This document shows positions 1 to 42,944 of a stretch of 42,944 nt of DNA, in pieces. The first letter of the stretch is position 1, and the number at the start of each line of letters is the position of its first letter. The notes beneath the pieces are model-generated. The model saw only the letters and a program-made list of their open reading frames with translations. It had not been told where the DNA came from and made no database searches. The DNA comes from an uncultured Planctomycetaceae bacterium (GTDB lineage: Bacteria > Planctomycetota > Planctomycetia > Planctomycetales > Planctomycetaceae): the NCBI GenBank assembly GCA_964459965.1, contig CAYWOV010000001.1, positions 1-42,944 on the forward strand, written 5' to 3'. The translations under genes and the position numbers were made by a program.

Positions 1-198
1 CGCCACCACGGCCACGCTGGCAAACTACCCCACCACGGCCAGCGTGTCGGGGTCCCTTGCAAGCTATTTTCCTTCGTCGGGAACAACGGCCCTTGCGACC
101 ACGGCCAGCCTGTCCAACTATTTTCTTTCGTCCGGCACTCCGGCCTTCGCCACCACGGCCACGCTGGCGAATTATCCCACCACGGCCAGCGTCTCGGG
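1..198 (+). repeat. Copy 2 of a 198-bp perfect direct repeat inside the tail-fibre gene (copy 1 = 42596..42793)
   Basis: Base-by-base comparison: 1-198 is identical to 42596-42793, and the first mismatch is at 199 vs 42794. The offset across the junction is 294 bp, so it is in frame. Confidence 0.95.
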
Positions 199-2509
199 AT
201 CGCTTGGAAGCTATCCCACCACGGCCAGCGTGTCGGGATCCCTCGGAAACTATCTGACCACAGCCGCGGCCAGCAGCACCTACGCGCCGGCCGGCCAGGT
301 GATCGTCACGCACGCCGGCGGCACGCAGACGCCCTACGTCTCGGCCGGCACCACCGACGCCGCCCGCGGCGCGGCACTGACGGCCGCCTTTGCCGCGGCC
401 ACGACGGGAGAGGCGATCGCCATCGGCCCGGGCAGCTATTCCATCAGCTCCTCGCTCTGCATTCAGCAGGGGCAAACCGTGATGCTCAACGGGGCCACGA
501 TCTACAACACGGCCAACGCCAACGACGTCTTTTCCGCCCCCGGCAGCCAATTCACCGGCACGCCCAACTGGCGGCTCTGCGGCAACGGCCAGGTGATCGG
601 CTCCAGCAGCGCCGCGGCCACCACCATCAGCGGCACGGCGACCGGCGCGGCCGTCGCTGCGGCCTCCTGGAGCCCGACGAGTCAATGCGGCCTCCGCGTG
701 GGCGGCCTGGAGGGCAATTTTACCGTCGAAGGCATCAGCTTCGCAAATTTCGGCGGCTGCGGCATTTGCCTCTCCTGCTCCAACGGCGCGGCCGTCGGCT
801 TTCCCATCGTCCGCGGCGTGACGGTGACGAACTGCACCTTCGGCATTTCGCTCCCCAGCGGCGTTTCGGAAGGGGCGGAGTACACCAGCATTTCCTCCTG
901 CGTGCTCTTCGCCAACACGATCAATCTCTACGTCGCCTGCGGGAATTTGGAGACCACGGGCTCGGTCATCAGCAGCGCCGGGCTCTGGGGCGTATACCTC
1001 GACTCGGGCTCAAACGACGGGCATGGACTCCTCAGCGGCTGCGAGATCAACCACAACAATTTGCTCCAGGCCAACGGCGGCGGCGGCATCTATGACGGCG
1101 TCGGCGACAACGGCTTTACCATTTCCGGCTGCCACCTCTTCTACTCGCCCATCACGCTCTACTCCGCCGGCGGCCTGCGCATCATCGGCTGCATCATCGG
1201 CAACACCACCAGCCCCAGCGTGGTTCCCGCGGTCACTTTTTTGGGCGGCTACCCCGACAACGGCGGCTACAACACGATCGAAAACTGCTGGTGGTTCACC
1301 AGCGAGCCCACCTTCAGCGACCAGGCCTACCCGGTCGGCTTGCCGTACCTCACGCTGCGGAACAACCGCACCGGCGCGTCGAATACCAGCACCAGCAACA
1401 CCGTGCAGCCGGCGGCCAGCTTTACGAGCGTGACCGAGACCTCTCCCACGCTCTTGCGCCTCAACCAGGCCGCGCCGCAGACGGTCAGCGGAGGGATGCC
1501 CACCTTCAGCGGCGGCCTGATCGGCAGCCTCTACGATGCGGGCGGCTTTTCCAGCCCGCAGTACCCGGCGGACGACAACGCCAGCACGGGGGTGGTTGCC
1601 GTGCAGTCCTCGACCAGCGTCATCAGCACGGGCGGCGGCAACGACTACTCGCCCGCGCCCTACATGGTCTGGCCGGACAGCAACCTGAACATCAACCAGA
1701 CGGCCATCACCAGCGGCACGGCCGGCTGGATGGCCCCCTGGGGCAACGCCTCGAACCAATGCGTCCATATCGCCTTGCCCGCGCCCGCGGTGATTACCAG
1801 CTTTACCTACGAGAACGGCAACAATCAAAACGGCGGCAACAACGTCTGGGGCGTCAACGGCTACGTCTTGATGGGATCAAATACCCTGGGCACCAGCGCC
1901 GCCTCGGGCTTCAAAGACGTGTCCTTCGCCTCCAGCGCCGATTCGGCCTGGACCACGCTCAGCTCCGGCAGCCTCCAGCAGAACACGGCGACCACGGGAA
2001 GCAACCTGCAATCGATCTCCTTGAGCAACACGGCGGCCTACCAATATTACCGGCTGAAGTGCATCAACAACTTCGGCGACAACAACGGCCTCTGCATCCG
2101 CCGCTTCACGCTCAACACCAGTACGCTGCCGGCGCTGTCGCACGACAGCAGCAACCGCATCCTCTACGCCTCCGGCGGCACCGCGGCGGCCATCAATTAC
2201 GCCAGCGCCGGCACCGTGGCGATCGCCGGCGCCATTGCCCAGACCAGCGCCCCGGCCACGATCAACGGAACCTCCGGATCGCTTACCTGGATCGAGCCCG
2301 ACCAGGGCGCGGCCGACAAGCGGCTGAATGTGTACCTGAACGCCTTCCAGGGATCGGCCACGATCACGTTTCCCACGGCCTTTAGCGCCGCGCCCTACCT
2401 CGATGGCAGTTCGGCGGCCACGGCCGTGGCCACGGCGACCAGCTCGACGTTGACGATTTCGTCCACCGCCTCGGCTGCCAGCGGCTGGATTTTCTTGCGG
2501 GGGAATTAG
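2..2509 (+). CDS. Tail fibre / tailspike (depolymerase-like) protein, C-terminal 835 aa; continuation of 42342..42944
   Basis: The ORF is open to the window start. It has serial fibre repeats of the type ATTAxLxNYPTTASVSGSL. A pectate-lyase-like beta-helix entry follows (AARGAALTAAFAAATTGEAIAIGPGSYSI), then repeated Gly/Asn/Cys rungs. The C-terminal segment is discoidin/galactose-binding-like (YYRLKCINNFGDNNGLCIRRFTL). Confidence 0.7.
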   Translation, partial: ATTATLANYPTTASVSGSLASYFPSSGTTALATTASLSNYFLSSGTPAFATTATLANYPTTASVSGSLGSYPTTASVSGSLGNYLTTAAASSTYAPAGQVIVTHAGGTQTPYVSAGTTDAARGAALTAAFAAATTGEAIAIGPGSYSISSSLCIQQGQTVMLNGATIYNTANANDVFSAPGSQFTGTPNWRLCGNGQVIGSSSAAATTISGTATGAAVAAASWSPTSQCGLRVGGLEGNFTVEGISFANFGGCGICLSCSNGAAVGFPIVRGVTVTNCTFGISLPSGVSEGAEYTSISSCVLFANTINLYVACGNLETTGSVISSAGLWGVYLDSGSNDGHGLLSGCEINHNNLLQANGGGGIYDGVGDNGFTISGCHLFYSPITLYSAGGLRIIGCIIGNTTSPSVVPAVTFLGGYPDNGGYNTIENCWWFTSEPTFSDQAYPVGLPYLTLRNNRTGASNTSTSNTVQPAASFTSVTETSPTLLRLNQAAPQTVSGGMPTFSGGLIGSLYDAGGFSSPQYPADDNASTGVVAVQSSTSVISTGGGNDYSPAPYMVWPDSNLNINQTAITSGTAGWMAPWGNASNQCVHIALPAPAVITSFTYENGNNQNGGNNVWGVNGYVLMGSNTLGTSAASGFKDVSFASSADSAWTTLSSGSLQQNTATTGSNLQSISLSNTAAYQYYRLKCINNFGDNNGLCIRRFTLNTSTLPALSHDSSNRILYASGGTAAAINYASAGTVAIAGAIAQTSAPATINGTSGSLTWIEPDQGAADKRLNVYLNAFQGSATITFPTAFSAAPYLDGSSAATAVATATSSTLTISSTASAASGWIFLRGN

Positions 2510-2511
2510 CG

Positions 2512-3666
2512 ATGGCTGTCGGCGCGCAGTTGGATTACCTCACCGGCGTCAGTGGCGAGACCTGGTATGCGGTCTTTCGCAACAAGCTGGGGCAGCTCTG
2601 GAACGGCTCGGCCTACGTCGCCGAGACCACGCTTTCGACCGCCGGGTTGGCCGCGGCCTATACGTCCGGCGCCGTTTTGCTTCCCGAACTCCTGACCAGC
2701 GACGCGGGCGGCACGGGCCATTACCAGGCCACCGCCATGCCGTCGGCTTGGGCCGACGCGCGGCTCTATCAGGCGGCGCCGTCGCCCGGTGCGGTGATCG
2801 GAGGAGCCGCCTCGCCGGCGGTAATCGCCAACGACGACGGCACCGTCCCCCTGCCGGCCAGCGGCTCCATGCCGGAGAGCGCGAAGACCAACCAATTGCA
2901 GTTCGACGGCGGCGGCAACGTCTACGCCAATACGCCCACGCCGCTTTTGGGCGTGTTGGTTTCCGGAGCAGGCAACGCAGCCTATAACGGCTTCTACTGG
3001 CCCGGCGCGATGAGCCGAAGCGGAGAGGCAAACTACATCCTCACGCCCGGCAGCCCCAGCAGTCCCACCATCAGCGGCAGCGCCGGCGGCTTCGTGCTCA
3101 CCTCGACCGAGCTCGGCGCGCCCGAGTGGACCAACGGCGGCCAATCGGTCTTTGGCAACTATGCGCCCACCTCCGGCGGGGCGACGGGGATCGTGAGCGT
3201 GATTCCGCTGGTGCAGGGCGGCCTGGCCACGGCCAGCAATCAGACGACGATCCTCGACACGCTGGCCACGATCAGCGCGCGCACGAACCTCCTCACCGGC
3301 GGCAATCTGGCATTGGTCAGCGGCATCGGACCCAGCGGCGTGCTGGAGCTGTATAAATACGCTTGGTACGACGAATCAACCGGGTTGATCACCATCACCA
3401 ACCCCGGCAATTGGCCGGCGTTCGCCGCGGGCAGCACGGCCACGCTGGTGATTTGGCAACTCTCCGCGCCCGATACGGCACTGCTGAGCGAGCCCGGCAT
3501 CATCGTCGACGCCAATACCATCACCTTTGCGCCGGCGATTGCCGACATGGCGGTGCTGCAGATCGCGCCCAACCAATATGGCTATGCCGCGATCGTGAAC
3601 CAAGGCGGAGATGCTACCAAGCCCTGGCCGGTGGCCACCGGCGGCGTGGTGGTGGGCCATGGATGA
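2512..3666 (+). CDS. Tail-associated protein (second fibre / receptor-binding accessory), function unknown
   Basis: The ATG lies 3 nt after the fibre stop. The N-terminus (TWYAVFRNKLGQLWNGSAY...GTGHYQATAMP) resembles N-termini I recall from phage fibre-module proteins. High GC3. Confidence 0.55.
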   Translation: MAVGAQLDYLTGVSGETWYAVFRNKLGQLWNGSAYVAETTLSTAGLAAAYTSGAVLLPELLTSDAGGTGHYQATAMPSAWADARLYQAAPSPGAVIGGAASPAVIANDDGTVPLPASGSMPESAKTNQLQFDGGGNVYANTPTPLLGVLVSGAGNAAYNGFYWPGAMSRSGEANYILTPGSPSSPTISGSAGGFVLTSTELGAPEWTNGGQSVFGNYAPTSGGATGIVSVIPLVQGGLATASNQTTILDTLATISARTNLLTGGNLALVSGIGPSGVLELYKYAWYDESTGLITITNPGNWPAFAAGSTATLVIWQLSAPDTALLSEPGIIVDANTITFAPAIADMAVLQIAPNQYGYAAIVNQGGDATKPWPVATGGVVVGHG

Positions 3667-3829
3667 TGTGGGCAATTGCAATACAACCCAGCTAGGGGGG
3701 CGGCAGCCCGGTTCAGTGGCGCGAGCGCGCGCAAAAAAGGTACTTCCAGGCCCCGGCCGGCCGCGAGGTTTCCCACCATGGGGGCGCGCGGCCAACCTAT
3801 AGTCCTTCCTTCCAGATCGAAGCGGTGAA

Positions 3830-4360
3830 ATGCAGATCCGAGATCGGGTAAAAGAACTGCGGCGCGTGCGCGCCGGCGACCTGGCGCCAAACCCCCGGAA
3901 TTGGCGGCCGCACCCGGAAGCACAACAGAATGCGCTGCGGGGCGTGCTGGCCGAGATCGGCTATGCCGACGCGCTTCTTGTCCGGGAGTTGCCAGACGGC
4001 CGGCTGGAAATCGTCGACGGCCACATGCGGGCCGAGACCACGCCCGATGAGATCGTGCCGGTCCTGATTCTGGACCTGGACAACCTCGAGGCCGACAAGT
4101 TGATGCTGGTGCTGGACCCCTTGGCGGCGATGGCCGAGGCGAACAGCCAGTCGCTGGCAAGCCTACTGGGAGAGATCGAGACGCAAAGCCCAGCCATACA
4201 GAAAATGCTCGACGATCTGGCGTTGGAGCACCGCATCAACCTCGAGGCGGAAGGGCTGACCGACCCCGACGAAATCCCCGAACCGCCCGACGAGGCGATC
4301 ACGCATCCCGGAGACCTGTGGATCCTGGGCGATCACCGGTTGTTCTGCGGCGACCTTTGA
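3830..4360 (+). CDS. ParB-like nuclease (ParB N-terminal) domain protein; remnant of a ParB-DNA methyltransferase fusion
   Basis: Has ParB-N hallmarks (LAPNPRNWRPHP, EIVDGHMR). It ends ...GDLWILGDHRLFCGDL-stop, which is the entry motif of the N6/N4 methylase domain in ParB-MTase fusions. No methylase domain follows. Confidence 0.65.
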   Translation: MQIRDRVKELRRVRAGDLAPNPRNWRPHPEAQQNALRGVLAEIGYADALLVRELPDGRLEIVDGHMRAETTPDEIVPVLILDLDNLEADKLMLVLDPLAAMAEANSQSLASLLGEIETQSPAIQKMLDDLALEHRINLEAEGLTDPDEIPEPPDEAITHPGDLWILGDHRLFCGDL

Positions 4361-4565
4361 AATTGGGGTAAGGGTTCAACGCACAAGCACACATGAGCCA
4401 GGTTTTCGGAAACAAAGCAAGCGGAATGCAGAATTCTCGGCCCGGATTGATGTAATTCTTCTGTAATCGGTGGGTTGGAAAAGGCTCGTCGATGACTAAC
4501 CATGGTGCTGATCCACAGCGACGCGGTTCGAAGAAGCCCCGAGCCTCACGGAAGGCACCTAGTGA

Positions 4566-6782
4566 ATGCCGTCATGCTCCCAGCGGCCATCGCTTGAAGC
4601 GGTCAAGGCCGCAAAAAAAAAACTGAAGACGCAGCTCGCGGCCTTGCGGGACCTTGCCGGCCCCGGCTCGACGCGCACCATCGAGGAGATTCGCAGCGAT
4701 GATCGCCAGCGCAAGAAGCAAGAGCGCAAGTCCGCCTCGATCGTGGCGATTCCTCCCTGCGCCAACCGGCGGCGGCGGAATCGACTGGAGAAAGACGATG
4801 CGGCCTGGCTCCGCTGGTATTGCGACGATCCATGCTGGCCGCAGCGGGCCAGGTTTTGGTACGATTTCACCGGCCAGCAATTGGAGATGATTGCGGCCAT
4901 CCGGGAGGCGATTGTGAACGGCGGTGACCAGTCGATCGCGGCGTCGCGCGGCGAGGGGAAGACGAAGCTCTTCGAGCGGACGCTCTTGAAGCACGTCCTC
5001 AGCGGCGCCGTGTCCTTCGCCGTCCTGTTCGGCGCTACCGGCAGCAACGCCGAGGATTCTTTGGATTCGATCAAGCACACGCTCGAGACGGGCGAGCGTC
5101 TGCGTGCCGATTACCCGGAGGTCTGCATCCCGATCGTCTCTCTGGAAAACACGCCGAACCGGGCCCACTACCAGGTTGTCAGCGGCAAGCGCCACGATAA
5201 CGGAAAGCCCTACGAGGGCGTTTCCAGCCGCTTTTCCTGGTGCGGGCGCGAGATCATCCTGCCCCGCGTGCCCGGTTCGCCCTCGGCCGGCGCCATCATC
5301 GCCACCCGCGGCCTGGATGCCGCGGTCCGCGGCCTCAATAAGTTTTCCAGCCGCGTCGACGTGGCCGCCATCGACGATCCGGACACGGAGGAGACGGTCA
5401 ACAACCCGGAGCAGGCCGCCAAGCTGGAAAAGCGGATCGACATGGCGATCGCCGGCCTGGGCGGACAGCAGCGCTCCGTGGCCCGCGTCATGCTGACCAC
5501 GCTGCAGCGCCGCGAGTGCGTCTCGGCCAAGTTCACCGACCCGAAACAAAAGCCCTCCTGGAAGGGCAGGCGTTTCCGTTTCTTAGTAACACCGCCCGAT
5601 CGGCTGGATCTCTGGGAAGAGTACGTTGAGCTGCGGCAACTCGACTTTCAGGGCGACGATCCATTGGCGCGGCGTTCCCACCGGTTTTATGTCGATCGCC
5701 GCGCCGAGATGGACGCCGGCGCCGTGGTGGCCAATCCGCATCGTTACAACGGCGAACTTCTACCCGACGGCAGCCAGACGGAAGTCTCGGCCCTCGAGCG
5801 CTACTACAACGAAGTCGCCCGCATCGGCAAGGAGGCCGTCTCGACCGAATACGACAACGACCCGCCCGAAGAGTCCGGCCCCCAGGAGTCCGGCATCTCC
5901 GCCCGGCGGATCCAACGCCAGGTAAGCGGCTACGATCGCCGCGTGGCGCCTGCGGGCTGCGTGCACCTGGTGCAGGCGATCGACGTGCGGAAGATCGCCC
6001 TGCACTTCGTGGTGCGGGCGTTCCGCGAGGACGGCACCGGTTACACGATCGACTACGGCGTCCAAGACGTCCGCGGCACCACGCAGGGGAGCGACGAGGG
6101 TGTTGACGAGGCCCTCAAGCGGGCGCTTTCGGATCGCCGGGAAACGGTCGAGACGCAGCCCTACCGCGACCCGGATGGAAACCTCGTTCCTGTCGGGCTG
6201 ACGCTCATCGACGCCGGCTGGCGGACCGAGGCGATCTACCAGTGGTGCCTCGAAAACGGCCAGATGCTCTACAAGCCGGCCATGGGCTTCGGGCGTTCGG
6301 CCGGCTGCACGTCGGCCGCCTTCCGCGAGCCCACCAAGACGCAGCACGAGAAGCGCATGGGCCAGCGGTGGTTTTTATCGAAGCGGCCCCGCGGCGTGTG
6401 GCTGGTCTGCACCGACGCCGATTTTTGGAAGTCCTACGAGCACGATCACTGGATGCGCGACCCGGCCAAGCCGGGGGCCCTCTTGCTCTACGGCCACGGC
6501 GATGAAGAGCATCCCGAGCGGATGAGCGACGATCAGAAAAAGCACTTCAGTTATGCAAAACACCTCACGGCCGAAACGGAAGTCGAGGAGGTGGTCAAGG
6601 GCGCGCTGAAGCGTTACTGGAAGTCGAAGAGCGACAGCAACCACTATCTGGACGCCTCCTACATGACGGACGTGGCCGCCACGATGCTGGGCGTGCCGCT
6701 ACTGGGCACGGCGGCCCGGGCGCCCCAGATCGTCACGGCCGGCGAGTGGTTTTCAAGCACAAGCCAGCAGAAAGGACGGTGA
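4566..6782 (+). CDS. terL: Terminase large subunit (GpA / lambda-like)
   Basis: 738 aa. Walker A-like SRGEGKTKL and Walker B-like VDVAAIDDPDTEE. C-terminal nuclease-like LIDAGWRTEAIYQW and HYLDASYM. Size and position are typical of GpA-type TerL. The start is uncertain (see the A10 tract finding). Confidence 0.85.
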   Translation: MPSCSQRPSLEAVKAAKKKLKTQLAALRDLAGPGSTRTIEEIRSDDRQRKKQERKSASIVAIPPCANRRRRNRLEKDDAAWLRWYCDDPCWPQRARFWYDFTGQQLEMIAAIREAIVNGGDQSIAASRGEGKTKLFERTLLKHVLSGAVSFAVLFGATGSNAEDSLDSIKHTLETGERLRADYPEVCIPIVSLENTPNRAHYQVVSGKRHDNGKPYEGVSSRFSWCGREIILPRVPGSPSAGAIIATRGLDAAVRGLNKFSSRVDVAAIDDPDTEETVNNPEQAAKLEKRIDMAIAGLGGQQRSVARVMLTTLQRRECVSAKFTDPKQKPSWKGRRFRFLVTPPDRLDLWEEYVELRQLDFQGDDPLARRSHRFYVDRRAEMDAGAVVANPHRYNGELLPDGSQTEVSALERYYNEVARIGKEAVSTEYDNDPPEESGPQESGISARRIQRQVSGYDRRVAPAGCVHLVQAIDVRKIALHFVVRAFREDGTGYTIDYGVQDVRGTTQGSDEGVDEALKRALSDRRETVETQPYRDPDGNLVPVGLTLIDAGWRTEAIYQWCLENGQMLYKPAMGFGRSAGCTSAAFREPTKTQHEKRMGQRWFLSKRPRGVWLVCTDADFWKSYEHDHWMRDPAKPGALLLYGHGDEEHPERMSDDQKKHFSYAKHLTAETEVEEVVKGALKRYWKSKSDSNHYLDASYMTDVAATMLGVPLLGTAARAPQIVTAGEWFSSTSQQKGR

Positions 6783-6786
6783 ACTT

Positions 6787-7164
6787 GTGAGCGATTTTCC
6801 AAAGACCGACATTCGGGTCTTCCAAAGCCCGGTCGATCCGGCCAGGCCGATCGCTCTCTATATTTCGCAGCGCCACTACGAAAGCGACACGCCCAGCGGA
6901 GTCACATTCTTCCAGCAATACATCGGCCCGGGAGCGGAGCGTCCCTGTGCCGCCAGGCTTTCGTTGGAAGAGGCGCAGGGCCTGCTGGATTCGCTCTGGC
7001 AGGCCGGGCTTCGGCCGGCGGAGGCCTCCGGCTCGACCGGCCAGTTGGCCGCCACCGTGCGGCATCTCGAGGACATGCGGGCGATCGCGTTTTGCAAAAC
7101 CGACGTCTGTTTGCCTGAAGAGGCGCGCGCGTGTCGCACAAGCCAGATAGGATTCACCCCATGA
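6787..7164 (+). CDS. Hypothetical protein
   Basis: GTG start 5 nt after the terminase stop. Ordinary amino-acid composition and an ATGA overlap with the next ORF. Confidence 0.5.
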   Translation: MSDFPKTDIRVFQSPVDPARPIALYISQRHYESDTPSGVTFFQQYIGPGAERPCAARLSLEEAQGLLDSLWQAGLRPAEASGSTGQLAATVRHLEDMRAIAFCKTDVCLPEEARACRTSQIGFTP

Positions 7165-7463
7165 CGATAGCTTTCTGCGCAGGCGTGGCCGTCGGCCTGT
7201 TGTTAATGCTGGCGGCCCTCCGCTTCTCCCGCGCGGCCTGCCGCTGGTCCGGCATCGAGCGGGCGGTCCTCGACGCCTGGTACGACGACGAATACGGCAC
7301 GCCCTGCCAGACAGAAAGCCGGCCACCTTCAGACGAGGAGGTCGCCGCGATCGTGCACGACGGTTGGCCGGAGTTTCTTGCTTTGGCGGGCAACCTCGGC
7401 AGAGAGGCGATCGCCAAGCGCGCCAGAATGATTGATTTCCGAATTTTGGATCCATCAAAGTGA
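7161..7463 (+). CDS. Hypothetical membrane protein
   Basis: The ATG overlaps the upstream stop (ATGA). One N-terminal TM segment (IAFCAGVAVGLLLMLAALRF). Confidence 0.5.
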   Translation: MTIAFCAGVAVGLLLMLAALRFSRAACRWSGIERAVLDAWYDDEYGTPCQTESRPPSDEEVAAIVHDGWPEFLALAGNLGREAIAKRARMIDFRILDPSK

Positions 7464-7473
7464 GAGCGGTGAG

Positions 7474-7926
7474 ATGAGAATTGCAGAAGATTCGCAGGAC
7501 GATCGGCAGCCAGGCGGCCGCGGCGACGAGCCGCCTGAGATGGTCTATGTCTGGACGCTCTCGGCGATCGTCGCCGCCGGCCGGACCCTCTTGACCTCCA
7601 ACCGCAGCGGCCCGTTTGCCGGCTTCGAGGTCGCCCAGGACGTGGCCCGCGATTTCGCCGCCAAACCGGCCGTGCTGGCGGTCTCCATCGAGCCGGAGGA
7701 ACAAGAGGACTTCACGCGAAGCCGCGGACGCGCGGAGCAACCGGCCAGGGCAGCGGATGGCTGGCCAGTCCTCAGCGAAGAACAGGAGGCGGGAATCGAA
7801 GCGCTCTTTCTCCTCCTGGCCGGCGACCGCAGCCTGGCCACTTATGTGAAGAACTATCTCGACCGCTTGGGCGTGTGGAAGCGGTACGAGGACCGGTTTC
7901 TCGACCTGTTCAGTAAGAAGTATTAG
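7474..7926 (+). CDS. Hypothetical protein
   Basis: ATG at 7474 inside track ORF 7432..7926. The C-terminus has normal composition (YVKNYLDRLGVWKRYEDRFLDLFSKKY). Confidence 0.5.
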   Translation: MRIAEDSQDDRQPGGRGDEPPEMVYVWTLSAIVAAGRTLLTSNRSGPFAGFEVAQDVARDFAAKPAVLAVSIEPEEQEDFTRSRGRAEQPARAADGWPVLSEEQEAGIEALFLLLAGDRSLATYVKNYLDRLGVWKRYEDRFLDLFSKKY

Positions 7927-8055
7927 ACAAAAACGCGACTGATTGATCCAACGACAAAAAATGATTTCACTAAATCACTGCCTGCGCCGGAGATGCCCAA
8001 CAAATTGTCTCACGCCAAGGCGCAGAGACGCAAACCAAACAAGAGGAACCTTGCG

Positions 8056-8316
8056 ATGAGCTGGTGCTTTGGAGCGATCGGAACGCCCGCGCGCGTGGCC
8101 GCGGCGTTGGAAGCCCATAGGGAATATTCCCACGAATCCCAGGCCGAATTCGAGGAGGCGAAGCCGCACTTGGTTGCATTGCTCCGCCTGAATTTCAACG
8201 AGCCCCCTTGCGCTATCAGGCTGGAGGCCTCCGGCCACGCCGCCAGGCAGGCCGGCGTCAAGATCTACGGCTCGGTCCAGGTGCGCATCGAGCCGCTCGG
8301 GATGCAGATGGTGTGA
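8056..8316 (+). CDS. Hypothetical protein
   Basis: ATG preceded by AAGAGGA. The part of track ORF 7993.. upstream of it is a family-A repeat. Confidence 0.5.
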   Translation: MSWCFGAIGTPARVAAALEAHREYSHESQAEFEEAKPHLVALLRLNFNEPPCAIRLEASGHAARQAGVKIYGSVQVRIEPLGMQMV

Positions 8317-8381
8317 CGTCCGCGGAACGTCGCCAATTGGCGACAGCCCCGACCCCGGCGCCTTTGTGTGAGACCTGCCCG

Positions 8382-8762
8382 ATGAGCGTCCTTCCCCCTT
8401 CCGTCCTCCGCCCTCCGCCTTCGGACGTCTGCGGTCCGCCCTGCATCCGCTGCGGCTGCGCCGAGACCAAGGTGCTGAAGGAGCCGGCGGAAAACGAGTG
8501 GTTCCCGTCCGGGCGGGCCCGCTGCCGCTGCTGCGGCCAGGAGTTCGGTTTCGGCCGAGCGGAGGAGGAGGAAGAAAATAAGCCGGAGGGCGGAGGGCGA
8601 AGGGCGGAAGGAGGCCGGGGAGAAAAGATTCAGGAAGTGCCCGTGCGATGTCCCTGCTGCAATTCGATGAATAACGCCGTGACTGGCACCAAGGGCCGGC
8701 TGCGCTCGCGACGCTGCGGCGACTGCGGGGCCACCTTTCAAAGCATCCGACCAGAACGATAA
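8382..8762 (+). CDS. Double zinc-ribbon protein
   Basis: Two CxxC...CxxC pairs (CIRCGC...CRCC and CPCC...CGDC). They are separated by an acidic and Gly/Arg linker that is encoded by a family-C repeat. Confidence 0.55.
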   Translation: MSVLPPSVLRPPPSDVCGPPCIRCGCAETKVLKEPAENEWFPSGRARCRCCGQEFGFGRAEEEEENKPEGGGRRAEGGRGEKIQEVPVRCPCCNSMNNAVTGTKGRLRSRRCGDCGATFQSIRPER

Positions 8763-8790
8763 CCCAACCAAGAACGAGGAGAAACTAGCC

Positions 8791-9141
8791 GTGAAAAATC
8801 GCAACGCGGTCTCTGTCGAGCCCATCGGCAACCTGGTGGTGATCAGGCAAGACCAGGCGTCAGAAACGACCTCGGGCGGCATCGTGCTGCCCGACGCCGC
8901 GCAGGACCCCCGCCGGTTTGGCACTGTCTTGGCTGTCGGCCCGGGACAGTTCCGTACCATCCCCGCCTACACGAAGGATGAACAAGATTCGATGCGTTAC
9001 CCCATGCAGTGCCAGGTCGGCGATCGCGTGATCCTGCCCTTGGGCGGCGGCGACGCGGTCCGGCTGGATCCGGCGGACGAGCAAAGCGAGGTCCTCGTGA
9101 TCTCCGAAAGCCACCTCTGCGGAATCCTGAGGTCGCAATGA
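8791..9141 (+). CDS. groES: GroES-like co-chaperonin (Cpn10)
   Basis: Aligns by eye to GroES along its length: PIGNLVVIR..ETTSGGIVLPDAA...GTVLAVGPG...VGDRVIL...EVLVISESHLCGIL. Confidence 0.85.
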   Translation: MKNRNAVSVEPIGNLVVIRQDQASETTSGGIVLPDAAQDPRRFGTVLAVGPGQFRTIPAYTKDEQDSMRYPMQCQVGDRVILPLGGGDAVRLDPADEQSEVLVISESHLCGILRSQ

Positions 9142-9266
9142 TCGAAGCCATCGCGATCGGTTGGGCCGTCGGCTACCTCTACGGCATTCCCTGGGGATGG
9201 ATCGCCTGGGCGTCCATGTCCTTATTGGCCGATTTTCGGCCGTGCCATTGGAGAAAGCAGCTATGA
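9138..9266 (+). CDS. Small membrane protein (42 aa)
   Basis: ATGA overlap with the groES stop. Hydrophobic, Trp-rich segment (IEAIAIGWAVGYLYGIPWGWIAWASMSLL). Confidence 0.4.
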   Translation: MIEAIAIGWAVGYLYGIPWGWIAWASMSLLADFRPCHWRKQL

Positions 9267-9511
9267 CACCGCTCCAAGAGGCCAAGGCCGAATTGCGGCT
9301 GGTGAGGCCCGATCTGCACTTCGTCTGTCAGAAGCTGGCCGAGGCCCTTGAAACCGGGGACCGGGGACCAGGGGCCAGGGACCAGGGCAAACAGGGGCCG
9401 TCGGCCGAGACCGCCGAAAATGCCGGTGATGGCCACCACCGCCAGCCCGCCGACGTCGAGGTCCGCGCGCCGGTACCGCCGCCGATCCACGCCCGCAAAA
9501 CCCGCAAATAG
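9263..9511 (+). CDS. Hypothetical protein (weak)
   Basis: ATGA overlap with the upstream ORF. The middle of the ORF is a family-E repeat, so coding status is uncertain. Confidence 0.3.
   Translation: MTPLQEAKAELRLVRPDLHFVCQKLAEALETGDRGPGARDQGKQGPSAETAENAGDGHHRQPADVEVRAPVPPPIHARKTRK
9355..9393 (+). repeat. Repeat family E; unit GGGGACC/GGGGCCA stutter
   Basis: Copies at 9355-9393 and 18393-18425. Confidence 0.65.
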
Positions 9512-9627
9512 CTCGCGCCAATCCGTAGTGCGCTTTCTGCCGGCGGCCGTTTTCCGCCTCCGGCACTCTTTGTCCAGAATCTGGACAAGAGCCGCCCGCC
9601 GCCGGCGGCCATCGGCCACACTCTCGC

Positions 9628-9954
9628 ATGGGCCTGGTCGATTCGGTGAATTCCGCCATGACGGCGGCGGTCGCAGCGCTGCAAGCCGGTGATTATGCCA
9701 CCGCGCTGCAGCAAGCTCTTTCGGCCCAGGGCCTCTTGGCCCTCATTCCCCGCACGTCCCATGCCGCGGGCACCGGCGGCGGTTCCCACGGCTTCGAGTA
9801 CTCGCCCCAGGCCATCGGCGACTTCATTAAGAACCTTCGCCTGCAGCAGGGGGCGGCCCTGGGCGTGCAAAGCTCGCCCATCACCATCAGCGAGCCCACG
9901 GTGCTCGATGACGGCGAGCAATTCGCCAACTCCAGTGGCGGCTACGTCCAGTAG
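9628..9954 (+). CDS. gpW-like head-tail joining protein (call is position-based)
   Basis: 108-aa ORF immediately upstream of a lambda-type portal, as in the lambda order A-W-B. Helical N-terminus. Confidence 0.45.
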   Translation: MGLVDSVNSAMTAAVAALQAGDYATALQQALSAQGLLALIPRTSHAAGTGGGSHGFEYSPQAIGDFIKNLRLQQGAALGVQSSPITISEPTVLDDGEQFANSSGGYVQ

Positions 9955-9991
9955 CCGTTTTCCTTCCGGCTTCCGCCCTCCGCCTTTGAAG

Positions 9992-11473
9992 ATGTCCCTC
10001 CGCAGCTTTTTCTCCGGACTGTTCGGCCGCTCCTCGACGCCGCCCGCGCCGCAGGAGGCCGCCGAGGTCATGCGCGGCCGCTGGGGCCGCTGGGACTCCA
10101 AAGACACGGACCGCATGAACCAGGCCCATTGGGCGAAGGTCACGGGTTTGCCTATCAATGCGGAACTCGCCTACGCCAGCAATTGGCTGCGGGCCCAGAG
10201 CGAGTACGAGATTTCTTCCAACCCGGTGATGGAAGGGATCGTCAACAGCTACTGCACCGACGTCGTCGGGCCGGACGGCCCCAGTTACCGCGTCACGAGC
10301 TCCGATCCCGAGTACAACCGCAAACGCGAGAAGATATGGCGCCAGTGGTGGCGGCACGCGGGGGCCAACCGCCAGCTTTCCGGCGTGGAGATCCTCAACG
10401 GCTGGGTCCGCTCGTTGTGGAAGGCGGGCGAGTTTGGGACGCAACTGATCAACGATCCCAACGCGGCCGGGCCGATCAAGGTCCGCCTCCTGCCGGTGCA
10501 CATGCACCGGCTCATGACGCCGCCCGAGTTCCTCGGCGATCCGGCCGTGGCCCTGGGCGTGCGGCGCGACGACAACCGCAACCCGATCGCCTATTACATC
10601 AGCGAGCCCTATATCTTCGGGCCCTTCGAGGTCTACACGGGCGAATTCTACATCGTCCGCTACGAGGATTTCATCCACGGTTTCGAGCAGACGGAAGAGG
10701 ACCAGGTGCGGGGCGTGCCCTGGCTGGCCAGCTCGTTGGACACGGTCGGCCAATTGCGGGACTGGGACAAGTCCATGCTGGACGCGGCCGAGTCGCTCTC
10801 GAAGACCGGCGTGGTTTGGCAGATGGAGGATCCGGGCGCAGCGCCGCAGATCATCCGTGGCTCGACGCCCATGGAACGGGGCCAGCAGACCTTCGGACCG
10901 CCCGGCTATAAGGCGCAACAGCTAAGCCCCACGCAGCCCAGCAGCGATCAGCAGAGTTTTCGCAGCGAGAAAAAGGCGGAGATCGGCCGGGGCCGCTGCA
11001 TCCCGCTGATGTTGATCAACCTCGACAGCAGCAAGCACAACTATTCGTCCGCCCGCTTCGACAATCAGCCCTATTGGCGATCGGTCGCCGGCGTGCAGGG
11101 CTGGCTGGGACGCATCGGCCTGGACCGGATCGAAGCCACCGTGATGCGCGAGGCCGAGCTGGCCGGCGAGCTGGACGAGCCGCCCGAGGATCTGGCCGTG
11201 GCCTGGGGCTGGATCAAGCCGCCCCACGTGGACCCCACCAAGGAGTCTGAGGCCGAGGCCGCCTACATCGAGAACCGCACCGTGCCCTGGTCCGACGCCG
11301 TGATCGCCCACGGCGACGATCCGGACCGCGTCTTGGCCACGCTCAAGCATGACAACGAGCGGATGAAGGAGGCCGGCCTGCCGCCGCTTCCCACCGCCGC
11401 GCCGCTGCCCAAGCCGGGTACCGGCTTCGCCAAGTTCGCCGCTGCCGCCGGCGGACAAGCCACGGGAGATTGA
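9992..11473 (+). CDS. Portal protein (lambda family)
   Basis: ATG at 9992. The upstream part of track ORF 9689.. is Pro/Arg-rich junk plus a family-C repeat. The region NQAHWAKV...NWLRAQSEYEISSNPVMEGIVNSYCTDVVGPDG is typical of lambda gpB-type portals. Confidence 0.8.
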   Translation: MSLRSFFSGLFGRSSTPPAPQEAAEVMRGRWGRWDSKDTDRMNQAHWAKVTGLPINAELAYASNWLRAQSEYEISSNPVMEGIVNSYCTDVVGPDGPSYRVTSSDPEYNRKREKIWRQWWRHAGANRQLSGVEILNGWVRSLWKAGEFGTQLINDPNAAGPIKVRLLPVHMHRLMTPPEFLGDPAVALGVRRDDNRNPIAYYISEPYIFGPFEVYTGEFYIVRYEDFIHGFEQTEEDQVRGVPWLASSLDTVGQLRDWDKSMLDAAESLSKTGVVWQMEDPGAAPQIIRGSTPMERGQQTFGPPGYKAQQLSPTQPSSDQQSFRSEKKAEIGRGRCIPLMLINLDSSKHNYSSARFDNQPYWRSVAGVQGWLGRIGLDRIEATVMREAELAGELDEPPEDLAVAWGWIKPPHVDPTKESEAEAAYIENRTVPWSDAVIAHGDDPDRVLATLKHDNERMKEAGLPPLPTAAPLPKPGTGFAKFAAAAGGQATGD

Positions 11474-11476
11474 AAG

Positions 11477-14272
11477 ATGCGCTGGACCGCCAAAGACGCT
11501 TCCGCAAAGAACAGCCGAGTCAAGGGCTCGCCCAAACTGCAAGCCCAGTGGGCCGCCGTCGCCAACGACGTGCTCAAGCGCCAATTGGCCAAGGGCAAAT
11601 CGCAAAGCGAGGCCGAGGGCGTCGCCATCGCCGCGGCCAACGCCGCGGTGAAGAAAAAGCCCGCCAAGGCGCGCAACTACAAGGGCGACGACGCGGAAGA
11701 TTTTCAACACGGCACCAAGGCGCCCATCGACAAGAAGTACGGCGTGCCGCCCAAGCCGGCGGCCCGCACCGTCACCGAGGCCCCGCCGGTCGCCCGTTCG
11801 GCGGAAGATCTGCTCTGCCGCGTGGCGCCGCTGGCGCCCTCGACGCTCGACGACGAGACCCGCAGCGTGAAGGCCGTGCTGGCCAGCGATGCGCCCTGCC
11901 TCTCGATCGACCTGAAGACCGGCAAGACCTTTCTGGAGGTCTACCGCATGGACGGCATGGAGCCCGTGGCGAGCCAGGTCCCCCTCTGCGACACGCACAA
12001 GCGGGACTCGATCGACCGCGTCAAGGGCTCCGTCCGCGAGATCCACACCGACGGCAGCCAGGCGGTGGGCACGCTCACCGTCGACTCGAGCGAGTATCAG
12101 GCCTGGAGCAAGATCCGCAACCGGCACGTCACCGACGTCTCGGCCGGCTTTCAGCCGCTGGAAACCACCAAGATCGACGCCGGCAAATCGAAAGAGGTTG
12201 CCGGCCGCCTCTACACGGCCCCCGCCGACCGCCCGCTTTTCGTGCACACGAAGTGGCGGCTGCGGGAGGTTTCTCTGACACCGATCGGCTCGGACGTTCG
12301 AGCCAAAATCCGATCATGCACAACCTTTCAAGGAGCAGCGAGCATGAATAAGCACATTCGCAAGTGGCTCGAAACCGAACTGAAGCTTCGGAGCGAAGCC
12401 ACCGACGAAGAGGCCCAGACGTTCTGGGATGCCCTCGCCGAAGCCGAGCGCAAGCGGGCCGAAGAGGCCTGCCGCGACAAGGACGACGAGGACGAGGAAG
12501 ACGACGAGGACGAGGAAGACGACGAGGACGAGCCGCCCAAGCCGTCCACGCACAAGGTCACCCGCCACAGCACGGTGACCGAAGAGTCCCGCGCCGCCGA
12601 GGAGATGGAACGCGTCCGCCAGGAGGCGGAGAAGGCCGGCGCCAAGCGGGGCCGCGAAAAGGAAGTCGCCCGGCAGCGGAAGATCCGCCAACTGGCCGGC
12701 AGCGACGTCCCGGCCGAGATCGTCACCCGGGCGATCGACGAAGGCTGGACGCTCTCCCGCGTCCGCACCGTGTTCTTGAAGACCGTCCGCGAAGGCCGAA
12801 GCCCCAGCGTGGGCGGCGGCGGCGACATCGACGAGGCGGCCATTCGTGAGACGGTCCGCGAAGGCGGACCGGCGATCCACGTCCGTTCGCGCGAGAGCGA
12901 CTGCACCGTGGGCACCATGGCCGCGGCGCTGTTTGTGCGCAGCTACAACGGCAGCCACGACCCGGTCGACCTGATCGGCGGCTACCAACCCTCCGCCAGT
13001 CTCACGGGCGAAGACGGCAAGCCGGAGCCCGGCCGGACCTACACGGTCCGCAACGACGTCACCCGCATGATCGCCGGCCGCAGCCGCACCGCCAGCGAGT
13101 CCCGCCGCAAGGCCAACGAACGGCTCTTGGACCTGGGCGACCGCTACCGCTCGATGTCGCCGATGGACCTGGTCGACGAATGCAACCGCATCGAGGGCCG
13201 CACCCGCACCAGCTACGACCGCGAAGAGCGCGTCCGTGCCGCCATGAGCGGCTCGGCCCTCTCGGCCATCTTCACCCAAAACGTCTCGGCCCAGTTCTTG
13301 GGCGGCTACCTCGACGCCGCCGACACCACGCAAGGCTGGACGACCGAGACTGACGTGCTGAACTTCCTCCAGAACGAGCGGGCCATCTACGGAAAGATGG
13401 GCCAGATGAAGAAGCTCGCCAAGGGCGGCACCGCCGCGGACCTCGACACCAGCGACTGGAACGAGGTCTACAAGATCTTCCGCTACGCCGGAAAGTTCAC
13501 CGTCGATGAGCAGGACTTCATCAACGACCGCTTCGGCGCCCTGGAGCAGATGTCCCCGCAGGACATGGGTCTGACGGGCCGCCAGATCCGGCCCAACCTG
13601 GTCTACGCCCTGCTCTTGAGCAATCCCACGCTCACCCAGGACAGCATCGCCGTGTTCGACGCCAACACGCACAAGAACATCATCACCGGCGCCGTGACGG
13701 ACTTCAACCCCACCACGCCCGCGGCCAACGCCGGGCCGTTCCAGGATGCGACCACCGCGATGGGCAAGCAGCGGCTGCGCAACCGCGTCTTGAACTTGCG
13801 GCCGCGGTACGTGATCGCCGGCACCGACCTCGAATGGGCCGTGAACATCCTCTACAAGAGCCAGCAGCGGATCATCGCTTCCGGCTCCGGCGGCACCTAC
13901 AACCCGCTGGCCGCCGAGGGCGCCAACGTCGAGAGCCGGCTGGACGGCCGTCTGGACCCGCTGGGCTGCTACGACAACGACACGGGCAAGACGTTCTATC
14001 CGTACACGACCACGGGCACCACGGCCGGCCGCAGCGGCATGGCCATCATGGCGGCCCGCCCCGGCGAGCAGGGCGCCAAGACCATCGAGGTCGGCTACCG
14101 CATCGGCACCGGCCGGGCCCCCCGCATCCGCAGCTCGATCCTCCGCGAGGGCAGCGGCCAGTACGGGATGAGCTGGGACGTGAACCTCGATATCGGTGCC
14201 AAGATCCTGGACTACCGCGGGTTGTGCCTGATCACGGGCGGCGGCAGCCAGTTGGCCGCGACCGGACCCTGA
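11477..14272 (+). CDS. Prohead protease (HK97/S78-like) - acidic scaffold - major capsid protein fusion
   Basis: Single uninterrupted 931-aa ORF. N-terminal ChaB-like segment. Protease core (PLCDTHKRDSIDRVKGSV...VSAGFQPL...WRLREVSLTPIGSD). Coiled-coil/poly-acidic scaffold. About 500-aa C-terminal capsid-like domain. Confidence 0.75.
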   Translation: MRWTAKDASAKNSRVKGSPKLQAQWAAVANDVLKRQLAKGKSQSEAEGVAIAAANAAVKKKPAKARNYKGDDAEDFQHGTKAPIDKKYGVPPKPAARTVTEAPPVARSAEDLLCRVAPLAPSTLDDETRSVKAVLASDAPCLSIDLKTGKTFLEVYRMDGMEPVASQVPLCDTHKRDSIDRVKGSVREIHTDGSQAVGTLTVDSSEYQAWSKIRNRHVTDVSAGFQPLETTKIDAGKSKEVAGRLYTAPADRPLFVHTKWRLREVSLTPIGSDVRAKIRSCTTFQGAASMNKHIRKWLETELKLRSEATDEEAQTFWDALAEAERKRAEEACRDKDDEDEEDDEDEEDDEDEPPKPSTHKVTRHSTVTEESRAAEEMERVRQEAEKAGAKRGREKEVARQRKIRQLAGSDVPAEIVTRAIDEGWTLSRVRTVFLKTVREGRSPSVGGGGDIDEAAIRETVREGGPAIHVRSRESDCTVGTMAAALFVRSYNGSHDPVDLIGGYQPSASLTGEDGKPEPGRTYTVRNDVTRMIAGRSRTASESRRKANERLLDLGDRYRSMSPMDLVDECNRIEGRTRTSYDREERVRAAMSGSALSAIFTQNVSAQFLGGYLDAADTTQGWTTETDVLNFLQNERAIYGKMGQMKKLAKGGTAADLDTSDWNEVYKIFRYAGKFTVDEQDFINDRFGALEQMSPQDMGLTGRQIRPNLVYALLLSNPTLTQDSIAVFDANTHKNIITGAVTDFNPTTPAANAGPFQDATTAMGKQRLRNRVLNLRPRYVIAGTDLEWAVNILYKSQQRIIASGSGGTYNPLAAEGANVESRLDGRLDPLGCYDNDTGKTFYPYTTTGTTAGRSGMAIMAARPGEQGAKTIEVGYRIGTGRAPRIRSSILREGSGQYGMSWDVNLDIGAKILDYRGLCLITGGGSQLAATGP
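12344..14272 (+). CDS. Possible nested in-frame product: scaffold + major capsid protein from an internal start
   Basis: AAGGAG at 12330-12335 lies 8 nt upstream of an in-frame ATG at 12344, exactly at the end of the protease domain. Confidence 0.4.
   Translation: MNKHIRKWLETELKLRSEATDEEAQTFWDALAEAERKRAEEACRDKDDEDEEDDEDEEDDEDEPPKPSTHKVTRHSTVTEESRAAEEMERVRQEAEKAGAKRGREKEVARQRKIRQLAGSDVPAEIVTRAIDEGWTLSRVRTVFLKTVREGRSPSVGGGGDIDEAAIRETVREGGPAIHVRSRESDCTVGTMAAALFVRSYNGSHDPVDLIGGYQPSASLTGEDGKPEPGRTYTVRNDVTRMIAGRSRTASESRRKANERLLDLGDRYRSMSPMDLVDECNRIEGRTRTSYDREERVRAAMSGSALSAIFTQNVSAQFLGGYLDAADTTQGWTTETDVLNFLQNERAIYGKMGQMKKLAKGGTAADLDTSDWNEVYKIFRYAGKFTVDEQDFINDRFGALEQMSPQDMGLTGRQIRPNLVYALLLSNPTLTQDSIAVFDANTHKNIITGAVTDFNPTTPAANAGPFQDATTAMGKQRLRNRVLNLRPRYVIAGTDLEWAVNILYKSQQRIIASGSGGTYNPLAAEGANVESRLDGRLDPLGCYDNDTGKTFYPYTTTGTTAGRSGMAIMAARPGEQGAKTIEVGYRIGTGRAPRIRSSILREGSGQYGMSWDVNLDIGAKILDYRGLCLITGGGSQLAATGP
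12482..12532 (+). repeat. 2.8 tandem copies of an 18-bp unit GACGACGAGGACGAGGAA (poly-Asp/Glu run)
   Basis: Read directly. Encodes DDEDEEDDEDEEDDEDE in the scaffold segment. Confidence 0.9.
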
Positions 14273-14292
14273 GCCGGCTGATTTGCAATGAC

Positions 14293-14330
14293 GCGGCGCG
14301 ACCGGCCGCAAAACCGGCCGCGCCGCTTTC
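14293..14330 (+). terminator. Hairpin after the capsid gene (candidate intrinsic terminator)
   Basis: Stem GCGGCGCGACCGG / CCGGCCGCGCCGC (13 bp, 1 mismatch), 8-nt loop, then TTTCCCGGTTTCC. Confidence 0.5.
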
Positions 14331-14369
14331 CCGGTTTCCTTCCCGAGTTTCCCGGTTTCTTTCCCGAAG
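14327..14369 (+). repeat. Repeat family F; TTTCCCGG(T/A) stutter (4 units)
   Basis: TTTCCCGGTTTCCTTCCCGAGTTTCCCGGTTTCTTTCCCGAAG, between the capsid terminator and the decoration gene. Confidence 0.7.
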
Positions 14370-14399
14370 CAACAAGCCTTTTTCTAAAGGACATCCAAA

Positions 14400-14777
14400 A
14401 TGACTGCCTTCCCGCAGTATTCCGCCACCGCCCTCCCGCGTTATCCGTGGGATGAGGTGACGTTCGTTTCGACCGCGGTCTATCAACCCGGGGCCATCGT
14501 CCAGTTGGCTGATGGTCGGGCCGCCGTCTACACGGGTCTGGAAGCCAACGCGATCGGCGACCCGGTCACGTTCAAGACCCAAGGCGTTTTCGAGGTCGTT
14601 TCCGCCAGCGCCACCACCTTCAGCAGCGGTGCGCAGGTCAATTGGGACGCCGTTGGCGCGGCGGCCGTGGCCAAAAGCAGCGGCAGCTTCTACCTCGGCG
14701 CCGCGGTGCAGGCGAAGGTCGCCGGCACAACGAGCGTGCTGGTGGCCCTCAATCTGCCGACGCTGCCGAGTTCCTGA
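14400..14777 (+). CDS. Head decoration-like protein (DUF2190-like)
   Basis: 125 aa, directly after the capsid gene. Pattern AIGDPVTFKTQGVFEV...GAQVNWD...YLGAAVQAKVAGTTSVLVALN, as in DUF2190 proteins. Confidence 0.6.
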   Translation: MTAFPQYSATALPRYPWDEVTFVSTAVYQPGAIVQLADGRAAVYTGLEANAIGDPVTFKTQGVFEVVSASATTFSSGAQVNWDAVGAAAVAKSSGSFYLGAAVQAKVAGTTSVLVALNLPTLPSS

Positions 14778-14795
14778 GTCACCCGCCAAACACCA

Positions 14796-14840
14796 GCCGG
14801 GGCGGCGCTTGAACGTCGCCGCCCCGGCGAGGGCCTTTTT
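14796..14840 (+). terminator. Hairpin plus T-tract after the decoration gene
   Basis: 12-bp perfect GC-rich stem GCCGGGGCGGCG / CGCCGCCCCGGC, 9-nt loop, then T5 seven nt downstream. Confidence 0.5.
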
Positions 14841-14842
14841 CC

Positions 14843-15865
14843 ATGCGCAGCAGCAAGAAGACGCGGCCCCAGGCTCGCTATGTCGGACCCGCCCCGGAAG
14901 GCTCCTTTTTCGGGGCTTGCCGGCCGATCGCATCGCCTAGCTCGGCCTGCGCGCTGCAAGTCCATCCGCAGCGGGTGATTCCCCACATCCCGGCATGGGC
15001 GTTCGTCACAACGCGCCGCCTGGTGGCGGATACCTACAATCTGTTGGCCGATCTGCCCGCGGAGATTTCCGCCGTCGTCGGCATCGCCCGCAGCGGTTTG
15101 TTGCCGGCCGGGATCATCGCCATGGAGCGGCACCGCCCGCTCTTCGCCGCCACGCTGGAAGGGCACGTTCACCCGGTCGGCTACGGCGGCCGGATGATCG
15201 GCCAGCGGGCATCCCTTGCGCAGACTCGCCTGGTGCTGCTCGTCGACGATACGGCCTCGACGGGGACGGCGCTTGATCTGGTGCGGCCCTGGGTGCAGAC
15301 GGCCTTTCCCGGCGCCGCCATCATCACCGCGGCCATTTATTGCACTCCGCAATCTTTGTCGCGCGTCGATTGGCCGGGCGTCGTCTACCCGAGGCCGCAT
15401 TACCTGGAATGGAACCTAGTCAACTCCGGGGTGATTCACGAAGCCGGCCTGGATTTCGACGGCATCCTCTGCGAGGACTGCCCGCCGAAAGCAGACGACG
15501 ACGGCGATGCGTATTGCCGATTCCTGGAAACGGCGCGACCAAAATACATTCCCCGCCGCGAGCCGATCGCCGCGATCGTGACTGCCCGCTTGGAAAAGTA
15601 CCGCCAGCCGACCCTGCGATGGCTGGAGCGCTGGGGCATCGAGTGCCGCCAATTGGTAATGGGGCCCTGGAAAACGATGGCCGCCAGGCAGAAGCCCGGG
15701 GCGATCGCCCGATGGAAGGCCGGCCAGTTCGCCAGGCTGCCGTTGGAATTGTTCGTCGAGAGCGATCCCGGCCAGGCCGCCGAAATCTGCCGCCTGGCCA
15801 AAAAACCCGTGCTGTGTCCGGCCGCCGAAAGGGTCTTTAAACCACTGCCGCAATCCCCATCCTGA
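14843..15865 (+). CDS. Phosphoribosyltransferase (type I PRT) - HAD-like phosphatase fusion protein
   Basis: PRPP-binding loop RLVLLVDDTASTGTAL. C-terminal HAD motif I GLDFDGIL, motif II-like IVTAR and an acidic motif FVESDPG. The start may instead be the GTG at 14975. Confidence 0.75.
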   Translation: MRSSKKTRPQARYVGPAPEGSFFGACRPIASPSSACALQVHPQRVIPHIPAWAFVTTRRLVADTYNLLADLPAEISAVVGIARSGLLPAGIIAMERHRPLFAATLEGHVHPVGYGGRMIGQRASLAQTRLVLLVDDTASTGTALDLVRPWVQTAFPGAAIITAAIYCTPQSLSRVDWPGVVYPRPHYLEWNLVNSGVIHEAGLDFDGILCEDCPPKADDDGDAYCRFLETARPKYIPRREPIAAIVTARLEKYRQPTLRWLERWGIECRQLVMGPWKTMAARQKPGAIARWKAGQFARLPLELFVESDPGQAAEICRLAKKPVLCPAAERVFKPLPQSPS

Positions 15866-15954
15866 TCGTTTCCCGGGGATCGCGGGCGGTAGAGTTTCAC
15901 CGCCTCACCGCCCGCGTCCCCGGTTTTTCCTATCCCGTGGCGAAGTAACCTCCC

Positions 15955-16356
15955 GTGTCCAGCATCTCCTTTTTCGACGAAGTGTTCCAGGCCAACGCGC
16001 CGGTGGTGGATTCCATCTTCGGCAAGTCCTACGGTCTGCGCTGGGCGGGGACGGCCATCACACTGACGGCGATCCTGTCGGCCCACCCCATCAACTTCGA
16101 CAGCGAAGGCGACGTCGTCGAGACCACCCATTCCCATAACTTCGAGGTCACCGCGGCGGCCTTGACGCTCGGCCAAAGCGGGGCAGTCATCCTGCCGCAA
16201 CCCGGCATGCAGTTCACCGATCTGCAAGCCGACGGCACCAACGCCGTCTACGAGGTCGTCAAACGCGACGACGGCCGCTGTTACGACCCGGTGGACAACG
16301 AGGCCACGCGGCTGTTGGTTTATGCAAAGCTGATCCGGCGGAGCGAGAAGACATGA
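15955..16356 (+). CDS. Hypothetical structural protein (head-tail connector region)
   Basis: GTG start and synteny between the head and tail genes. 133 aa. Confidence 0.55.
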   Translation: MSSISFFDEVFQANAPVVDSIFGKSYGLRWAGTAITLTAILSAHPINFDSEGDVVETTHSHNFEVTAAALTLGQSGAVILPQPGMQFTDLQADGTNAVYEVVKRDDGRCYDPVDNEATRLLVYAKLIRRSEKT

Positions 16357-16796
16357 GCGACGTAACCCTCGTCGAGGTCGCCGATGCCATCGTGTCGGCC
16401 CTGAATCTGCCCGCCGCTCCGCGGGCCCCCGCCACCTGGTGCCGCGCGCTGGATACGGACGTCGAGTTGGAGGACCTGGAGGTCCTGCACGCCCAGGTTT
16501 TCCCCGGCAGCCTGAAGACGGAAGCCGGCGCCCGCAACGGCGAGTATCAGCGGGGCGAGTACGCGATCGACGTCGTCCTGCGTCAGAAGCTCGACACGGA
16601 CGATCGCCAAAAAGTCGACGGCCTCTTCCGACTCTTGCGGAAGGTGGACAAGTACCTCTTTGGACTCCAGCGGCTACCGGTGATGCCGGACGCCGCCTGG
16701 CTGGCCAGTTCCATGCGTTATCCCTACGTGCCCGCCAAGTTCAAGGCCCGCGAGTATTGGGCCCTGCTGTCGGTCACTTACCTGGTTTTCGATTGA
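16353..16796 (+). CDS. Hypothetical structural protein (head-tail connector region)
   Basis: ATGA overlap with the upstream ORF. 147 aa. Confidence 0.55.
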   Translation: MSDVTLVEVADAIVSALNLPAAPRAPATWCRALDTDVELEDLEVLHAQVFPGSLKTEAGARNGEYQRGEYAIDVVLRQKLDTDDRQKVDGLFRLLRKVDKYLFGLQRLPVMPDAAWLASSMRYPYVPAKFKAREYWALLSVTYLVFD

Positions 16797-17194
16797 TGCT
16801 CGGCGCGATTTTGAAGAGTTTTGAAGACAAGACCGCCGCGGTCCTGAAGGCCGCGCACGACGGCTCGGTCCGCGCGCTGCAAAAGGCGGCCTTCGCCATC
16901 TTCAAGACGGCCCAATCCGAGATCGAGCAGGACCCCAAGCCCGCGCCGCCGGGCAAGCCGCCGCACACGCGGCGGGGTCAGCTTAAACGGGCCATGCGCT
17001 ACAGTGTCGAGCGGGCCGAGGAGTACGCGGCCATCGGCCCGCGGGAAAGCCTGGTGGGCGCCTCGGCCGCCGCGCAAGAATTCGGCGGCCAGTACAAGGG
17101 CGAAGAGTATCCCCAGCGGCCCTTCATGGGCCCCGCCCTGGAAGAAAACAAGCACCTGATACCGGCCTTTTTCACGGCCGAAATCCACAACTAG
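16796..17194 (+). CDS. HK97 gp10-like neck / tail-completion protein
   Basis: The ATG overlaps the upstream TGA. Pattern HTRRGQLKRAMRY...AAIGPR...AQEFGG...PQRPFMGPALEEN is typical of the HK97 gp10 family. Confidence 0.55.
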   Translation: MLGAILKSFEDKTAAVLKAAHDGSVRALQKAAFAIFKTAQSEIEQDPKPAPPGKPPHTRRGQLKRAMRYSVERAEEYAAIGPRESLVGASAAAQEFGGQYKGEEYPQRPFMGPALEENKHLIPAFFTAEIHN

Positions 17195-17209
17195 CGAAGG
17201 AGTCTCACG

Positions 17210-17662
17210 ATGCCCAATCCGATCACCATGGGTTACGAGGGCCAGGTCATGGTCGGCCCCGCCGGCGTCACGGCCACGAACCAGTTGCTCAATACCCGCG
17301 ACATGAAGACCACGCACGATCCGGAATACGGCGAGACCACGGTCCGCGGCAACGGCAGCGCACCGCCGATGCACGCCGAAGCCCTCAGCGCGATCAAGTG
17401 GTCAATGACGCTGACCATGCTCAACAACACCAGCGACACGCTGTTGACGACCTACCTGCTGGCGGCGGCCGCCGGCAACTCGGTTTCCGGCGGGCCCCCG
17501 GGCGTGATCGCCCTGCGCACGAAGAACAATTCCGCCGGCAAGGGCTATGACGGCGACGTGAACGTCAAAGTCGAACAGGGCGCGCCGCTCAAAGGCGAAG
17601 CGACCTTGGACTTCACCTTCAGCACCAACAACAACCTGCGAGCCGCCAGCCTGTACGTCTGA
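17210..17662 (+). CDS. Major tail (tube) protein
   Basis: 150 aa in the position upstream of the chaperone and tape-measure genes. The N-terminus MGYEGQVMVGPAG...TATNQLLNTRDM is typical of siphoviral tube proteins. Confidence 0.55.
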   Translation: MPNPITMGYEGQVMVGPAGVTATNQLLNTRDMKTTHDPEYGETTVRGNGSAPPMHAEALSAIKWSMTLTMLNNTSDTLLTTYLLAAAAGNSVSGGPPGVIALRTKNNSAGKGYDGDVNVKVEQGAPLKGEATLDFTFSTNNNLRAASLYV

Positions 17663-17760
17663 CGAAGGCGGAGGGCCGAGGGCGGAAGGGGGAAGGCCGC
17701 GGGCCACGCCCTCTTGAGATCGAACCTAGAACCTAAACCCATTTCGCGGAGAATCTTCCC

Positions 17761-18390
17761 ATGACCACACCTGTGGGCAACGTCACCGGCAGCGTGCAGC
17801 TTGTGGCGTCCATCAATAACCAGGTCTTCCAGAGCGCCGTCAACGCCCAGGGGACCGTGGGCCTCAGTCCCTCGATCACCGCCCCGGCGATCGTCAGCGG
17901 CGCCGCCGGCTCGCTTGTCGAAGCCACCGGCACCACGGGGACCATCACCTTCAGCGGGCCGCACGGCCTGGCCGGCACGGAAACTTTGGCCGTCTTCTGG
18001 ACGGGCGGCTATGCCTGGAAGGTGACCATTACCTCGCAAACGACCAATAGCATCACCGTCTCGGCCGCCGCCGGCACGGCCTTCCCCGCAGGCACCACGG
18101 CCGTCAACGTCGCCGTGGGCCAGCCGATCACGGACCTCTCCATGATTGGCAGCAATCTCCAGGAGCTGATCATCAGCAGCACCCAGACCGCGTTGGTGGA
18201 TCTGTTGGACAGCGTGCCCACCAGCCGCCTGACCGAGTTGGTCGGACCGTCCAACGGCAATCCGGGTCCGTACATCTGGCCCCAGACCGCGGGCGAATCG
18301 ACGCCGTTCTCGCAGACCATCGTCGACGTGATGGTCTACAACAACTCGACCCAATCGGCCGTCTTCACGCTGCTGGCCGTGATGGCGTAA
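17761..18390 (+). CDS. Hypothetical tail-region structural protein
   Basis: 209 aa, Thr/Ser/Gly-rich and beta-rich, located between the tube and chaperone genes. Confidence 0.5.
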   Translation: MTTPVGNVTGSVQLVASINNQVFQSAVNAQGTVGLSPSITAPAIVSGAAGSLVEATGTTGTITFSGPHGLAGTETLAVFWTGGYAWKVTITSQTTNSITVSAAAGTAFPAGTTAVNVAVGQPITDLSMIGSNLQELIISSTQTALVDLLDSVPTSRLTELVGPSNGNPGPYIWPQTAGESTPFSQTIVDVMVYNNSTQSAVFTLLAVMA

Positions 18391-18454
18391 CGCCAGGGGC
18401 CAGGAACCGGGGACCCGGGAAACGAAACCTTTTGCAAAGCGGGAGAAACGATAC

Positions 18455-19015
18455 GTGATCACGATGACCGACGAAAAGGGGCGGCAGTGGGCCGTCCCCA
18501 TCAACGTGCTGACCATCGGCCGGGTCCGCGACGAGCTGAAGCTGAACCTGTTGGAAGTTTTGCTGGAGGATAGCAAGCTCGTGGAAACGCTCTTGGGCGA
18601 TGTGGTGGACCTGGCCCGCGTGCTCTGGCTTCTCTGCAAGGATCAGGCGGACGTCAACACCAGCCAGGAAGACTTCTACGCCTCGCTCAGCCGCGACGCC
18701 CTGGAAGACGGCCTGCGGGGGATTCTGGAAGGTGTGGTAAATTTTTCCCCCAGGCCGCTGCGTCCGGCCTACCAGAAGGTGCTGGAGAAGATGCTGGCCT
18801 TCCGGGCGGCGGAGGAGAAGCGGATCAAGCGGGCGATCGACTCGCCGGAGTTCGATCAGAGACTCGACAAGGAGATCGCCAAAGGCTTTGGCCCCCGCCC
18901 GACGGCCGCAAGTGGGCGGAGGAAACGTACTGGCGATGCTTCGAACTGGCCGGCGTCGCCGGCATCGACCTCGCCGAGCCCGCCGCCGCCGCCAGGCACA
19001 GCCTCCGCAGCCTGA
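18455..19015 (+). CDS. Tail assembly chaperone (gpG-like, frame-0 product)
   Basis: Lies directly upstream of the tape measure. The last 40 codons or so are Pro/Ser/Ala junk, while the -1 frame becomes protein-like. Confidence 0.65.
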   Translation: MITMTDEKGRQWAVPINVLTIGRVRDELKLNLLEVLLEDSKLVETLLGDVVDLARVLWLLCKDQADVNTSQEDFYASLSRDALEDGLRGILEGVVNFSPRPLRPAYQKVLEKMLAFRAAEEKRIKRAIDSPEFDQRLDKEIAKGFGPRPTAASGRRKRTGDASNWPASPASTSPSPPPPPGTASAA

Positions 19016-19230
19016 CGCCCCTGGCCCGCGCGGCGTGGACCTCGACGGCCTGGCTGTGCGCGGCCGTGGCCAACGTGTTTTGCATGGACCGAAAGAACCT
19101 GCGGCAGCCGGCCGACTTCGACCCCTTCGGCCTGTTGGGCGACGGCGTGGAAAGGCCGGGGGAAAAGGTGTTGCCTTACGATCCGGTCCGCGAAGAGGAG
19201 ATGGCCCGCGGCATTTTCAGACCCGTGTAA
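18455..19230 (+). CDS. Tail assembly chaperone gpGT-like product made by a -1 programmed frameshift
   Basis: The -1 frame is open and protein-like from about 18895 to the TAA at 19228-19230 (KWAEETYWRCFELAGVAGIDLAEP...). It has no in-frame start codon for more than 300 nt upstream. Confidence 0.55.
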
Positions 19231-19381
19231 GAGACTCACGCAAAGGCGCAGAGGCGCGAAGGAGGAAGAATAGGAGCCGGACTTAAATGGCCTGGGTTGG
19301 CGCGGGCTGACTGCCCGCGAATTCCCCTCCCTCTTTCTTTGCGCGGTTTGCGCCTTTGCGTGAGACCCGTTTGGTGCGACT

Positions 19382-22351
19382 ATGGGTTCTACCTCTGACA
19401 TCCTTGCCGGCCGGGCGGCCGTCGAGCTGTACCTGAACAAGTCCCTCTTGACGAAGGGTCTCAAGACGGTCTCGGCGGAATTCCGCGCGTTCGGAGCCGG
19501 TTTATCCAGCATTGGAAAAACGTTCATGGCGTTGGGGGCGGGGATCACCGCGCCGCTGTTGCTGGCGGCCCACTCCTGGGCGAGTTCCGGGGCGGAGCTG
19601 GCGAGGATGAGCCAGCGCACGGGGATGGCAGTCGAATCGCTCTCGGCCCTGAAATTCGCGGCCGAGCAGACGGGCACCGGCTTCGACCAGGTGGAAGCGG
19701 GTGTGAAGCGGATGCAGCGCTCGATCATCGAGGCGGCCAAGGGCAGCGACAAGGGTCTTCCTTTTTTGCGCGGCCTGGCGACGCTGGACGCCGACAAGCA
19801 GCTTGCCGCGATCGCCGACAAACTGGCGGGCATTGCCAATCCGGCGGAGAAGGCGGCCGTGGCGATGCAGATCTTCGGCCGCGGCGGCACCGCCATGTTG
19901 CCCATGCTTTCGCGAGGGGCCGCCGGCCTGGCCGAGTGGCGCAAGGAGGCAGAGGACGCCGGCCAGATTCGCAGCAAGGAGCAGGTCCAGGCGGCCTTGC
20001 AACTGTCGATCGCCTGGACGCGCGTGACGGGCTCGCTGATGAGCATGAAGAACACGATCGCCGCGGCCATCGCCCCGCTGCTGACGCGGTTCTTGACCGG
20101 GATGCGGCAGAATGTGCTTACGGCCCGCGATTGGATGAAGTTGCACGGTCCGCTGCTGGTGAACATTTTCAAGATCGGCGCGGCGGCCACGGTTGCCGGC
20201 GCCGCGCTCTATGCCCTGGGAAAGATGGTCGGCGGCATCGGCACGCTCTTCGGCCTGGGGGCGAAGGCGATCATGGGACTCGGTCACGCCGTCACGCTCA
20301 TGCTGATGCCGATCAAGCTCGCGGGCGGTGTGTTTGCGTCACTGCTCTCCGGCGTCTTCTCCCTTATGCAGACCGTCGTTACGGCGGCGGCGGAAGCGAT
20401 CGGCGGCGTCTTCAGCGCGGCGCTTTGGGGGGCCAAAACCGCGGCCGGGGCCGCCACGGCGGGGATCGAATTGTTTGCCTCGGCGGCGATCGGACTCGTC
20501 AAAGGCGGTTTCACCGCGGTCCAGGTCGGCGCCTCGTTGGCCGCCGCTGGCTTCGAGCTTTTCCGCGGCGCCGTGGCACTGACGGCCAAGGGTCTTTCCC
20601 TCGCCGGCGACGTGCTCACTGCCGTGGGATCTGCCATCGCCGCCGGGGCCCGATCCATCAGCGAGTTTTTCGCGATCATAACGGATGGCATCGGTGTCAT
20701 CGGCCTGTTGGTGCGATGCTGGGAAGATCTTCTGGAGACGACGCCCAAAGTAGCCGCAGCACTCGTGAGCGGGGTGGTGGACGGCTTCAAAATGTTTGTC
20801 ACCACCTGTGCCACAGCCGTCACCGCGATCAGAATGACGGTCGATGAAATGGGCGCGCTGGCCACGATCATGTACACGGTCAGCGAGGTTGCCGGCGTGG
20901 CCGGCGACGCCGTTAAGGCCGCGGCTGCCGCGGCTCTGTCGGCAGCCAATCTGGGCGTGATTTTCACGTCGCTCGGCGCCGCGCTGGCGGCGGCCTTGCC
21001 CGCATTGGTACTGATCCTTCCCGCCATTTTGCTCATCCGCTCGGCCCTGGGAGCGGCGGTGAACGGGCTGCATTCGGCGGCTGTTGCCGCTGGCGCGGCG
21101 GCCAAGGCCGGCTTCTCCACGGCCGCCGCCGCCGCCAAACGGGCCTATGGCGACATCGTCTCCAGCGTCCGCGCCGCAACGCCCGCGATCAGCGGCGGCA
21201 TGCAGTCTTGGGAGCAGAGCCTGAAGTCCTTTGCCCTCAGCGTCGGCAGCGTCACCCGCCAGGTGTTTGCGAAGCTCTGGGGCGACGTGAAGGCCGGCTT
21301 TGCCCACCTGGTGGCCGACGTGGGCGGCTCCTGGGATCTTTTGCAAGCGCTCTTGAGCGGCGGCAAATTCGGCGAGGCCTTCGCCTTGGGCCTGGCGGTG
21401 ATGAAGGTCGAATGGGTCCGCTTCAAAAACTACCTCTTAGATAGCTGGCAGACGCTTAAGCCGGGATTCGACGCGATGGTGACCAACGTGGCCGCGGGCA
21501 TCGGCATGGCGGCCGCCACGCTGGCGGACATTTTCGCCGGCCTGAAAATCGCTTGGGGCGACGTGTTCGACGCGGCCCTGGGAGGCCTGCGCAAGTTTCT
21601 CGATTTGCTGGACAGTGCGATCGCCACACTCAAGGAGTGGGGCGCCAAGGTCCAGGCCGCCACGGGCAACGATCCCGTCGCAGCCTTTGAGGAAGCGCAA
21701 CGTCTACGGGCGCAGATCGCGAAGAATCGCAAGGAGGGCCACAAGGGCAGCATCGAAGGGATGCAGTACGTCGACAACGAGGAGCTTGAGGAGCGGGCCC
21801 AAGCGCAGCTTGCCATCTACAACGCGAACAAGTGGACTTCCGGCGCCAGCGCCCCCCTGTCGTCAATGCTTCCCGGCGCCCGCACGCCCGCGCAGAAAGC
21901 GGCCGATGACAAGGCGGCCCGCGATGCGGCGAAGACAGCCGGCGATCAGGCCAAGGGGATCGCGGCGTCGATCGGCAATGCGATCAAATCGGGCACCGTT
22001 TTGCCCGGCGGCGATCCGGCCGAACTTGCCCGGGCGCAAGCCGAGCAGAAGGACGCGCAGAAGGCGGCGGCGGCGGCCGCGGCGGATATTGCTCGCAAGC
22101 AGAAAGAGCAGCGCGATAAGATGCTCGCCGGCGCCGGCGGGCCCGAAGGTCTGGGCCTCGCCATGACGCTGGGCTCCAACGCCTCCCGCGGCACCTTCAG
22201 CGCCTCGGCCGTGTCCGGCCTGGGCATGGGCGGCGGCCTGCTCTCCGAAACGCGCAAGGTGGCGGCGCATACGGCCAGAACGGCGGAGGCCACGGCGGAA
22301 GTCAACCGGGCCGTGTACGCCCTGACCGGCGCGCTGAAGATGGCCAACTGA
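19382..22351 (+). CDS. Tail tape measure protein
   Basis: 989 aa, Ala/Gly-rich with long hydrophobic helices. N-terminal core AELARMSQRTGMAVESLSALKFAAEQTGTGFDQVEAGVKRMQ. Confidence 0.9.
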   Translation: MGSTSDILAGRAAVELYLNKSLLTKGLKTVSAEFRAFGAGLSSIGKTFMALGAGITAPLLLAAHSWASSGAELARMSQRTGMAVESLSALKFAAEQTGTGFDQVEAGVKRMQRSIIEAAKGSDKGLPFLRGLATLDADKQLAAIADKLAGIANPAEKAAVAMQIFGRGGTAMLPMLSRGAAGLAEWRKEAEDAGQIRSKEQVQAALQLSIAWTRVTGSLMSMKNTIAAAIAPLLTRFLTGMRQNVLTARDWMKLHGPLLVNIFKIGAAATVAGAALYALGKMVGGIGTLFGLGAKAIMGLGHAVTLMLMPIKLAGGVFASLLSGVFSLMQTVVTAAAEAIGGVFSAALWGAKTAAGAATAGIELFASAAIGLVKGGFTAVQVGASLAAAGFELFRGAVALTAKGLSLAGDVLTAVGSAIAAGARSISEFFAIITDGIGVIGLLVRCWEDLLETTPKVAAALVSGVVDGFKMFVTTCATAVTAIRMTVDEMGALATIMYTVSEVAGVAGDAVKAAAAAALSAANLGVIFTSLGAALAAALPALVLILPAILLIRSALGAAVNGLHSAAVAAGAAAKAGFSTAAAAAKRAYGDIVSSVRAATPAISGGMQSWEQSLKSFALSVGSVTRQVFAKLWGDVKAGFAHLVADVGGSWDLLQALLSGGKFGEAFALGLAVMKVEWVRFKNYLLDSWQTLKPGFDAMVTNVAAGIGMAAATLADIFAGLKIAWGDVFDAALGGLRKFLDLLDSAIATLKEWGAKVQAATGNDPVAAFEEAQRLRAQIAKNRKEGHKGSIEGMQYVDNEELEERAQAQLAIYNANKWTSGASAPLSSMLPGARTPAQKAADDKAARDAAKTAGDQAKGIAASIGNAIKSGTVLPGGDPAELARAQAEQKDAQKAAAAAAADIARKQKEQRDKMLAGAGGPEGLGLAMTLGSNASRGTFSASAVSGLGMGGGLLSETRKVAAHTARTAEATAEVNRAVYALTGALKMAN

Positions 22352-22364
22352 CGAGGCGACAAGT

Positions 22365-23231
22365 ATGACCATGCAGATCACCTGGGGCGGCCGGCCCAAC
22401 AGTTACCGCACCAAGACCAATCCCCGCGAGGACAGCCAAGGCTACGTCTTGACCGGGGTCTCGACAATGGCCATGGCCAAGGTCTACGCCGGCCTGTATT
22501 CGCCCTGGGCGATGCTCACGCCCGACGGCTTCACACTCTATCGCACCAACATCGACGCCACCGAGGCCGGCTTTTTGCTCTGGCACATCGACGTTTCCTA
22601 TTCGACGTTCCCGCGGAAGGAACCGCAGGCCGGCGACCAGTCCTGGAACTTCGACACCCTCGGCGCCACCAAACACGTCACCCAATCGCTCTCGACGACC
22701 TGGTATGGGGCCAACCCCGCCCTGCTGCCCAACGGCGGCGAGAACTATCAGGGCGCGATCGGCGTCAACGAGAATGGCGATGTGGAGGGCGTCGACGTGG
22801 TGGATCGGTCCTACAAATGGACCGAAACGTGGAAATTGCCGCTGAGCCAGTTCGGCTGGTCGTATTCTCTCCTCCTCGGCCAGCTCACCGGCACGATTAA
22901 CCAGGCCAGCTTTCGCGGACTGGCTCCCGACTGCGTGCTCTTTGAGGGCGCGCAAGGCGGCATGTCGCGTCAGGACCCGAGCCTGCTGGACGTGACGTAT
23001 CATTTCAACTACTCGCCCGAACGCGATGATTTTTCCATCGCCGGTGTCACGGGAATTTCCAAGGTTGGACAAGATTATCTGTGGGTCAGCTACAAGACCA
23101 AGATGGGCGCCAACCGCAAGATCAAGGTCCCGGCGCAGGTCAACGTCGAGCGGCTCTTCAACGAGCAAGACTTCTCCCAGTTCGGCATCGGCAGCAGCGG
23201 ATTGGTCTATGGCCAGGTCGCACAGTTTTGA
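22365..23231 (+). CDS. Distal tail protein (call is position-based)
   Basis: First ORF after the tape measure. 288 aa. Confidence 0.5.
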   Translation: MTMQITWGGRPNSYRTKTNPREDSQGYVLTGVSTMAMAKVYAGLYSPWAMLTPDGFTLYRTNIDATEAGFLLWHIDVSYSTFPRKEPQAGDQSWNFDTLGATKHVTQSLSTTWYGANPALLPNGGENYQGAIGVNENGDVEGVDVVDRSYKWTETWKLPLSQFGWSYSLLLGQLTGTINQASFRGLAPDCVLFEGAQGGMSRQDPSLLDVTYHFNYSPERDDFSIAGVTGISKVGQDYLWVSYKTKMGANRKIKVPAQVNVERLFNEQDFSQFGIGSSGLVYGQVAQF

Positions 23232-23243
23232 CGAGCACACCGC

Positions 23244-24989
23244 ATGGCGGCTTTCGACAAACTACCGGCCGGCTCCCTGGTGACGGGTATCAGCCTCACA
23301 GCCTACAACCGCTTGATGGACATGCTGCGCTGGTGGCAGACCCAGGCCTTTCAAAGCGGCGCCGGCGACGTGATCCGCGGCGCGCAGGACGCCTGCATTT
23401 TCGACGTGGTGAACAACTCGGGCTCGGCGCAGCCCTGGGGCGGGATTCTCGGCATCGACTCGCCGGCCATCCTGCCGGCCAACGACGTCGACGGCTTCCG
23501 GCAGAAGCCCATTTTCAACGGCGTCACGCCCGCCGTGCCGACCCATATCGGCAAGTGGGTTGTGCTCCTTGACGCCGTGCCCAGCGGCGGCATGTGCCCC
23601 TGCGCGGCGGCGGGCGTGGTGCCGGTGCAGGTTTTCGTCAATGCGACCACGGATCAGTATTGCGACGTGCCGGCGGCGCAGACGGCGGGCAGTACTACCG
23701 TCTACCTGAGCACGGGGGCGAGCGGGGCGGAAATCCTGTGGCTTGACCCCAGCGCCACAGTGCATGGCATCTATTGGGCCGTCGTGCGGCTGGGCGAAGA
23801 CCAGCCCTTGATTCCGTTCATGCTTTCCGGCGACGGACCGGAGACGGGAGGAACCGACGCCTATCTTCTCAATCCAGACGGCAGCCCCAATACGAGCGTG
23901 CCGATGGTCAAGGTCTATTCATCGCCGCAGTTTTCCGGCTATGGCTGGGGATGCACGCATGGCGGCGGAACGGTCTCCGCGCCCCTGATCGGGCCGGCGT
24001 ATGGCTTGTTCCGGGCCGGCCCGAACGGACAAAACATTGTGGCGACGATGACCACCCTAGCGCTGGTTGTGGGAACAACCACGGCTGAAGTGGCCCCAAT
24101 GGGCACCTTCACGCTGAGCAACCCGATTGGCGTCCCTTTCGGTCAACGGCCGACAAACCCAACGCACCTTCCGAATCTTACAGTCGGCAACAACAGCGGC
24201 GGCACCATTCCGGCCGGCTCGCAAGTTCTTTGCGGCTTGTGGGATAGTCCGGACTATAGCACGCTGCTTGTCATCCCGACCGGGAGTTGCCACCTGATGT
24301 TCGGCGTTGGTCCTGCTTCAACCCAGACGGCAGCCAATGCTACCTTTACGGCTGTTGGTCCGTTCGTCTCTCTCGACGGCAATCCGGTGCCGTCCGGTAG
24401 CAGCGTGACCGCGCTCAACTGGCCGTACATTCTGCCTGCTGGAAACCAACCCATCATCCTCACGCTCATCACTTCGGGTACATCGAGCGGCCAGTGGGCG
24501 GTGGTGTCGGCACCGCCGCCCGCGCGGAGGATGCTCGTCACGGCGCCTGCCGCGGCGACGGCTGCCGGCGCTGTATTCACGCCCGCTGCCATGTCGGCCG
24601 AGGATGAGGGAATCCTGCCGCAATCCATTCCCAACGTCACGAACTGGGAGCATATCCTGCCGCCCAACGTAACCTCGGTCCACGTGGAATGGGCCGACAA
24701 CACGGGCACTGACTGGATTGTCTGTCGGGCGCCAGAATTCGCCAAGAGAATCATTGGTACTTGTGCTGATGCGGCGGACGCGAACGCGGCCTACACGCTC
24801 TCCTCTCTCTCGGCGATGGACGAGGGCGTGCTGCCGGCAGACACCATCCAGGTGCAAAACTACGGCACGTCGATCGACGCCGGCACGAGCAACGTGGTTG
24901 TCGAAACGAACGGCCAGTGGGACGCCAGCAACGCCGGCGCGGGACAGTACCGCACCATCGACGCCGATTGCCCCGGCAGCGGGAGCTAA
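23244..24989 (+). CDS. Tail tip / baseplate-hub-like protein with four C-terminal tandem repeat modules
   Basis: Second ORF after the tape measure, 581 aa. The C-terminal half has four degenerate repeats of about 70 aa. Confidence 0.5.
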   Translation: MAAFDKLPAGSLVTGISLTAYNRLMDMLRWWQTQAFQSGAGDVIRGAQDACIFDVVNNSGSAQPWGGILGIDSPAILPANDVDGFRQKPIFNGVTPAVPTHIGKWVVLLDAVPSGGMCPCAAAGVVPVQVFVNATTDQYCDVPAAQTAGSTTVYLSTGASGAEILWLDPSATVHGIYWAVVRLGEDQPLIPFMLSGDGPETGGTDAYLLNPDGSPNTSVPMVKVYSSPQFSGYGWGCTHGGGTVSAPLIGPAYGLFRAGPNGQNIVATMTTLALVVGTTTAEVAPMGTFTLSNPIGVPFGQRPTNPTHLPNLTVGNNSGGTIPAGSQVLCGLWDSPDYSTLLVIPTGSCHLMFGVGPASTQTAANATFTAVGPFVSLDGNPVPSGSSVTALNWPYILPAGNQPIILTLITSGTSSGQWAVVSAPPPARRMLVTAPAAATAAGAVFTPAAMSAEDEGILPQSIPNVTNWEHILPPNVTSVHVEWADNTGTDWIVCRAPEFAKRIIGTCADAADANAAYTLSSLSAMDEGVLPADTIQVQNYGTSIDAGTSNVVVETNGQWDASNAGAGQYRTIDADCPGSGS

Positions 24990-24992
24990 GGC

Positions 24993-25439
24993 ATGTCTCA
25001 GCGCAAGTGCTTCTGCTCCTGCAACTGTTGCTCGGCCGGAACAATGCAAAACAACTATTCAGTTCCGCTGTCTGGTTTCACAACCCTGTTTCTCGGTAGC
25101 CCATGTACCGATTGCGCCTCGCTAAACAACACGCGCATTGTGCAATGGAGTGGGATGGACAAGGGCATTCAGGGCGGCTGCTGTTGGAAATACATCTTTG
25201 ATCCGCCAATCTGTGGAGTCGGGCAAGTCCAACTGATCCTGAACTGTGGCGCTGAGTCGGCCGAGTGGCAGCTATACCTCACCGATGCCGATGGCTCCGA
25301 AACGCTAGGATATTGGAACGCGGACGTACCTGGGGGACCGACGATTGATTGTTCGCAACCTATAACGCTGACTTTCGGCAGTCAAGCCATGCCAGGCTGC
25401 AACGTCAGCTTACCAACGATTGTGGTATCTGCCGCATGA
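24993..25439 (+). CDS. Cys-rich tail-module protein, unknown function
   Basis: 148 aa with N-terminal CFCSCNCC and about 14 Cys in total. GC is visibly lower than in the flanks. Confidence 0.55.
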   Translation: MSQRKCFCSCNCCSAGTMQNNYSVPLSGFTTLFLGSPCTDCASLNNTRIVQWSGMDKGIQGGCCWKYIFDPPICGVGQVQLILNCGAESAEWQLYLTDADGSETLGYWNADVPGGPTIDCSQPITLTFGSQAMPGCNVSLPTIVVSAA

Positions 25440-25807
25440 TCGACTGTATCGCCGACAGCACCGGCACGCGATGCGTCAACTGCGGCTGGGCGTGGAAACG
25501 CGGCGGACCGTTCCCACGGCGCAACTGCAACGTTCAGCCCGACCTCGCCCCGGCGGCCGAGCGCCTGGGCGTCACGCTGGCCAATGCCTACCACTACGCC
25601 GGCGCCTTGCTCCGCTGGTCCGCGGCCGGCTTCCCCACGCGCACCCCCGAGGAAGTCGAGACAATCGTGGCCGTCTGCCAGGCCTGCGACCGCTACGCCG
25701 GCCAGCGCTGCCGGGAGTGCGGCTGCCGCATCACGGCCAAGGGCCCGGCCATCCGCAACAAGGCGGCCATGGCGACGGAGGCCTGCCCGCTTCAGAAATG
25801 GCGATAA
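25436..25807 (+). CDS. Cys-rich (zinc-binding-like) protein
   Basis: ATGA overlap with the upstream ORF. Motifs CVNCGW...C and CQACDRYAGQRCRECGC...ACPLQKW. Confidence 0.5.
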   Translation: MIDCIADSTGTRCVNCGWAWKRGGPFPRRNCNVQPDLAPAAERLGVTLANAYHYAGALLRWSAAGFPTRTPEEVETIVAVCQACDRYAGQRCRECGCRITAKGPAIRNKAAMATEACPLQKWR

Positions 25808-25838
25808 ATAGATTACGCTTCGAGAAAGGAACCTTCCC

Positions 25839-26393
25839 ATGTTTCGCCCCAATTTTTCGTTGCTAACCTTTGTGTTCCTGGTCGCGGCGATCGCCGCCGG
25901 CCCGTCTTCCCCTGGCCCCCATCCGCCGGCCCCCGGCCCCTGTTCCGCATGCCCGGCCGCTGCCGCCTGGTCGGTTTACTTCTCCCCGGCGGGCGGCTGC
26001 ACGGAGGCCGTCGTCCGCGAGATCGCCGCGGCCAAGAAAACGATCCTGGTGCAGGCCTACAACTTCAGCTCGCCGCCGATCGCCGCGGCGTTGCTGGCGG
26101 CCCACCGCCGCGGCGTCGACGTCCAGGTGATCGAAGACAAGCGGGCCAGCGGCGAAAAGAAGTGCCAGGTGCCCGTGCTCCGCAAGGCGGGCATCAAGGT
26201 GCTGCTCGATGGCGTCCACCCCATCGCCCACAACAAGGTGATGGTCATCGACGCCGCCACGGTGCTGACCGGGAGCTTCAACTGGAGCACCGAGGCCGAG
26301 CGGAACGCGGAGAATCTTTTGGTCATCCGCGACGCGGCCCTGGCCGCCAAGTATGCGGCCAACTGGCAGGCGCACGCCGCGCACTCGAAGTAG
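25839..26393 (+). CDS. Secreted PLD-family nuclease (Nuc-like)
   Basis: N-terminal signal/anchor FSLLTFVFLVAAIAA. HKD motif HNKVMVID followed by GSFNWS. Collinear by eye with plasmid-type Nuc endonucleases. Confidence 0.85.
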   Translation: MFRPNFSLLTFVFLVAAIAAGPSSPGPHPPAPGPCSACPAAAAWSVYFSPAGGCTEAVVREIAAAKKTILVQAYNFSSPPIAAALLAAHRRGVDVQVIEDKRASGEKKCQVPVLRKAGIKVLLDGVHPIAHNKVMVIDAATVLTGSFNWSTEAERNAENLLVIRDAALAAKYAANWQAHAAHSK

Positions 26394-26438
26394 GGAATTT
26401 AGAGACCAGGGATTTTGCCGCCCTCTCCCCTGCCGCGA

Positions 26439-26681
26439 TCAGGCCGCCTTGCGGCTTGGCGCCTTGGCGGCTTTGCGTGAGATCTTGCGCGTGGCGGCCG
26501 CCGGCGGCCGCTTCACGCGCGGCGCTGAGCGCGCCGGGCGGCCAAAGTAGGCGATCGCCAGCATCCCGCTGGCCAGCACGGCGAAGCCGGCGGCCGGGCG
26601 GCCGAGCATCACCAGCAGCAGGCCGGCCAGGGCAACCATCGCCCAAAAAATCCAAAGTGCGGTCTCGCTGTTCTCGTTCAT
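26439..26681 (-). CDS. Small two-TM membrane protein with a basic tail
   Basis: One of only two convincing minus-strand ORFs. TM segments ALWIFWAMVALAGLLLVML and AGFAVLASGMLAIAYF. The C-terminal tail is encoded by a family-A repeat. No clear SD. Confidence 0.45.
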   Translation of the reverse strand: MNENSETALWIFWAMVALAGLLLVMLGRPAAGFAVLASGMLAIAYFGRPARSAPRVKRPPAAATRKISRKAAKAPSRKAA

Positions 26682-26892
26682 GGGGGGAAAAGGGATTTGG
26701 GGGATTTAGGGATTTAGAGATTCGGCCCAGGGGCTCTTATCGGCGTGGCCCGGGCTGGGAAACGAGCCGGCCGCGGAAAACGGGGCCCCAGGATTGCGCC
26801 TCTTGCGTTTCGAGCCGTCCGTCCGATGCCCGGGGCCTGGCCGCTTGCAACGCGACAGCGTCGAAGCTACGCTATGGAGAGTGCCGCGACTT

Positions 26893-26941
26893 GCGGACTG
26901 TCGATCCGAAGGTTGCGGGTTCGATTCCCGTCGTCCTCGCC
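26893..26941 (+). other. tRNA-Asp(GTC)-like 3' half (anticodon loop to acceptor end); candidate attP core
   Basis: T-arm GCGGG-TTCGATT-CCCGT, 3' acceptor strand CGTCCTC + G + CC, variable AGGTT and anticodon loop CTGTCGA. No complementary 5' acceptor strand or D-arm is found upstream. Confidence 0.5.
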
Positions 26942-27025
26942 TTGTTTTCCCCAGAAACGGGGGGTGGACTAGACGGGCTCTTTTTTGCGCCCCCTCGTCC
27001 ATCCCCACCCATGGAGGGTGAGACG

Positions 27026-27337
27026 ATGGCAATCGTATGCTATTTCGCGTTCGAGGCGGCGTTCCAATCGGCGGCCATGGCGCAGAGCATCGTGGCAGAG
27101 GAATTGGGCGTGGAAGGCGACAGCGCCTTCAGCGCACGCTCCTACCTCGTAGCCCTCGAATTCGCCCGGGAACTGCACGACGAAATCGCAGACGACCTGG
27201 AAGATTCGGGGGGAGAAATTTCCGAGAGCAACGTGCTCCGCCTGATGCTGATCGCGGTGGTGCATGGCCAGGAGAAAAGCAGCAATTTAAGACAACGTCT
27301 TCGGGCCAACGCTAAGTTCCTGAACGGCGAGGTTTGA
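27026..27337 (+). CDS. Hypothetical acidic protein
   Basis: GGAGGG lies 6 nt upstream of the ATG at 27026. 103 aa, lower GC. Confidence 0.55.
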   Translation: MAIVCYFAFEAAFQSAAMAQSIVAEELGVEGDSAFSARSYLVALEFARELHDEIADDLEDSGGEISESNVLRLMLIAVVHGQEKSSNLRQRLRANAKFLNGEV

Positions 27338-27530
27338 AATAGGTGGTTCCACGGGGGCCGGCAGAGAGCTTTCGCCGAGGCTGATTCGCTTCACACGATT
27401 GCAAGAACACCTCTGCCGGCCCTCATTTTTGGACGAAGCGAAAAAAATTTCCGGGGGCAAGAACCCCAGCTTTTCTCGGGCCTTTCTTGGCCTGTGGGTC
27501 TTCGTCGCCAAAATTCTTGGGCCAGACCGC

Positions 27531-27560
27531 TTGACACGATTGGGGGCGGCGATCTAAATT
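27531..27560 (+). promoter_or_regulatory. Sigma70-like promoter candidate
   Basis: TTGACA at 27531-27536, an 18-nt spacer, then TAAATT at 27555-27560. It sits in a 470-bp lower-GC intergenic region. Confidence 0.35.
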
Positions 27561-27810
27561 GCTCGCGTTCGTGTAATGCGTAGTGTGTATCGAATCAGCC
27601 GTCTCTCAGCCATCCCCTAAGGCTCTTGCCCCTGGGTTGACCGAGGTCGGCCTGAACAACCGACCCGGCGTCTGGCCGATTCCGCCGCACACCGGTCAAC
27701 TCCCGGGGTTTTTTGCGTAGTTTCGAGTCGCGGCGCGGGGGAGAAGGACACGCAACCCGCGCCGCGGCTTGAGACGTTTTTCACGCGGTTGCGTGGAAAG
27801 GAGCCGAATC

Positions 27811-28272
27811 GTGGGGACCCTCGAAGCTCCCCCGTGCCGCTTGCACGGCAGCCTGGAAGCCTACCGCGATCAGTTCGTCCTGGGGCCGCAGGCCCGCACG
27901 TCGATCAAGCTGCGGCGGCTCCAGCAGACCACGTTCGAGCAACTGGACCGGCTCTTCGCCAGCGGCCAGACCGCGGCCGAGCGCTCGGCCTCCCGCCGCT
28001 ACGGCATCGAGTTCCTCTTGGATCGGCTGTTCAAGGCCCTGGAACGATACCGGCGCGATCTGGAGCGGGCCCGCTCCGACGGCACAAGCGACGCGGGCCG
28101 TGAGCGGCTCTTGGGGCGAGCGATGGCGCTTTATCGGATTTTTCCCAAGGGCACGATCGAGTTTCCACCGCCGGCCGACGCCGGCGAAAGCGGCGGTGAT
28201 CGATCGACCAGCGCCGGAAACGCCGGGGACGCCGGCGTGGCCCATGAACTCCATGCAGGAGCCCAGCGATGA
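27811..28272 (+). CDS. Hypothetical protein (early region)
   Basis: AAAGGAG lies 7 nt upstream of the GTG at 27811. The C-terminal tail is a family-G repeat. Confidence 0.5.
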   Translation: MGTLEAPPCRLHGSLEAYRDQFVLGPQARTSIKLRRLQQTTFEQLDRLFASGQTAAERSASRRYGIEFLLDRLFKALERYRRDLERARSDGTSDAGRERLLGRAMALYRIFPKGTIEFPPPADAGESGGDRSTSAGNAGDAGVAHELHAGAQR

Positions 28273-28451
28273 GCAGCAGCAACCAGCCGCCGCAGAGAAG
28301 CGCCCGGCCCTATTCGGTCAGCGAATTCAAGGAGCAGCGGGCCGAGTTGACCATCGGCCTCATCCCCCTGGTCGCCCACATGCGGCACCGCGGGCGGATC
28401 GCGGCCGACGCGCTGCGGGCGGTGGATCACGCGAAGGCGCAAAGGCGCTGA
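28269..28451 (+). CDS. Small hypothetical protein
   Basis: ATGA overlap with the upstream ORF. The last codons run into a family-A repeat. Confidence 0.4.
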   Translation: MSSSNQPPQRSARPYSVSEFKEQRAELTIGLIPLVAHMRHRGRIAADALRAVDHAKAQRR

Positions 28452-28457
28452 GAAAGG

Positions 28458-28490
28458 CACCACGGAGACACCGAGGGCACGGAGACAAGG
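28458..28490 (+). repeat. Dispersed repeat family B (representative copy); consensus CACCACGGAGACACGGAGAGCACGGAG
   Basis: Forward copies: 28458-28490, 29027-29060, 35562-35594, 41127-41152, 41848-41880. Reverse copy: 41909-41931. Confidence 0.8.
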
Positions 28491-28628
28491 GCTCACGCGA
28501 AGGCGCAAAGGCGCTAAGAAAGGAAACAAAAAGGGCGGCGGCCCGGTGACACCGTTTTCAAGCTGGAGACGCGCGAGGGATGGAAATCTCGCGGCGGGCC
28601 GCCGCCCCGAAAACAAAGGAACAACGCC

Positions 28629-29075
28629 ATGGATTCTACCGCGAAAAACGGCCGCGTCAAGGCGGAAGCGCCCGTCCGGCGCCGTGTCTACCAATACTCG
28701 CGCCGCCGTGTCTACCAATACTCGCGCCTGCTCACGCTCAGCGTCGGCCGCGACCTCGACCACCGCTTCCATTGCTGGTTAAGCGAGTACGGCCGCTACG
28801 ATCGGCTCTTTTTCAGCGAGGCCCTGCCGCCAAGAAAGACCTTCGCCGAGGCGGAGGCCGACCTGGAACGCTTCGCCCGCGCCAAGGGCCTGGTGCAGAT
28901 CGCCGATGAGCAGGTGTGCCGCGTCTGCGGCTGCACGCATGAATCGGCCTTCTGCGAGGAGACCGGCGAGCCGTGCCACTGGATCGAGGAGGACCTGTGC
29001 AGCGCGTGCGTGGGCAAAGCGGAAGATTCACCACGGAGCCACGGAGAGCACGGAGGGGGAAAGGGCCATGGGTGA
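28629..29075 (+). CDS. Cys-rich protein (CxxCGC...C...C...CxxC)
   Basis: Motif CRVCGCTHESAFCEETGEPCHWIEEDLCSAC. It contains a 24-bp tandem duplication, and its tail is a family-B repeat. Confidence 0.55.
   Translation: MDSTAKNGRVKAEAPVRRRVYQYSRRRVYQYSRLLTLSVGRDLDHRFHCWLSEYGRYDRLFFSEALPPRKTFAEAEADLERFARAKGLVQIADEQVCRVCGCTHESAFCEETGEPCHWIEEDLCSACVGKAEDSPRSHGEHGGGKGHG
28680..28727 (+). repeat. Two perfect tandem copies of the 24-bp unit CGCCGTGTCTACCAATACTCGCGC
   Basis: Read directly. Encodes RRVYQYSR twice. Confidence 0.9.
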
Positions 29076-29838
29076 GCATACGGGCATCGCCTGGTGCGAC
29101 GCGACGTTCAATCCCTGGTGGGGCTTGTGGGGACCGCAAGGCCCGCGGCGGTTCTTTGACGATGAGCATTGGCGCGAGCCACTGCGATGGAACATCTCGT
29201 CGCGCAAGCTGGGTCAACGCCGGCGGGTTTTTTGCGGCTCGATGTGCGATGTCTTTGAGGATCGCGAGGACGTGGCCGAGCCGCGCTCCCGCCTGGCGTC
29301 GCTCGTCGACCAGACGCCCTTTCTCGACTGGCTGCTCCTGACGAAGCGCCCCGAGAACGTGATGCGGCTCTGGGACCGGGCCGCCACGGACTGGGGCGAG
29401 CCGGGCAGCCTGGCTCTGCCGCTGCGGAATATCTGGATGGGCATCACCGGGGAGGAGCAGCGGTTTCTCGACGAGCGGCATGGCCACCTGGCCGGAATCG
29501 CGGCGCTGAAAAGCTTCTGGTCGCTGGAACCGCTCTTGGGGCCGATCGACTGCGAGCGGGCCTGGCGCAATTCGAGGATTCCCGACTGGCTGATCATCGG
29601 CTGTGAAAGGTTACCGGGCAACGGCGCCGGGCGGAGGTGCGCGTTTTGGTGGGTCAGAGACCTCGTCGCTCAGGCGCGGGCCGCCGGCGTACCTGTCTTC
29701 GTCAAGCAGTTGGCGATCGAGGGCCGCGTGTCGGCCGATCCGGACGACTGGCCGGAGGACCTGCGGATTCAGGAGTTTCCCCTTTGCGCCTCTGCGCCTT
29801 TGCGTGAGACCCCTGTTCCGCCGGAGGCGTCGGCATGA
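29068..29838 (+). CDS. Phage Gp37/Gp68 (DUF5131)-like protein lacking the N-terminal Cys cluster
   Basis: Motifs TGIAWCDATFNPWWG, RRVFCGSMCDVFED, WLLLTKRPENV and VPVFVKQL. The usual GC..S.GC.nCYA segment after NP..G is absent. Confidence 0.65.
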   Translation: MGEHTGIAWCDATFNPWWGLWGPQGPRRFFDDEHWREPLRWNISSRKLGQRRRVFCGSMCDVFEDREDVAEPRSRLASLVDQTPFLDWLLLTKRPENVMRLWDRAATDWGEPGSLALPLRNIWMGITGEEQRFLDERHGHLAGIAALKSFWSLEPLLGPIDCERAWRNSRIPDWLIIGCERLPGNGAGRRCAFWWVRDLVAQARAAGVPVFVKQLAIEGRVSADPDDWPEDLRIQEFPLCASAPLRETPVPPEASA

Positions 29839-29890
29839 TGGGCGAGAGGAGGGGATTTAGGGGAGAGGGATTTGGGGATTTTGGCAGCGT

Positions 29891-29919
29891 CGAGCTTCGG
29901 ACTATATGTCCGAAGCTCG
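29891..29919. promoter_or_regulatory. Perfect 29-bp palindrome CGAGCTTCGGAC-TATAT-GTCCGAAGCTCG
   Basis: Read directly: 12-bp arms around a central TATAT. Confidence 0.8.
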
Positions 29920-30050
29920 GCGGTACCCGCCCGCTTGCAATATGGAAGAGGGGCCCGCGGCGGAGGGCGGAAGGCACAGGGTCGTCCCCCCGACGATCCG
30001 ACGATTGCCGACGCCTTCCGCCTTCCGCCGCCGGCCCGTTTGCAAAGGCG

Positions 30051-30075
30051 GACGGCGGAGGGCGGAAGGGGGAAG
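30051..30075 (+). repeat. Dispersed repeat family C (representative copy); consensus GGCGGAGGGCGGAAGGGGGAAGG
   Basis: Forward copies: 8584-8613, 17664-17696, 29957-29974, 30051-30075, 30253-30282, 38477-38505. Reverse copies: 8389-8430, 9961-9988, 30014-30031, 30114-30138, 38319-38340. Confidence 0.8.
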
Positions 30076-30540
30076 GAAACGACCAGGCCAGAGAAGAGGC
30101 GGGCCTCTCCGGACTTCCCCCTTCCGCCTTCCGCCGTCCCCCTTATTTCCGATCTCCGCTCCGCCGCTCGGCGGCAACGTGGCATGTGGTTGTCTCTCCT
30201 TACCACGGGACATGGTGCGGCGTCGTCGAGCGGCGCAGCGGGGATCGGGGGGCGGCGCGGAGGGCGGATCGTGGAGGGCGGCCGGGAGAGTCGCCGCGGG
30301 ACAGCCGGGCCATCACCTGCCCGGTCCTGCGGATGGTACGAAAACCGGCCGCCTTCCACCGTCGGCCCTCGCGTGGGCGCCCTGGTGGGGTTTGAACGAC
30401 TGCACATCGTGAAAACTGCTTTTTGCAAAATGGAAGACGGAAGGGAGGCGCGTGGAAGTTCGGGCGACGTGCCCGGGCCGCGTCTCTCGCGGGTGGCGTG
30501 ACGGTGGGAGCGGGGCGCCCACGCGCGGGCTGAGCCGACA

Positions 30541-30587
30541 GGGATTTGGAGAGCAGGGATTTAGGGACCGGGGATTTAGGGATTTGG
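30541..30587 (+). repeat. Dispersed repeat family D (representative copy); unit GGGATTT(A/G), reverse form CCCCAAATCCCTAAATCCC / CCAATCCCCAATCC
   Basis: Forward copies: 26393-26416, 26691-26728, 29851-29884, 30541-30587, 39981-40016, 42303-42330. Reverse copies: 30593-30620, 30757-30783, 34101-34140, 35776-35800, 40034-40068, 41161-41192. Confidence 0.8.
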
Positions 30588-30831
30588 CGTCTCGAAATCC
30601 CGTAATCCCAAAATCCCTCGTCTAACTACACTGGAGCAATAGCGGTGGATTGCCCTTCGGCACGGACGAGCTTCACACTACGCAACGGCACTTGGGCCGG
30701 GGCCGTCCGCCATCACGTAAGGACTCTGCACCATGCACGACCTGTTCTTGCCCGCTCGAAATCCCCAAATCCCCAAATCCCTGCCGTCCCCCATCACCAC
30801 TCCCGCCTCGGCCTGGCCCGACGCCGGCGAG

Positions 30832-31920
30832 ATGCTTTTCAGCGAGGCGGTGGAGGCCTGGTTTGCAAGCCGATCGCACCTCAGTCAGAAGACGCTCGAT
30901 GGAAATCGCTCCGTGGCCTGGTCCATATTCCGCTTCGTGCGGGCGAACCTCTCGCTCTACGCGCTGCGCAAGCTGCATCCCACGCTGGCCGCCGAGTGGT
31001 TGCAATGGCTACAGGCCAATCCGCCCACACAGGCCAAGGCCTGGTCGTTGCCCAGGGACTTTTCGCGGGAGAGCGTGGCGCTGTTCCTCCAGGACTGCGA
31101 CGCGACGCCGGAGATGGCGGGCAAGACGCGGCGGCGGAAATCGACCGTGAATCGCTTTTGGCGGGATGGCGGCAGCCAGCTCTGCAAGTGGCTGGGGCAG
31201 ACGGCCCGACCCACGAAAAAGGACCTGCCGCGGCCGCGGCGGACGCAGCCCTTGGTGCCCACGCTGGAGGAAATCGCCGCCCGCTGGCGGGACATCCTCA
31301 TCGGCGGCCAAGGCGAGGCCACCGCCAGCCAGCGCCGCCGCGTGGTGCTCACGCAGGGCTTTTTATTGCTCACCGGCCTGCGCAAGCAGGAGGGCCTCTT
31401 GGTCGAACAGCGGGGCCTGCAGGACTCGTTCCTCCTGGTGCCCGGCGAGATTACCAAGCCGCGGGTTCCCAAGATGATTTGCATCAATGGGCAGGCCTTG
31501 GGCGTAGCCGCCGCGCTCCGCGGGCAGTTGACCTTCGGATTCGCGGAAGGAAAACGGCATCGGCTGTTGGGCTGGCCCTACACGCCGGGCCACTGGGACC
31601 ACCTGGTGGCCAAGTGCGGACCGGCGGCCTGGAAGAATCAGCAGCAGTCCTTGCGCCAGCGCTGCGCGACCTGGGTGCGCGCCCGCGATCCGGACGCCGA
31701 GCGGGTGCAGCTTGGCCACGGCGGCGGCGACGTGGTGCAGATTCACTACCTGGACAAGCTGCGGGAACTGCCGGCTCTGATGAATCAATTCGTCTTGCCG
31801 GACCTCGACGTACCCGGCTTCGCCTGGCCGGCGCCGATCCAGGCCAGCCACGCCGTGCCCAGGGAGCTTTATGCCGAGTTCGACGAGCTCATGGACGCCT
31901 GCGAGCCGGCGGCGGCCTGA
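30832..31920 (+). CDS. int: Tyrosine recombinase / integrase
   Basis: N-terminal SAM-like FSEAVEAWFASRSHLSQKTLDGNRS. Box I LLLTGLRKQE. QSLRQRCATW occupies the HxxR position (Q replaces H). LGHGGGDVVQIHY provides the catalytic Tyr. I prefer the ATG at 30832, because the upstream codons of track ORF 30733.. are a family-D repeat. Confidence 0.75.
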   Translation: MLFSEAVEAWFASRSHLSQKTLDGNRSVAWSIFRFVRANLSLYALRKLHPTLAAEWLQWLQANPPTQAKAWSLPRDFSRESVALFLQDCDATPEMAGKTRRRKSTVNRFWRDGGSQLCKWLGQTARPTKKDLPRPRRTQPLVPTLEEIAARWRDILIGGQGEATASQRRRVVLTQGFLLLTGLRKQEGLLVEQRGLQDSFLLVPGEITKPRVPKMICINGQALGVAAALRGQLTFGFAEGKRHRLLGWPYTPGHWDHLVAKCGPAAWKNQQQSLRQRCATWVRARDPDAERVQLGHGGGDVVQIHYLDKLRELPALMNQFVLPDLDVPGFAWPAPIQASHAVPRELYAEFDELMDACEPAAA

Positions 31921-32127
31921 AACATGAATACACTCACGCGGAGTCGTGGAGGGCTGCTGGACGCATCCAACGCGGACAAGGAAAACAGCCTTGTGTTTCC
32001 GCGGCTCCGCGTGAGACTTTTTTCTCTCGTGGAGGCGGGCGCAAGATGGCGATCGGACCCTTTGCGTCTTTGCGCCTTTGCGTGAGCCTTTTTTCGACCT
32101 GGTGTTCTTGAAACGAAGGAGCAAGCG

Positions 32128-32373
32128 ATGCTGATCCTGGTACGGAAGGAAAATGAAAAGGTGCTGATGCCCGCGCTGGGCATCACGATCACCGTCTGCC
32201 GCCTCAAGGGCGACAAGGTATGCCTGGGCATCGACGCCCCGCGGGAGGTCGAGATTCAGCGCGAAGAGGTCCTGCAACGGATTCTCTTGGGCCAGATTCT
32301 CCAAGCGCCGCCGGCGATCGCCGCGGACCTGGTGCTACCGCCGGAACCGGCGGGGAGGGTTTTGGCATCATGA
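32128..32373 (+). CDS. csrA: CsrA/RsmA-family RNA-binding translational regulator
   Basis: MLILVRKENEKVLM...ITITVCRLKGDKVCLGIDAPREVEIQREEV is collinear with bacterial CsrA. Strong SD (AAGGAG). Confidence 0.88.
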   Translation: MLILVRKENEKVLMPALGITITVCRLKGDKVCLGIDAPREVEIQREEVLQRILLGQILQAPPAIAADLVLPPEPAGRVLAS

Positions 32374-32615
32374 CGACCGAAACGCTTTTGCGCCTCGGGC
32401 CGCACGATTGGGTCAATCCGGCGGATATCGCCGCCGTGCGGTGGTTCAGCAGCCCGGTCACGGAGCATTGGGAGCTGCGCATCTGGCACCCGGCTGCCTG
32501 GCCGGCGATGTATTTCGTCGTCGCCCGGGACTGCGAATTGGACGTGGTGAAGGCCCTGGGCATCGAGCCGCGGCCGCCGATCGAGCGCGCGGAAGCGGCG
32601 GAGAAAGTCGATTAG
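32370..32615 (+). CDS. Small protein translationally coupled to csrA (unknown function)
   Basis: ATGA overlap with the csrA stop. 81 aa, Trp-rich, ordinary composition. Confidence 0.55.
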   Translation: MTTETLLRLGPHDWVNPADIAAVRWFSSPVTEHWELRIWHPAAWPAMYFVVARDCELDVVKALGIEPRPPIERAEAAEKVD

Positions 32616-32663
32616 GCGCGGCGGCGCGGCCGCGCGGAAGACAACGAACGAAGGGATTCAACC

Positions 32664-34166
32664 ATGGAAAAGGAGCGGCCCTACCCCGTCGCCGAACTGC
32701 TGGCGATCGCCGAGGGAGAGCACGCCGAGCGCGTGGCGACGCTGGAAAACCTCCGCAACGTGACCGAGGTGCGGAAGAGCTACACCGCGGTGCTCCTCTG
32801 GCTGCACGGCCGCGGGGCGATCTCGCGCGACGTGGCGGCCGACTGGCGGGAGATCGGCGCCTCCTCCGCGGTGCGGCTGGGACAGCGGACGGTGCAGGAG
32901 GCGGTCAAGTTCTGGCGCCGCCTGGGCATCTTGAAAACGACCGCGCGGTATGATAACAACGGATCGTTGATCGCTCCGCTCGCACGACTGGACTGGGGGG
33001 CCGTCCTCGCGGTCATGACGGGCCGGCCGAATGCCGCCGTGCACGAGGCCCCCAGGGCGGAGCGGGTGGCCGAGGCGGAGGGCCGGCATTTCCTTGCCGG
33101 CCCTCCGCATTCTGACCCTTCTCCGGAGAACCCTGGGGCAGAGTCCATTGCCCGCGGAGAGCAGTTTACCGCAGCCACGCAAAGCGCCCAAGGGCAAGCC
33201 GGAAAGGCCCTCTCCACTTCCGGGGGTCCTAGCGCACGGAGGCATACCGACAACGGGGGTCCTAGCGCACCGTGCGCTACCCCTAGCGCACCGTGCGCTA
33301 CCCCTAGCGCACGGTGCGCTAGGGTCCTTACCGCCGACGGGGGTCCTAGCGCACGCGAGCCGCTTCGCCATGGAGCGTACGCGCGGCGTGACTGGCAACG
33401 CGTGCACGCCTGCGCGCACGGTCTTTCCGTCTCCGTATCCGATTCCGTCGTCGACGACGGAGGCGTGCGCCGCGAGGCGCCGCCGGCCGCGGTGCGGTCG
33501 CTGATCGGCGAGGCGGCGGCCTTGCTGGGCATGAATCCGCCGGGCGAAAAAATGCACCGGCTGCTCTCGGCCGCCGCCCTGGCTGCGCTCTGGTTTTGGG
33601 GCCGCGATTGGTTGCTCATCTCGGCGCGAATCATGGGCGAGGACATGAAGGAAGGCAGGGTGAGGAGGCCCACGGGCCTGCTGCCCTGCATCCTGGCCGA
33701 GCAGGCCGTGGCCGTAGGCGGCATGCAAACCATCGATGATCCGGGCGTCCGCCTCTCGCGCTACAACGCGATCATGAGTCCCATCGAGCGCTTCGCCGCG
33801 CGCAGATACCCGCCGCCGGCGGCGCCGCCGCAGCAGCCGCCCGCGGCCGCCGCGGCGCGATCGCGCTACGAGGTCTCCGCGGACGAGCGGGCGGCGCGAC
33901 AGCGCGAAGAGCGGGGAATCATCGCCGCGGCGCGCAATGCGCTCAAGGCCGCGCCCTCCCCTGCCCCGGGGCAGGGCGAAAGCGGGGACCAAGAAAAACC
34001 CCTAGAATTCGCGGGGGAAATGCAGAAGGGGGGCGCGGAACGACAAGGCGAAAGCGAGCAGGGGGAGGGGGATTTCGGGACGGGAGACGGGGAAACGACC
34101 GATCCCCAAATCCCTAAATCCCCCGTCTCTAAATCCCTCGTTTCCGCCGCCGCGCGGCCGCCGTAA
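32664..34166 (+). CDS. Replication initiator-like protein (N-terminal winged-helix) containing the putative origin
   Basis: N-terminus ...VLLWLHGRGAISRDVAADWREIGASSAVRLGQRTVQEAVKFWRRLGIL looks like wHTH. An iteron/palindrome cluster is embedded mid-gene, as in lambda O. The C-terminal tail is a family-D repeat. Confidence 0.5.
   Translation: MEKERPYPVAELLAIAEGEHAERVATLENLRNVTEVRKSYTAVLLWLHGRGAISRDVAADWREIGASSAVRLGQRTVQEAVKFWRRLGILKTTARYDNNGSLIAPLARLDWGAVLAVMTGRPNAAVHEAPRAERVAEAEGRHFLAGPPHSDPSPENPGAESIARGEQFTAATQSAQGQAGKALSTSGGPSARRHTDNGGPSAPCATPSAPCATPSARCARVLTADGGPSAREPLRHGAYARRDWQRVHACAHGLSVSVSDSVVDDGGVRREAPPAAVRSLIGEAAALLGMNPPGEKMHRLLSAAALAALWFWGRDWLLISARIMGEDMKEGRVRRPTGLLPCILAEQAVAVGGMQTIDDPGVRLSRYNAIMSPIERFAARRYPPPAAPPQQPPAAAAARSRYEVSADERAARQREERGIIAAARNALKAAPSPAPGQGESGDQEKPLEFAGEMQKGGAERQGESEQGEGDFGTGDGETTDPQIPKSPVSKSLVSAAARPP
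33222..33354. promoter_or_regulatory. Putative origin of replication: iterons plus palindromes
   Basis: GGGGGTCCTAGCGCAC occurs at 33222, 33255 and 33339. TAGCGCAC(C/G)GTGCGCTA palindromes occur at 33263-33279, 33284-33300 and 33305-33321 (21-bp phasing). Confidence 0.55.
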
Positions 34167-34321
34167 CGTGCGAACTTGTGTCCCGAGCCGCCTGCTCGTC
34201 GCAAGGCGGCTCCGGCCGGACCGGCGCTTTGGCACAGTTCACTTGGCAGAGGACGGGCCGGCGCCGGCCCCGGCCGGGTTTTTCAAATTCCCGTGGCGAT
34301 TCGAGGAGGGAGGAAGGAAAA

Positions 34322-35809
34322 GTGGTTACGACAACGAAACGAAGACGCTCTCACGCCAAGGCGCCAAGGCGCAAAGCCAACCAGACGGCGCCGGACAGCA
34401 AGACGAAAGCACCGGCGGCGGATAAAAACCGCTTCGAGCACGATCTCTGGGGGCTCATCGACGGCGCGGAAAAATGGCTGCGGCGGCACCGCGTCCCGCA
34501 ACGAGACTTCGGCCTCTGGACGATGCTGCTGCCGGACGAGGAGTGGCACGTGTCCATCTCGCTGAAGGCGTGGACCGCGAAAGTCGATCGTTGGCTGGAG
34601 GCCTGGCGGAAGGCCGGCTGGCAGCGGGCCCCGGCTGGTCGGGAATACCAGGTCTTCAAGACCGTCGGCGACGTGCCGATGGGCATCCAGTTCGCCGACC
34701 TGGGCAGCGGCGTCTACGCGGTGAGAAAGGGCGACCCGGAGTTTTTCAGCGACACGGATTACATGTCGCTGAGTCAGATCGGTTCCCGGACGACGCCCGC
34801 GGCGGCGGAAAAACTGCTGCTCAAAGAACTCGAGAAATTCCGCCAAAAACGGGCTAAGGTGGAACTGAAGCGCTTGGGCGGTAAGCGCCATCCTCCCCGC
34901 GCCTCTGCGCCTTTGCGTGAGACTCCTTCGGTCAAACCTGGTGCCCCCGGCGGAAACGGCGAGGCCGCCGGCACGGCCATGGTGCTGCGCCAGGACGGCC
35001 CGGACCTGCCGGCGATCGTCTCGCTGGAGGAGGCCGAAACGCTCAAGGAGTGCGAAGAGACGATCCGCCAAAACCTCCATGGCTTTATCGAGGTCGGCCA
35101 GGCCCTGGGGCGGATCCAGCAGGAGCGGCTCTATCGGGGCAAGTACAAGACGTTCGAGGAGTATTGCCGCACGGAGTGGGATTTCGCCCGCGCCTACGCC
35201 TACCGCCTGGTGAGCGCGGCCAGCGTGGTCAAGCGGCTGGAAGTGTCACCAATTGGCGACGGCGGCAAAAGTGGGACGAAGCGCTCCGACCTCCCGGACG
35301 GCCATATCGTGCTGCCGGCGACCGAGTCGCAGGTGCGGCCCCTGACGCGGCTGACCGACCCCAAGCAGCAGATCGCCGCCTGGAAAAAGGTCCTCAAGGC
35401 GGCGCCCCGCGGGGCCGACAACGTGCCGCGGGTGACGGCCGAGATCGTGGAACGGGTGGTGGCCGAGACGATCGGAGAGCCGACGAAGAGGCCGGCGGCA
35501 AACGGGCACGCGGCGATGGAAGAACCTCGCGCGAAGCCGCAAAGCCGCGAAGGAAAAGAGATTCACCACGGAGACACGGAGCGCACGGAGAGGGATCATG
35601 GGCTGCCGCTCTGGAAGCTCGAGGCCGCTACGCTCTTGGCCCTCGACCGCGAGTTGGAAGAGACGGTCAAAACCTATTCGCTCGACGAGCTGGACGAATT
35701 GCTTCTTTTGCTCCGCGACCTGGCCGGCCGCGTGGTGGCATTGCACGCGAAGTGGCGGCAAGGAGGGGCCCGCCGCCAATCCCCAATCCCCAATCCCTCG
35801 GTCCGATGA
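34322..35809 (+). CDS. Multi-domain DNA-binding protein (DUF3102 / ParB-HTH-like central domain)
   Basis: The central segment FIEVGQALGRIQQERLYRGKYKTFEEYCRTEWDFARAYAYRLVSAASVV is typical of phage/plasmid HTH proteins. I suggest the GTG at 34322, after a GGAGGGAGGAAGG stretch. Three repeat elements are read in frame. Confidence 0.5.
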   Translation: MVTTTKRRRSHAKAPRRKANQTAPDSKTKAPAADKNRFEHDLWGLIDGAEKWLRRHRVPQRDFGLWTMLLPDEEWHVSISLKAWTAKVDRWLEAWRKAGWQRAPAGREYQVFKTVGDVPMGIQFADLGSGVYAVRKGDPEFFSDTDYMSLSQIGSRTTPAAAEKLLLKELEKFRQKRAKVELKRLGGKRHPPRASAPLRETPSVKPGAPGGNGEAAGTAMVLRQDGPDLPAIVSLEEAETLKECEETIRQNLHGFIEVGQALGRIQQERLYRGKYKTFEEYCRTEWDFARAYAYRLVSAASVVKRLEVSPIGDGGKSGTKRSDLPDGHIVLPATESQVRPLTRLTDPKQQIAAWKKVLKAAPRGADNVPRVTAEIVERVVAETIGEPTKRPAANGHAAMEEPRAKPQSREGKEIHHGDTERTERDHGLPLWKLEAATLLALDRELEETVKTYSLDELDELLLLLRDLAGRVVALHAKWRQGGARRQSPIPNPSVR

Positions 35810-36768
35810 GCTATCCCGGCGGCAAGGCGATGGAAGGCACCTACCAGCGGATCATCAACCTGATCCCGCCCCACGACGTCTTCGTCGAACCCTTCGCCGG
35901 CTCCGCGGCCATCGCCCGCCTCAAGCGGCCGGCCAGGCGCACGATCCTCATCGATCTCGACCCGCGCGCCACCGACGCTTTACGCGCTGTCGGCAGCCGC
36001 TTGCCGGCAACCACCGGCAGAAACGGCGATCGGGTACCGGCGCAAACGCCGGCGTCGGACCGAGCCTTGCCGCGGCTACCGACGAATACGCAGGTGGTGG
36101 AAGCGGACGGCATCGCCTGGCTCGAATACCAGCCCGACCGCGTCATGTCGAGTTGGTTCGTTTACGCCGATCCGCCCTACCTGCCCGAAACATGCAAGAG
36201 TCGCTGCCCCTACCGATTCGGCATGGGAACGAAAGAGCACCTGCGGCTCCTGGAGGTTCTCAAAGAGCTTCCCTGCCCGGTGATGATCTCGGGCCGCTGG
36301 TCGCGACTCTATGCCGAGCAGCTCGGCGGCTGGGCATCGCACACCTGGTACGCCATGAACCGCGGCGGCTCGACGGGCGAAGAGACGATCTGGATGAACT
36401 ATGCCGAGCCGACGGCCCTGCACGATTACCGCTACCTGGGACGCGACTATCGCCAGCGGGAAAACCTGGCCCGCCGCCGGCGGCGCTGGGTGGCCAGGCT
36501 CCAGCGCATGGACACGCTCCAGCGGCAAATGCTCTTGATGGCCATGCAGGAAGTTTTGCTCGGTCCGCCCCCGGCGGATCCGGCGGTGGAGGCCCATAGC
36601 GGCGGAAACGGCGATGGTCGATCGAGCAACGGCCGAAGCGGCGGTGATGGCCACCATCGGTCGACCAGCGGCGGAAATGGCGAGGGCGGCCGGGCCGGGA
36701 AGAAAAAAGCCCCTCGGCCGAGACCGGCGAAAACGGCGGTAGCCGCGGCAAGGCGGGGGAAACCATGA
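35806..36768 (+). CDS. dam: Dam-family (D12 class) N6-adenine DNA methyltransferase
   Basis: Motifs YPGGK, VFVEPFAGSAA and VYADPPY. ATGA overlap with the upstream ORF. The low-complexity C-terminal tail is family G. Confidence 0.85.
   Translation: MSYPGGKAMEGTYQRIINLIPPHDVFVEPFAGSAAIARLKRPARRTILIDLDPRATDALRAVGSRLPATTGRNGDRVPAQTPASDRALPRLPTNTQVVEADGIAWLEYQPDRVMSSWFVYADPPYLPETCKSRCPYRFGMGTKEHLRLLEVLKELPCPVMISGRWSRLYAEQLGGWASHTWYAMNRGGSTGEETIWMNYAEPTALHDYRYLGRDYRQRENLARRRRRWVARLQRMDTLQRQMLLMAMQEVLLGPPPADPAVEAHSGGNGDGRSSNGRSGGDGHHRSTSGGNGEGGRAGKKKAPRPRPAKTAVAAARRGKP
36597..36689 (+). repeat. Repeat family G; AAGCGGCGGTGAT...CG(A/G)TCGACCAGCG(C/G)CGGAAA(C/T)G
   Basis: Shared between 28186-28233 (tail of ORF 27811..28272) and 36597-36689 (tail of dam). 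Confidence 0.65.
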
Positions 36769-36921
36769 AGCTGCTTCTCCCCTGGAGATGGCTCATCTCG
36801 GCCTGGATCGCCTGGCGGACCCGGCGGGCCTTCAGGCGGGCGCTGCGCGACAAGGGCTTTTCTTGATCCGCCGGAAAAAGGACTCACGCCAAGGCGCTAA
36901 GGCGCAAAGGAGGGAACGGGG

Positions 36922-37212
36922 ATGGTCAGCGACGATTACATTCGGGGCCTGGCGGCGCGGCTCGATCCGGCGGCACAAGCCGAGTTCGGCGAGATCGAAC
37001 GATTGATCCTCAAGCGGTCCATGATCGCCTGCGGCATGGAAGAATATCCGCCGGTCCGGGGAGATTCAACCGGCGCACGCGCTAGCGGCGACATGGTCTG
37101 CAAAATCTGCCTCCAGACCTATGCCGCGCATCCCATGGACTGGCGGGTGATCGGCTATGGCGACGTGCCCTTCCTAAACGTGCTCTGCAACGGGTCCCGG
37201 GTTAAGTTGTAG
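36922..37212 (+). CDS. Hypothetical protein with CxxC...HP...LCNGSRVKL
   Basis: SD GGAGGGA upstream. 96 aa. Bracketed by inverted family-A copies. Confidence 0.55.
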   Translation: MVSDDYIRGLAARLDPAAQAEFGEIERLILKRSMIACGMEEYPPVRGDSTGARASGDMVCKICLQTYAAHPMDWRVIGYGDVPFLNVLCNGSRVKL

Positions 37213-37319
37213 CCCGCTTCCTTTGCGCCTCTGCGCCTTTGCGTGAGATCTGTTCGTCGGCGGGTGCGCGCACGGCTCGGGACCAAAAAAGGTGCAATAG
37301 ACCTTTTTTCCCCAAGTGC

Positions 37320-38177
37320 TCAGGCGGCCCGCCCTTGCGCGCCCACTAGCCGCAGCTTCTCCTGGCAGCACTGCGAGATGAACGCCAGGTCGTCGATCGA
37401 CAGGTCGGCCAGGCGGCGGAGGATCAAGAGCCGCGCCGGCTTGCTGCGGCTGGGCGGGGCCACGCGGGCCGGACGCAGCTCCAAAACCTTCAGGCGGACG
37501 GCCGCGGCCGTGGGCTTCTCGGCGAGGATCCACGCCCAGAGGGCCCTCGATTGCGCCGAGAGGGCCGCGCGGATCGCCCATTGGCCGGTCCGCGGCTGAC
37601 GCTTGATCAGCGGCAGCAGGGCCCGCAGCGTGCTTACGGGGAGCGTCTTGGCGGGCTTCGAACCGAAGAGGTGGACCACCCAGTACAGCGCGATGATCCG
37701 GTTCACCCGCAAGGCCTCGCCGCGCAGCCCCTCGGCCTTCAGCCGCTCGACGATGTGGCGGATGGCGGCCGGGCGGGCGACGGCGTGGCGGGCCTGCTCG
37801 GCAACCCATTGATCGGCCCAATAGCCCAGGTGCACGACGCGGGCGGTAGTCGCCTGATCGGCGGCGAGCCAGGCAGCCACCAGCCGCCCGAGCGTGACCC
37901 GGGGAGCCGCCGCCGGCGGCGGCGCGGGCCCGGCCGCGGCGGGAAGGGAGGCCGCCGCGACCGGACCGGGAGGATGTTTTGCTTCGGTCGCGGGTTGGTC
38001 GACGGACTCTTGCCGGGAGGGGGCCGGCGCGAGGTCCGCCGACGGTGCTTTTGCAGGGGATGCGGCCGGCTGCGTCCCGTGGAGAACCCGGCCGATTATC
38101 CCCCCGAGCGAAAACGCTTGATCCTGTGCGTCCACGTCCCTTTTCCCTCCAAGCAAGAGCCACAGACCCAAACCCAC
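37320..38177 (-). CDS. Minus-strand hypothetical protein (lysogeny/regulation candidate)
   Basis: The C-terminal 190 aa or so have normal composition and high GC3 (RVNRIIALYWVVHLFGSKPAKTL...). The N-terminus is Pro/Ala-rich, so the true start may be internal. Overlapping ORFs in other frames are Arg/Gly/Pro junk. Confidence 0.5.
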   Translation of the reverse strand: MGLGLWLLLGGKRDVDAQDQAFSLGGIIGRVLHGTQPAASPAKAPSADLAPAPSRQESVDQPATEAKHPPGPVAAASLPAAAGPAPPPAAAPRVTLGRLVAAWLAADQATTARVVHLGYWADQWVAEQARHAVARPAAIRHIVERLKAEGLRGEALRVNRIIALYWVVHLFGSKPAKTLPVSTLRALLPLIKRQPRTGQWAIRAALSAQSRALWAWILAEKPTAAAVRLKVLELRPARVAPPSRSKPARLLILRRLADLSIDDLAFISQCCQEKLRLVGAQGRAA

Positions 38178-38510
38178 GTAAGAAAGGTTTCGGCAGGTCC
38201 GGGGACTCCAGTTTTGCCGGATGGGGCGCCGGCCGCTTTTCGCGCACCACCGGAACTTGACTTTTTCCCCCGCACGGGTCCTAAGCGTGAGCTAAACTTT
38301 TCGGACTAGGAAAGCCCTGCCTCCCCTTCCGCCTCTGCGGCCCACCCTATGTAGATCGTTTCCCCATCTCGCCGCGCGGCGTGAAGCCTGGGTCTATAGG
38401 TCCCGGGCACAATTCGCGCGGCCGCGGCACCCGTGAGCTTTGCTCCAATGGCCCGCGGCCGCGCGATCTCTTTGCAAAGGGGGAAGGCGGAGGGCGGACG
38501 GGGGAAAAAA

Positions 38511-38783
38511 ATGGAAAGAAGCCCCGTGACCAAATTCCAGGCCGCCAAGGCCGCCCAGCGTCTGAAGGTGATCGAGGCCAAATGCAAGGATCTGTACGAG
38601 GAACGGGACTCGATCGAGTCCCGCCTCATCGACGCGGTGCGGGCCAGCCGCAACGAATCGATCGCCCTGCCCGACGGCGCCACCATCACCCTGAAGGACA
38701 ATTTTCAGGACCGCGAGGGAAACCCGCGGAACGTGGCGTTTAAGACAGCCGCGGTGAAACGCTTTGAAATCCAAGTGAAGTAG
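38511..38783 (+). CDS. Hypothetical protein (coiled-coil N-terminus)
   Basis: ATG at 38511 after an A-rich spacer. 90 aa of ordinary composition. Confidence 0.55.
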   Translation: MERSPVTKFQAAKAAQRLKVIEAKCKDLYEERDSIESRLIDAVRASRNESIALPDGATITLKDNFQDREGNPRNVAFKTAAVKRFEIQVK

Positions 38784-38883
38784 GCGAGAAATCAAATTCC
38801 CCGCCGCTCTCCGGCAGCTCGACGGCCCGCAGTGAAGAGGCGTTGACGGGCGAGCGGACGGGGAACAGAGAATCGCCAGACGC

Positions 38884-39501
38884 ATGACCTCCGCAATTCT
38901 TCCCGCCGCAGCCTCCTGCCCGATTCCTGACTCGCGGCCGCCGCGCGCCGGCAGCCGCAGCGTCCGCTTCGCCCAGGCCCGGTGCGAGATCCGCGACGGA
39001 GACGTCCTGCTCTGGCGGCCCACCTCGCTCTGCGGTCGGGCCATCGCCGCCGCGACCGGCTCGATCTACTCGCACGCCTCGCTTGCGGCCTGGTTCTGCG
39101 ATTCGCTGGCCAATCTGGAAATGGTCCAATGGGCCGGCGGCCGGGCCGCCAATCTGGAAAAGCAAGTGCAGCGCTGGCCGGGCTGCTGCGACGTCTACCG
39201 CGTGCCGGTGATCCCCGAGCCGCGCTGGGTCGTCAGGCAGATGTTCCGCCTGGTGCAGCAGGACTACGGCTGGCAGGACTTTTTGTACATCGTCGGTAGC
39301 CGCTATTTGCGGTTGCCCCTCTTGGCCGTGGAAAACACCCGCGATCCGGAGCAGCCGCGGGTGTGTAGCGCGGCGGTGGCCTGGGCGATCCGTACCGGCG
39401 CGGGCCTGCGGGTCGATCCGCGGCGCAACGACGCCCAGATCGTCCCCGGCGACCTGGCCGACGAGGATTTTTCCCGTTACGTGCTGACACTGATTCCATG
39501 A
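38884..39501 (+). CDS. Permuted papain-fold (YiiX / C92-like) amidase; endolysin candidate
   Basis: GDVLLWRP...GRAIAAATGSIYSHASL (early His) and PRVCSAAVAWA (late Cys), as in the permuted NlpC/P60-YiiX family. Confidence 0.5.
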   Translation: MTSAILPAAASCPIPDSRPPRAGSRSVRFAQARCEIRDGDVLLWRPTSLCGRAIAAATGSIYSHASLAAWFCDSLANLEMVQWAGGRAANLEKQVQRWPGCCDVYRVPVIPEPRWVVRQMFRLVQQDYGWQDFLYIVGSRYLRLPLLAVENTRDPEQPRVCSAAVAWAIRTGAGLRVDPRRNDAQIVPGDLADEDFSRYVLTLIP

Positions 39502-39513
39502 GAACCGAACAGG

Positions 39514-39547
39514 TCTCACGCAAAGGCGCAAAGGCGCAAAGAGGAAA
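39514..39547 (+). repeat. Dispersed repeat family A (representative copy); forward consensus CTCACGCAAAGGCGCAAAGGCGCAAAG
   Basis: Forward copies: 8008-8036, 19233-19263, 28427-28455, 28491-28523, 34349-34377, 35526-35553 (degenerate), 36880-36912, 39514-39547. Reverse copies: 19337-19366, 26447-26484, 29782-29810, 32059-32087, 34899-34923, 37219-37249, 39565-39596, 41637-41670. Confidence 0.85.
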
Positions 39548-39597
39548 CGACATGAACCGCCGTCTTTCCTTGGCGCCTCTGCGCCTTTGCGTGAGAA
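39514..39597. terminator. Long near-perfect hairpin from an inverted pair of family-A repeats
   Basis: TCTCACGCAAAGGCGCAAAGGCGCAAAGAGGAAA ... TTTCCTTGGCGCCTCTGCGCCTTTGCGTGAGA with a 17-nt loop, located between two + strand genes. Confidence 0.5.
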
Positions 39598-39670
39598 TCT
39601 TTCCGCTCGCATTCGTTGCCTGACGTTATCCCAGAAACCGGCGCCTTGGGCGCCGAGAAAAGGAAGAGCC

Positions 39671-39973
39671 ATGAACCGCGTTTTCGTGCTGAAGAACTGC
39701 CTGCAAGCCGCCACCGCCCTCCGCCAGACCCTGAGCCCGGCGGGCATCCGCCGCGCCTACCGCGTGGTGGGCGATCTGCACGCCCAGACGATCGAAGAGG
39801 CCGGCTCCAACGCGGCCGTGCTCGCCGTGCTGACGACGGCCAGCGACGAGGAGAAGGCGCAGGCCGCGAGCGAACTGGGCTGGACGCCCAACCCGCAGAA
39901 CGTGCAACTGCTCTTGCAGATCGCCGAGCAGATGATGGTCATGATGGCCGCCAGCAAGGGCGTCCCGGCCTGA
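39671..39973 (+). CDS. Hypothetical protein
   Basis: SD AAAAGGAAGAG before the ATG at 39671. 100 aa. Confidence 0.55.
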   Translation: MNRVFVLKNCLQAATALRQTLSPAGIRRAYRVVGDLHAQTIEEAGSNAAVLAVLTTASDEEKAQAASELGWTPNPQNVQLLLQIAEQMMVMMAASKGVPA

Positions 39974-40086
39974 TCAGAGCAGGGATTGGGAGAGCTGGGA
40001 ATTTCGGGATTTCGAGAACGCCCGAACTCCGTACCCCTAAATCCCTAAATCCCTGACCCCTAAATCCGTCTCTCTGGAGCAAAGCG

Positions 40087-41094
40087 ATGTCCATCGTCAC
40101 GCTGCATACCGGCCGCCGCGTCGCCACGGGCCTGGTGCGCTCAAGCCGCGCGGCGCTTTCTGCCGCCTGGAATCCGTTCGGACACGGCAGCCGCGTGAAG
40201 GCGTTGCCGGCGGCGCCGGCGACGATCATCAACTCGGCCGGCGTCGTCCTGGACCCGTACGGCAACAGCGACATTCCCGACCCGCGGGACACGAGCTACC
40301 CGGGCGATCCTGTGGGCAATTGCACCTGCGCCGCGATAGCCACGATCCTGGTGGCGCTCTCGCAGGTGACCGGGCTGGCCGGCGGCCAGTTGAATCTACT
40401 GGCCTCGATGGTCGTCCAGTGGTGGCAAACCAACAATCCCCAATGCGACATCCTCCACGCGCTGGAGATGCTGCAAACGGTGCCCATGGTGGACGCCAAG
40501 GGAAACCCCTACACCATCGGCGCGAGCGGCGTCATCGACTGGAGCAACTACGAGGTCGTGCAGCAATCTCTGAACCTGTTCAAGGCCATCGACAACGGCC
40601 TGGATTCCAGCCCGCTGCAGGCGGCCGTGGGCAACTCGGACGGTTTTATCGTCGCGGGCGTCACGAAGCCCCTGAGCAATTACGATCACTCGACGCCCAC
40701 CCTCGACGTCGGCGAGGCCGGGGCGATCGCCGACGCCTGGAAGGTCGCGCTGGACACGAACAAGATCAACGCCACCGAGCCGGTCATCGGCATGGCCACC
40801 TGGGGAGTGAAGGGCATCGTCGAATTCGAGAGCTATGTGAATATGAACGGGGAGGCCCATGTGATCCTCACCAGCACGGCCCGCGGCGATTCGGCCGCGT
40901 GGAACCCCGTGGCGGAGAGCGATTTTACCGATCTGACGGGCGAGCCGCCGTCGGCCGACGAGCCCACGCCGGCCCAAAAGCTGCCGACGCAGCGGGCCAT
41001 CGAGGTGGCGCGGCGGGCCGCGCGGCACTACCGCCGCGATCCGGCCCACGTCCTGCAAGTGCTCGAGCGGCTGGAAAGCGCGTTTCCCGAGTAA
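40087..41094 (+). CDS. Putative papain-like cysteine peptidase
   Basis: The Cys motif PVGNCTCAAIATIL and the His candidate NGEAHVILT are weak, motif-only evidence. 335 aa. Confidence 0.35.
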   Translation: MSIVTLHTGRRVATGLVRSSRAALSAAWNPFGHGSRVKALPAAPATIINSAGVVLDPYGNSDIPDPRDTSYPGDPVGNCTCAAIATILVALSQVTGLAGGQLNLLASMVVQWWQTNNPQCDILHALEMLQTVPMVDAKGNPYTIGASGVIDWSNYEVVQQSLNLFKAIDNGLDSSPLQAAVGNSDGFIVAGVTKPLSNYDHSTPTLDVGEAGAIADAWKVALDTNKINATEPVIGMATWGVKGIVEFESYVNMNGEAHVILTSTARGDSAAWNPVAESDFTDLTGEPPSADEPTPAQKLPTQRAIEVARRAARHYRRDPAHVLQVLERLESAFPE

Positions 41095-41250
41095 GACGGA
41101 AGCCAGACGGCCATGGACCCACACCGATCACCACGGAGACACGGAGAGGGACGGCCTAGAACCAATCCCCAATCCCCAATCCCTAATCCCTTTGTTGAAC
41201 AACCCCCGCGGCGCGCGTCGCCGCCTTCCCCTTTTTTGGAGAGCATCGTC

Positions 41251-41622
41251 ATGAAGTTTCCCAGCGTCCTCTGTTTGGTCTGTCTGTTCATTGCCGCGGT
41301 CCTCTTGCCGCTGGCGTCGCACGCCGTGGCCGCCCAGCCGGCCTCCGCGTCGGTCTGCAATGCCTGTGCCGGCGGGGTCTGCCCGTTTTGCAACGTCTGT
41401 CCGCAGCGGGAAAAGATCGCCGTCCCGGCGACGGCCGAGGTGAAGTCCACTTGTGCAACGGTTGCGGCGACTCGTCCTACCGCCTCGGTGCGCGCGGGCG
41501 TGCAAGCGATCGTGGCCCGGGTGAGATCGCTTGTGCCCTCGCCCTTTGGGCGTCGATCCGCGATCTTGACTGGCCGGCTCTTGCCGAACCGTCCGCACCT
41601 GCTGCCGAGGCGGCGAACCTAA
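41251..41622 (+). CDS. Secreted Cys-rich protein
   Basis: Signal peptide MKFPSVLCLVCLFIAAVLLPLASHAVA, then CNACAGGVCPFCNVC. Confidence 0.55.
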   Translation: MKFPSVLCLVCLFIAAVLLPLASHAVAAQPASASVCNACAGGVCPFCNVCPQREKIAVPATAEVKSTCATVAATRPTASVRAGVQAIVARVRSLVPSPFGRRSAILTGRLLPNRPHLLPRRRT

Positions 41623-41681
41623 TACTTGGTTGCCGTTCGCGCCTCTGCGCCTTGGCGCCTTTGCGTGAGGAGTTTCGTGCC

Positions 41682-41849
41682 ATGACTTCCTTGCTCGTTT
41701 GCGGGGCGGTCGCGTTGGGCGCCTACTTGTTGGGCTACCACGACGGCAAGCGTCGAGGTCGCAACGACCTGGACAAGATCCTTGGCGACTTCGGCAAACT
41801 GGCCCGCGAGGTGGGCCGTCAACTGTTGGGAAAAGACGAATCGATATGA
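41682..41849 (+). CDS. Small N-terminally anchored membrane protein (holin/spanin-like by position)
   Basis: 55 aa: TM LLVCGAVALGAYLLGY followed by a charged tail. Confidence 0.45.
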   Translation: MTSLLVCGAVALGAYLLGYHDGKRRGRNDLDKILGDFGKLAREVGRQLLGKDESI

Positions 41850-41973
41850 CCACGGGGACACCGAGAACACGGAGACAAACCCGGGGGGGCGGAAGCCAAG
41901 TGCTTCTTTTCTCCGTGTTCTCTCGGGCACCGACCGCTTGCGGTTGGTCGCCGTGGTGAGTAAGGAGCGTCTC

Positions 41974-42297
41974 GTGCACGCCATACCGCAGAACGTCGAT
42001 TGGAACGCGGTCTACGCGATCGGGGCCCTGGGGCTGGCGATCTGCGGGATGCTGGCCGGCATCGCCTGGCGGATGTCGCATCGCTTCACGCGGCTGGACG
42101 ACGGCGTGAGGCAGGTTTCCCGCGGGCAGCGGCGGGCCTGGCGGAAGATCCGCGAGCATGGGGAGCGTCTGCAAGCCCTGGAGCTTCGGCAGCCCGAGCC
42201 GCGGCCGCCGGTGGTGCAGGGACCGTGGACGAGCGGCTACGTCCAGGGCGACTTCAATCCGCTGGGCTGTGATCGCGCCCCCCCGTCGGGCGCGTGA
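41974..42297 (+). CDS. Membrane protein with a coiled-coil tail (lysis-accessory candidate)
   Basis: AAGGAG lies 6 nt upstream of the GTG at 41974. TM VYAIGALGLAICGMLAGIAW. Confidence 0.45.
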   Translation: MHAIPQNVDWNAVYAIGALGLAICGMLAGIAWRMSHRFTRLDDGVRQVSRGQRRAWRKIREHGERLQALELRQPEPRPPVVQGPWTSGYVQGDFNPLGCDRAPPSGA

Positions 42298-42341
42298 GAA
42301 AAGAGGGATTTCGCTAACAGGAATTTAGGGGGACGCTGCGC

Positions 42342-42944
42342 ATGAAACCGAGATGGTCTTGCCTGGCTTTTGGACTTCTTGTGGCGGCCTGGCTGGCCGC
42401 CGGCTGCCGTGAATCCGCAACGCGGCCGCCGCGCCGGCTCGGGGCGGTGGTCACGCCGACCTACCTCGTGCCGGATCGGAATCTTTCCGACGTCCAGAGC
42501 CGTAGCGCCTCGCTGGCCAATCTGGGCGGCGTCAGCTCCGCGACCGTCTCGGGCAGCCTGTCCAGCTACTTCCTTTCGGCCGGCACGCCGGCCTTCGCCA
42601 CCACGGCCACGCTGGCAAACTACCCCACCACGGCCAGCGTGTCGGGGTCCCTTGCAAGCTATTTTCCTTCGTCGGGAACAACGGCCCTTGCGACCACGGC
42701 CAGCCTGTCCAACTATTTTCTTTCGTCCGGCACTCCGGCCTTCGCCACCACGGCCACGCTGGCGAATTATCCCACCACGGCCAGCGTCTCGGGGTCGCTC
42801 AGTAGCTATTTCCTTTCCGCCGGCACAACGGCCTTTGCCACCACGGGAAGCCTCGCCGCTTACGAGCCCATCTCTGCGATGGCCGCCTACGCCACCACGG
42901 CCACGCTGGCAAACTACCCCACCACGGCCAGCGTGTCGGGGTCC
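42342..42944 (+). CDS. Tail fibre / tailspike protein, N-terminal 201 codons (continues at 2..2509; 1018 aa in total if circular)
   Basis: ATG at 42342 with no stop to the window end (not in the supplied ORF track). It is in frame with 2..2509 through the 55-nt overlap. Begins MKPRWSCLAFGLLVAAWLAAGC, then fibre repeats. Confidence 0.7.
   Translation, partial: MKPRWSCLAFGLLVAAWLAAGCRESATRPPRRLGAVVTPTYLVPDRNLSDVQSRSASLANLGGVSSATVSGSLSSYFLSAGTPAFATTATLANYPTTASVSGSLASYFPSSGTTALATTASLSNYFLSSGTPAFATTATLANYPTTASVSGSLSSYFLSAGTTAFATTGSLAAYEPISAMAAYATTATLANYPTTASVSGS
42596..42793 (+). repeat. Copy 1 of the 198-bp perfect direct repeat (copy 2 = 1..198)
   Basis: See the feature at 1..198. Confidence 0.95.
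42890..42944 (+). repeat. 55-nt terminal overlap with window positions 1..55
   Basis: Exact identity read directly. The same 55-mer also occurs at 42596-42650. Confidence 0.95.

Follow-up and report, generated by a model that had tools for sequence, protein, structure and literature searches.

The window (the whole stretch of DNA analysed, 42,944 nucleotides) is a planctomycete phage genome carrying about 45 short stuttered repeats, and it raises the question of whether these are regulatory signals of the phage or DNA of another kind. On the evidence below, the second alternative appears the better one: the repeats resemble REP/MITE-like DNA of an undescribed kind.

Tandem Repeats Finder detected 34 non-redundant arrays whose period is 7 or 8 in the window, as compared with 3.7±1.7 (maximum 8) in 30 dinucleotide-preserving shuffles of it, an excess far above chance. 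All 34 lie beyond approximately 8.0 kb, the preceding part being array-free, and the density in the window is about 1 per kb. Fuzzy searches, for which 40 shuffles gave about 0–0.25 per family, found 14 copies of family A (7 on each strand), 5 of family B plus 1 reverse copy, 10 of family C (5/5 by strand), 7 of family D (3/4 by strand), 2 each of the GGGGATT family and family E, and 1–2 of family F. These values come close to the hand counts of the first-pass annotation; the seven families proposed there are better taken as a loose lower bound, A and B being related via CRCRRAGR and GGGGATT constituting one more family. The arrays are 100% identical in contigs from three other public samples and are thus not an assembly artefact. 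The copy number of one 21-nt repeat of the window differs between samples. The features are as follows (window coordinates, strand, description).

8011–8035, +, family A module, degenerate, 2 mismatches to CACGCNAAGGCGCNNAGGCGCNAAG
8387–8426, −, family C array, CCTTCCG type, in zinc-ribbon ORF; pairs with 8584–8614 over 163 nt
8584–8614, +, family C array, CGGAGGG x3.6, in zinc-ribbon ORF
9349–9387, +, family E array, ACCGGGG x5
9962–9986, −, family C array, 5 nt before the ATG at 9992
14326–14367, −, family F array, TTTCCCGG/TTTCC type, 21-nt super-period
17663–17704, +, family C array, directly after the stop of ORF 17210–17662
18395–18423, +, E/F-like array, AGGGGCCAGGAACCGGGGACCCGGGAAAC
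19237–19261, +, family A forward arm, hairpin 19228–19368
19337–19362, −, family A reverse arm, same hairpin
26455–26479, −, family A module, tail of minus-strand ORF 26439–26681
26691–26722, +, family D array, AGGGATTT x3.9
28428–28452, +, family A module, first part of A-B-A cluster
28455–28485, +, family B module, ACCACGGAGACACCGAGGGCACGGAGACA
28494–28518, +, family A module
29030–29055, +, family B array, C-terminal tail of ORF 28629–29075
29782–29806, −, family A module, C-terminal tail of DUF5131 ORF 29068–29838
29848–29885, +, family D array
29957–29977, +, family C forward arm, hairpin 29950–30035
30011–30036, −, family C reverse arm, same hairpin
30045–30076, +, family C forward arm, hairpin 30040–30150 (−76 kcal/mol)
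30110–30144, −, family C reverse arm, same hairpin
30539–30589, +, family D array; weak pairing with 30595–30617
30595–30617, −, family D array
30755–30781, −, family D array, N-terminal codons of ORF 30733–31920
31933–32015, no strand, hairpin with single-unit arms CTCACGCGGAG ... CTCCGCGTGAG; terminal 'head' as in family A
32060–32084, −, family A module, upstream of the CsrA gene
32615–32637, +, GGCGCGGC x2.9 array; relatives have CGCGCGGAG or GCG runs at the same place
34102–34137, −, family D array, tail of ORF 32664–34166; relatives have AAGGATG or AGTGTTC arrays instead
34352–34376, +, family A module; position kept in both relatives
34895–34919, −, family A module, translated as an interdomain linker, peptide kept in orthologues
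35529–35552, +, A-like array, CGCGAAGC, in protein linker
35567–35591, +, family B array, same linker as 35529–35552; the L018 orthologue has GGAAGGC x4.9 instead
35774–35798, −, CCAATCC x3 array, GGGGATT family, C-terminal tail
36885–36909, +, family A forward arm, bracket of ORF 36922–37212
36922–37212, +, 96-aa ORF between inverted A arms; relatives' homologues overlap neighbours, no adjoining arrays
37221–37245, −, family A reverse arm, bracket of ORF 36922–37212
38320–38340, −, family C-like, degenerate, CCTCCCCTTCCGCCTCTGCGG
38479–38504, +, family C array
39517–39541, +, family A forward arm, three perfect units, hairpin 39510–39600
39569–39593, −, family A reverse arm, same hairpin
39997–40018, +, family D-like array
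40035–40067, −, family D array, 20 nt before the ATG at 40087
41132–41147, +, family B array, two perfect units
41160–41191, −, CCAATCC x4 array, GGGGATT family
41643–41667, −, family A module
41849–41877, +, family B forward arm, hairpin 41840–41932
41910–41927, −, family B reverse arm, same hairpin
42305–42332, +, degenerate family D array, 9 nt before the ATG at 42342

The array midpoint is intergenic in 23 of 39 cases (6.0±2.3 at random positions), and 23 arrays are no more than 60 nt away from a gene boundary (9.2±2.6 expected), which bears out the proposed bias towards gene boundaries. Arrays just before start codons, also described at first reading, were found at 9962–9986 (start at 9992), 36885–36910 (36922) and 42305–42332 (42342). 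The statement that almost every intergenic spacer is filled was too strong, a clear array being present in 17 of the 30 spacers of at least 25 nt, or about 21 when degenerate copies are counted; the enrichment itself holds. As for the proposed translation within ORFs, direct support comes only from the copy at 34895–34919, whose peptide PPRASAPLRE is kept in two orthologues, and several other in-ORF copies lie within public gene calls.

Family A, the main family, is a 25–35-bp module of the form (T)CTCA-(CGCNAAGG)3 with an outer 'head', (T)CTCAC. Its exact 25-mer, in the same forward-loop-reverse layout, is present at no fewer than 120 genome loci (GC 34–73%) from at least nine phyla as assigned from record titles (Planctomycetota, Acidobacteriota, Alpha/Gammaproteobacteria, Cyanobacteria, Verrucomicrobia, Lentisphaerae, Bacteroidota, Chloroflexota and 'Deltaproteobacteria'), and the 25-mer was seen in 50 viral contigs; by our own arithmetic (21 fixed bases, 596 Gb, uniform base composition) chance would give about 0.3 hits. 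The Planctomycetota that carry it belong to Pirellulales, Gemmataceae, Planctomycetaceae and Singulisphaera, so that the occurrence suggested for this phylum was right and extends to eight other phylum-level groups. Families B and C are found together with A chiefly in MAGs of Planctomycetota, and multi-copy elements with conserved loops are seen inside single genomes (Planctomycetota OFTM393; Lentisphaeria). Among published repeats, the Geobacter metallireducens GGGACCG elements have the same heptamer as family E of the window (ACCGGGG), paired octamer sites are described in that species too (PMC2700814), and TAACTGA repeats are common to several phyla (PMC4679880).

Arrays without a shared origin could arise by local polymerase slippage in GC-rich non-coding DNA, as would fit the variable 21-nt repeat and the prevalence of heptanucleotide repeats, which in many prokaryotes outnumber all other long simple-sequence repeats (Mrazek 2007, as summarised in PMC4679880). 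This explanation is largely refuted, and we give it hardly any credence: the same 25-mer, flanking head and inverted-pair layout recur across phyla, three independent samples give identical arrays, and the first 8 kb of the window as well as relatives with 60–61% GC go without them. The fixed positions of the octamer are kept across phyla far better than in a neutral hairpin, which implies some sequence-specific recognition and counts against the reading favoured below.

A reverse partner was found 20–120 nt downstream of 69 of 137 forward copies and upstream of only 12. The paired arms co-vary in register, their variable positions being identical in 222 of 296 cases, versus 174±6 with permuted partners. 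Among the long hairpins described in the first-pass annotation, 19233/19337, 39514/39565, 29957/30014 and 30051/30114 are strong (19228–19368, 39510–39600, 29950–30035 and 30040–30150; −57 to −80 kcal/mol, z −5.4 to −8.9), whereas 41848/41909 is moderate (41840–41932; z −2.8); the D-family pairs fold weakly (z −2.4 and +0.2). Inverted arms also bracket GxxExxY genes (TIGR04256, E 1e-40) in Nostoc, Flavobacteriales, Planctomycetota and Lentimicrobiaceae, and other small ORFs, including the 96-aa ORF of the window (36885–37245). At 3 of 9 GxxExxY genes the arms adopt the opposite, reverse...forward configuration, and a simple model of a cassette with terminal inverted repeats is therefore incomplete. 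No candidate transposase was found in the window or in the sampled loci, and T-tracts, target-site duplications and an Rfam match were likewise not found.

Such pairs might serve as punctuation of RNA: selection would keep the arrays, above all those in inverted pairs, because they fold into approximately 25–35-bp duplexes in long polycistronic phage transcripts. Cut by RNase III or blocking exonucleases, the duplexes would separate cistrons, stabilise upstream messages or allow bracketed ORFs to be excised as paired-end mRNAs. The most stable hairpins lie exactly between genes, their arms co-vary, the one at 19237/19337 is conserved in the relative L045 with one compensatory change, and an RBS and start codon are sometimes placed inside the loop (39541–39569; L012 439–533). 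The brackets round small ORFs may also be likened to the intervening sequences of 23S rRNA, which are excised by RNase III. However, roughly one array in two is a solo copy, and no orientation bias relative to transcription was found among phage copies or among solo copies of cellular genomes (11 sense, 13 antisense). Mismatches in the stems, read on the sense strand, comprise 18 G·T and 28 A·C, with no excess of G·U over A·C; this, together with the equal frequency of both orientations, is a DNA-level signature. Furthermore, D-family pairs fold no better than shuffled sequence, related phages with the same gene modules manage without arrays, and structure alone would not fix one 25-mer across phyla. 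Selection as RNA punctuation is thus improbable, although it deserves some weight.

The arrays are restricted to certain lineages. IMG relatives of the window carry 0.8–2.3 arrays per kb, as against 0–0.15 in other relatives, among them the Blastopirellula marina prophage. That prophage and a Planctomycetes MAG contain homologues of a window gene. The remark that such repeats are not a standard phage feature proved half true, many IMG/VR contigs having 0.3–2 such arrays per kb. The same spacers hold arrays of different unit families in related phages, and dozens of unit types occur among related contigs. Between phages mutually 90–94% identical the alignment breaks down across arrays, and small array-flanked ORFs are gained or lost. 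Some copies are old and have kept their place, namely the one at 34352, the one encoding the peptide at 34895 and those of the hairpin 19237/19337, and these could have a function.

This turnover bears on the proposal that each unit family consists of tandem sites for one nucleic-acid-binding protein (the phage CsrA on GGA-containing units, ribosomal protein S1, cold-shock proteins or a host regulator), the arrays forming a regulatory network. MacGregor proposed the same for the TAACTGA repeats (PMC4679880). Units B, C and D contain GGA, a CsrA homologue is encoded in the window, several arrays end 5–25 nt before a start codon, and the constancy of the octamer would also fit. The more distant relatives, the B. 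marina prophage included, nevertheless still encode CsrA and are almost array-free, which speaks against the suggested link to this protein; family A, the commonest, has no GGA. A shared code read on the transcript is likewise unsupported, given the antisense orientation of half of the copies, the G·U balance and the exchange of families at the same position in relatives. We regard a binding-site network as very doubtful.

Boundary modules might alternatively provide short homology for gene or cassette exchange between phages or between phage and host, and be kept as mosaic junctions. Array-flanked small ORFs are present or absent between phages 92% identical, and segments in which the window resembles its relatives stop beside arrays (32083|32105, 35770|35776, 37243|37252). 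The gene neighbourhood of ORF 36922 also differs from that of its homologues, which in array-poor relatives overlap their neighbours without a spacer, the A-arm bracket being found only in the window. The coincidence is weak evidence, however, as any mosaic phage loses homology at gene boundaries; 25 bp is little for homologous recombination to work efficiently, and inverted pairs round short loops and copies in protein linkers would be left unexplained. A linker function is accordingly quite unlikely.

We favour, with about an even chance of being right, the reading of the arrays as horizontally shared, DNA-level modules of the REP/MITE/STRR type that were acquired in a planctomycete host; RNA hairpins and recombination junctions would then likely be by-products rather than the selected function. 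Host-derived and REP-like, as first suggested, is the best short description, and the phylum-level evidence (occurrence in Planctomycetota, prophage and MAG homologues) points to a host origin. Bacteria and their phages would exchange horizontally a diverse pool of small modules, each of 25–35 bp with 3–5 tandem copies of a 7–8-bp unit, present as single copies or in inverted pairs whose heads point outward, like other dispersed repeats of this type. Paired arms form a long near-perfect hairpin with a 15–120-nt loop, or bracket a whole small gene. The data above show that the modules exist, where they sit and how they are built, that family A is identical across phyla, and that the arrays turn over and are confined to some lineages. 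Their arrival would take place at the DNA level by insertion or recombination, although no clean filled-versus-empty site was found at high identity.

In this scenario a temperate planctomycete phage lineage took up modules from the pool of its host. Copies would last only at sites that put up with additional DNA, namely intergenic spacers, the ends of ORFs and the linkers between protein domains; modules of about 24 nt that lack stop codons can be read through there. They turn over much faster than genes while remaining stable between strains, and would in effect make the intergenic spacers of the phage.

The period-7/8 arrays of the window stand clearly apart from chance. TRF detected 34 non-redundant arrays in the window, none of them before 8 kb, where dinucleotide shuffles yield 3.7±1.7, so that the stuttered repeats described in the first-pass annotation do exceed shuffled expectation. 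A fuzzy search, for which the shuffles gave about zero, returned 14 copies of family A (seven on each strand), five of family B plus one reverse copy, ten of family C (five in each orientation), seven of family D (three and four), two of the GGGGATT type, two of family E and one or two of family F. Intergenic positions hold 23 of 39 arrays where 6.0±2.3 were expected, which bears out the suspected bias towards gene boundaries, and among the copies located in ORFs one half is found no more than 60 nt from an ORF end. The wording that almost every spacer is filled was overstated, since 17-21 of the 30 spacers carry arrays. As for the long hairpins expected from opposite copies, four of the five are exceptionally stable (z from -5.4 to -8.9), and the fifth (41840-41932) is moderately so (z -2.8).

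The arrays reside in a phage genome of 42.9 kb and 65% GC with nearly all of its genes on the + strand. Three other public samples hold contigs identical to parts of the window, and the sequence is therefore not an assembly artefact. Exact-protein look-ups for near relatives yielded only contigs identical to the window, GenBank phages gave no megablast match to 24 kb of it, and no relatives of protein 34523-35809 were found in a scan of viral and JGI metagenome contigs. ORF 36922-37212 has homologues in a prophage of Blastopirellula marina and in a Planctomycetes MAG, in each case within a syntenic module that also encodes an integrase and CsrA, which points to Planctomycetota as the host phylum. 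The window also encodes a DUF5131 protein, a DNA methyltransferase, a weak integrase-like protein and the following regulator:

32128-32373, CsrA homologue (window)

This CsrA homologue is kept throughout the planctomycete (pro)phage group (the window, L179, L180, L182-L184 and L212), with arrays or without them, and its carriage by a phage is of interest in itself.

Several other features of the genome deserve description. No tRNA was found in the window by a tRNA scan. A 47-nt stretch (26894-26940), 100% identical to positions 11069-11115 of the related phage sequence L045 amid diverged DNA, looks like a tRNA 3' end and, given this likeness, is probably the attP core; ARAGORN found no complete tRNA at this place. 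At the end of the window a 147-nt repeat (2.7 copies, 42550-42944) runs past the last position and is similar to a 39-nt repeat near the start (173-265), a resemblance suggesting that the genome is circularly permuted and that a fibre-like ORF rich in repeats crosses the junction, where the reading frames do not fit together exactly. A 503-nt gap free of arrays (27338-27840) contains the best sigma-70-like promoter match (27531-27560) together with several hairpins and may have a regulatory role. The DUF5131 gene is separated from the integrase-like gene by 894 nt without a convincing ORF (29839-30732), in which two C-family hairpins of very high stability and a pair of family D follow in tandem. 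Within ORF 32664-34166, 21-nt units of the form CCTAGCGCAC(C/G)GTGCGCTAGG (33228-33345), each with an 8-bp palindrome, occur as 2.9 perfect copies plus degenerate ones, and a public contig of a different sample has one unit fewer; the units resemble iterons or origin-binding sites. The large ORF 11477-14272 carries an acidic in-frame repeat, GACGACGAGGACGAGGAA (2.8 copies, 12482-12532), that is unrelated to the period-7/8 families.

At the strain level the arrays are identical in contigs from the three other samples and the sole variable is the 21-nt repeat. Copy-number instability by slippage, as it defines STRR, was rejected on this ground, and the same invariance makes it highly improbable that the arrays are slippage noise. 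In related phages (50-85% amino-acid identity) the same spacers and linkers are occupied, often by a different unit family. After the orthologue of ORF 32664-34166 there is ATCCCCAA in the window, AAGGATG in L018 and AGTGTTC plus CTGAAAA in L012. Likewise, the N-terminal codons of the orthologues of ORF 28629-29075 contain three unrelated repeats, namely a perfect 24-nt duplication in the window (28680-28728) and, at this exact spot, a heptamer hairpin in L014 and four copies of GGGATTGC in L018. In two phages whose genes are 90-94% identical the array regions are unalignable and the array-flanked small ORFs differ. The few old copies comprise the forward A copy before 34523, the translated linker PPRASAPLRE and the hairpin 19237/19337 with one compensatory change. 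No site was recovered in both filled and empty form, and L018 is too diverged in the spacer upstream of the CsrA gene for insertion edges to be defined there. In more distant relatives that share the modules the array density is 0-0.15 per kb, and their genes overlap where the window has array-filled spacers of 100-200 nt; the arrays are therefore an addition specific to the lineage, and one that creates these spacers.

Family A is a defined module, more than a stutter. It reads (T)CTCA-CGCNAAGG-CGCNNAGG-CGCNAAG followed by purines, with variation at the N positions only, and its heads account for the excess of the heptamer CTCACGC (25 occurrences against 10.2±3.1 expected). An exact-match scan with the family A 25-mer over contigs representing one genome per species matched at least 120 loci. 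Among the matches listed are isolates of Nostoc, Cylindrospermum, Sphingomonas and Oligosphaera and MAGs of Planctomycetota, Acidobacteriota, Verrucomicrobia, Bacteroidota, Chloroflexota and 'Deltaproteobacteria', with a locus GC of 34-73%; 50 viral contigs also contain the 25-mer. The occurrence of such motifs in Planctomycetota, as put forward in the first-pass annotation, thus proved correct, and families B and C co-occur with A in MAGs of this phylum. Family B was seen in 14 further viral contigs and family D in 10, the latter number being, by a rough estimate, maybe no more than a 17-base pattern would give by chance in so large a collection. Other 7/8-mer arrays are present in many of these B and D contigs at 0.3-1.2 per kb.

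The arrangement of the copies is equally defined. Among the matches listed, a reverse copy is placed 20-120 nt downstream of 69 of the 137 forward copies and upstream of only 12, so the heads of family A face outward. The termini read CTCACGC ... GCGTGAG, the arms being tandem and not self-complementary. The inner distance between arms is mostly 20-150 nt, with a second mode at 420-520 nt that corresponds to a bracketed small gene, and some single genomes have more than one copy, with the loop conserved. At their variable positions the two arms match in register (222 of 296 identical, where permuted partners give 174±6), and the inverted pair is therefore one unit. Target-site duplication is absent at the complete hairpins, as 50 of 69 have no flanking direct repeat and the others only one of 1-3 nt.

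In Nostoc, Flavobacteriales, Lentimicrobiaceae and Planctomycetota the bracketed gene is GxxExxY (TIGR04256, E about 1e-40), and in Nostoc the bracket lies at an orthologous site in two species. The genome loci with this arrangement are the following.

GxxExxY genes within inverted family A arms
L072, 4644-5117
L136, 6450-6924
L123, 5702-6222
L118, 6638-7200
L087, 5476-5976

The opposite arm configuration surrounds the GxxExxY genes of loci L053 and L100, and at other loci the bracketed small ORF differs from GxxExxY. The ORFs between arms encode GxxExxY or unrelated small proteins and no transposase was found among them. The window shows the same form of bracket at 36885-37245, with the 96-aa ORF 36922-37212, of no assigned family, inside. 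Joint travel of this ORF and its arms was rejected, since elsewhere the homologues of the ORF lie close against their neighbours with no arrays beside them.

Several results bear on whether the arrays act as DNA or as transcript. Their orientation is unbiased in the phage, and solo copies in cellular genomes comprise 11 sense and 13 antisense. Mismatches in the sense-strand stems are 18 G·T against 28 A·C, and the G·U excess that is a sign of selection at the RNA level is absent. There is no enrichment of intrinsic terminators (19 terminator-like sites in the window against 17.4±4.0 expected), most arrays lack a T-run, a window scan showed no enrichment of promoter consensus, and Rfam 15, searched with the whole window at E≤1, returned only below-threshold hits to miRNA-precursor-like long hairpins. 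Orientation, stem mismatches and the lack of T-tract enrichment or of an Rfam family all make it unlikely that the arrays are RNA punctuation maintained by selection. The shared protein/RNA-binding code that the first-pass annotation had suggested, and a link to CsrA, were not supported, given the neutral orientation, the stem mismatches and the relatives that keep CsrA without arrays. Arrays as CsrA/RsmA-binding sites or sponge RNAs were specifically rejected, as family A has no GGA, half of the copies are antisense and relatives encoding CsrA are array-free. The fixed positions of the octamer are constant across phyla, implying recognition by some sequence-specific factor, as a binding-site code would demand; such a code is nonetheless very unlikely in view of the array-less relatives that retain CsrA. 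G-quadruplex formation by the G-rich families was considered too; these families are equal on both strands and family A is incapable of forming a quadruplex. The evidence from orientation, stem mismatches, T-tracts, Rfam and CsrA, together with the absence of target-site duplication, favours a DNA-level, orientation-neutral element over a transcript signal, with the constancy of the octamer weighing on the other side.

Such elements have counterparts among known repeats. Cyanobacterial STRR are reportedly short tandemly repeated heptamers, described by Mazel in 1990. Like STRR and long simple-sequence repeats, the arrays consist of 5-11-nt head-to-tail units above chance and mainly in intergenic positions. 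With STRR and the TAACTGA repeats they further share 2-6 tandem 7-nt units, often just before a start codon, a unit common to distant phyla and a transfer mechanism that is not known. TAACTGA repeats occur in Beggiatoaceae, Cyanobacteria and Bacteroidetes (PMC4679880), and TAACTGA arrays were present in three of the genome loci fetched here. In BOGUAY they have mostly one orientation, upstream of genes (PMC4679880), whereas the window arrays take both orientations equally; the head, the inverted pairs and the gene brackets are not described for TAACTGA and are not known to have been described for STRR. Geobacter metallireducens contains 49 elements of four GGGACCG repeats, inside and between genes (PMC2700814), and this is the heptamer of family E (window 9349-9387; L033 2319-2351). 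The same genome has sites of 4-5 tandem octamers or heptamers that form pairs across the two strands with variable spacing. All these elements were described in one genome only, with a putative annotation as regulator sites or RNA elements, and were not linked to phages or gene brackets (PMC2700814).

The likeness to REP, BIME and REPIN resides in short, extragenic, dispersed and lineage-restricted repeats, often in inverted pairs, with a conserved head and no target-site duplication. In REP each unit forms an imperfect palindrome of 20-40 bp, headed by GTAG or CGTC, and is associated with a RAYT (Y1 HUH) transposase. By contrast, the arms described here are tandem 7-8-mers that are not self-complementary and carry the head (T)CTCAC, and no RAYT gene was found among the window proteins scanned. 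The layout of forward arm, loop and reverse arm, present in several copies within single genomes, agrees with that of MITEs, in which terminal inverted repeats enclose 50-500 bp of non-coding DNA in many copies, but there is no target-site duplication and no autonomous transposase-encoding partner among the ORFs between arms. The Correia/NEMIS elements of Neisseria and the ERIC elements of enterobacteria, of about 100-150 bp, have terminal inverted repeats, lie between operon genes and form RNA hairpins cut by RNase III or RNase E. They are limited to a genus or family, whereas the families described here span phyla; Correia elements duplicate a TA target site and are constant in their interior, in contrast to the variable loops and internally repetitive arms of the present elements. 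The Nostoc SDR elements, said to have been reported by Elhai et al. in 2008 as about 24 nt (21-27), apparently mobile, intergenic or in hairpins and with no enzyme known, resemble the modules in size range and hairpin context. Intervening sequences of 23S rRNA and attC cassettes, the latter promoterless, also enclose a small ORF or nothing within an inverted-repeat stem. The present elements lie outside rRNA and have arms of tandem repeats, and they lack the R''/R' GTTRRRY cores (RYYYAAC ... GTTRRRY) and an IntI; the sole integrase-like hit in the window matches a generic tyrosine recombinase weakly. A full-text literature search found no paper on the repeat string, and the searchable literature yielded no description of brackets for GxxExxY, PDDEXK_3 or IVS proteins, nor any account of the head-outward inverted architecture or of the abundance and turnover of arrays in phages. 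What is already known consists of scattered descriptions (cyanobacterial STRR; TAACTGA, PMC4679880; Geobacter, PMC2700814).

In the best-supported reading, small stutter-arm modules of a REP/MITE/STRR-like kind, members of a pool with a wide distribution, have colonised the phage, which probably acquired them in its planctomycete host. The host-derived REP-like system proposed at first survives to this extent, the palindrome and head of REP being absent. The modules would persist at sites that tolerate insertion, a step that we infer. RNA hairpins and recombination junctions are likely consequences, and it is quite unlikely that the arrays are in themselves recombination linkers. More tentatively, these modules could possibly represent a novel class of elements present in many bacterial phyla and borne by phages as vectors, in which brackets of stutter arms (three to four tandem 7-8-mers with a conserved head) are empty or surround small genes, for example those of the PD-(D/E)XK GxxExxY family, and produce no target-site duplication, with ssDNA-hairpin, HUH-like, nuclease-driven or RNA-mediated spread as candidate routes.

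These results have practical consequences. The modules contain no stop codons and gene callers therefore read through them, so that ORFs are spuriously extended and 'hypothetical proteins' composed of HAKAQRRK, TEDTE, PNPQSP and similar peptides are predicted. The exact start of two public contigs of the window phage falls on an array (32060 and 35776), suggesting that arrays break short-read assemblies. The long hairpins will affect cloning, PCR and RNA-structure prediction, and the annotation of arrays in this phage as terminators, operators or CsrA sites is to be avoided. The architecture is now defined, GxxExxY is a candidate partner family, and turnover can be followed in phage genomes. 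Should the modules prove mobile, they would rank with the smallest mobile DNAs known and be unusual for an identical 25-mer across at least nine phyla, and the nature of the STRR, TAACTGA and Geobacter heptamer elements, an old loose end, would become testable.

Follow-up and report, generated by a model that had tools for sequence, protein, structure and literature searches.

The window analysed here is a stretch of DNA of 42,944 nucleotides, in which positions 29839-30732 (the gap) are a genuine non-coding stretch of about 0.9 kb in a temperate phage, filled with hairpins that are built from repeats. Directly downstream is a tyrosine-recombinase gene (int, 30733-31920, + strand), and csrA (32128-32373; Pfam CsrA, 3.4e-16) lies about 1.4 kb downstream, as a preliminary description of the locus had stated. 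The linkage of int to csrA is conserved across the phage family. The phage terminase, of the lambda gpA (cos) type, is encoded 25 kb from the gap. The downstream proteins of 500 and 543 amino acids, and the product of the minus-strand gene at 37.3 kb, gave no match in Pfam, PHROGs, NCBIfam or PDB sequences. A blastn search with positions 29000-33000 against GenBank phages gave no match, and with the int protein as sole query no close relative was retrieved from IMG/VR. Genomes were scanned with an int alignment narrower than the first, which was too diverse; the scan found no relative in GTDB genomes, a single metagenome contig of 1.5 kb and, in IMG/VR, three viral contigs that were already known. 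The related loci used for comparison are referred to below by number (L001, L002 and so on). One related contig carries a DUF1580 gene, a hint of Planctomycetota. Literature searches on phage csrA with integrase, and on Planctomycetes prophages, returned nothing relevant.

The preliminary description saw no credible ORF on either strand, and codon usage, GC content by codon position and tblastx all agree that there is no coding signal. Codon-usage scores are negative (-0.19 to -0.55) for all ORFs in or across 29839-30732, as compared with +0.20 to +0.65 in 12 confident genes, and no positive-scoring frame was found from about 29650 to 30700. The ORFs of the gap have the same GC content at all three codon positions (about 0.68), whereas GC3 in the real genes is 0.78-0.90. 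By tblastx against relatives, nothing in the gap is conserved at the protein level. The possibility of a hidden gene with its start at GTG 30645 was dropped, its coding score being negative and its frame a shadow of int.

The description of the region as structured is also supported: two sub-elements, the int leader and hairpin C, are conserved with compensatory base changes (see below). The minimum free energy z-scores of the gap are -10.2 for the + strand and -12.3 for the - strand. A hairpin-dense non-coding block of 0.35-0.9 kb upstream of int is kept in at least five phages whose Int proteins share only 45-70% identity. The hairpin architecture is conserved in L001, L004, L005 and L002/L003, with differing families of filler repeats. 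Read as + strand, the mismatches in the stems of the gap comprise 12 G.U against two A.C, a bias which gives a hint of + strand RNA. Positive GC skew on this strand could, by itself, favour G.U mismatches.

Int is a divergent tyrosine recombinase. The family alignment conserves R217, K242, R308, H329 and Y339, with the first His replaced by an invariant Q305. PF00589 matches 5 of 14 family members, the window protein itself not among them, and a PDB profile search with Int matched a XerC-like protein. The AF2 model has a mean pLDDT of 82, with residues 1-30 disordered, the core-binding helices starting at about residue 36, and no arm-binding N-terminal domain. The top Foldseek matches to the model are all tyrosine recombinases (Tn1549 Int, XerA, IntI, lambda Int, XerH and Cre), with alignments that span the core-binding and catalytic domains only. 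The catalytic set and the predicted fold both identify Int as a two-domain tyrosine recombinase. No other recombinase was found among about 39 genes scanned, of the 47 called.

The true attP core is outside the gap. Some temperate phages that use tRNA genes as attP/attB sites cross over in the anticodon stem-loop. As at those sites, the attP core (26894-26943, + strand) is a 50-bp block of identity with the 3' part of tRNA-Asp(GTC), which begins with the 5' half of the anticodon stem and takes in everything up to the 3' terminus of the tRNA, with the anticodon stem forming inverted half-sites around a 7-nt loop; the att overlap is CTGTCGA. It is 2.9 kb upstream of the gap, with about five called genes between. 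In the related prophage L001/L018, a complete tRNA-Asp, with a sequence identical to the attP block in its 3' part, lies at the left junction (attL, in L001), and a partial copy of it at attR (L018:11066-11115). This is the junction mapping that the preliminary description had called for, and it puts the att junctions at tRNA-Asp and not inside the gap. attP cores are also present in L004-L006, and the genes from the tRNA to int are collinear between phages. No GTDB genome contains an exact match to the 48-nt tRNA-Asp/att sequence.

The gap does contain what appears to be a mimic of the att core. At 29891-29919 (no strand assigned) there is a palindrome, CGAGCTTCGGA-CTATATG-TCCGAAGCTCG, which forms a putative pair of core-type binding sites for the adjacent recombinase. 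It is made up of 12 + 5 + 12 nucleotides, and had been described as a perfect 29-bp palindrome; the arms are indeed perfect, but this is slightly overstated for the whole because the TATAT centre is not self-complementary. In a lox-type reading the site is GAGCTTCGGA-CTATATG-TCCGAAGCTC, in which the spacer is not self-complementary either, so that inverted arms flank an asymmetric spacer within the 6-8 bp typical of lox, FRT and dif. Apart from itself, the best match to the palindrome in the 42.9-kb window is the anticodon-arm site of attP (26888), with five mismatches; this is the sole site with five or fewer among 42,917 positions, all others having at least six. The arms match attB at 17 of 20 positions. 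The pattern TCGGA-N7-TCCGAAG is found in the window at the palindrome only, and in the fetched loci at att cores and at these palindromes only.

Each phage has a single copy of the palindrome, and in every case it is close to int, the positions ranging from 840 bp upstream of the gene to about 190 nt into its reading frame. Its arms are conserved and its 7-nt centre is variable in L001-L004 and L006, the centres seen across phages being CTATATG, TATTACA, CTACCTG, CTACTTG and CTACACA; symmetric variants are found in L005, L010 and L014. The arms therefore vary less than the centre, and they look like a mimic of the anticodon-stem core of the att site, which suggests that the palindrome is probably an integrase-binding site. 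The assignment of the arms as recombinase half-sites follows from the att-core match, and the variants in L005 and L016 fit it less well: in L005 the inner arm bases are CGTA rather than CGGA, with CGGA kept in its attP, and L016, a distant relative, integrates beside tRNA-Met and has an int-proximal palindrome unlike that tRNA. In five relatives the palindrome is inside the int reading frame, where it might act at the RNA level or have simply been inserted into a disordered linker that tolerates it.

The simple sites of tyrosine recombinases adjoin their own recombinase genes, as for loxP and Cre of P1, FRT and Flp, and dif and XerCD. The palindrome resembles these sites in being single-copy, with two inverted arms of 10-12 bp on either side of an asymmetric 7-bp spacer, in adjoining a two-domain tyrosine recombinase that has no arm-binding domain, and in keeping its arms from phage to phage, with a spacer that varies freely. 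It is unlike them in that the recombinase here evidently has a separate integration site at tRNA-Asp, and in that the putative site mimics att half-sites with a different centre and can lie within int itself. Should Int bind the palindrome, this would clearly exemplify a recombinase whose core site has a decoy or a second copy, which could serve autoregulation or multimer resolution. Two other readings of the palindrome were dropped. A telomere-resolvase site does not fit its odd length and non-self-complementary centre, and an RNA mimic of the tRNA anticodon arm does not fit a loop that varies freely among phages.

Much of the rest of the gap consists of short repeat arrays. A tri-octamer array (F3; 29779-29810, + strand; cTTTGCGCC-TCTGCGCC-TTTGCGTGAG) at the 3' end of the DUF5131 ORF likely marks the start of the non-coding DNA. 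TRF detects it at 29781-29804, there are 17 copies with three or fewer mismatches across the window, mostly intergenic, and it is also present in relatives and in unrelated high-GC viral contigs. It is followed by a G-strand F1 array (29852-29884, + strand) of three GGGATTT units spaced 15 and 8 nt apart, GGGATTTAGGGGAGAGGGATTTGGGGATTTTGG. GGGATTT is found 26 times in the window, in clusters, against 5.2 expected, and the F1 unit of about 33 nt recurs at 26692, 30556, 34137(-) and 40068(-), with identical arrays in L001-L004. The inverted pair noted in the preliminary description at 30541-30620 (its D family) is also present, as inverted F1 arrays at 30541-30617 (no strand assigned): four + strand GGGATTT units (30541-30585) are followed by AAATCCC/TAATCCC/AAATCCC (30595-30617), immediately 5' of a conserved promoter-like block of int. 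C-strand F1 arrays are also found ahead of the gene starts at 34178, 40087 and 26681(-), and a third F1 array (30759-30781) encodes codons 9-17 of Int. The F1 arrays fit a G-quadruplex motif by eye, an idea that was dropped. The F2 family, which builds the long hairpins described below, has arrays elsewhere in the window at 8.4k, 9.96k, 17.67k and 38.49k, and also in L001-L005.

There are 38 short arrays in the window, 24 of them outside called genes, as compared with 17.8% non-coding DNA (P = 7e-10). Their families are common to the relatives L001-L005, at other positions, and to other viral contigs; they are thus multi-copy, preferentially intergenic and shared by related genomes, in the manner of dispersed REP- or stoperator-like repeats. 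The filler families are swapped between phages, being F2 here, a GGGGCCA type in L004, and CACGGAG and AAGGCGC types in L001. Literature searches for the repeat strings gave nothing relevant.

The arrays and other repeats pair to form a chain of hairpins on the + strand. Hairpin A (29951-30037) has 25-nt arms of F2 heptamer arrays (GGCGGAG-GGCGGAA-GG / CCTTCCG-CCTTCCG-CC) and a 37-nt loop that holds a small hairpin of its own; the 18-bp stem reported at 29957-29974/30014-30031 is present with one G.T, and extends to 25 nt at 92% complementarity. Hairpin B (30045-30144) is a paralogue of A, in which the 25-bp stem reported at 30051-30075/30114-30138 extends to 31-nt arms at 94% complementarity. 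It is followed by CTTATTTCC, with which it would make a possible long-stem intrinsic terminator. The only Rfam matches to hairpin B are sub-threshold, generic and miRNA-precursor-like, on both strands. Hairpin C (30149-30248) differs from these in having a stem of about 26 bp that is conserved in sequence, with a conserved apical CACCACGGGACATG. In alignment A4 (the window, L001, L004 and L002/L003), 5 of its 32 predicted pairs have compensatory changes, and its stem mismatches are five G.U against one A.C. Its covariance model scores 84-136 bits on the + strand and 29-51 on the - strand, with a weak match in the gap of L005. Hairpin D (30260-30370) has F2-like 26-nt arms at 85% complementarity, and is followed by a long-range inverted pair (30362-30533) with 21-nt arms (30362-30382/30513-30533) that are 90% complementary. 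The pair encloses a patch, judged by eye to be less GC-rich, that contains TTTTTGCAAAATGGAAGACGG. Hairpin C, hairpin D and the long-range pair were absent from the preliminary list.

The last element before the start codon is a conserved int leader (30619-30732, + strand), in which a TAnnCT block and then CTGGAG (30627-30636) are followed by two predicted helices and by the Shine-Dalgarno sequence AAGGA at about 30719. The long-range helix P1 pairs 30644-30656 with 30699-30711, and P2 (30659-30672) is a covarying 3-bp hairpin (GC, CG, UA) whose 8-nt loop displays CACGGACG (30661-30668), a match to CAnGGAcG. In an alignment of seven phages (A3), 97% of cells are paired and three pairs have compensatory changes, as compared with 33-58% paired in slid controls. 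The covariation score is 0.318 against 0.208 in shuffles, and was reached by 0 of 500; the covariation in leader and hairpin C together is that of 5-7 related sequences. Several G.U pairs are kept on the + strand in the leader. CAnGGAcG is invariant in all seven leaders, and is present also in L015, where csrA was not found within the 8.5-kb locus fetched.

Leaders repressed by CsrA or RsmE, such as those of hcnA and glgC, have one GGA in an upstream hairpin loop and another at the Shine-Dalgarno sequence. The int leader (30644-30732) has the same layout, with the Shine-Dalgarno GGA about 57 nt downstream of the GGA in the CAnGGAcG loop and so within bridging distance, which makes this loop a candidate CsrA contact. 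It would be a single putative CsrA target site, unlike a sponge, and it is also one whose motif persists in L015.

From the anatomy and conservation of the gap, the mapped att sites and the fold of the recombinase, we infer protein binding, transcription and regulatory roles as follows. The reading that we prefer, and hold with middling confidence, is that the gap is a composite cis-regulatory spacer, which heads the int-csrA-replication block of a temperate, cos-type, siphovirus-like phage that integrates into tRNA-Asp. The two 10-12-bp arms of the palindrome would copy the core-type half-sites of the integrase (the anticodon stem and its flanks in attB/attP), and would most likely bind the adjacent recombinase without recombining with att, the 7-bp centre differing from the att overlap. 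Once bound by Int, the palindrome could be an int operator or roadblock, or a secondary site similar to lox or dif. The long hairpins, made mostly from F1 and F2 triple arrays of 7-8-nt units, would form in + strand RNA, where the chain most likely terminates, insulates or processes transcripts from the upstream accessory genes. Finally, the promoter-proximal block would lead into the structured 5' leader of int, with the P2 loop available to CsrA. On this proposal an almost unannotated phage lineage offers three testable elements: a mimic of the integrase site retained beside int, a conserved int leader whose predicted fold displays one CsrA-type motif, and a hairpin conserved in sequence.

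A wider proposal, which is tentative, concerns the arrays themselves. Dispersed intergenic repeats and hairpins are well known, as T7 RNase III sites, REP/BIME elements, mycobacteriophage stoperators and start-associated sequences. The arrays resemble these in being multi-copy, strongly intergenic, often located before gene starts or after gene ends, and near-identical among diverged relatives. They are unlike them in being triple tandem arrays of 7-8-nt units in at least six sequence families, often placed as inverted pairs with loops of 30-300 nt, and matching no known family. It is possible that triple arrays (GGGATTT, GGCGGAR, TTTGCGCC and others) and hairpins form an undescribed, sequence-specific punctuation code of a group of high-GC temperate phages, read by some factor or serving as signals for RNA processing or termination. 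The gap would be its densest cluster, acting together with the att-core decoy and the CsrA-type leader hairpin on the expression of int and csrA. Should the triple arrays prove to be signals, they would provide a new handle on gene expression in these high-GC phages.

The opposite view, that beyond the int leader the gap is a neutral graveyard of selfish, REP- or MITE-like palindromic repeats, we consider rather unlikely for the gap as a whole, although the filler hairpins may be selfish repeats without function. It accounts for the dispersal of the array families, often as inverted pairs, in many other viral contigs, for the swapping of fillers between phages, and for the arrays and palindromes that have been inserted in-frame even in the disordered N-terminal linker of Int, in the window and in relatives. 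It does not account well for a hairpin-dense block retained by phages with such diverged integrases, for the compensatory changes in hairpin C and the leader, or for the excess of G.U over A.C. Moreover, the arrays are near-identical between otherwise diverged phages, which argues for constraint at the level of sequence.

Independent structured RNA genes would be a different explanation of the same conservation, and in our judgement an improbable one. Hairpin C might be a small RNA, or an antisense immunity RNA similar to P4 CI or P1 c4 that targets complementary F1 arrays. Its five compensatory pairs and strand-asymmetric covariance scores fit this idea, as does the G.U bias towards the + strand, and the int leader with its start codon is flanked by F1 arrays that are complementary (30541-30585 against 30595-30617 and 30759-30781). 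However, a sigma-70-type scan found no promoter in the gap, though this consensus may not fit the promoter type of the host, and no terminator-like site was found inside it. There is no match to an Rfam family, the covariation in hairpin C comes from four independent sequences only, and in L002/L003 a methylase gene separates hairpin C from int.

That the gap is an origin, a single-strand initiation hairpin or a pac/cos site for the downstream replication genes is less probable still. The gap adjoins a csrA-500-aa-543-aa block that is syntenic in all relatives, one homologue in the block has a weak DnaA_N match, hairpin C is conserved, and the less GC-rich patch is at about 30390-30440. A much better origin candidate is nevertheless available at 33261-33321, where three tandem, dyad-symmetric 21-bp iterons, with half-sites at 33225 and 33340, are all inside the 500-aa gene (32664-34166), an arrangement like that of lambda O. 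Origins of the iteron type have regularly spaced direct repeats of 17-22 bp, and iterons of 17 bp or more at regular spacing are absent from the gap. For packaging, the cos-type terminase is in a distant part of the window.

The preliminary description had also proposed that the gap is transcribed as a GGA-rich RNA which sequesters the CsrA encoded by the phage (or that of the host), as CsrB and RsmY/Z do. Its hand count of about 38 GGA on the + strand is exactly right, ranking third among 842 sliding windows, and its expectation of 16-17 fits the window average (17.5 +/- 6.0 per 892 nt). The count expected from local composition is higher, at 20.9 by mononucleotide frequencies and 28.2 +/- 3.6 by shuffling with dinucleotides preserved, where the highest of 500 shuffles had 37. 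GGA is genuinely enriched, if modestly (z about 2.7). Most of it is in the repeats, 23 of the 38 GGA lying within 192 nt as G-strand copies of the two dispersed G-rich families F1 and F2 (GGGATTT or GGCGGA(A/G)GG units), and the GGA density of the other 700 nt is 2.14 per 100 nt, the genome averaging 1.94. The richness in GGA is therefore a by-product of G-rich repeat units, identical arrays of which are found at many other intergenic sites.

The weakness that was conceded at the time, namely that many GGA would be in stems, is real. Their mean unpaired probability is 0.32 against 0.30 for the region, and exceeds 0.5 in just 10 of 38. The resemblance to the CsrB and RsmX/Y/Z RNAs is that the gap is non-coding and GGA-rich in a genome that encodes a CsrA homologue. 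Those RNAs carry GGA in the loops of short hairpins and have many CAnGGAnG sites, whereas the gap holds its GGA mostly inside long stems of dispersed repeats and has, in 892 nt, 12 AnGGA and one perfect CAnGGAnG, the one in the conserved leader loop. The Rfam search that had been suggested gave no match at gathering score across the whole window, and none to CsrB, CsrC or RsmX/Y/Z models even at E <= 10, where the only matches are generic, miRNA-hairpin-like, on both strands and far below thresholds. Where relatives carry csrA, their gap upstream of int is shorter (93-693 nt as compared), its GGA density is lower (2.2-3.4 per 100 nt) and its repeats belong to other families, so that the GGA-rich arrays are not co-conserved with csrA. 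The conserved proximity of int and csrA and the hint of a + strand RNA are on the side of a sponge, but no boundaries of a small RNA were found by the promoter and terminator scans, and the gap is not a convincing CsrA sponge. We regard this explanation as highly improbable, and the idea of a self-contained CsrA-sponge module in the phage can be removed as unsupported.

The final suggestion, an extended attP with the hairpins and repeats as its arm-type or accessory-factor sites, had in its favour the position of the gap directly upstream of int and the resemblance of the palindrome to the att core, but is refuted for this phage family by the mapped junctions. Also against it are the tRNA-Asp identity block 2.9 kb away, an Int model with a disordered N-terminus and no separate arm-binding domain, and a palindrome centre that differs from the att overlap. 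F1 arrays were likewise dropped as arm sites for Int, being present also at 34.1, 40.0 and 42.3 kb. In L001 the palindrome is intact about 3 kb inside the prophage, and the true attachment site of the phage is fixed as tRNA-Asp.

The exact 55-bp direct repeat at the two ends of the window (42,944 bp, 66% GC), at 1-55 and 42890-42944, indicates that the assembly is circular. It sits within a 147-nt tandem-repeat coding region (42550-42944 and 173-265), which encodes an ATTA(T/S)LANY...-type repeat protein and runs on into an 821-aa tail-like ORF (44-2509). On its predicted genes the window is a tailed phage, with a lambda-gpA-type large terminase (4566-6782), a lambda-family portal (9689-11473), a protease-capsid fusion (11477-14272) and a tape measure protein (19382-22351), nearly all genes being on the + strand. 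The gap at 29839-30732 is preceded by a DUF5131 gene (28906-29838, 6e-33) and followed by int (30733-31920, a weak PHROGs integrase call) and then csrA (32128-32373, Pfam 3.4e-16). Between int and csrA, a short tandem array of family F3 followed by CCTTTTTTCG (32069-32095) was flagged by a scan as terminator-like, and for this reason the two genes may not be co-transcribed. A Dam-type N6-adenine methyltransferase (35806-36768) is found in the early region. The literature yielded nothing relevant on phage csrA with integrase, Planctomycetes prophages or the repeat strings.

The gap had been described as a structured, GGA-rich non-coding region, and this observation is confirmed. From about 29650 to 30700 no reading frame scores above zero for codon usage, and all ORFs in the gap score between -0.19 and -0.55 with a flat GC1=GC2=GC3 of ~0.68, compared to +0.2 to +0.65 and a GC3 of 0.78-0.90 for real genes. 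All of the inverted repeats in the preliminary description were found, some being longer than claimed; the 29-bp palindrome at 29891-29919 is present, but is built as 12 + 5 + 12. On either strand the gap's folding energy is far below that of shuffled sequence (z = -10.2 and -12.3), which is what DNA-level palindromes yield. The hand count of about 38 GGA is exactly right. Base composition predicts 20.9, and dinucleotide-preserving shuffles give 28.2 +/- 3.6; across the phage a sliding window contains 17.5 +/- 6.0, the gap being at rank 3 of 842. Judging from the comparisons described here, the gap is a composite control spacer, made of parts of known kinds yet unusual in detail, and with putative functions.

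Int homologues were located on long contigs, and their loci (L001 and so on, from related phages or prophages) were fetched for comparison. The final 110 nt of the gap form a leader to int (30619-30732) that is conserved in seven phages. It comprises a block reading TAnnCT-CTGGAG and two paired elements: a long-range helix of 11 bp (30644-30656 with 30699-30711) and a hairpin of 3 bp, in which all seven sequences show CAnGGAcG as the 8-nt loop. In the alignment 97% of cells are paired, with three compensatory pairs, and the covariation score is above all 500 shuffles and above slid controls. The loop agrees with the known CsrA/RsmE consensus and a Shine-Dalgarno GGA follows 57 nt downstream of it, which makes int a possible CsrA target, but the same motif is present in L015, whose fetched locus yielded no csrA.

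Further upstream, hairpin C (30149-30248) can be aligned to copies in L001, L004 and L002/L003, with compensatory change in 5 of its 32 pairs and a conserved apical motif. With its covariance model the + strand scores far above the - strand, and a weak copy is picked up in L005 within a 680-nt non-coding block that is likewise hairpin-dense. The order array, palindrome, hairpins, hairpin C, hairpins, leader is common to L004 and the window, although the filler families of this shared layout differ. Mismatches in the gap hairpins on the + strand are 12 G.U against 2 A.C, which hints at selection on the + strand RNA; GC skew could contribute.

Much of the gap consists of short tandem arrays in which a 7-8-nt unit is repeated about three times. 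The families are F1 (GGGATTT, 26 occurrences against 5.2 expected), F2 (GGCGGA(A/G)GG) and F3 (TTTGCGCC-TCTGCGCC-TTTGCGTGAG). TRF detects 38 short arrays across the window, in at least six sequence families; 24 of them are outside called genes, compared to 17.8% of the window that is non-coding (P = 7e-10), and most of the others are at gene ends. Relatives carry the same families, near-identical but at other positions, and F3 is found too in several unrelated high-GC viral contigs. The arrays are densest from 25.9 to 42 kb (examples, not all within that range, are 19239/19337, 36887/37220, 39519/39573, 35776 and 41162) and are often paired in inverted orientation, one F3 pair exactly bracketing the gene at 36922-37212.

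A replication origin in the gap is unlikely. Three 21-bp dyad-symmetric iterons (CCTAGCGCACCGTGCGCTACC) are in tandem at 33261-33321 and, with flanking half-sites, span 33225-33360 inside a 500-aa gene downstream of csrA (32664-34166). This looks like an origin of the lambda O type, with iterons within a candidate initiator gene.

The proposal that the gap is attP is rejected, because the junctions place the attachment core elsewhere. L001 is a prophage junction: a complete tRNA-Asp(GTC) (L001:4888-4963) has genes of host type before it and, after it, phage genes that are collinear with window 26.9-29.0 kb and lead up to int. The 50 bp at window 26894-26943 are identical to the 3' part of this tRNA, from anticodon stem to 3' end, and the same provirus, which is ~44 kb with direct repeats on both flanks, bears a partial copy at its opposite end (L018:11066-11115). 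The tRNA-Asp fragment is also present in L004, L005 and L006. The attP core is thus placed by sequence identity at 26894-26943 (27-mer core site 26888-26914), 2.9 kb and about five called genes upstream of the gap, which remains intact inside the L001/L018 prophage. A PLD-like (HKD) nuclease-family protein (25839-26393) is encoded immediately to the left of attP.

The palindrome nevertheless resembles the attachment site. Its arms, GAGCTTCGGA and TCCGAAGCTC, are identical and in one copy per phage in L001-L004 and L006, around variable 7-nt centres (CTATATG, TATTACA, CTACCTG, CTACTTG, CTACACA), and L005, L010 and L014 have symmetric variants. The anticodon arm of the attB tRNA-Asp, GAGCATCGGA-CTGTCGA-TCCGAAGGTT, agrees at 17 of 20 arm positions, with equal 7-nt spacing. 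In an unbiased arm-pattern scan of the window (42,917 positions), the attP anticodon-arm site at 26888 was the single best non-self match. Within the window the pattern TCGGA-N7-TCCGAAG is confined to the palindrome (0.02 sites expected by chance), and within the fetched loci to att cores and these palindromes. For these reasons we infer that the palindrome is a pair of Int core-type half-sites, made symmetrical and separated by a spacer other than that of att. It could serve Int as an operator, a roadblock or a decoy, or else be a lox/dif-like secondary site. Against this, the inner bases of the L005 variant are CGTA, the distant L016, adjoining tRNA-Met, bears an unrelated palindrome, and in L001, L002, L010 and L014 the palindrome is in frame within the disordered N-terminal linker of Int, which it helps to encode.

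The CsrA sponge is not supported and is rejected, because the GGA excess is borne by repeats (23 of the 38 are in the G-strand F1/F2 arrays, 192 nt, leaving 2.14 per 100 nt in the remaining 700 nt against 1.94 genome-wide), no preferential unpairing of the gap GGA was found, and Rfam gave nothing for CsrB/Rsm.

In the Int family alignment R217, K242, R308, H329 and Y339 are kept, an invariant Gln replacing the first His. PF00589 is matched by 5 of 14 members, and a profile search of the PDB matched a XerC-like protein. For the AF2 model (pLDDT 82) all top structural matches are tyrosine recombinases, and they span the core-binding domain as well as the catalytic one. The model shows a disordered stretch at residues 1-30 and lacks an arm-binding domain. 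Of the 47 called genes ~39 were scanned, and these yielded no further recombinase. The disordered linker is encoded by inserted arrays, of F1 in the window (30759-30781), F2 in L002/L003 and CCCCGGC in L014. In the ENA contigs L002, L003 and L004 the int frames are broken by apparent indels (frameshifted calls P0004 and P0005); these assemblies probably contain homopolymer errors, which makes frame-based arguments from them unreliable.

The linkage of int and csrA reaches past the tRNA-Asp subgroup, since the 269-kb contig of L016 carries, just upstream of int, a csrA-like ORF missing from the gene calls (5621-5773). Its different palindrome, with 13-bp arms (5935-5965), is between the two, and the tRNA-Met (2573-2647) is 3.4 kb upstream. 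A DUF1580 gene near this locus hints at a planctomycete host.

Follow-up and report, generated by a model that had tools for sequence, protein, structure and literature searches.

Few proteins that control CsrA directly are known, namely FliW, CesT, and YopD. In FliW systems, the C-terminal tail of CsrA serves as the docking site (PMC7366521). CesT, a type III secretion chaperone of EPEC, and YopD are examples outside FliW of proteins that inhibit CsrA by binding to its dimer (PMC5864733, PMC6583979). CsrA paralogues also occur on mobile elements; CsrT and related proteins of Legionella integrative conjugative elements and the RsmQ-type regulators of plasmids are thought to rewire the expression of the host or of the element (PMC7366521). 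In phages, csrA was catalogued in 30 of 2517 genomes in a report of 2020 (PMC7366521), and the knock-down of csrA in phage PTXU04 (gp28), which was reported in 2025 to shrink plaques, is essentially the sole functional test of a phage CsrA (PMC11879866).

The stretch of DNA analyzed here, called the window, has a full length of 42,944 nucleotides. Its csrA locus resembled the known phage and plasmid CsrA/Rsm examples (PHROG 9500 and 5527; the RsmM-type genes of P. aeruginosa phages such as phi297, Vibrio phage csrA, and PTXU04 gp28) in that it contained a small CsrA-family gene located among phage early genes. It differed from them in that the window csrA was followed by a partner gene, whereas none of the examined GenBank csrA phages had one, and in that the window CsrA came from an uncultured high-GC clade. 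CsrT and RsmQ are likewise CsrA paralogues of mobile elements, but their carriers are conjugative elements rather than tailed phages, and they are not known to have a protein partner of their own. Phage csrA is already known (PHROG 9500; PMC7366521, PMC11879866); the new element of this locus is the strictly linked partner.

The csrA gene (32128..32373 on the plus strand, with ATG at 32128 and TGA at 32371-32373) encodes an 81-aa CsrA-family RNA-binding protein, and the sequence showed a Shine-Dalgarno motif, AAGGAG (32116..32121, plus strand), which contains GGA and is located 6 nt 5' of the ATG. The GC contents at the first, second, and third codon positions of the frame were 0.72, 0.38, and 0.80, respectively, which is the pattern of a genuine gene in this genome of 66% GC. 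Residues 1-52 matched Pfam PF02599 (E 3.4e-16; 59.4 bits against a gathering threshold of 27) over model positions 1-51 of 53, about the full domain, and were followed by a non-conserved C-terminal tail of 29 aa. The protein also matched PHROG 9500, "CsrA-like regulator," and, with E of about 6e-9, solved structures of dimeric CsrA/RsmE (PDB 1y00, 2jpp, and 2bti). Its identity with E. coli CsrA was about 46% over the core, with one residue inserted. When the CsrAs of eight phage lineages were compared, the overall identity was 34-51%, and L2, L4, R6, E10, A37, R45 (corresponding to E. coli R44), and E47 were invariant; position 7, Lys in the window CsrA, was Lys or Arg in all of them. For RNA binding by CsrA, L4 and R44 matter most (PMC7652899). 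Because both are kept, RNA binding by the window CsrA is very likely retained, as judged from its sequence. The earlier note on this DNA had taken the ORF for a CsrA homologue and had proposed a Pfam HMM search as the check; the score against PF02599 and the intact RNA-binding residues bore this out.

The window CsrA matched the NCBIfam equivalog models NF002469 and TIGR00202 with scores below their cut-offs (55.3 bits against 73, and 49.2 bits against 70.1, respectively), and a word-index search of 5.8 billion proteins retrieved only the query itself and no close relative. On both grounds, the window CsrA was considered to be a divergent paralogue, and a housekeeping CsrA or a freshly captured host csrA was ruled out. 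The GenBank phage records matching the protein numbered 50, at 43-52% identity. One further candidate relative, L075, was rejected as an unrelated low-GC phage in which a CsrA-like gene had a different neighbor. In the related locus L004, a tandem duplication of 290 nt (5884-6173 and 6542-6831, 98% identical) placed an additional csrA copy, truncated to 60 aa (5983-6165), 5' of the complete csrA-partner pair.

The window is the genome of a temperate tailed phage, siphovirus-like, from peat and soil metagenomes, and near-identical copies of the stretch were present in three other metagenome assemblies. It encoded a large terminase, a portal protein, a protease-capsid fusion, and a tape measure protein; the head proteins showed 26-28% identity with those of lambdoid phages, a remote kinship to cultured phages. 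An attP core of 50 nt (26894..26943, plus strand) was 100% identical to the 3' end of a host tRNA-Asp gene. The core was matched at 4959-5008 of L010, a related prophage whose junction with the host DNA is formed by tRNA-Asp (GTC) (the coordinates 4931-5006 of L010 are also given for this tRNA-Asp match), and this 50-nt identity at the junction marks tRNA-Asp as the integration site of the phage. Neither the partner alignment nor the integrase alignment gave a match when the GTDB species genomes were scanned.

Directly upstream of csrA was the gene of a divergent tyrosine integrase (30733..31920, plus strand), which matched the PHROG 1 integrase with E 6e-5 and gave no match in a Pfam scan; in an alignment of four lineages, the motifs TG(L/M)R..E, ITKPR, LRQ, and LGHGGGDVV..HY were kept. 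The region between the integrase gene and csrA (31933..32096, plus strand) contained two long hairpins (31933-32015 and 32024-32086) with a T-run after each; the fold was -88.8 kcal/mol (z -3.1), and a terminator-like site was located at 32069-32086. These hairpins are made of the AAGGCGC/GCGCCTT repeat family (D3) and are terminator-like or attenuator-like; a similar hairpin with a T-run was located 5' of csrA in the L006 lineage, as read from the frameshifted copy L025. The earlier note had placed csrA in the lysogeny/early region of a tailed phage, and its position directly after the integrase gene, together with the attP core, agreed with this. Downstream of the partner, the same strand carried a gene of 500 aa (32664..34166, plus strand), a gene of 543 aa, and a DNA methyltransferase gene, without any evident terminator, and csrA thus heads the early operon.

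The 500-aa early gene was conserved, with syntenic homologues in L004, L010, and L017, and had no family match in Pfam, PHROG, or NCBIfam. It may encode a replication initiator, because three iteron-like repeats of 21 bp are located inside it (33261-33323). Each of these three tandem repeats, within the region 33228-33354, holds a 17-bp palindrome, TAGCGCACCGTGCGCTA, and extra half-sites are close by; the homologues in L017 and L016 have different internal repeats at the same place. Such repeats inside the ORF resemble an iteron origin embedded in an initiator gene, as in lambda O.

The partner gene (32370..32615 on the plus strand, with ATG at 32370 and TAG at 32613-32615) encodes an 81-aa protein of an undescribed family with a pI of 5.0 and five Trp residues. 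Its start codon overlaps the stop codon of csrA by 4 nt (ATGA), and its Shine-Dalgarno sequence, read as GGAGG (32354..32358, plus strand), is located within the 3' end of csrA. The codon-position GC contents of the partner frame were 0.68, 0.48, and 0.85, as in confirmed genes of the same phage, whereas the in-frame 5' extension of the ORF (32220-32369) gave the non-coding-type values of 0.78, 0.80, and 0.44. Because this extension lacked the coding GC pattern, we determined ATG 32370 to be the true start. That the partner is a real gene followed from its homologues, which were found at 42-65% identity in independent metagenomes. The coordinates, the csrA Shine-Dalgarno sequence, the ATGA overlap, and the Trp-rich 81-aa ORF were all as the earlier note had described them. 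However, 4-nt overlaps of start and stop codons were frequent in this phage, for example at 16353/16356 and 28269/28272, and the ATGA overlap alone is therefore weak evidence of a special relationship between the two genes.

To find relatives of the partner, we used searches that were blind to genomic context. When 1.84 billion representative proteins were searched exhaustively with phmmer, four small homologues at 42-65% identity were found, and a profile search added three more (P0003-P0006 and P0008-P0010 in total); a word-index protein search retrieved only the query itself. A search of IMG/VR gave no match with the single protein and one contig with the alignment, and a metagenome scan found only further copies of known lineages. 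Two apparent partner variants, L025 and L026, were rejected as frameshifted copies of the L006 lineage. Only about eight lineages with the partner were found in all. Upstream DNA was available for seven of them (the window, L004/L016, L006, L007-9, L010/L012, L019, and L020-23; L024 was cut at the partner and was hence outside the count), and csrA was located immediately upstream of the partner in all seven. The conservation of the small ORF next to csrA in related elements, the lack of which the earlier note had named as evidence against a partnership, was thus found in every testable lineage. The junctions varied: the genes overlapped by 4 nt in the window, L004, and L020 and by 26 nt in L007, and lay 13-30 nt apart in L006, L010, and L019. 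Five lineages were examined at the junction, and in each the partner had its own GGAG-type Shine-Dalgarno sequence 6-12 nt 5' of its start. The partner gene is thus real and conserved, is linked to csrA, and represents a new family.

All the partner loci were syntenic, with the order integrase, csrA, partner, 500-aa gene, and 543-aa gene, and their integrases showed 36-69% identity. Part of the csrA-partner adjacency is therefore due to shared ancestry within one syntenic phage clade. Such a clade is what would be expected if the partner were an unrelated early gene that neighbors csrA only through the gene order of the clade, with CsrA acting alone, and the frequency of short gene overlaps in this phage and the lack of detectable similarity between the partner and FliW or CesT fit this explanation as well. 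So does L017, a locus found by an integrase-based search in which csrA directly abuts a 541-aa gene and no partner was detectable beside it; this locus and the partner-less GenBank csrA phages indicated that CsrA does not need the partner. We nevertheless regard the explanation by gene order as rather unlikely. The pair stayed intact in L004 despite a downstream insertion (a 163-aa gene after the partner), the partner was conserved as well as CsrA (42-65% against 34-51% identity), and no partner without csrA was found among the 1.84 billion representative proteins. Since csrA without the partner exists and the partner without csrA was never found, the dependency runs one way, as expected of an accessory factor. 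The acidity of the partner and its tandem duplication in one lineage, described below, also fit a protein that binds the CsrA dimer.

The partner proteins shared the motifs RL..W(V/I)NP, W25, (Y/W/F)HP, YF.V, and LGIE, with R8, L9, W25, H40-P41, and Y48 as the invariant residues, and were acidic in all lineages (pI 4.3-5.4). The pI of the linked CsrAs was near 10 in five of seven, and was 6.2 for the window CsrA and 8.4 for that of L020. No match to the partner was found in Pfam, PHROG, NCBIfam, PADLOC, the PDB sequences (including a profile search), or GenBank phages. An AlphaFold2 model (pLDDT 81, pTM 0.64) predicted a small beta-sheet with a helix and then a disordered tail after it, and fold searches with this model gave no significant match in PDB (best E 0.95, chemokines) or BFVD (best E 0.11). 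In L007, the partner P0005 (1642-2031, 129 aa), whose gene is the one overlapping the csrA end by 26 nt, consisted of a head-to-tail duplication of a partner domain of about 60 aa, and its two halves were modeled with the same topology. This tandem duplication suggests that the partner would function as a dimer, in keeping with the two-fold symmetry of the CsrA dimer.

In concept, the csrA-partner pair appears closest to FliW-CsrA of Bacillus, Campylobacter, and Helicobacter, with which it shares an extended CsrA C-terminus and a co-encoded acidic protein that would act on CsrA at roughly equimolar levels. All partner-linked CsrAs carried C-terminal tails, giving total lengths of 74-88 aa as compared with 61 aa in E. 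coli. These tails showed no sequence conservation, and their sole common motif, G(R/K), is explained by the partner Shine-Dalgarno sequence that sits in that DNA. By contrast, at every point where FliW membership could be examined, the partner fell outside the family: there was neither a PF02623 match (at E<=1 for the window partner and at E<=10 for nine family members), nor a FliW fold, nor a flagellin context. At about 80 aa, the partner is roughly half the size of FliW. Sequence, size, and predicted fold thus set the partner apart from FliW, which the earlier note had mentioned as an antagonist of CsrA in many bacteria. The partner also differed from CesT and YopD, to which it showed no sequence or fold similarity, and whose main functions lie elsewhere and whose genes do not neighbor csrA.

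The location of a small gene on the same strand about 450 nt downstream of an integrase gene would also suit an excisionase, i.e., the recombination directionality factor of the adjoining integrase. Recombination directionality factors are typically basic DNA binders, whereas the partner was acidic in every lineage. It showed no HTH, winged-helix, or Xis match at the level of family or fold, and csrA was always located between the integrase gene and the partner; we consider this identity very improbable.

The pair is also reminiscent of a toxin-antitoxin-like, addiction, or abortive-infection module, since both genes are small, overlap, are translated together, and are located close to one end of the prophage, and since the second encodes an acidic protein with a low-confidence tail in its model. 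CsrA would then be a translation-blocking toxin and the partner its labile antidote, so that the prophage would be stabilized or other phages excluded. The Hag-FliW-CsrA loop, with its near-equimolar ratio, has itself been likened to toxin-antitoxin systems (PMC7652899). However, PADLOC gave no match at E<=0.1 to defense models for csrA, the partner, or their neighbors, Pfam gave none for the partner, and the partner showed no DNA-binding domain for autoregulation. The two genes are no isolated cassette but stand at the head of the early replication operon, and L017 retains csrA without the antidote. Such a module therefore seems quite improbable, if less so than an excisionase.

With these alternatives weighed, we lean slightly toward the reading that the partner serves as an accessory factor dedicated to the divergent but functional phage CsrA at the head of the early operon of a tRNA-Asp-integrating phage. 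In the mechanism that we propose, the phage CsrA would be a homodimeric regulator recognizing GGA motifs within or close to Shine-Dalgarno sequences, and its binding would change the translation of phage and/or host mRNAs. The partner, which would be translationally coupled to csrA in some lineages, would most likely bind the CsrA dimer with one partner domain per symmetric half; binding to the dimer is favored because of the acidity of the partner and the tandem-duplicated domain of P0005. The partner could thereby modulate or antagonize the RNA binding of CsrA and would be analogous to FliW and CesT in function while being evolutionarily unrelated to them. It may thus represent a previously undescribed class of CsrA modulators. 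Should the two proteins prove to interact, phages would carry a regulator together with its control element, and the pair would provide a compact tool to switch CsrA-type repression.

The earlier note had also stated that the leaders of this phage were rich in GGA-containing repeats and had connected these with csrA. Such repeats do exist and are often located in leaders. A threefold array of CACGGAG (29032..29055, plus strand) had its last unit running into the Shine-Dalgarno sequence of a DUF5131 gene (ATG 29068), and further copies were located at 28461-28484, 35567-35590, 41132-41146, and 41851-41874; tandem CACGGAG matches in the window numbered 5 as against 0.01 expected. In the SELEX consensus of CsrA, RUACARGGAUGU, the ACA and GGA elements are 100% conserved (PMC7652899). 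The middle unit of the array, ACACGGAG, holds both elements, and the array 29032-29055 is a candidate CsrA-type binding array. Other heptamers, AAGGCGC, GGCGGAG, and GGGATTT in the window and AAGGATG in L004, formed arrays in leaders or long hairpins.

The repeats were not, however, confined to csrA phages as far as could be seen. An exact 18-mer, CACCACGGAGACACGGAG, occurred in 46 stretches on about 43 other IMG/VR contigs with GC contents of 54-70%, and neither csrA nor the partner was found in the 433 kb of DNA surrounding these arrays, which covers parts of the contigs. In many of these contigs the last unit was again the Shine-Dalgarno sequence, and in about 13 of them an inverted copy makes a hairpin. 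GGA was absent from 13 of the 37 repeat units in the csrA clade and from all the arrays of L017, and some arrays were located within ORFs or on the opposite strand. The units without GGA, the arrays in ORFs or on the opposite strand, and the contigs without a nearby csrA weaken a specific link between the arrays and this CsrA. The arrays resemble an element of leaders or of translation initiation that is widespread in the phages of some host group, and it is plausible that they are CsrA-type sites, either for the host or for the phage CsrA. They point to translational control signals common to many uncultured soil phages. A more far-reaching possibility would combine the arrays with the csrA-partner pair into a phage CsrA/anti-CsrA switch. 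The partner, an acidic protein with a new fold, would dock on the CsrA dimer and release it on a phage or host cue, and the CACGGAG arrays (ACA-N-GGA) ending in Shine-Dalgarno sequences would be the RNA operators of a translational regulon. We consider such a switch unlikely as it stands; if true, the regulon would time early and late phage expression or shut down host functions such as immunity.

An Rfam scan of the window at E<=1 gave ten matches, all below gathering and none to a Csr/Rsm sRNA; they were to miRNA-precursor, snoRNA, and antisense-sRNA models, with the miRNA-type matches on the long hairpins. These hairpins were also rejected as CsrB-like sponges, with GGA located in the stems and not in the loops and no Csr/Rsm match in Rfam. 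The array TTCACCACGGAGACACGGAGnnCACGGAGAA, absent from Rfam, was kept at the nucleotide level in about 43 diverse contigs (L027-L072) and its end was often located 5-20 nt 5' of an ATG. The non-coding gap of 894 nt upstream of the integrase gene contained a run of five long near-perfect hairpins (29883-30370) with arms made of GGCGGAGGGCGGAAGG-type heptamer repeats, and they resembled miRNA precursors in Rfam only because of their length.

The ATG at 35598, which follows a CACGGAG array, was refuted as a gene start by the frame-specific GC3 profile; this array is located in the non-conserved 3' tail of the ORF 34178-35809. The last 110 or so codons of this ORF (35474-35809) were not kept in relatives and consist mostly of an AAGCCGC repeat and the CACGGAG array read in frame ('PRAKPQSREGKEIHHGDTERTERDHG'), and it appears that a repeat cassette was inserted into the 3' end of the ORF.

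Several other repeats and an unusual head gene were observed. Telomere-like GGGATTT(A) arrays were located on the plus strand at 26685-26725, 29860-29900, and 30555-30595 and on the complement at 30753-30781, 34094-34139, and 40017-40070. They were common to related phages (L004 12886-12924; L010 near 9960-9995) and were either intergenic or at the 3' ends of ORFs, in which case their translation gives "IPKSPNP" peptide tails. The protease-capsid fusion was a single ORF of 931 aa (11477-14272) with both head-maturation-protease and major-capsid matches, and it matched PHROG 4523, "major head and protease protein." The two ends of the window, 1-214 and 42596-42809, had a 214-nt stretch in common (98% identical, offset 135 nt), and 27/54-nt periodic repeats were present at both ends. 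The shared stretch sits in a repeat-rich tail-fiber-like ORF with ATTA(T/S)LANYPTTASVSGS-type repeats, which suggests that the assembly was circularly closed or permuted and that its break point fell within a repetitive gene.
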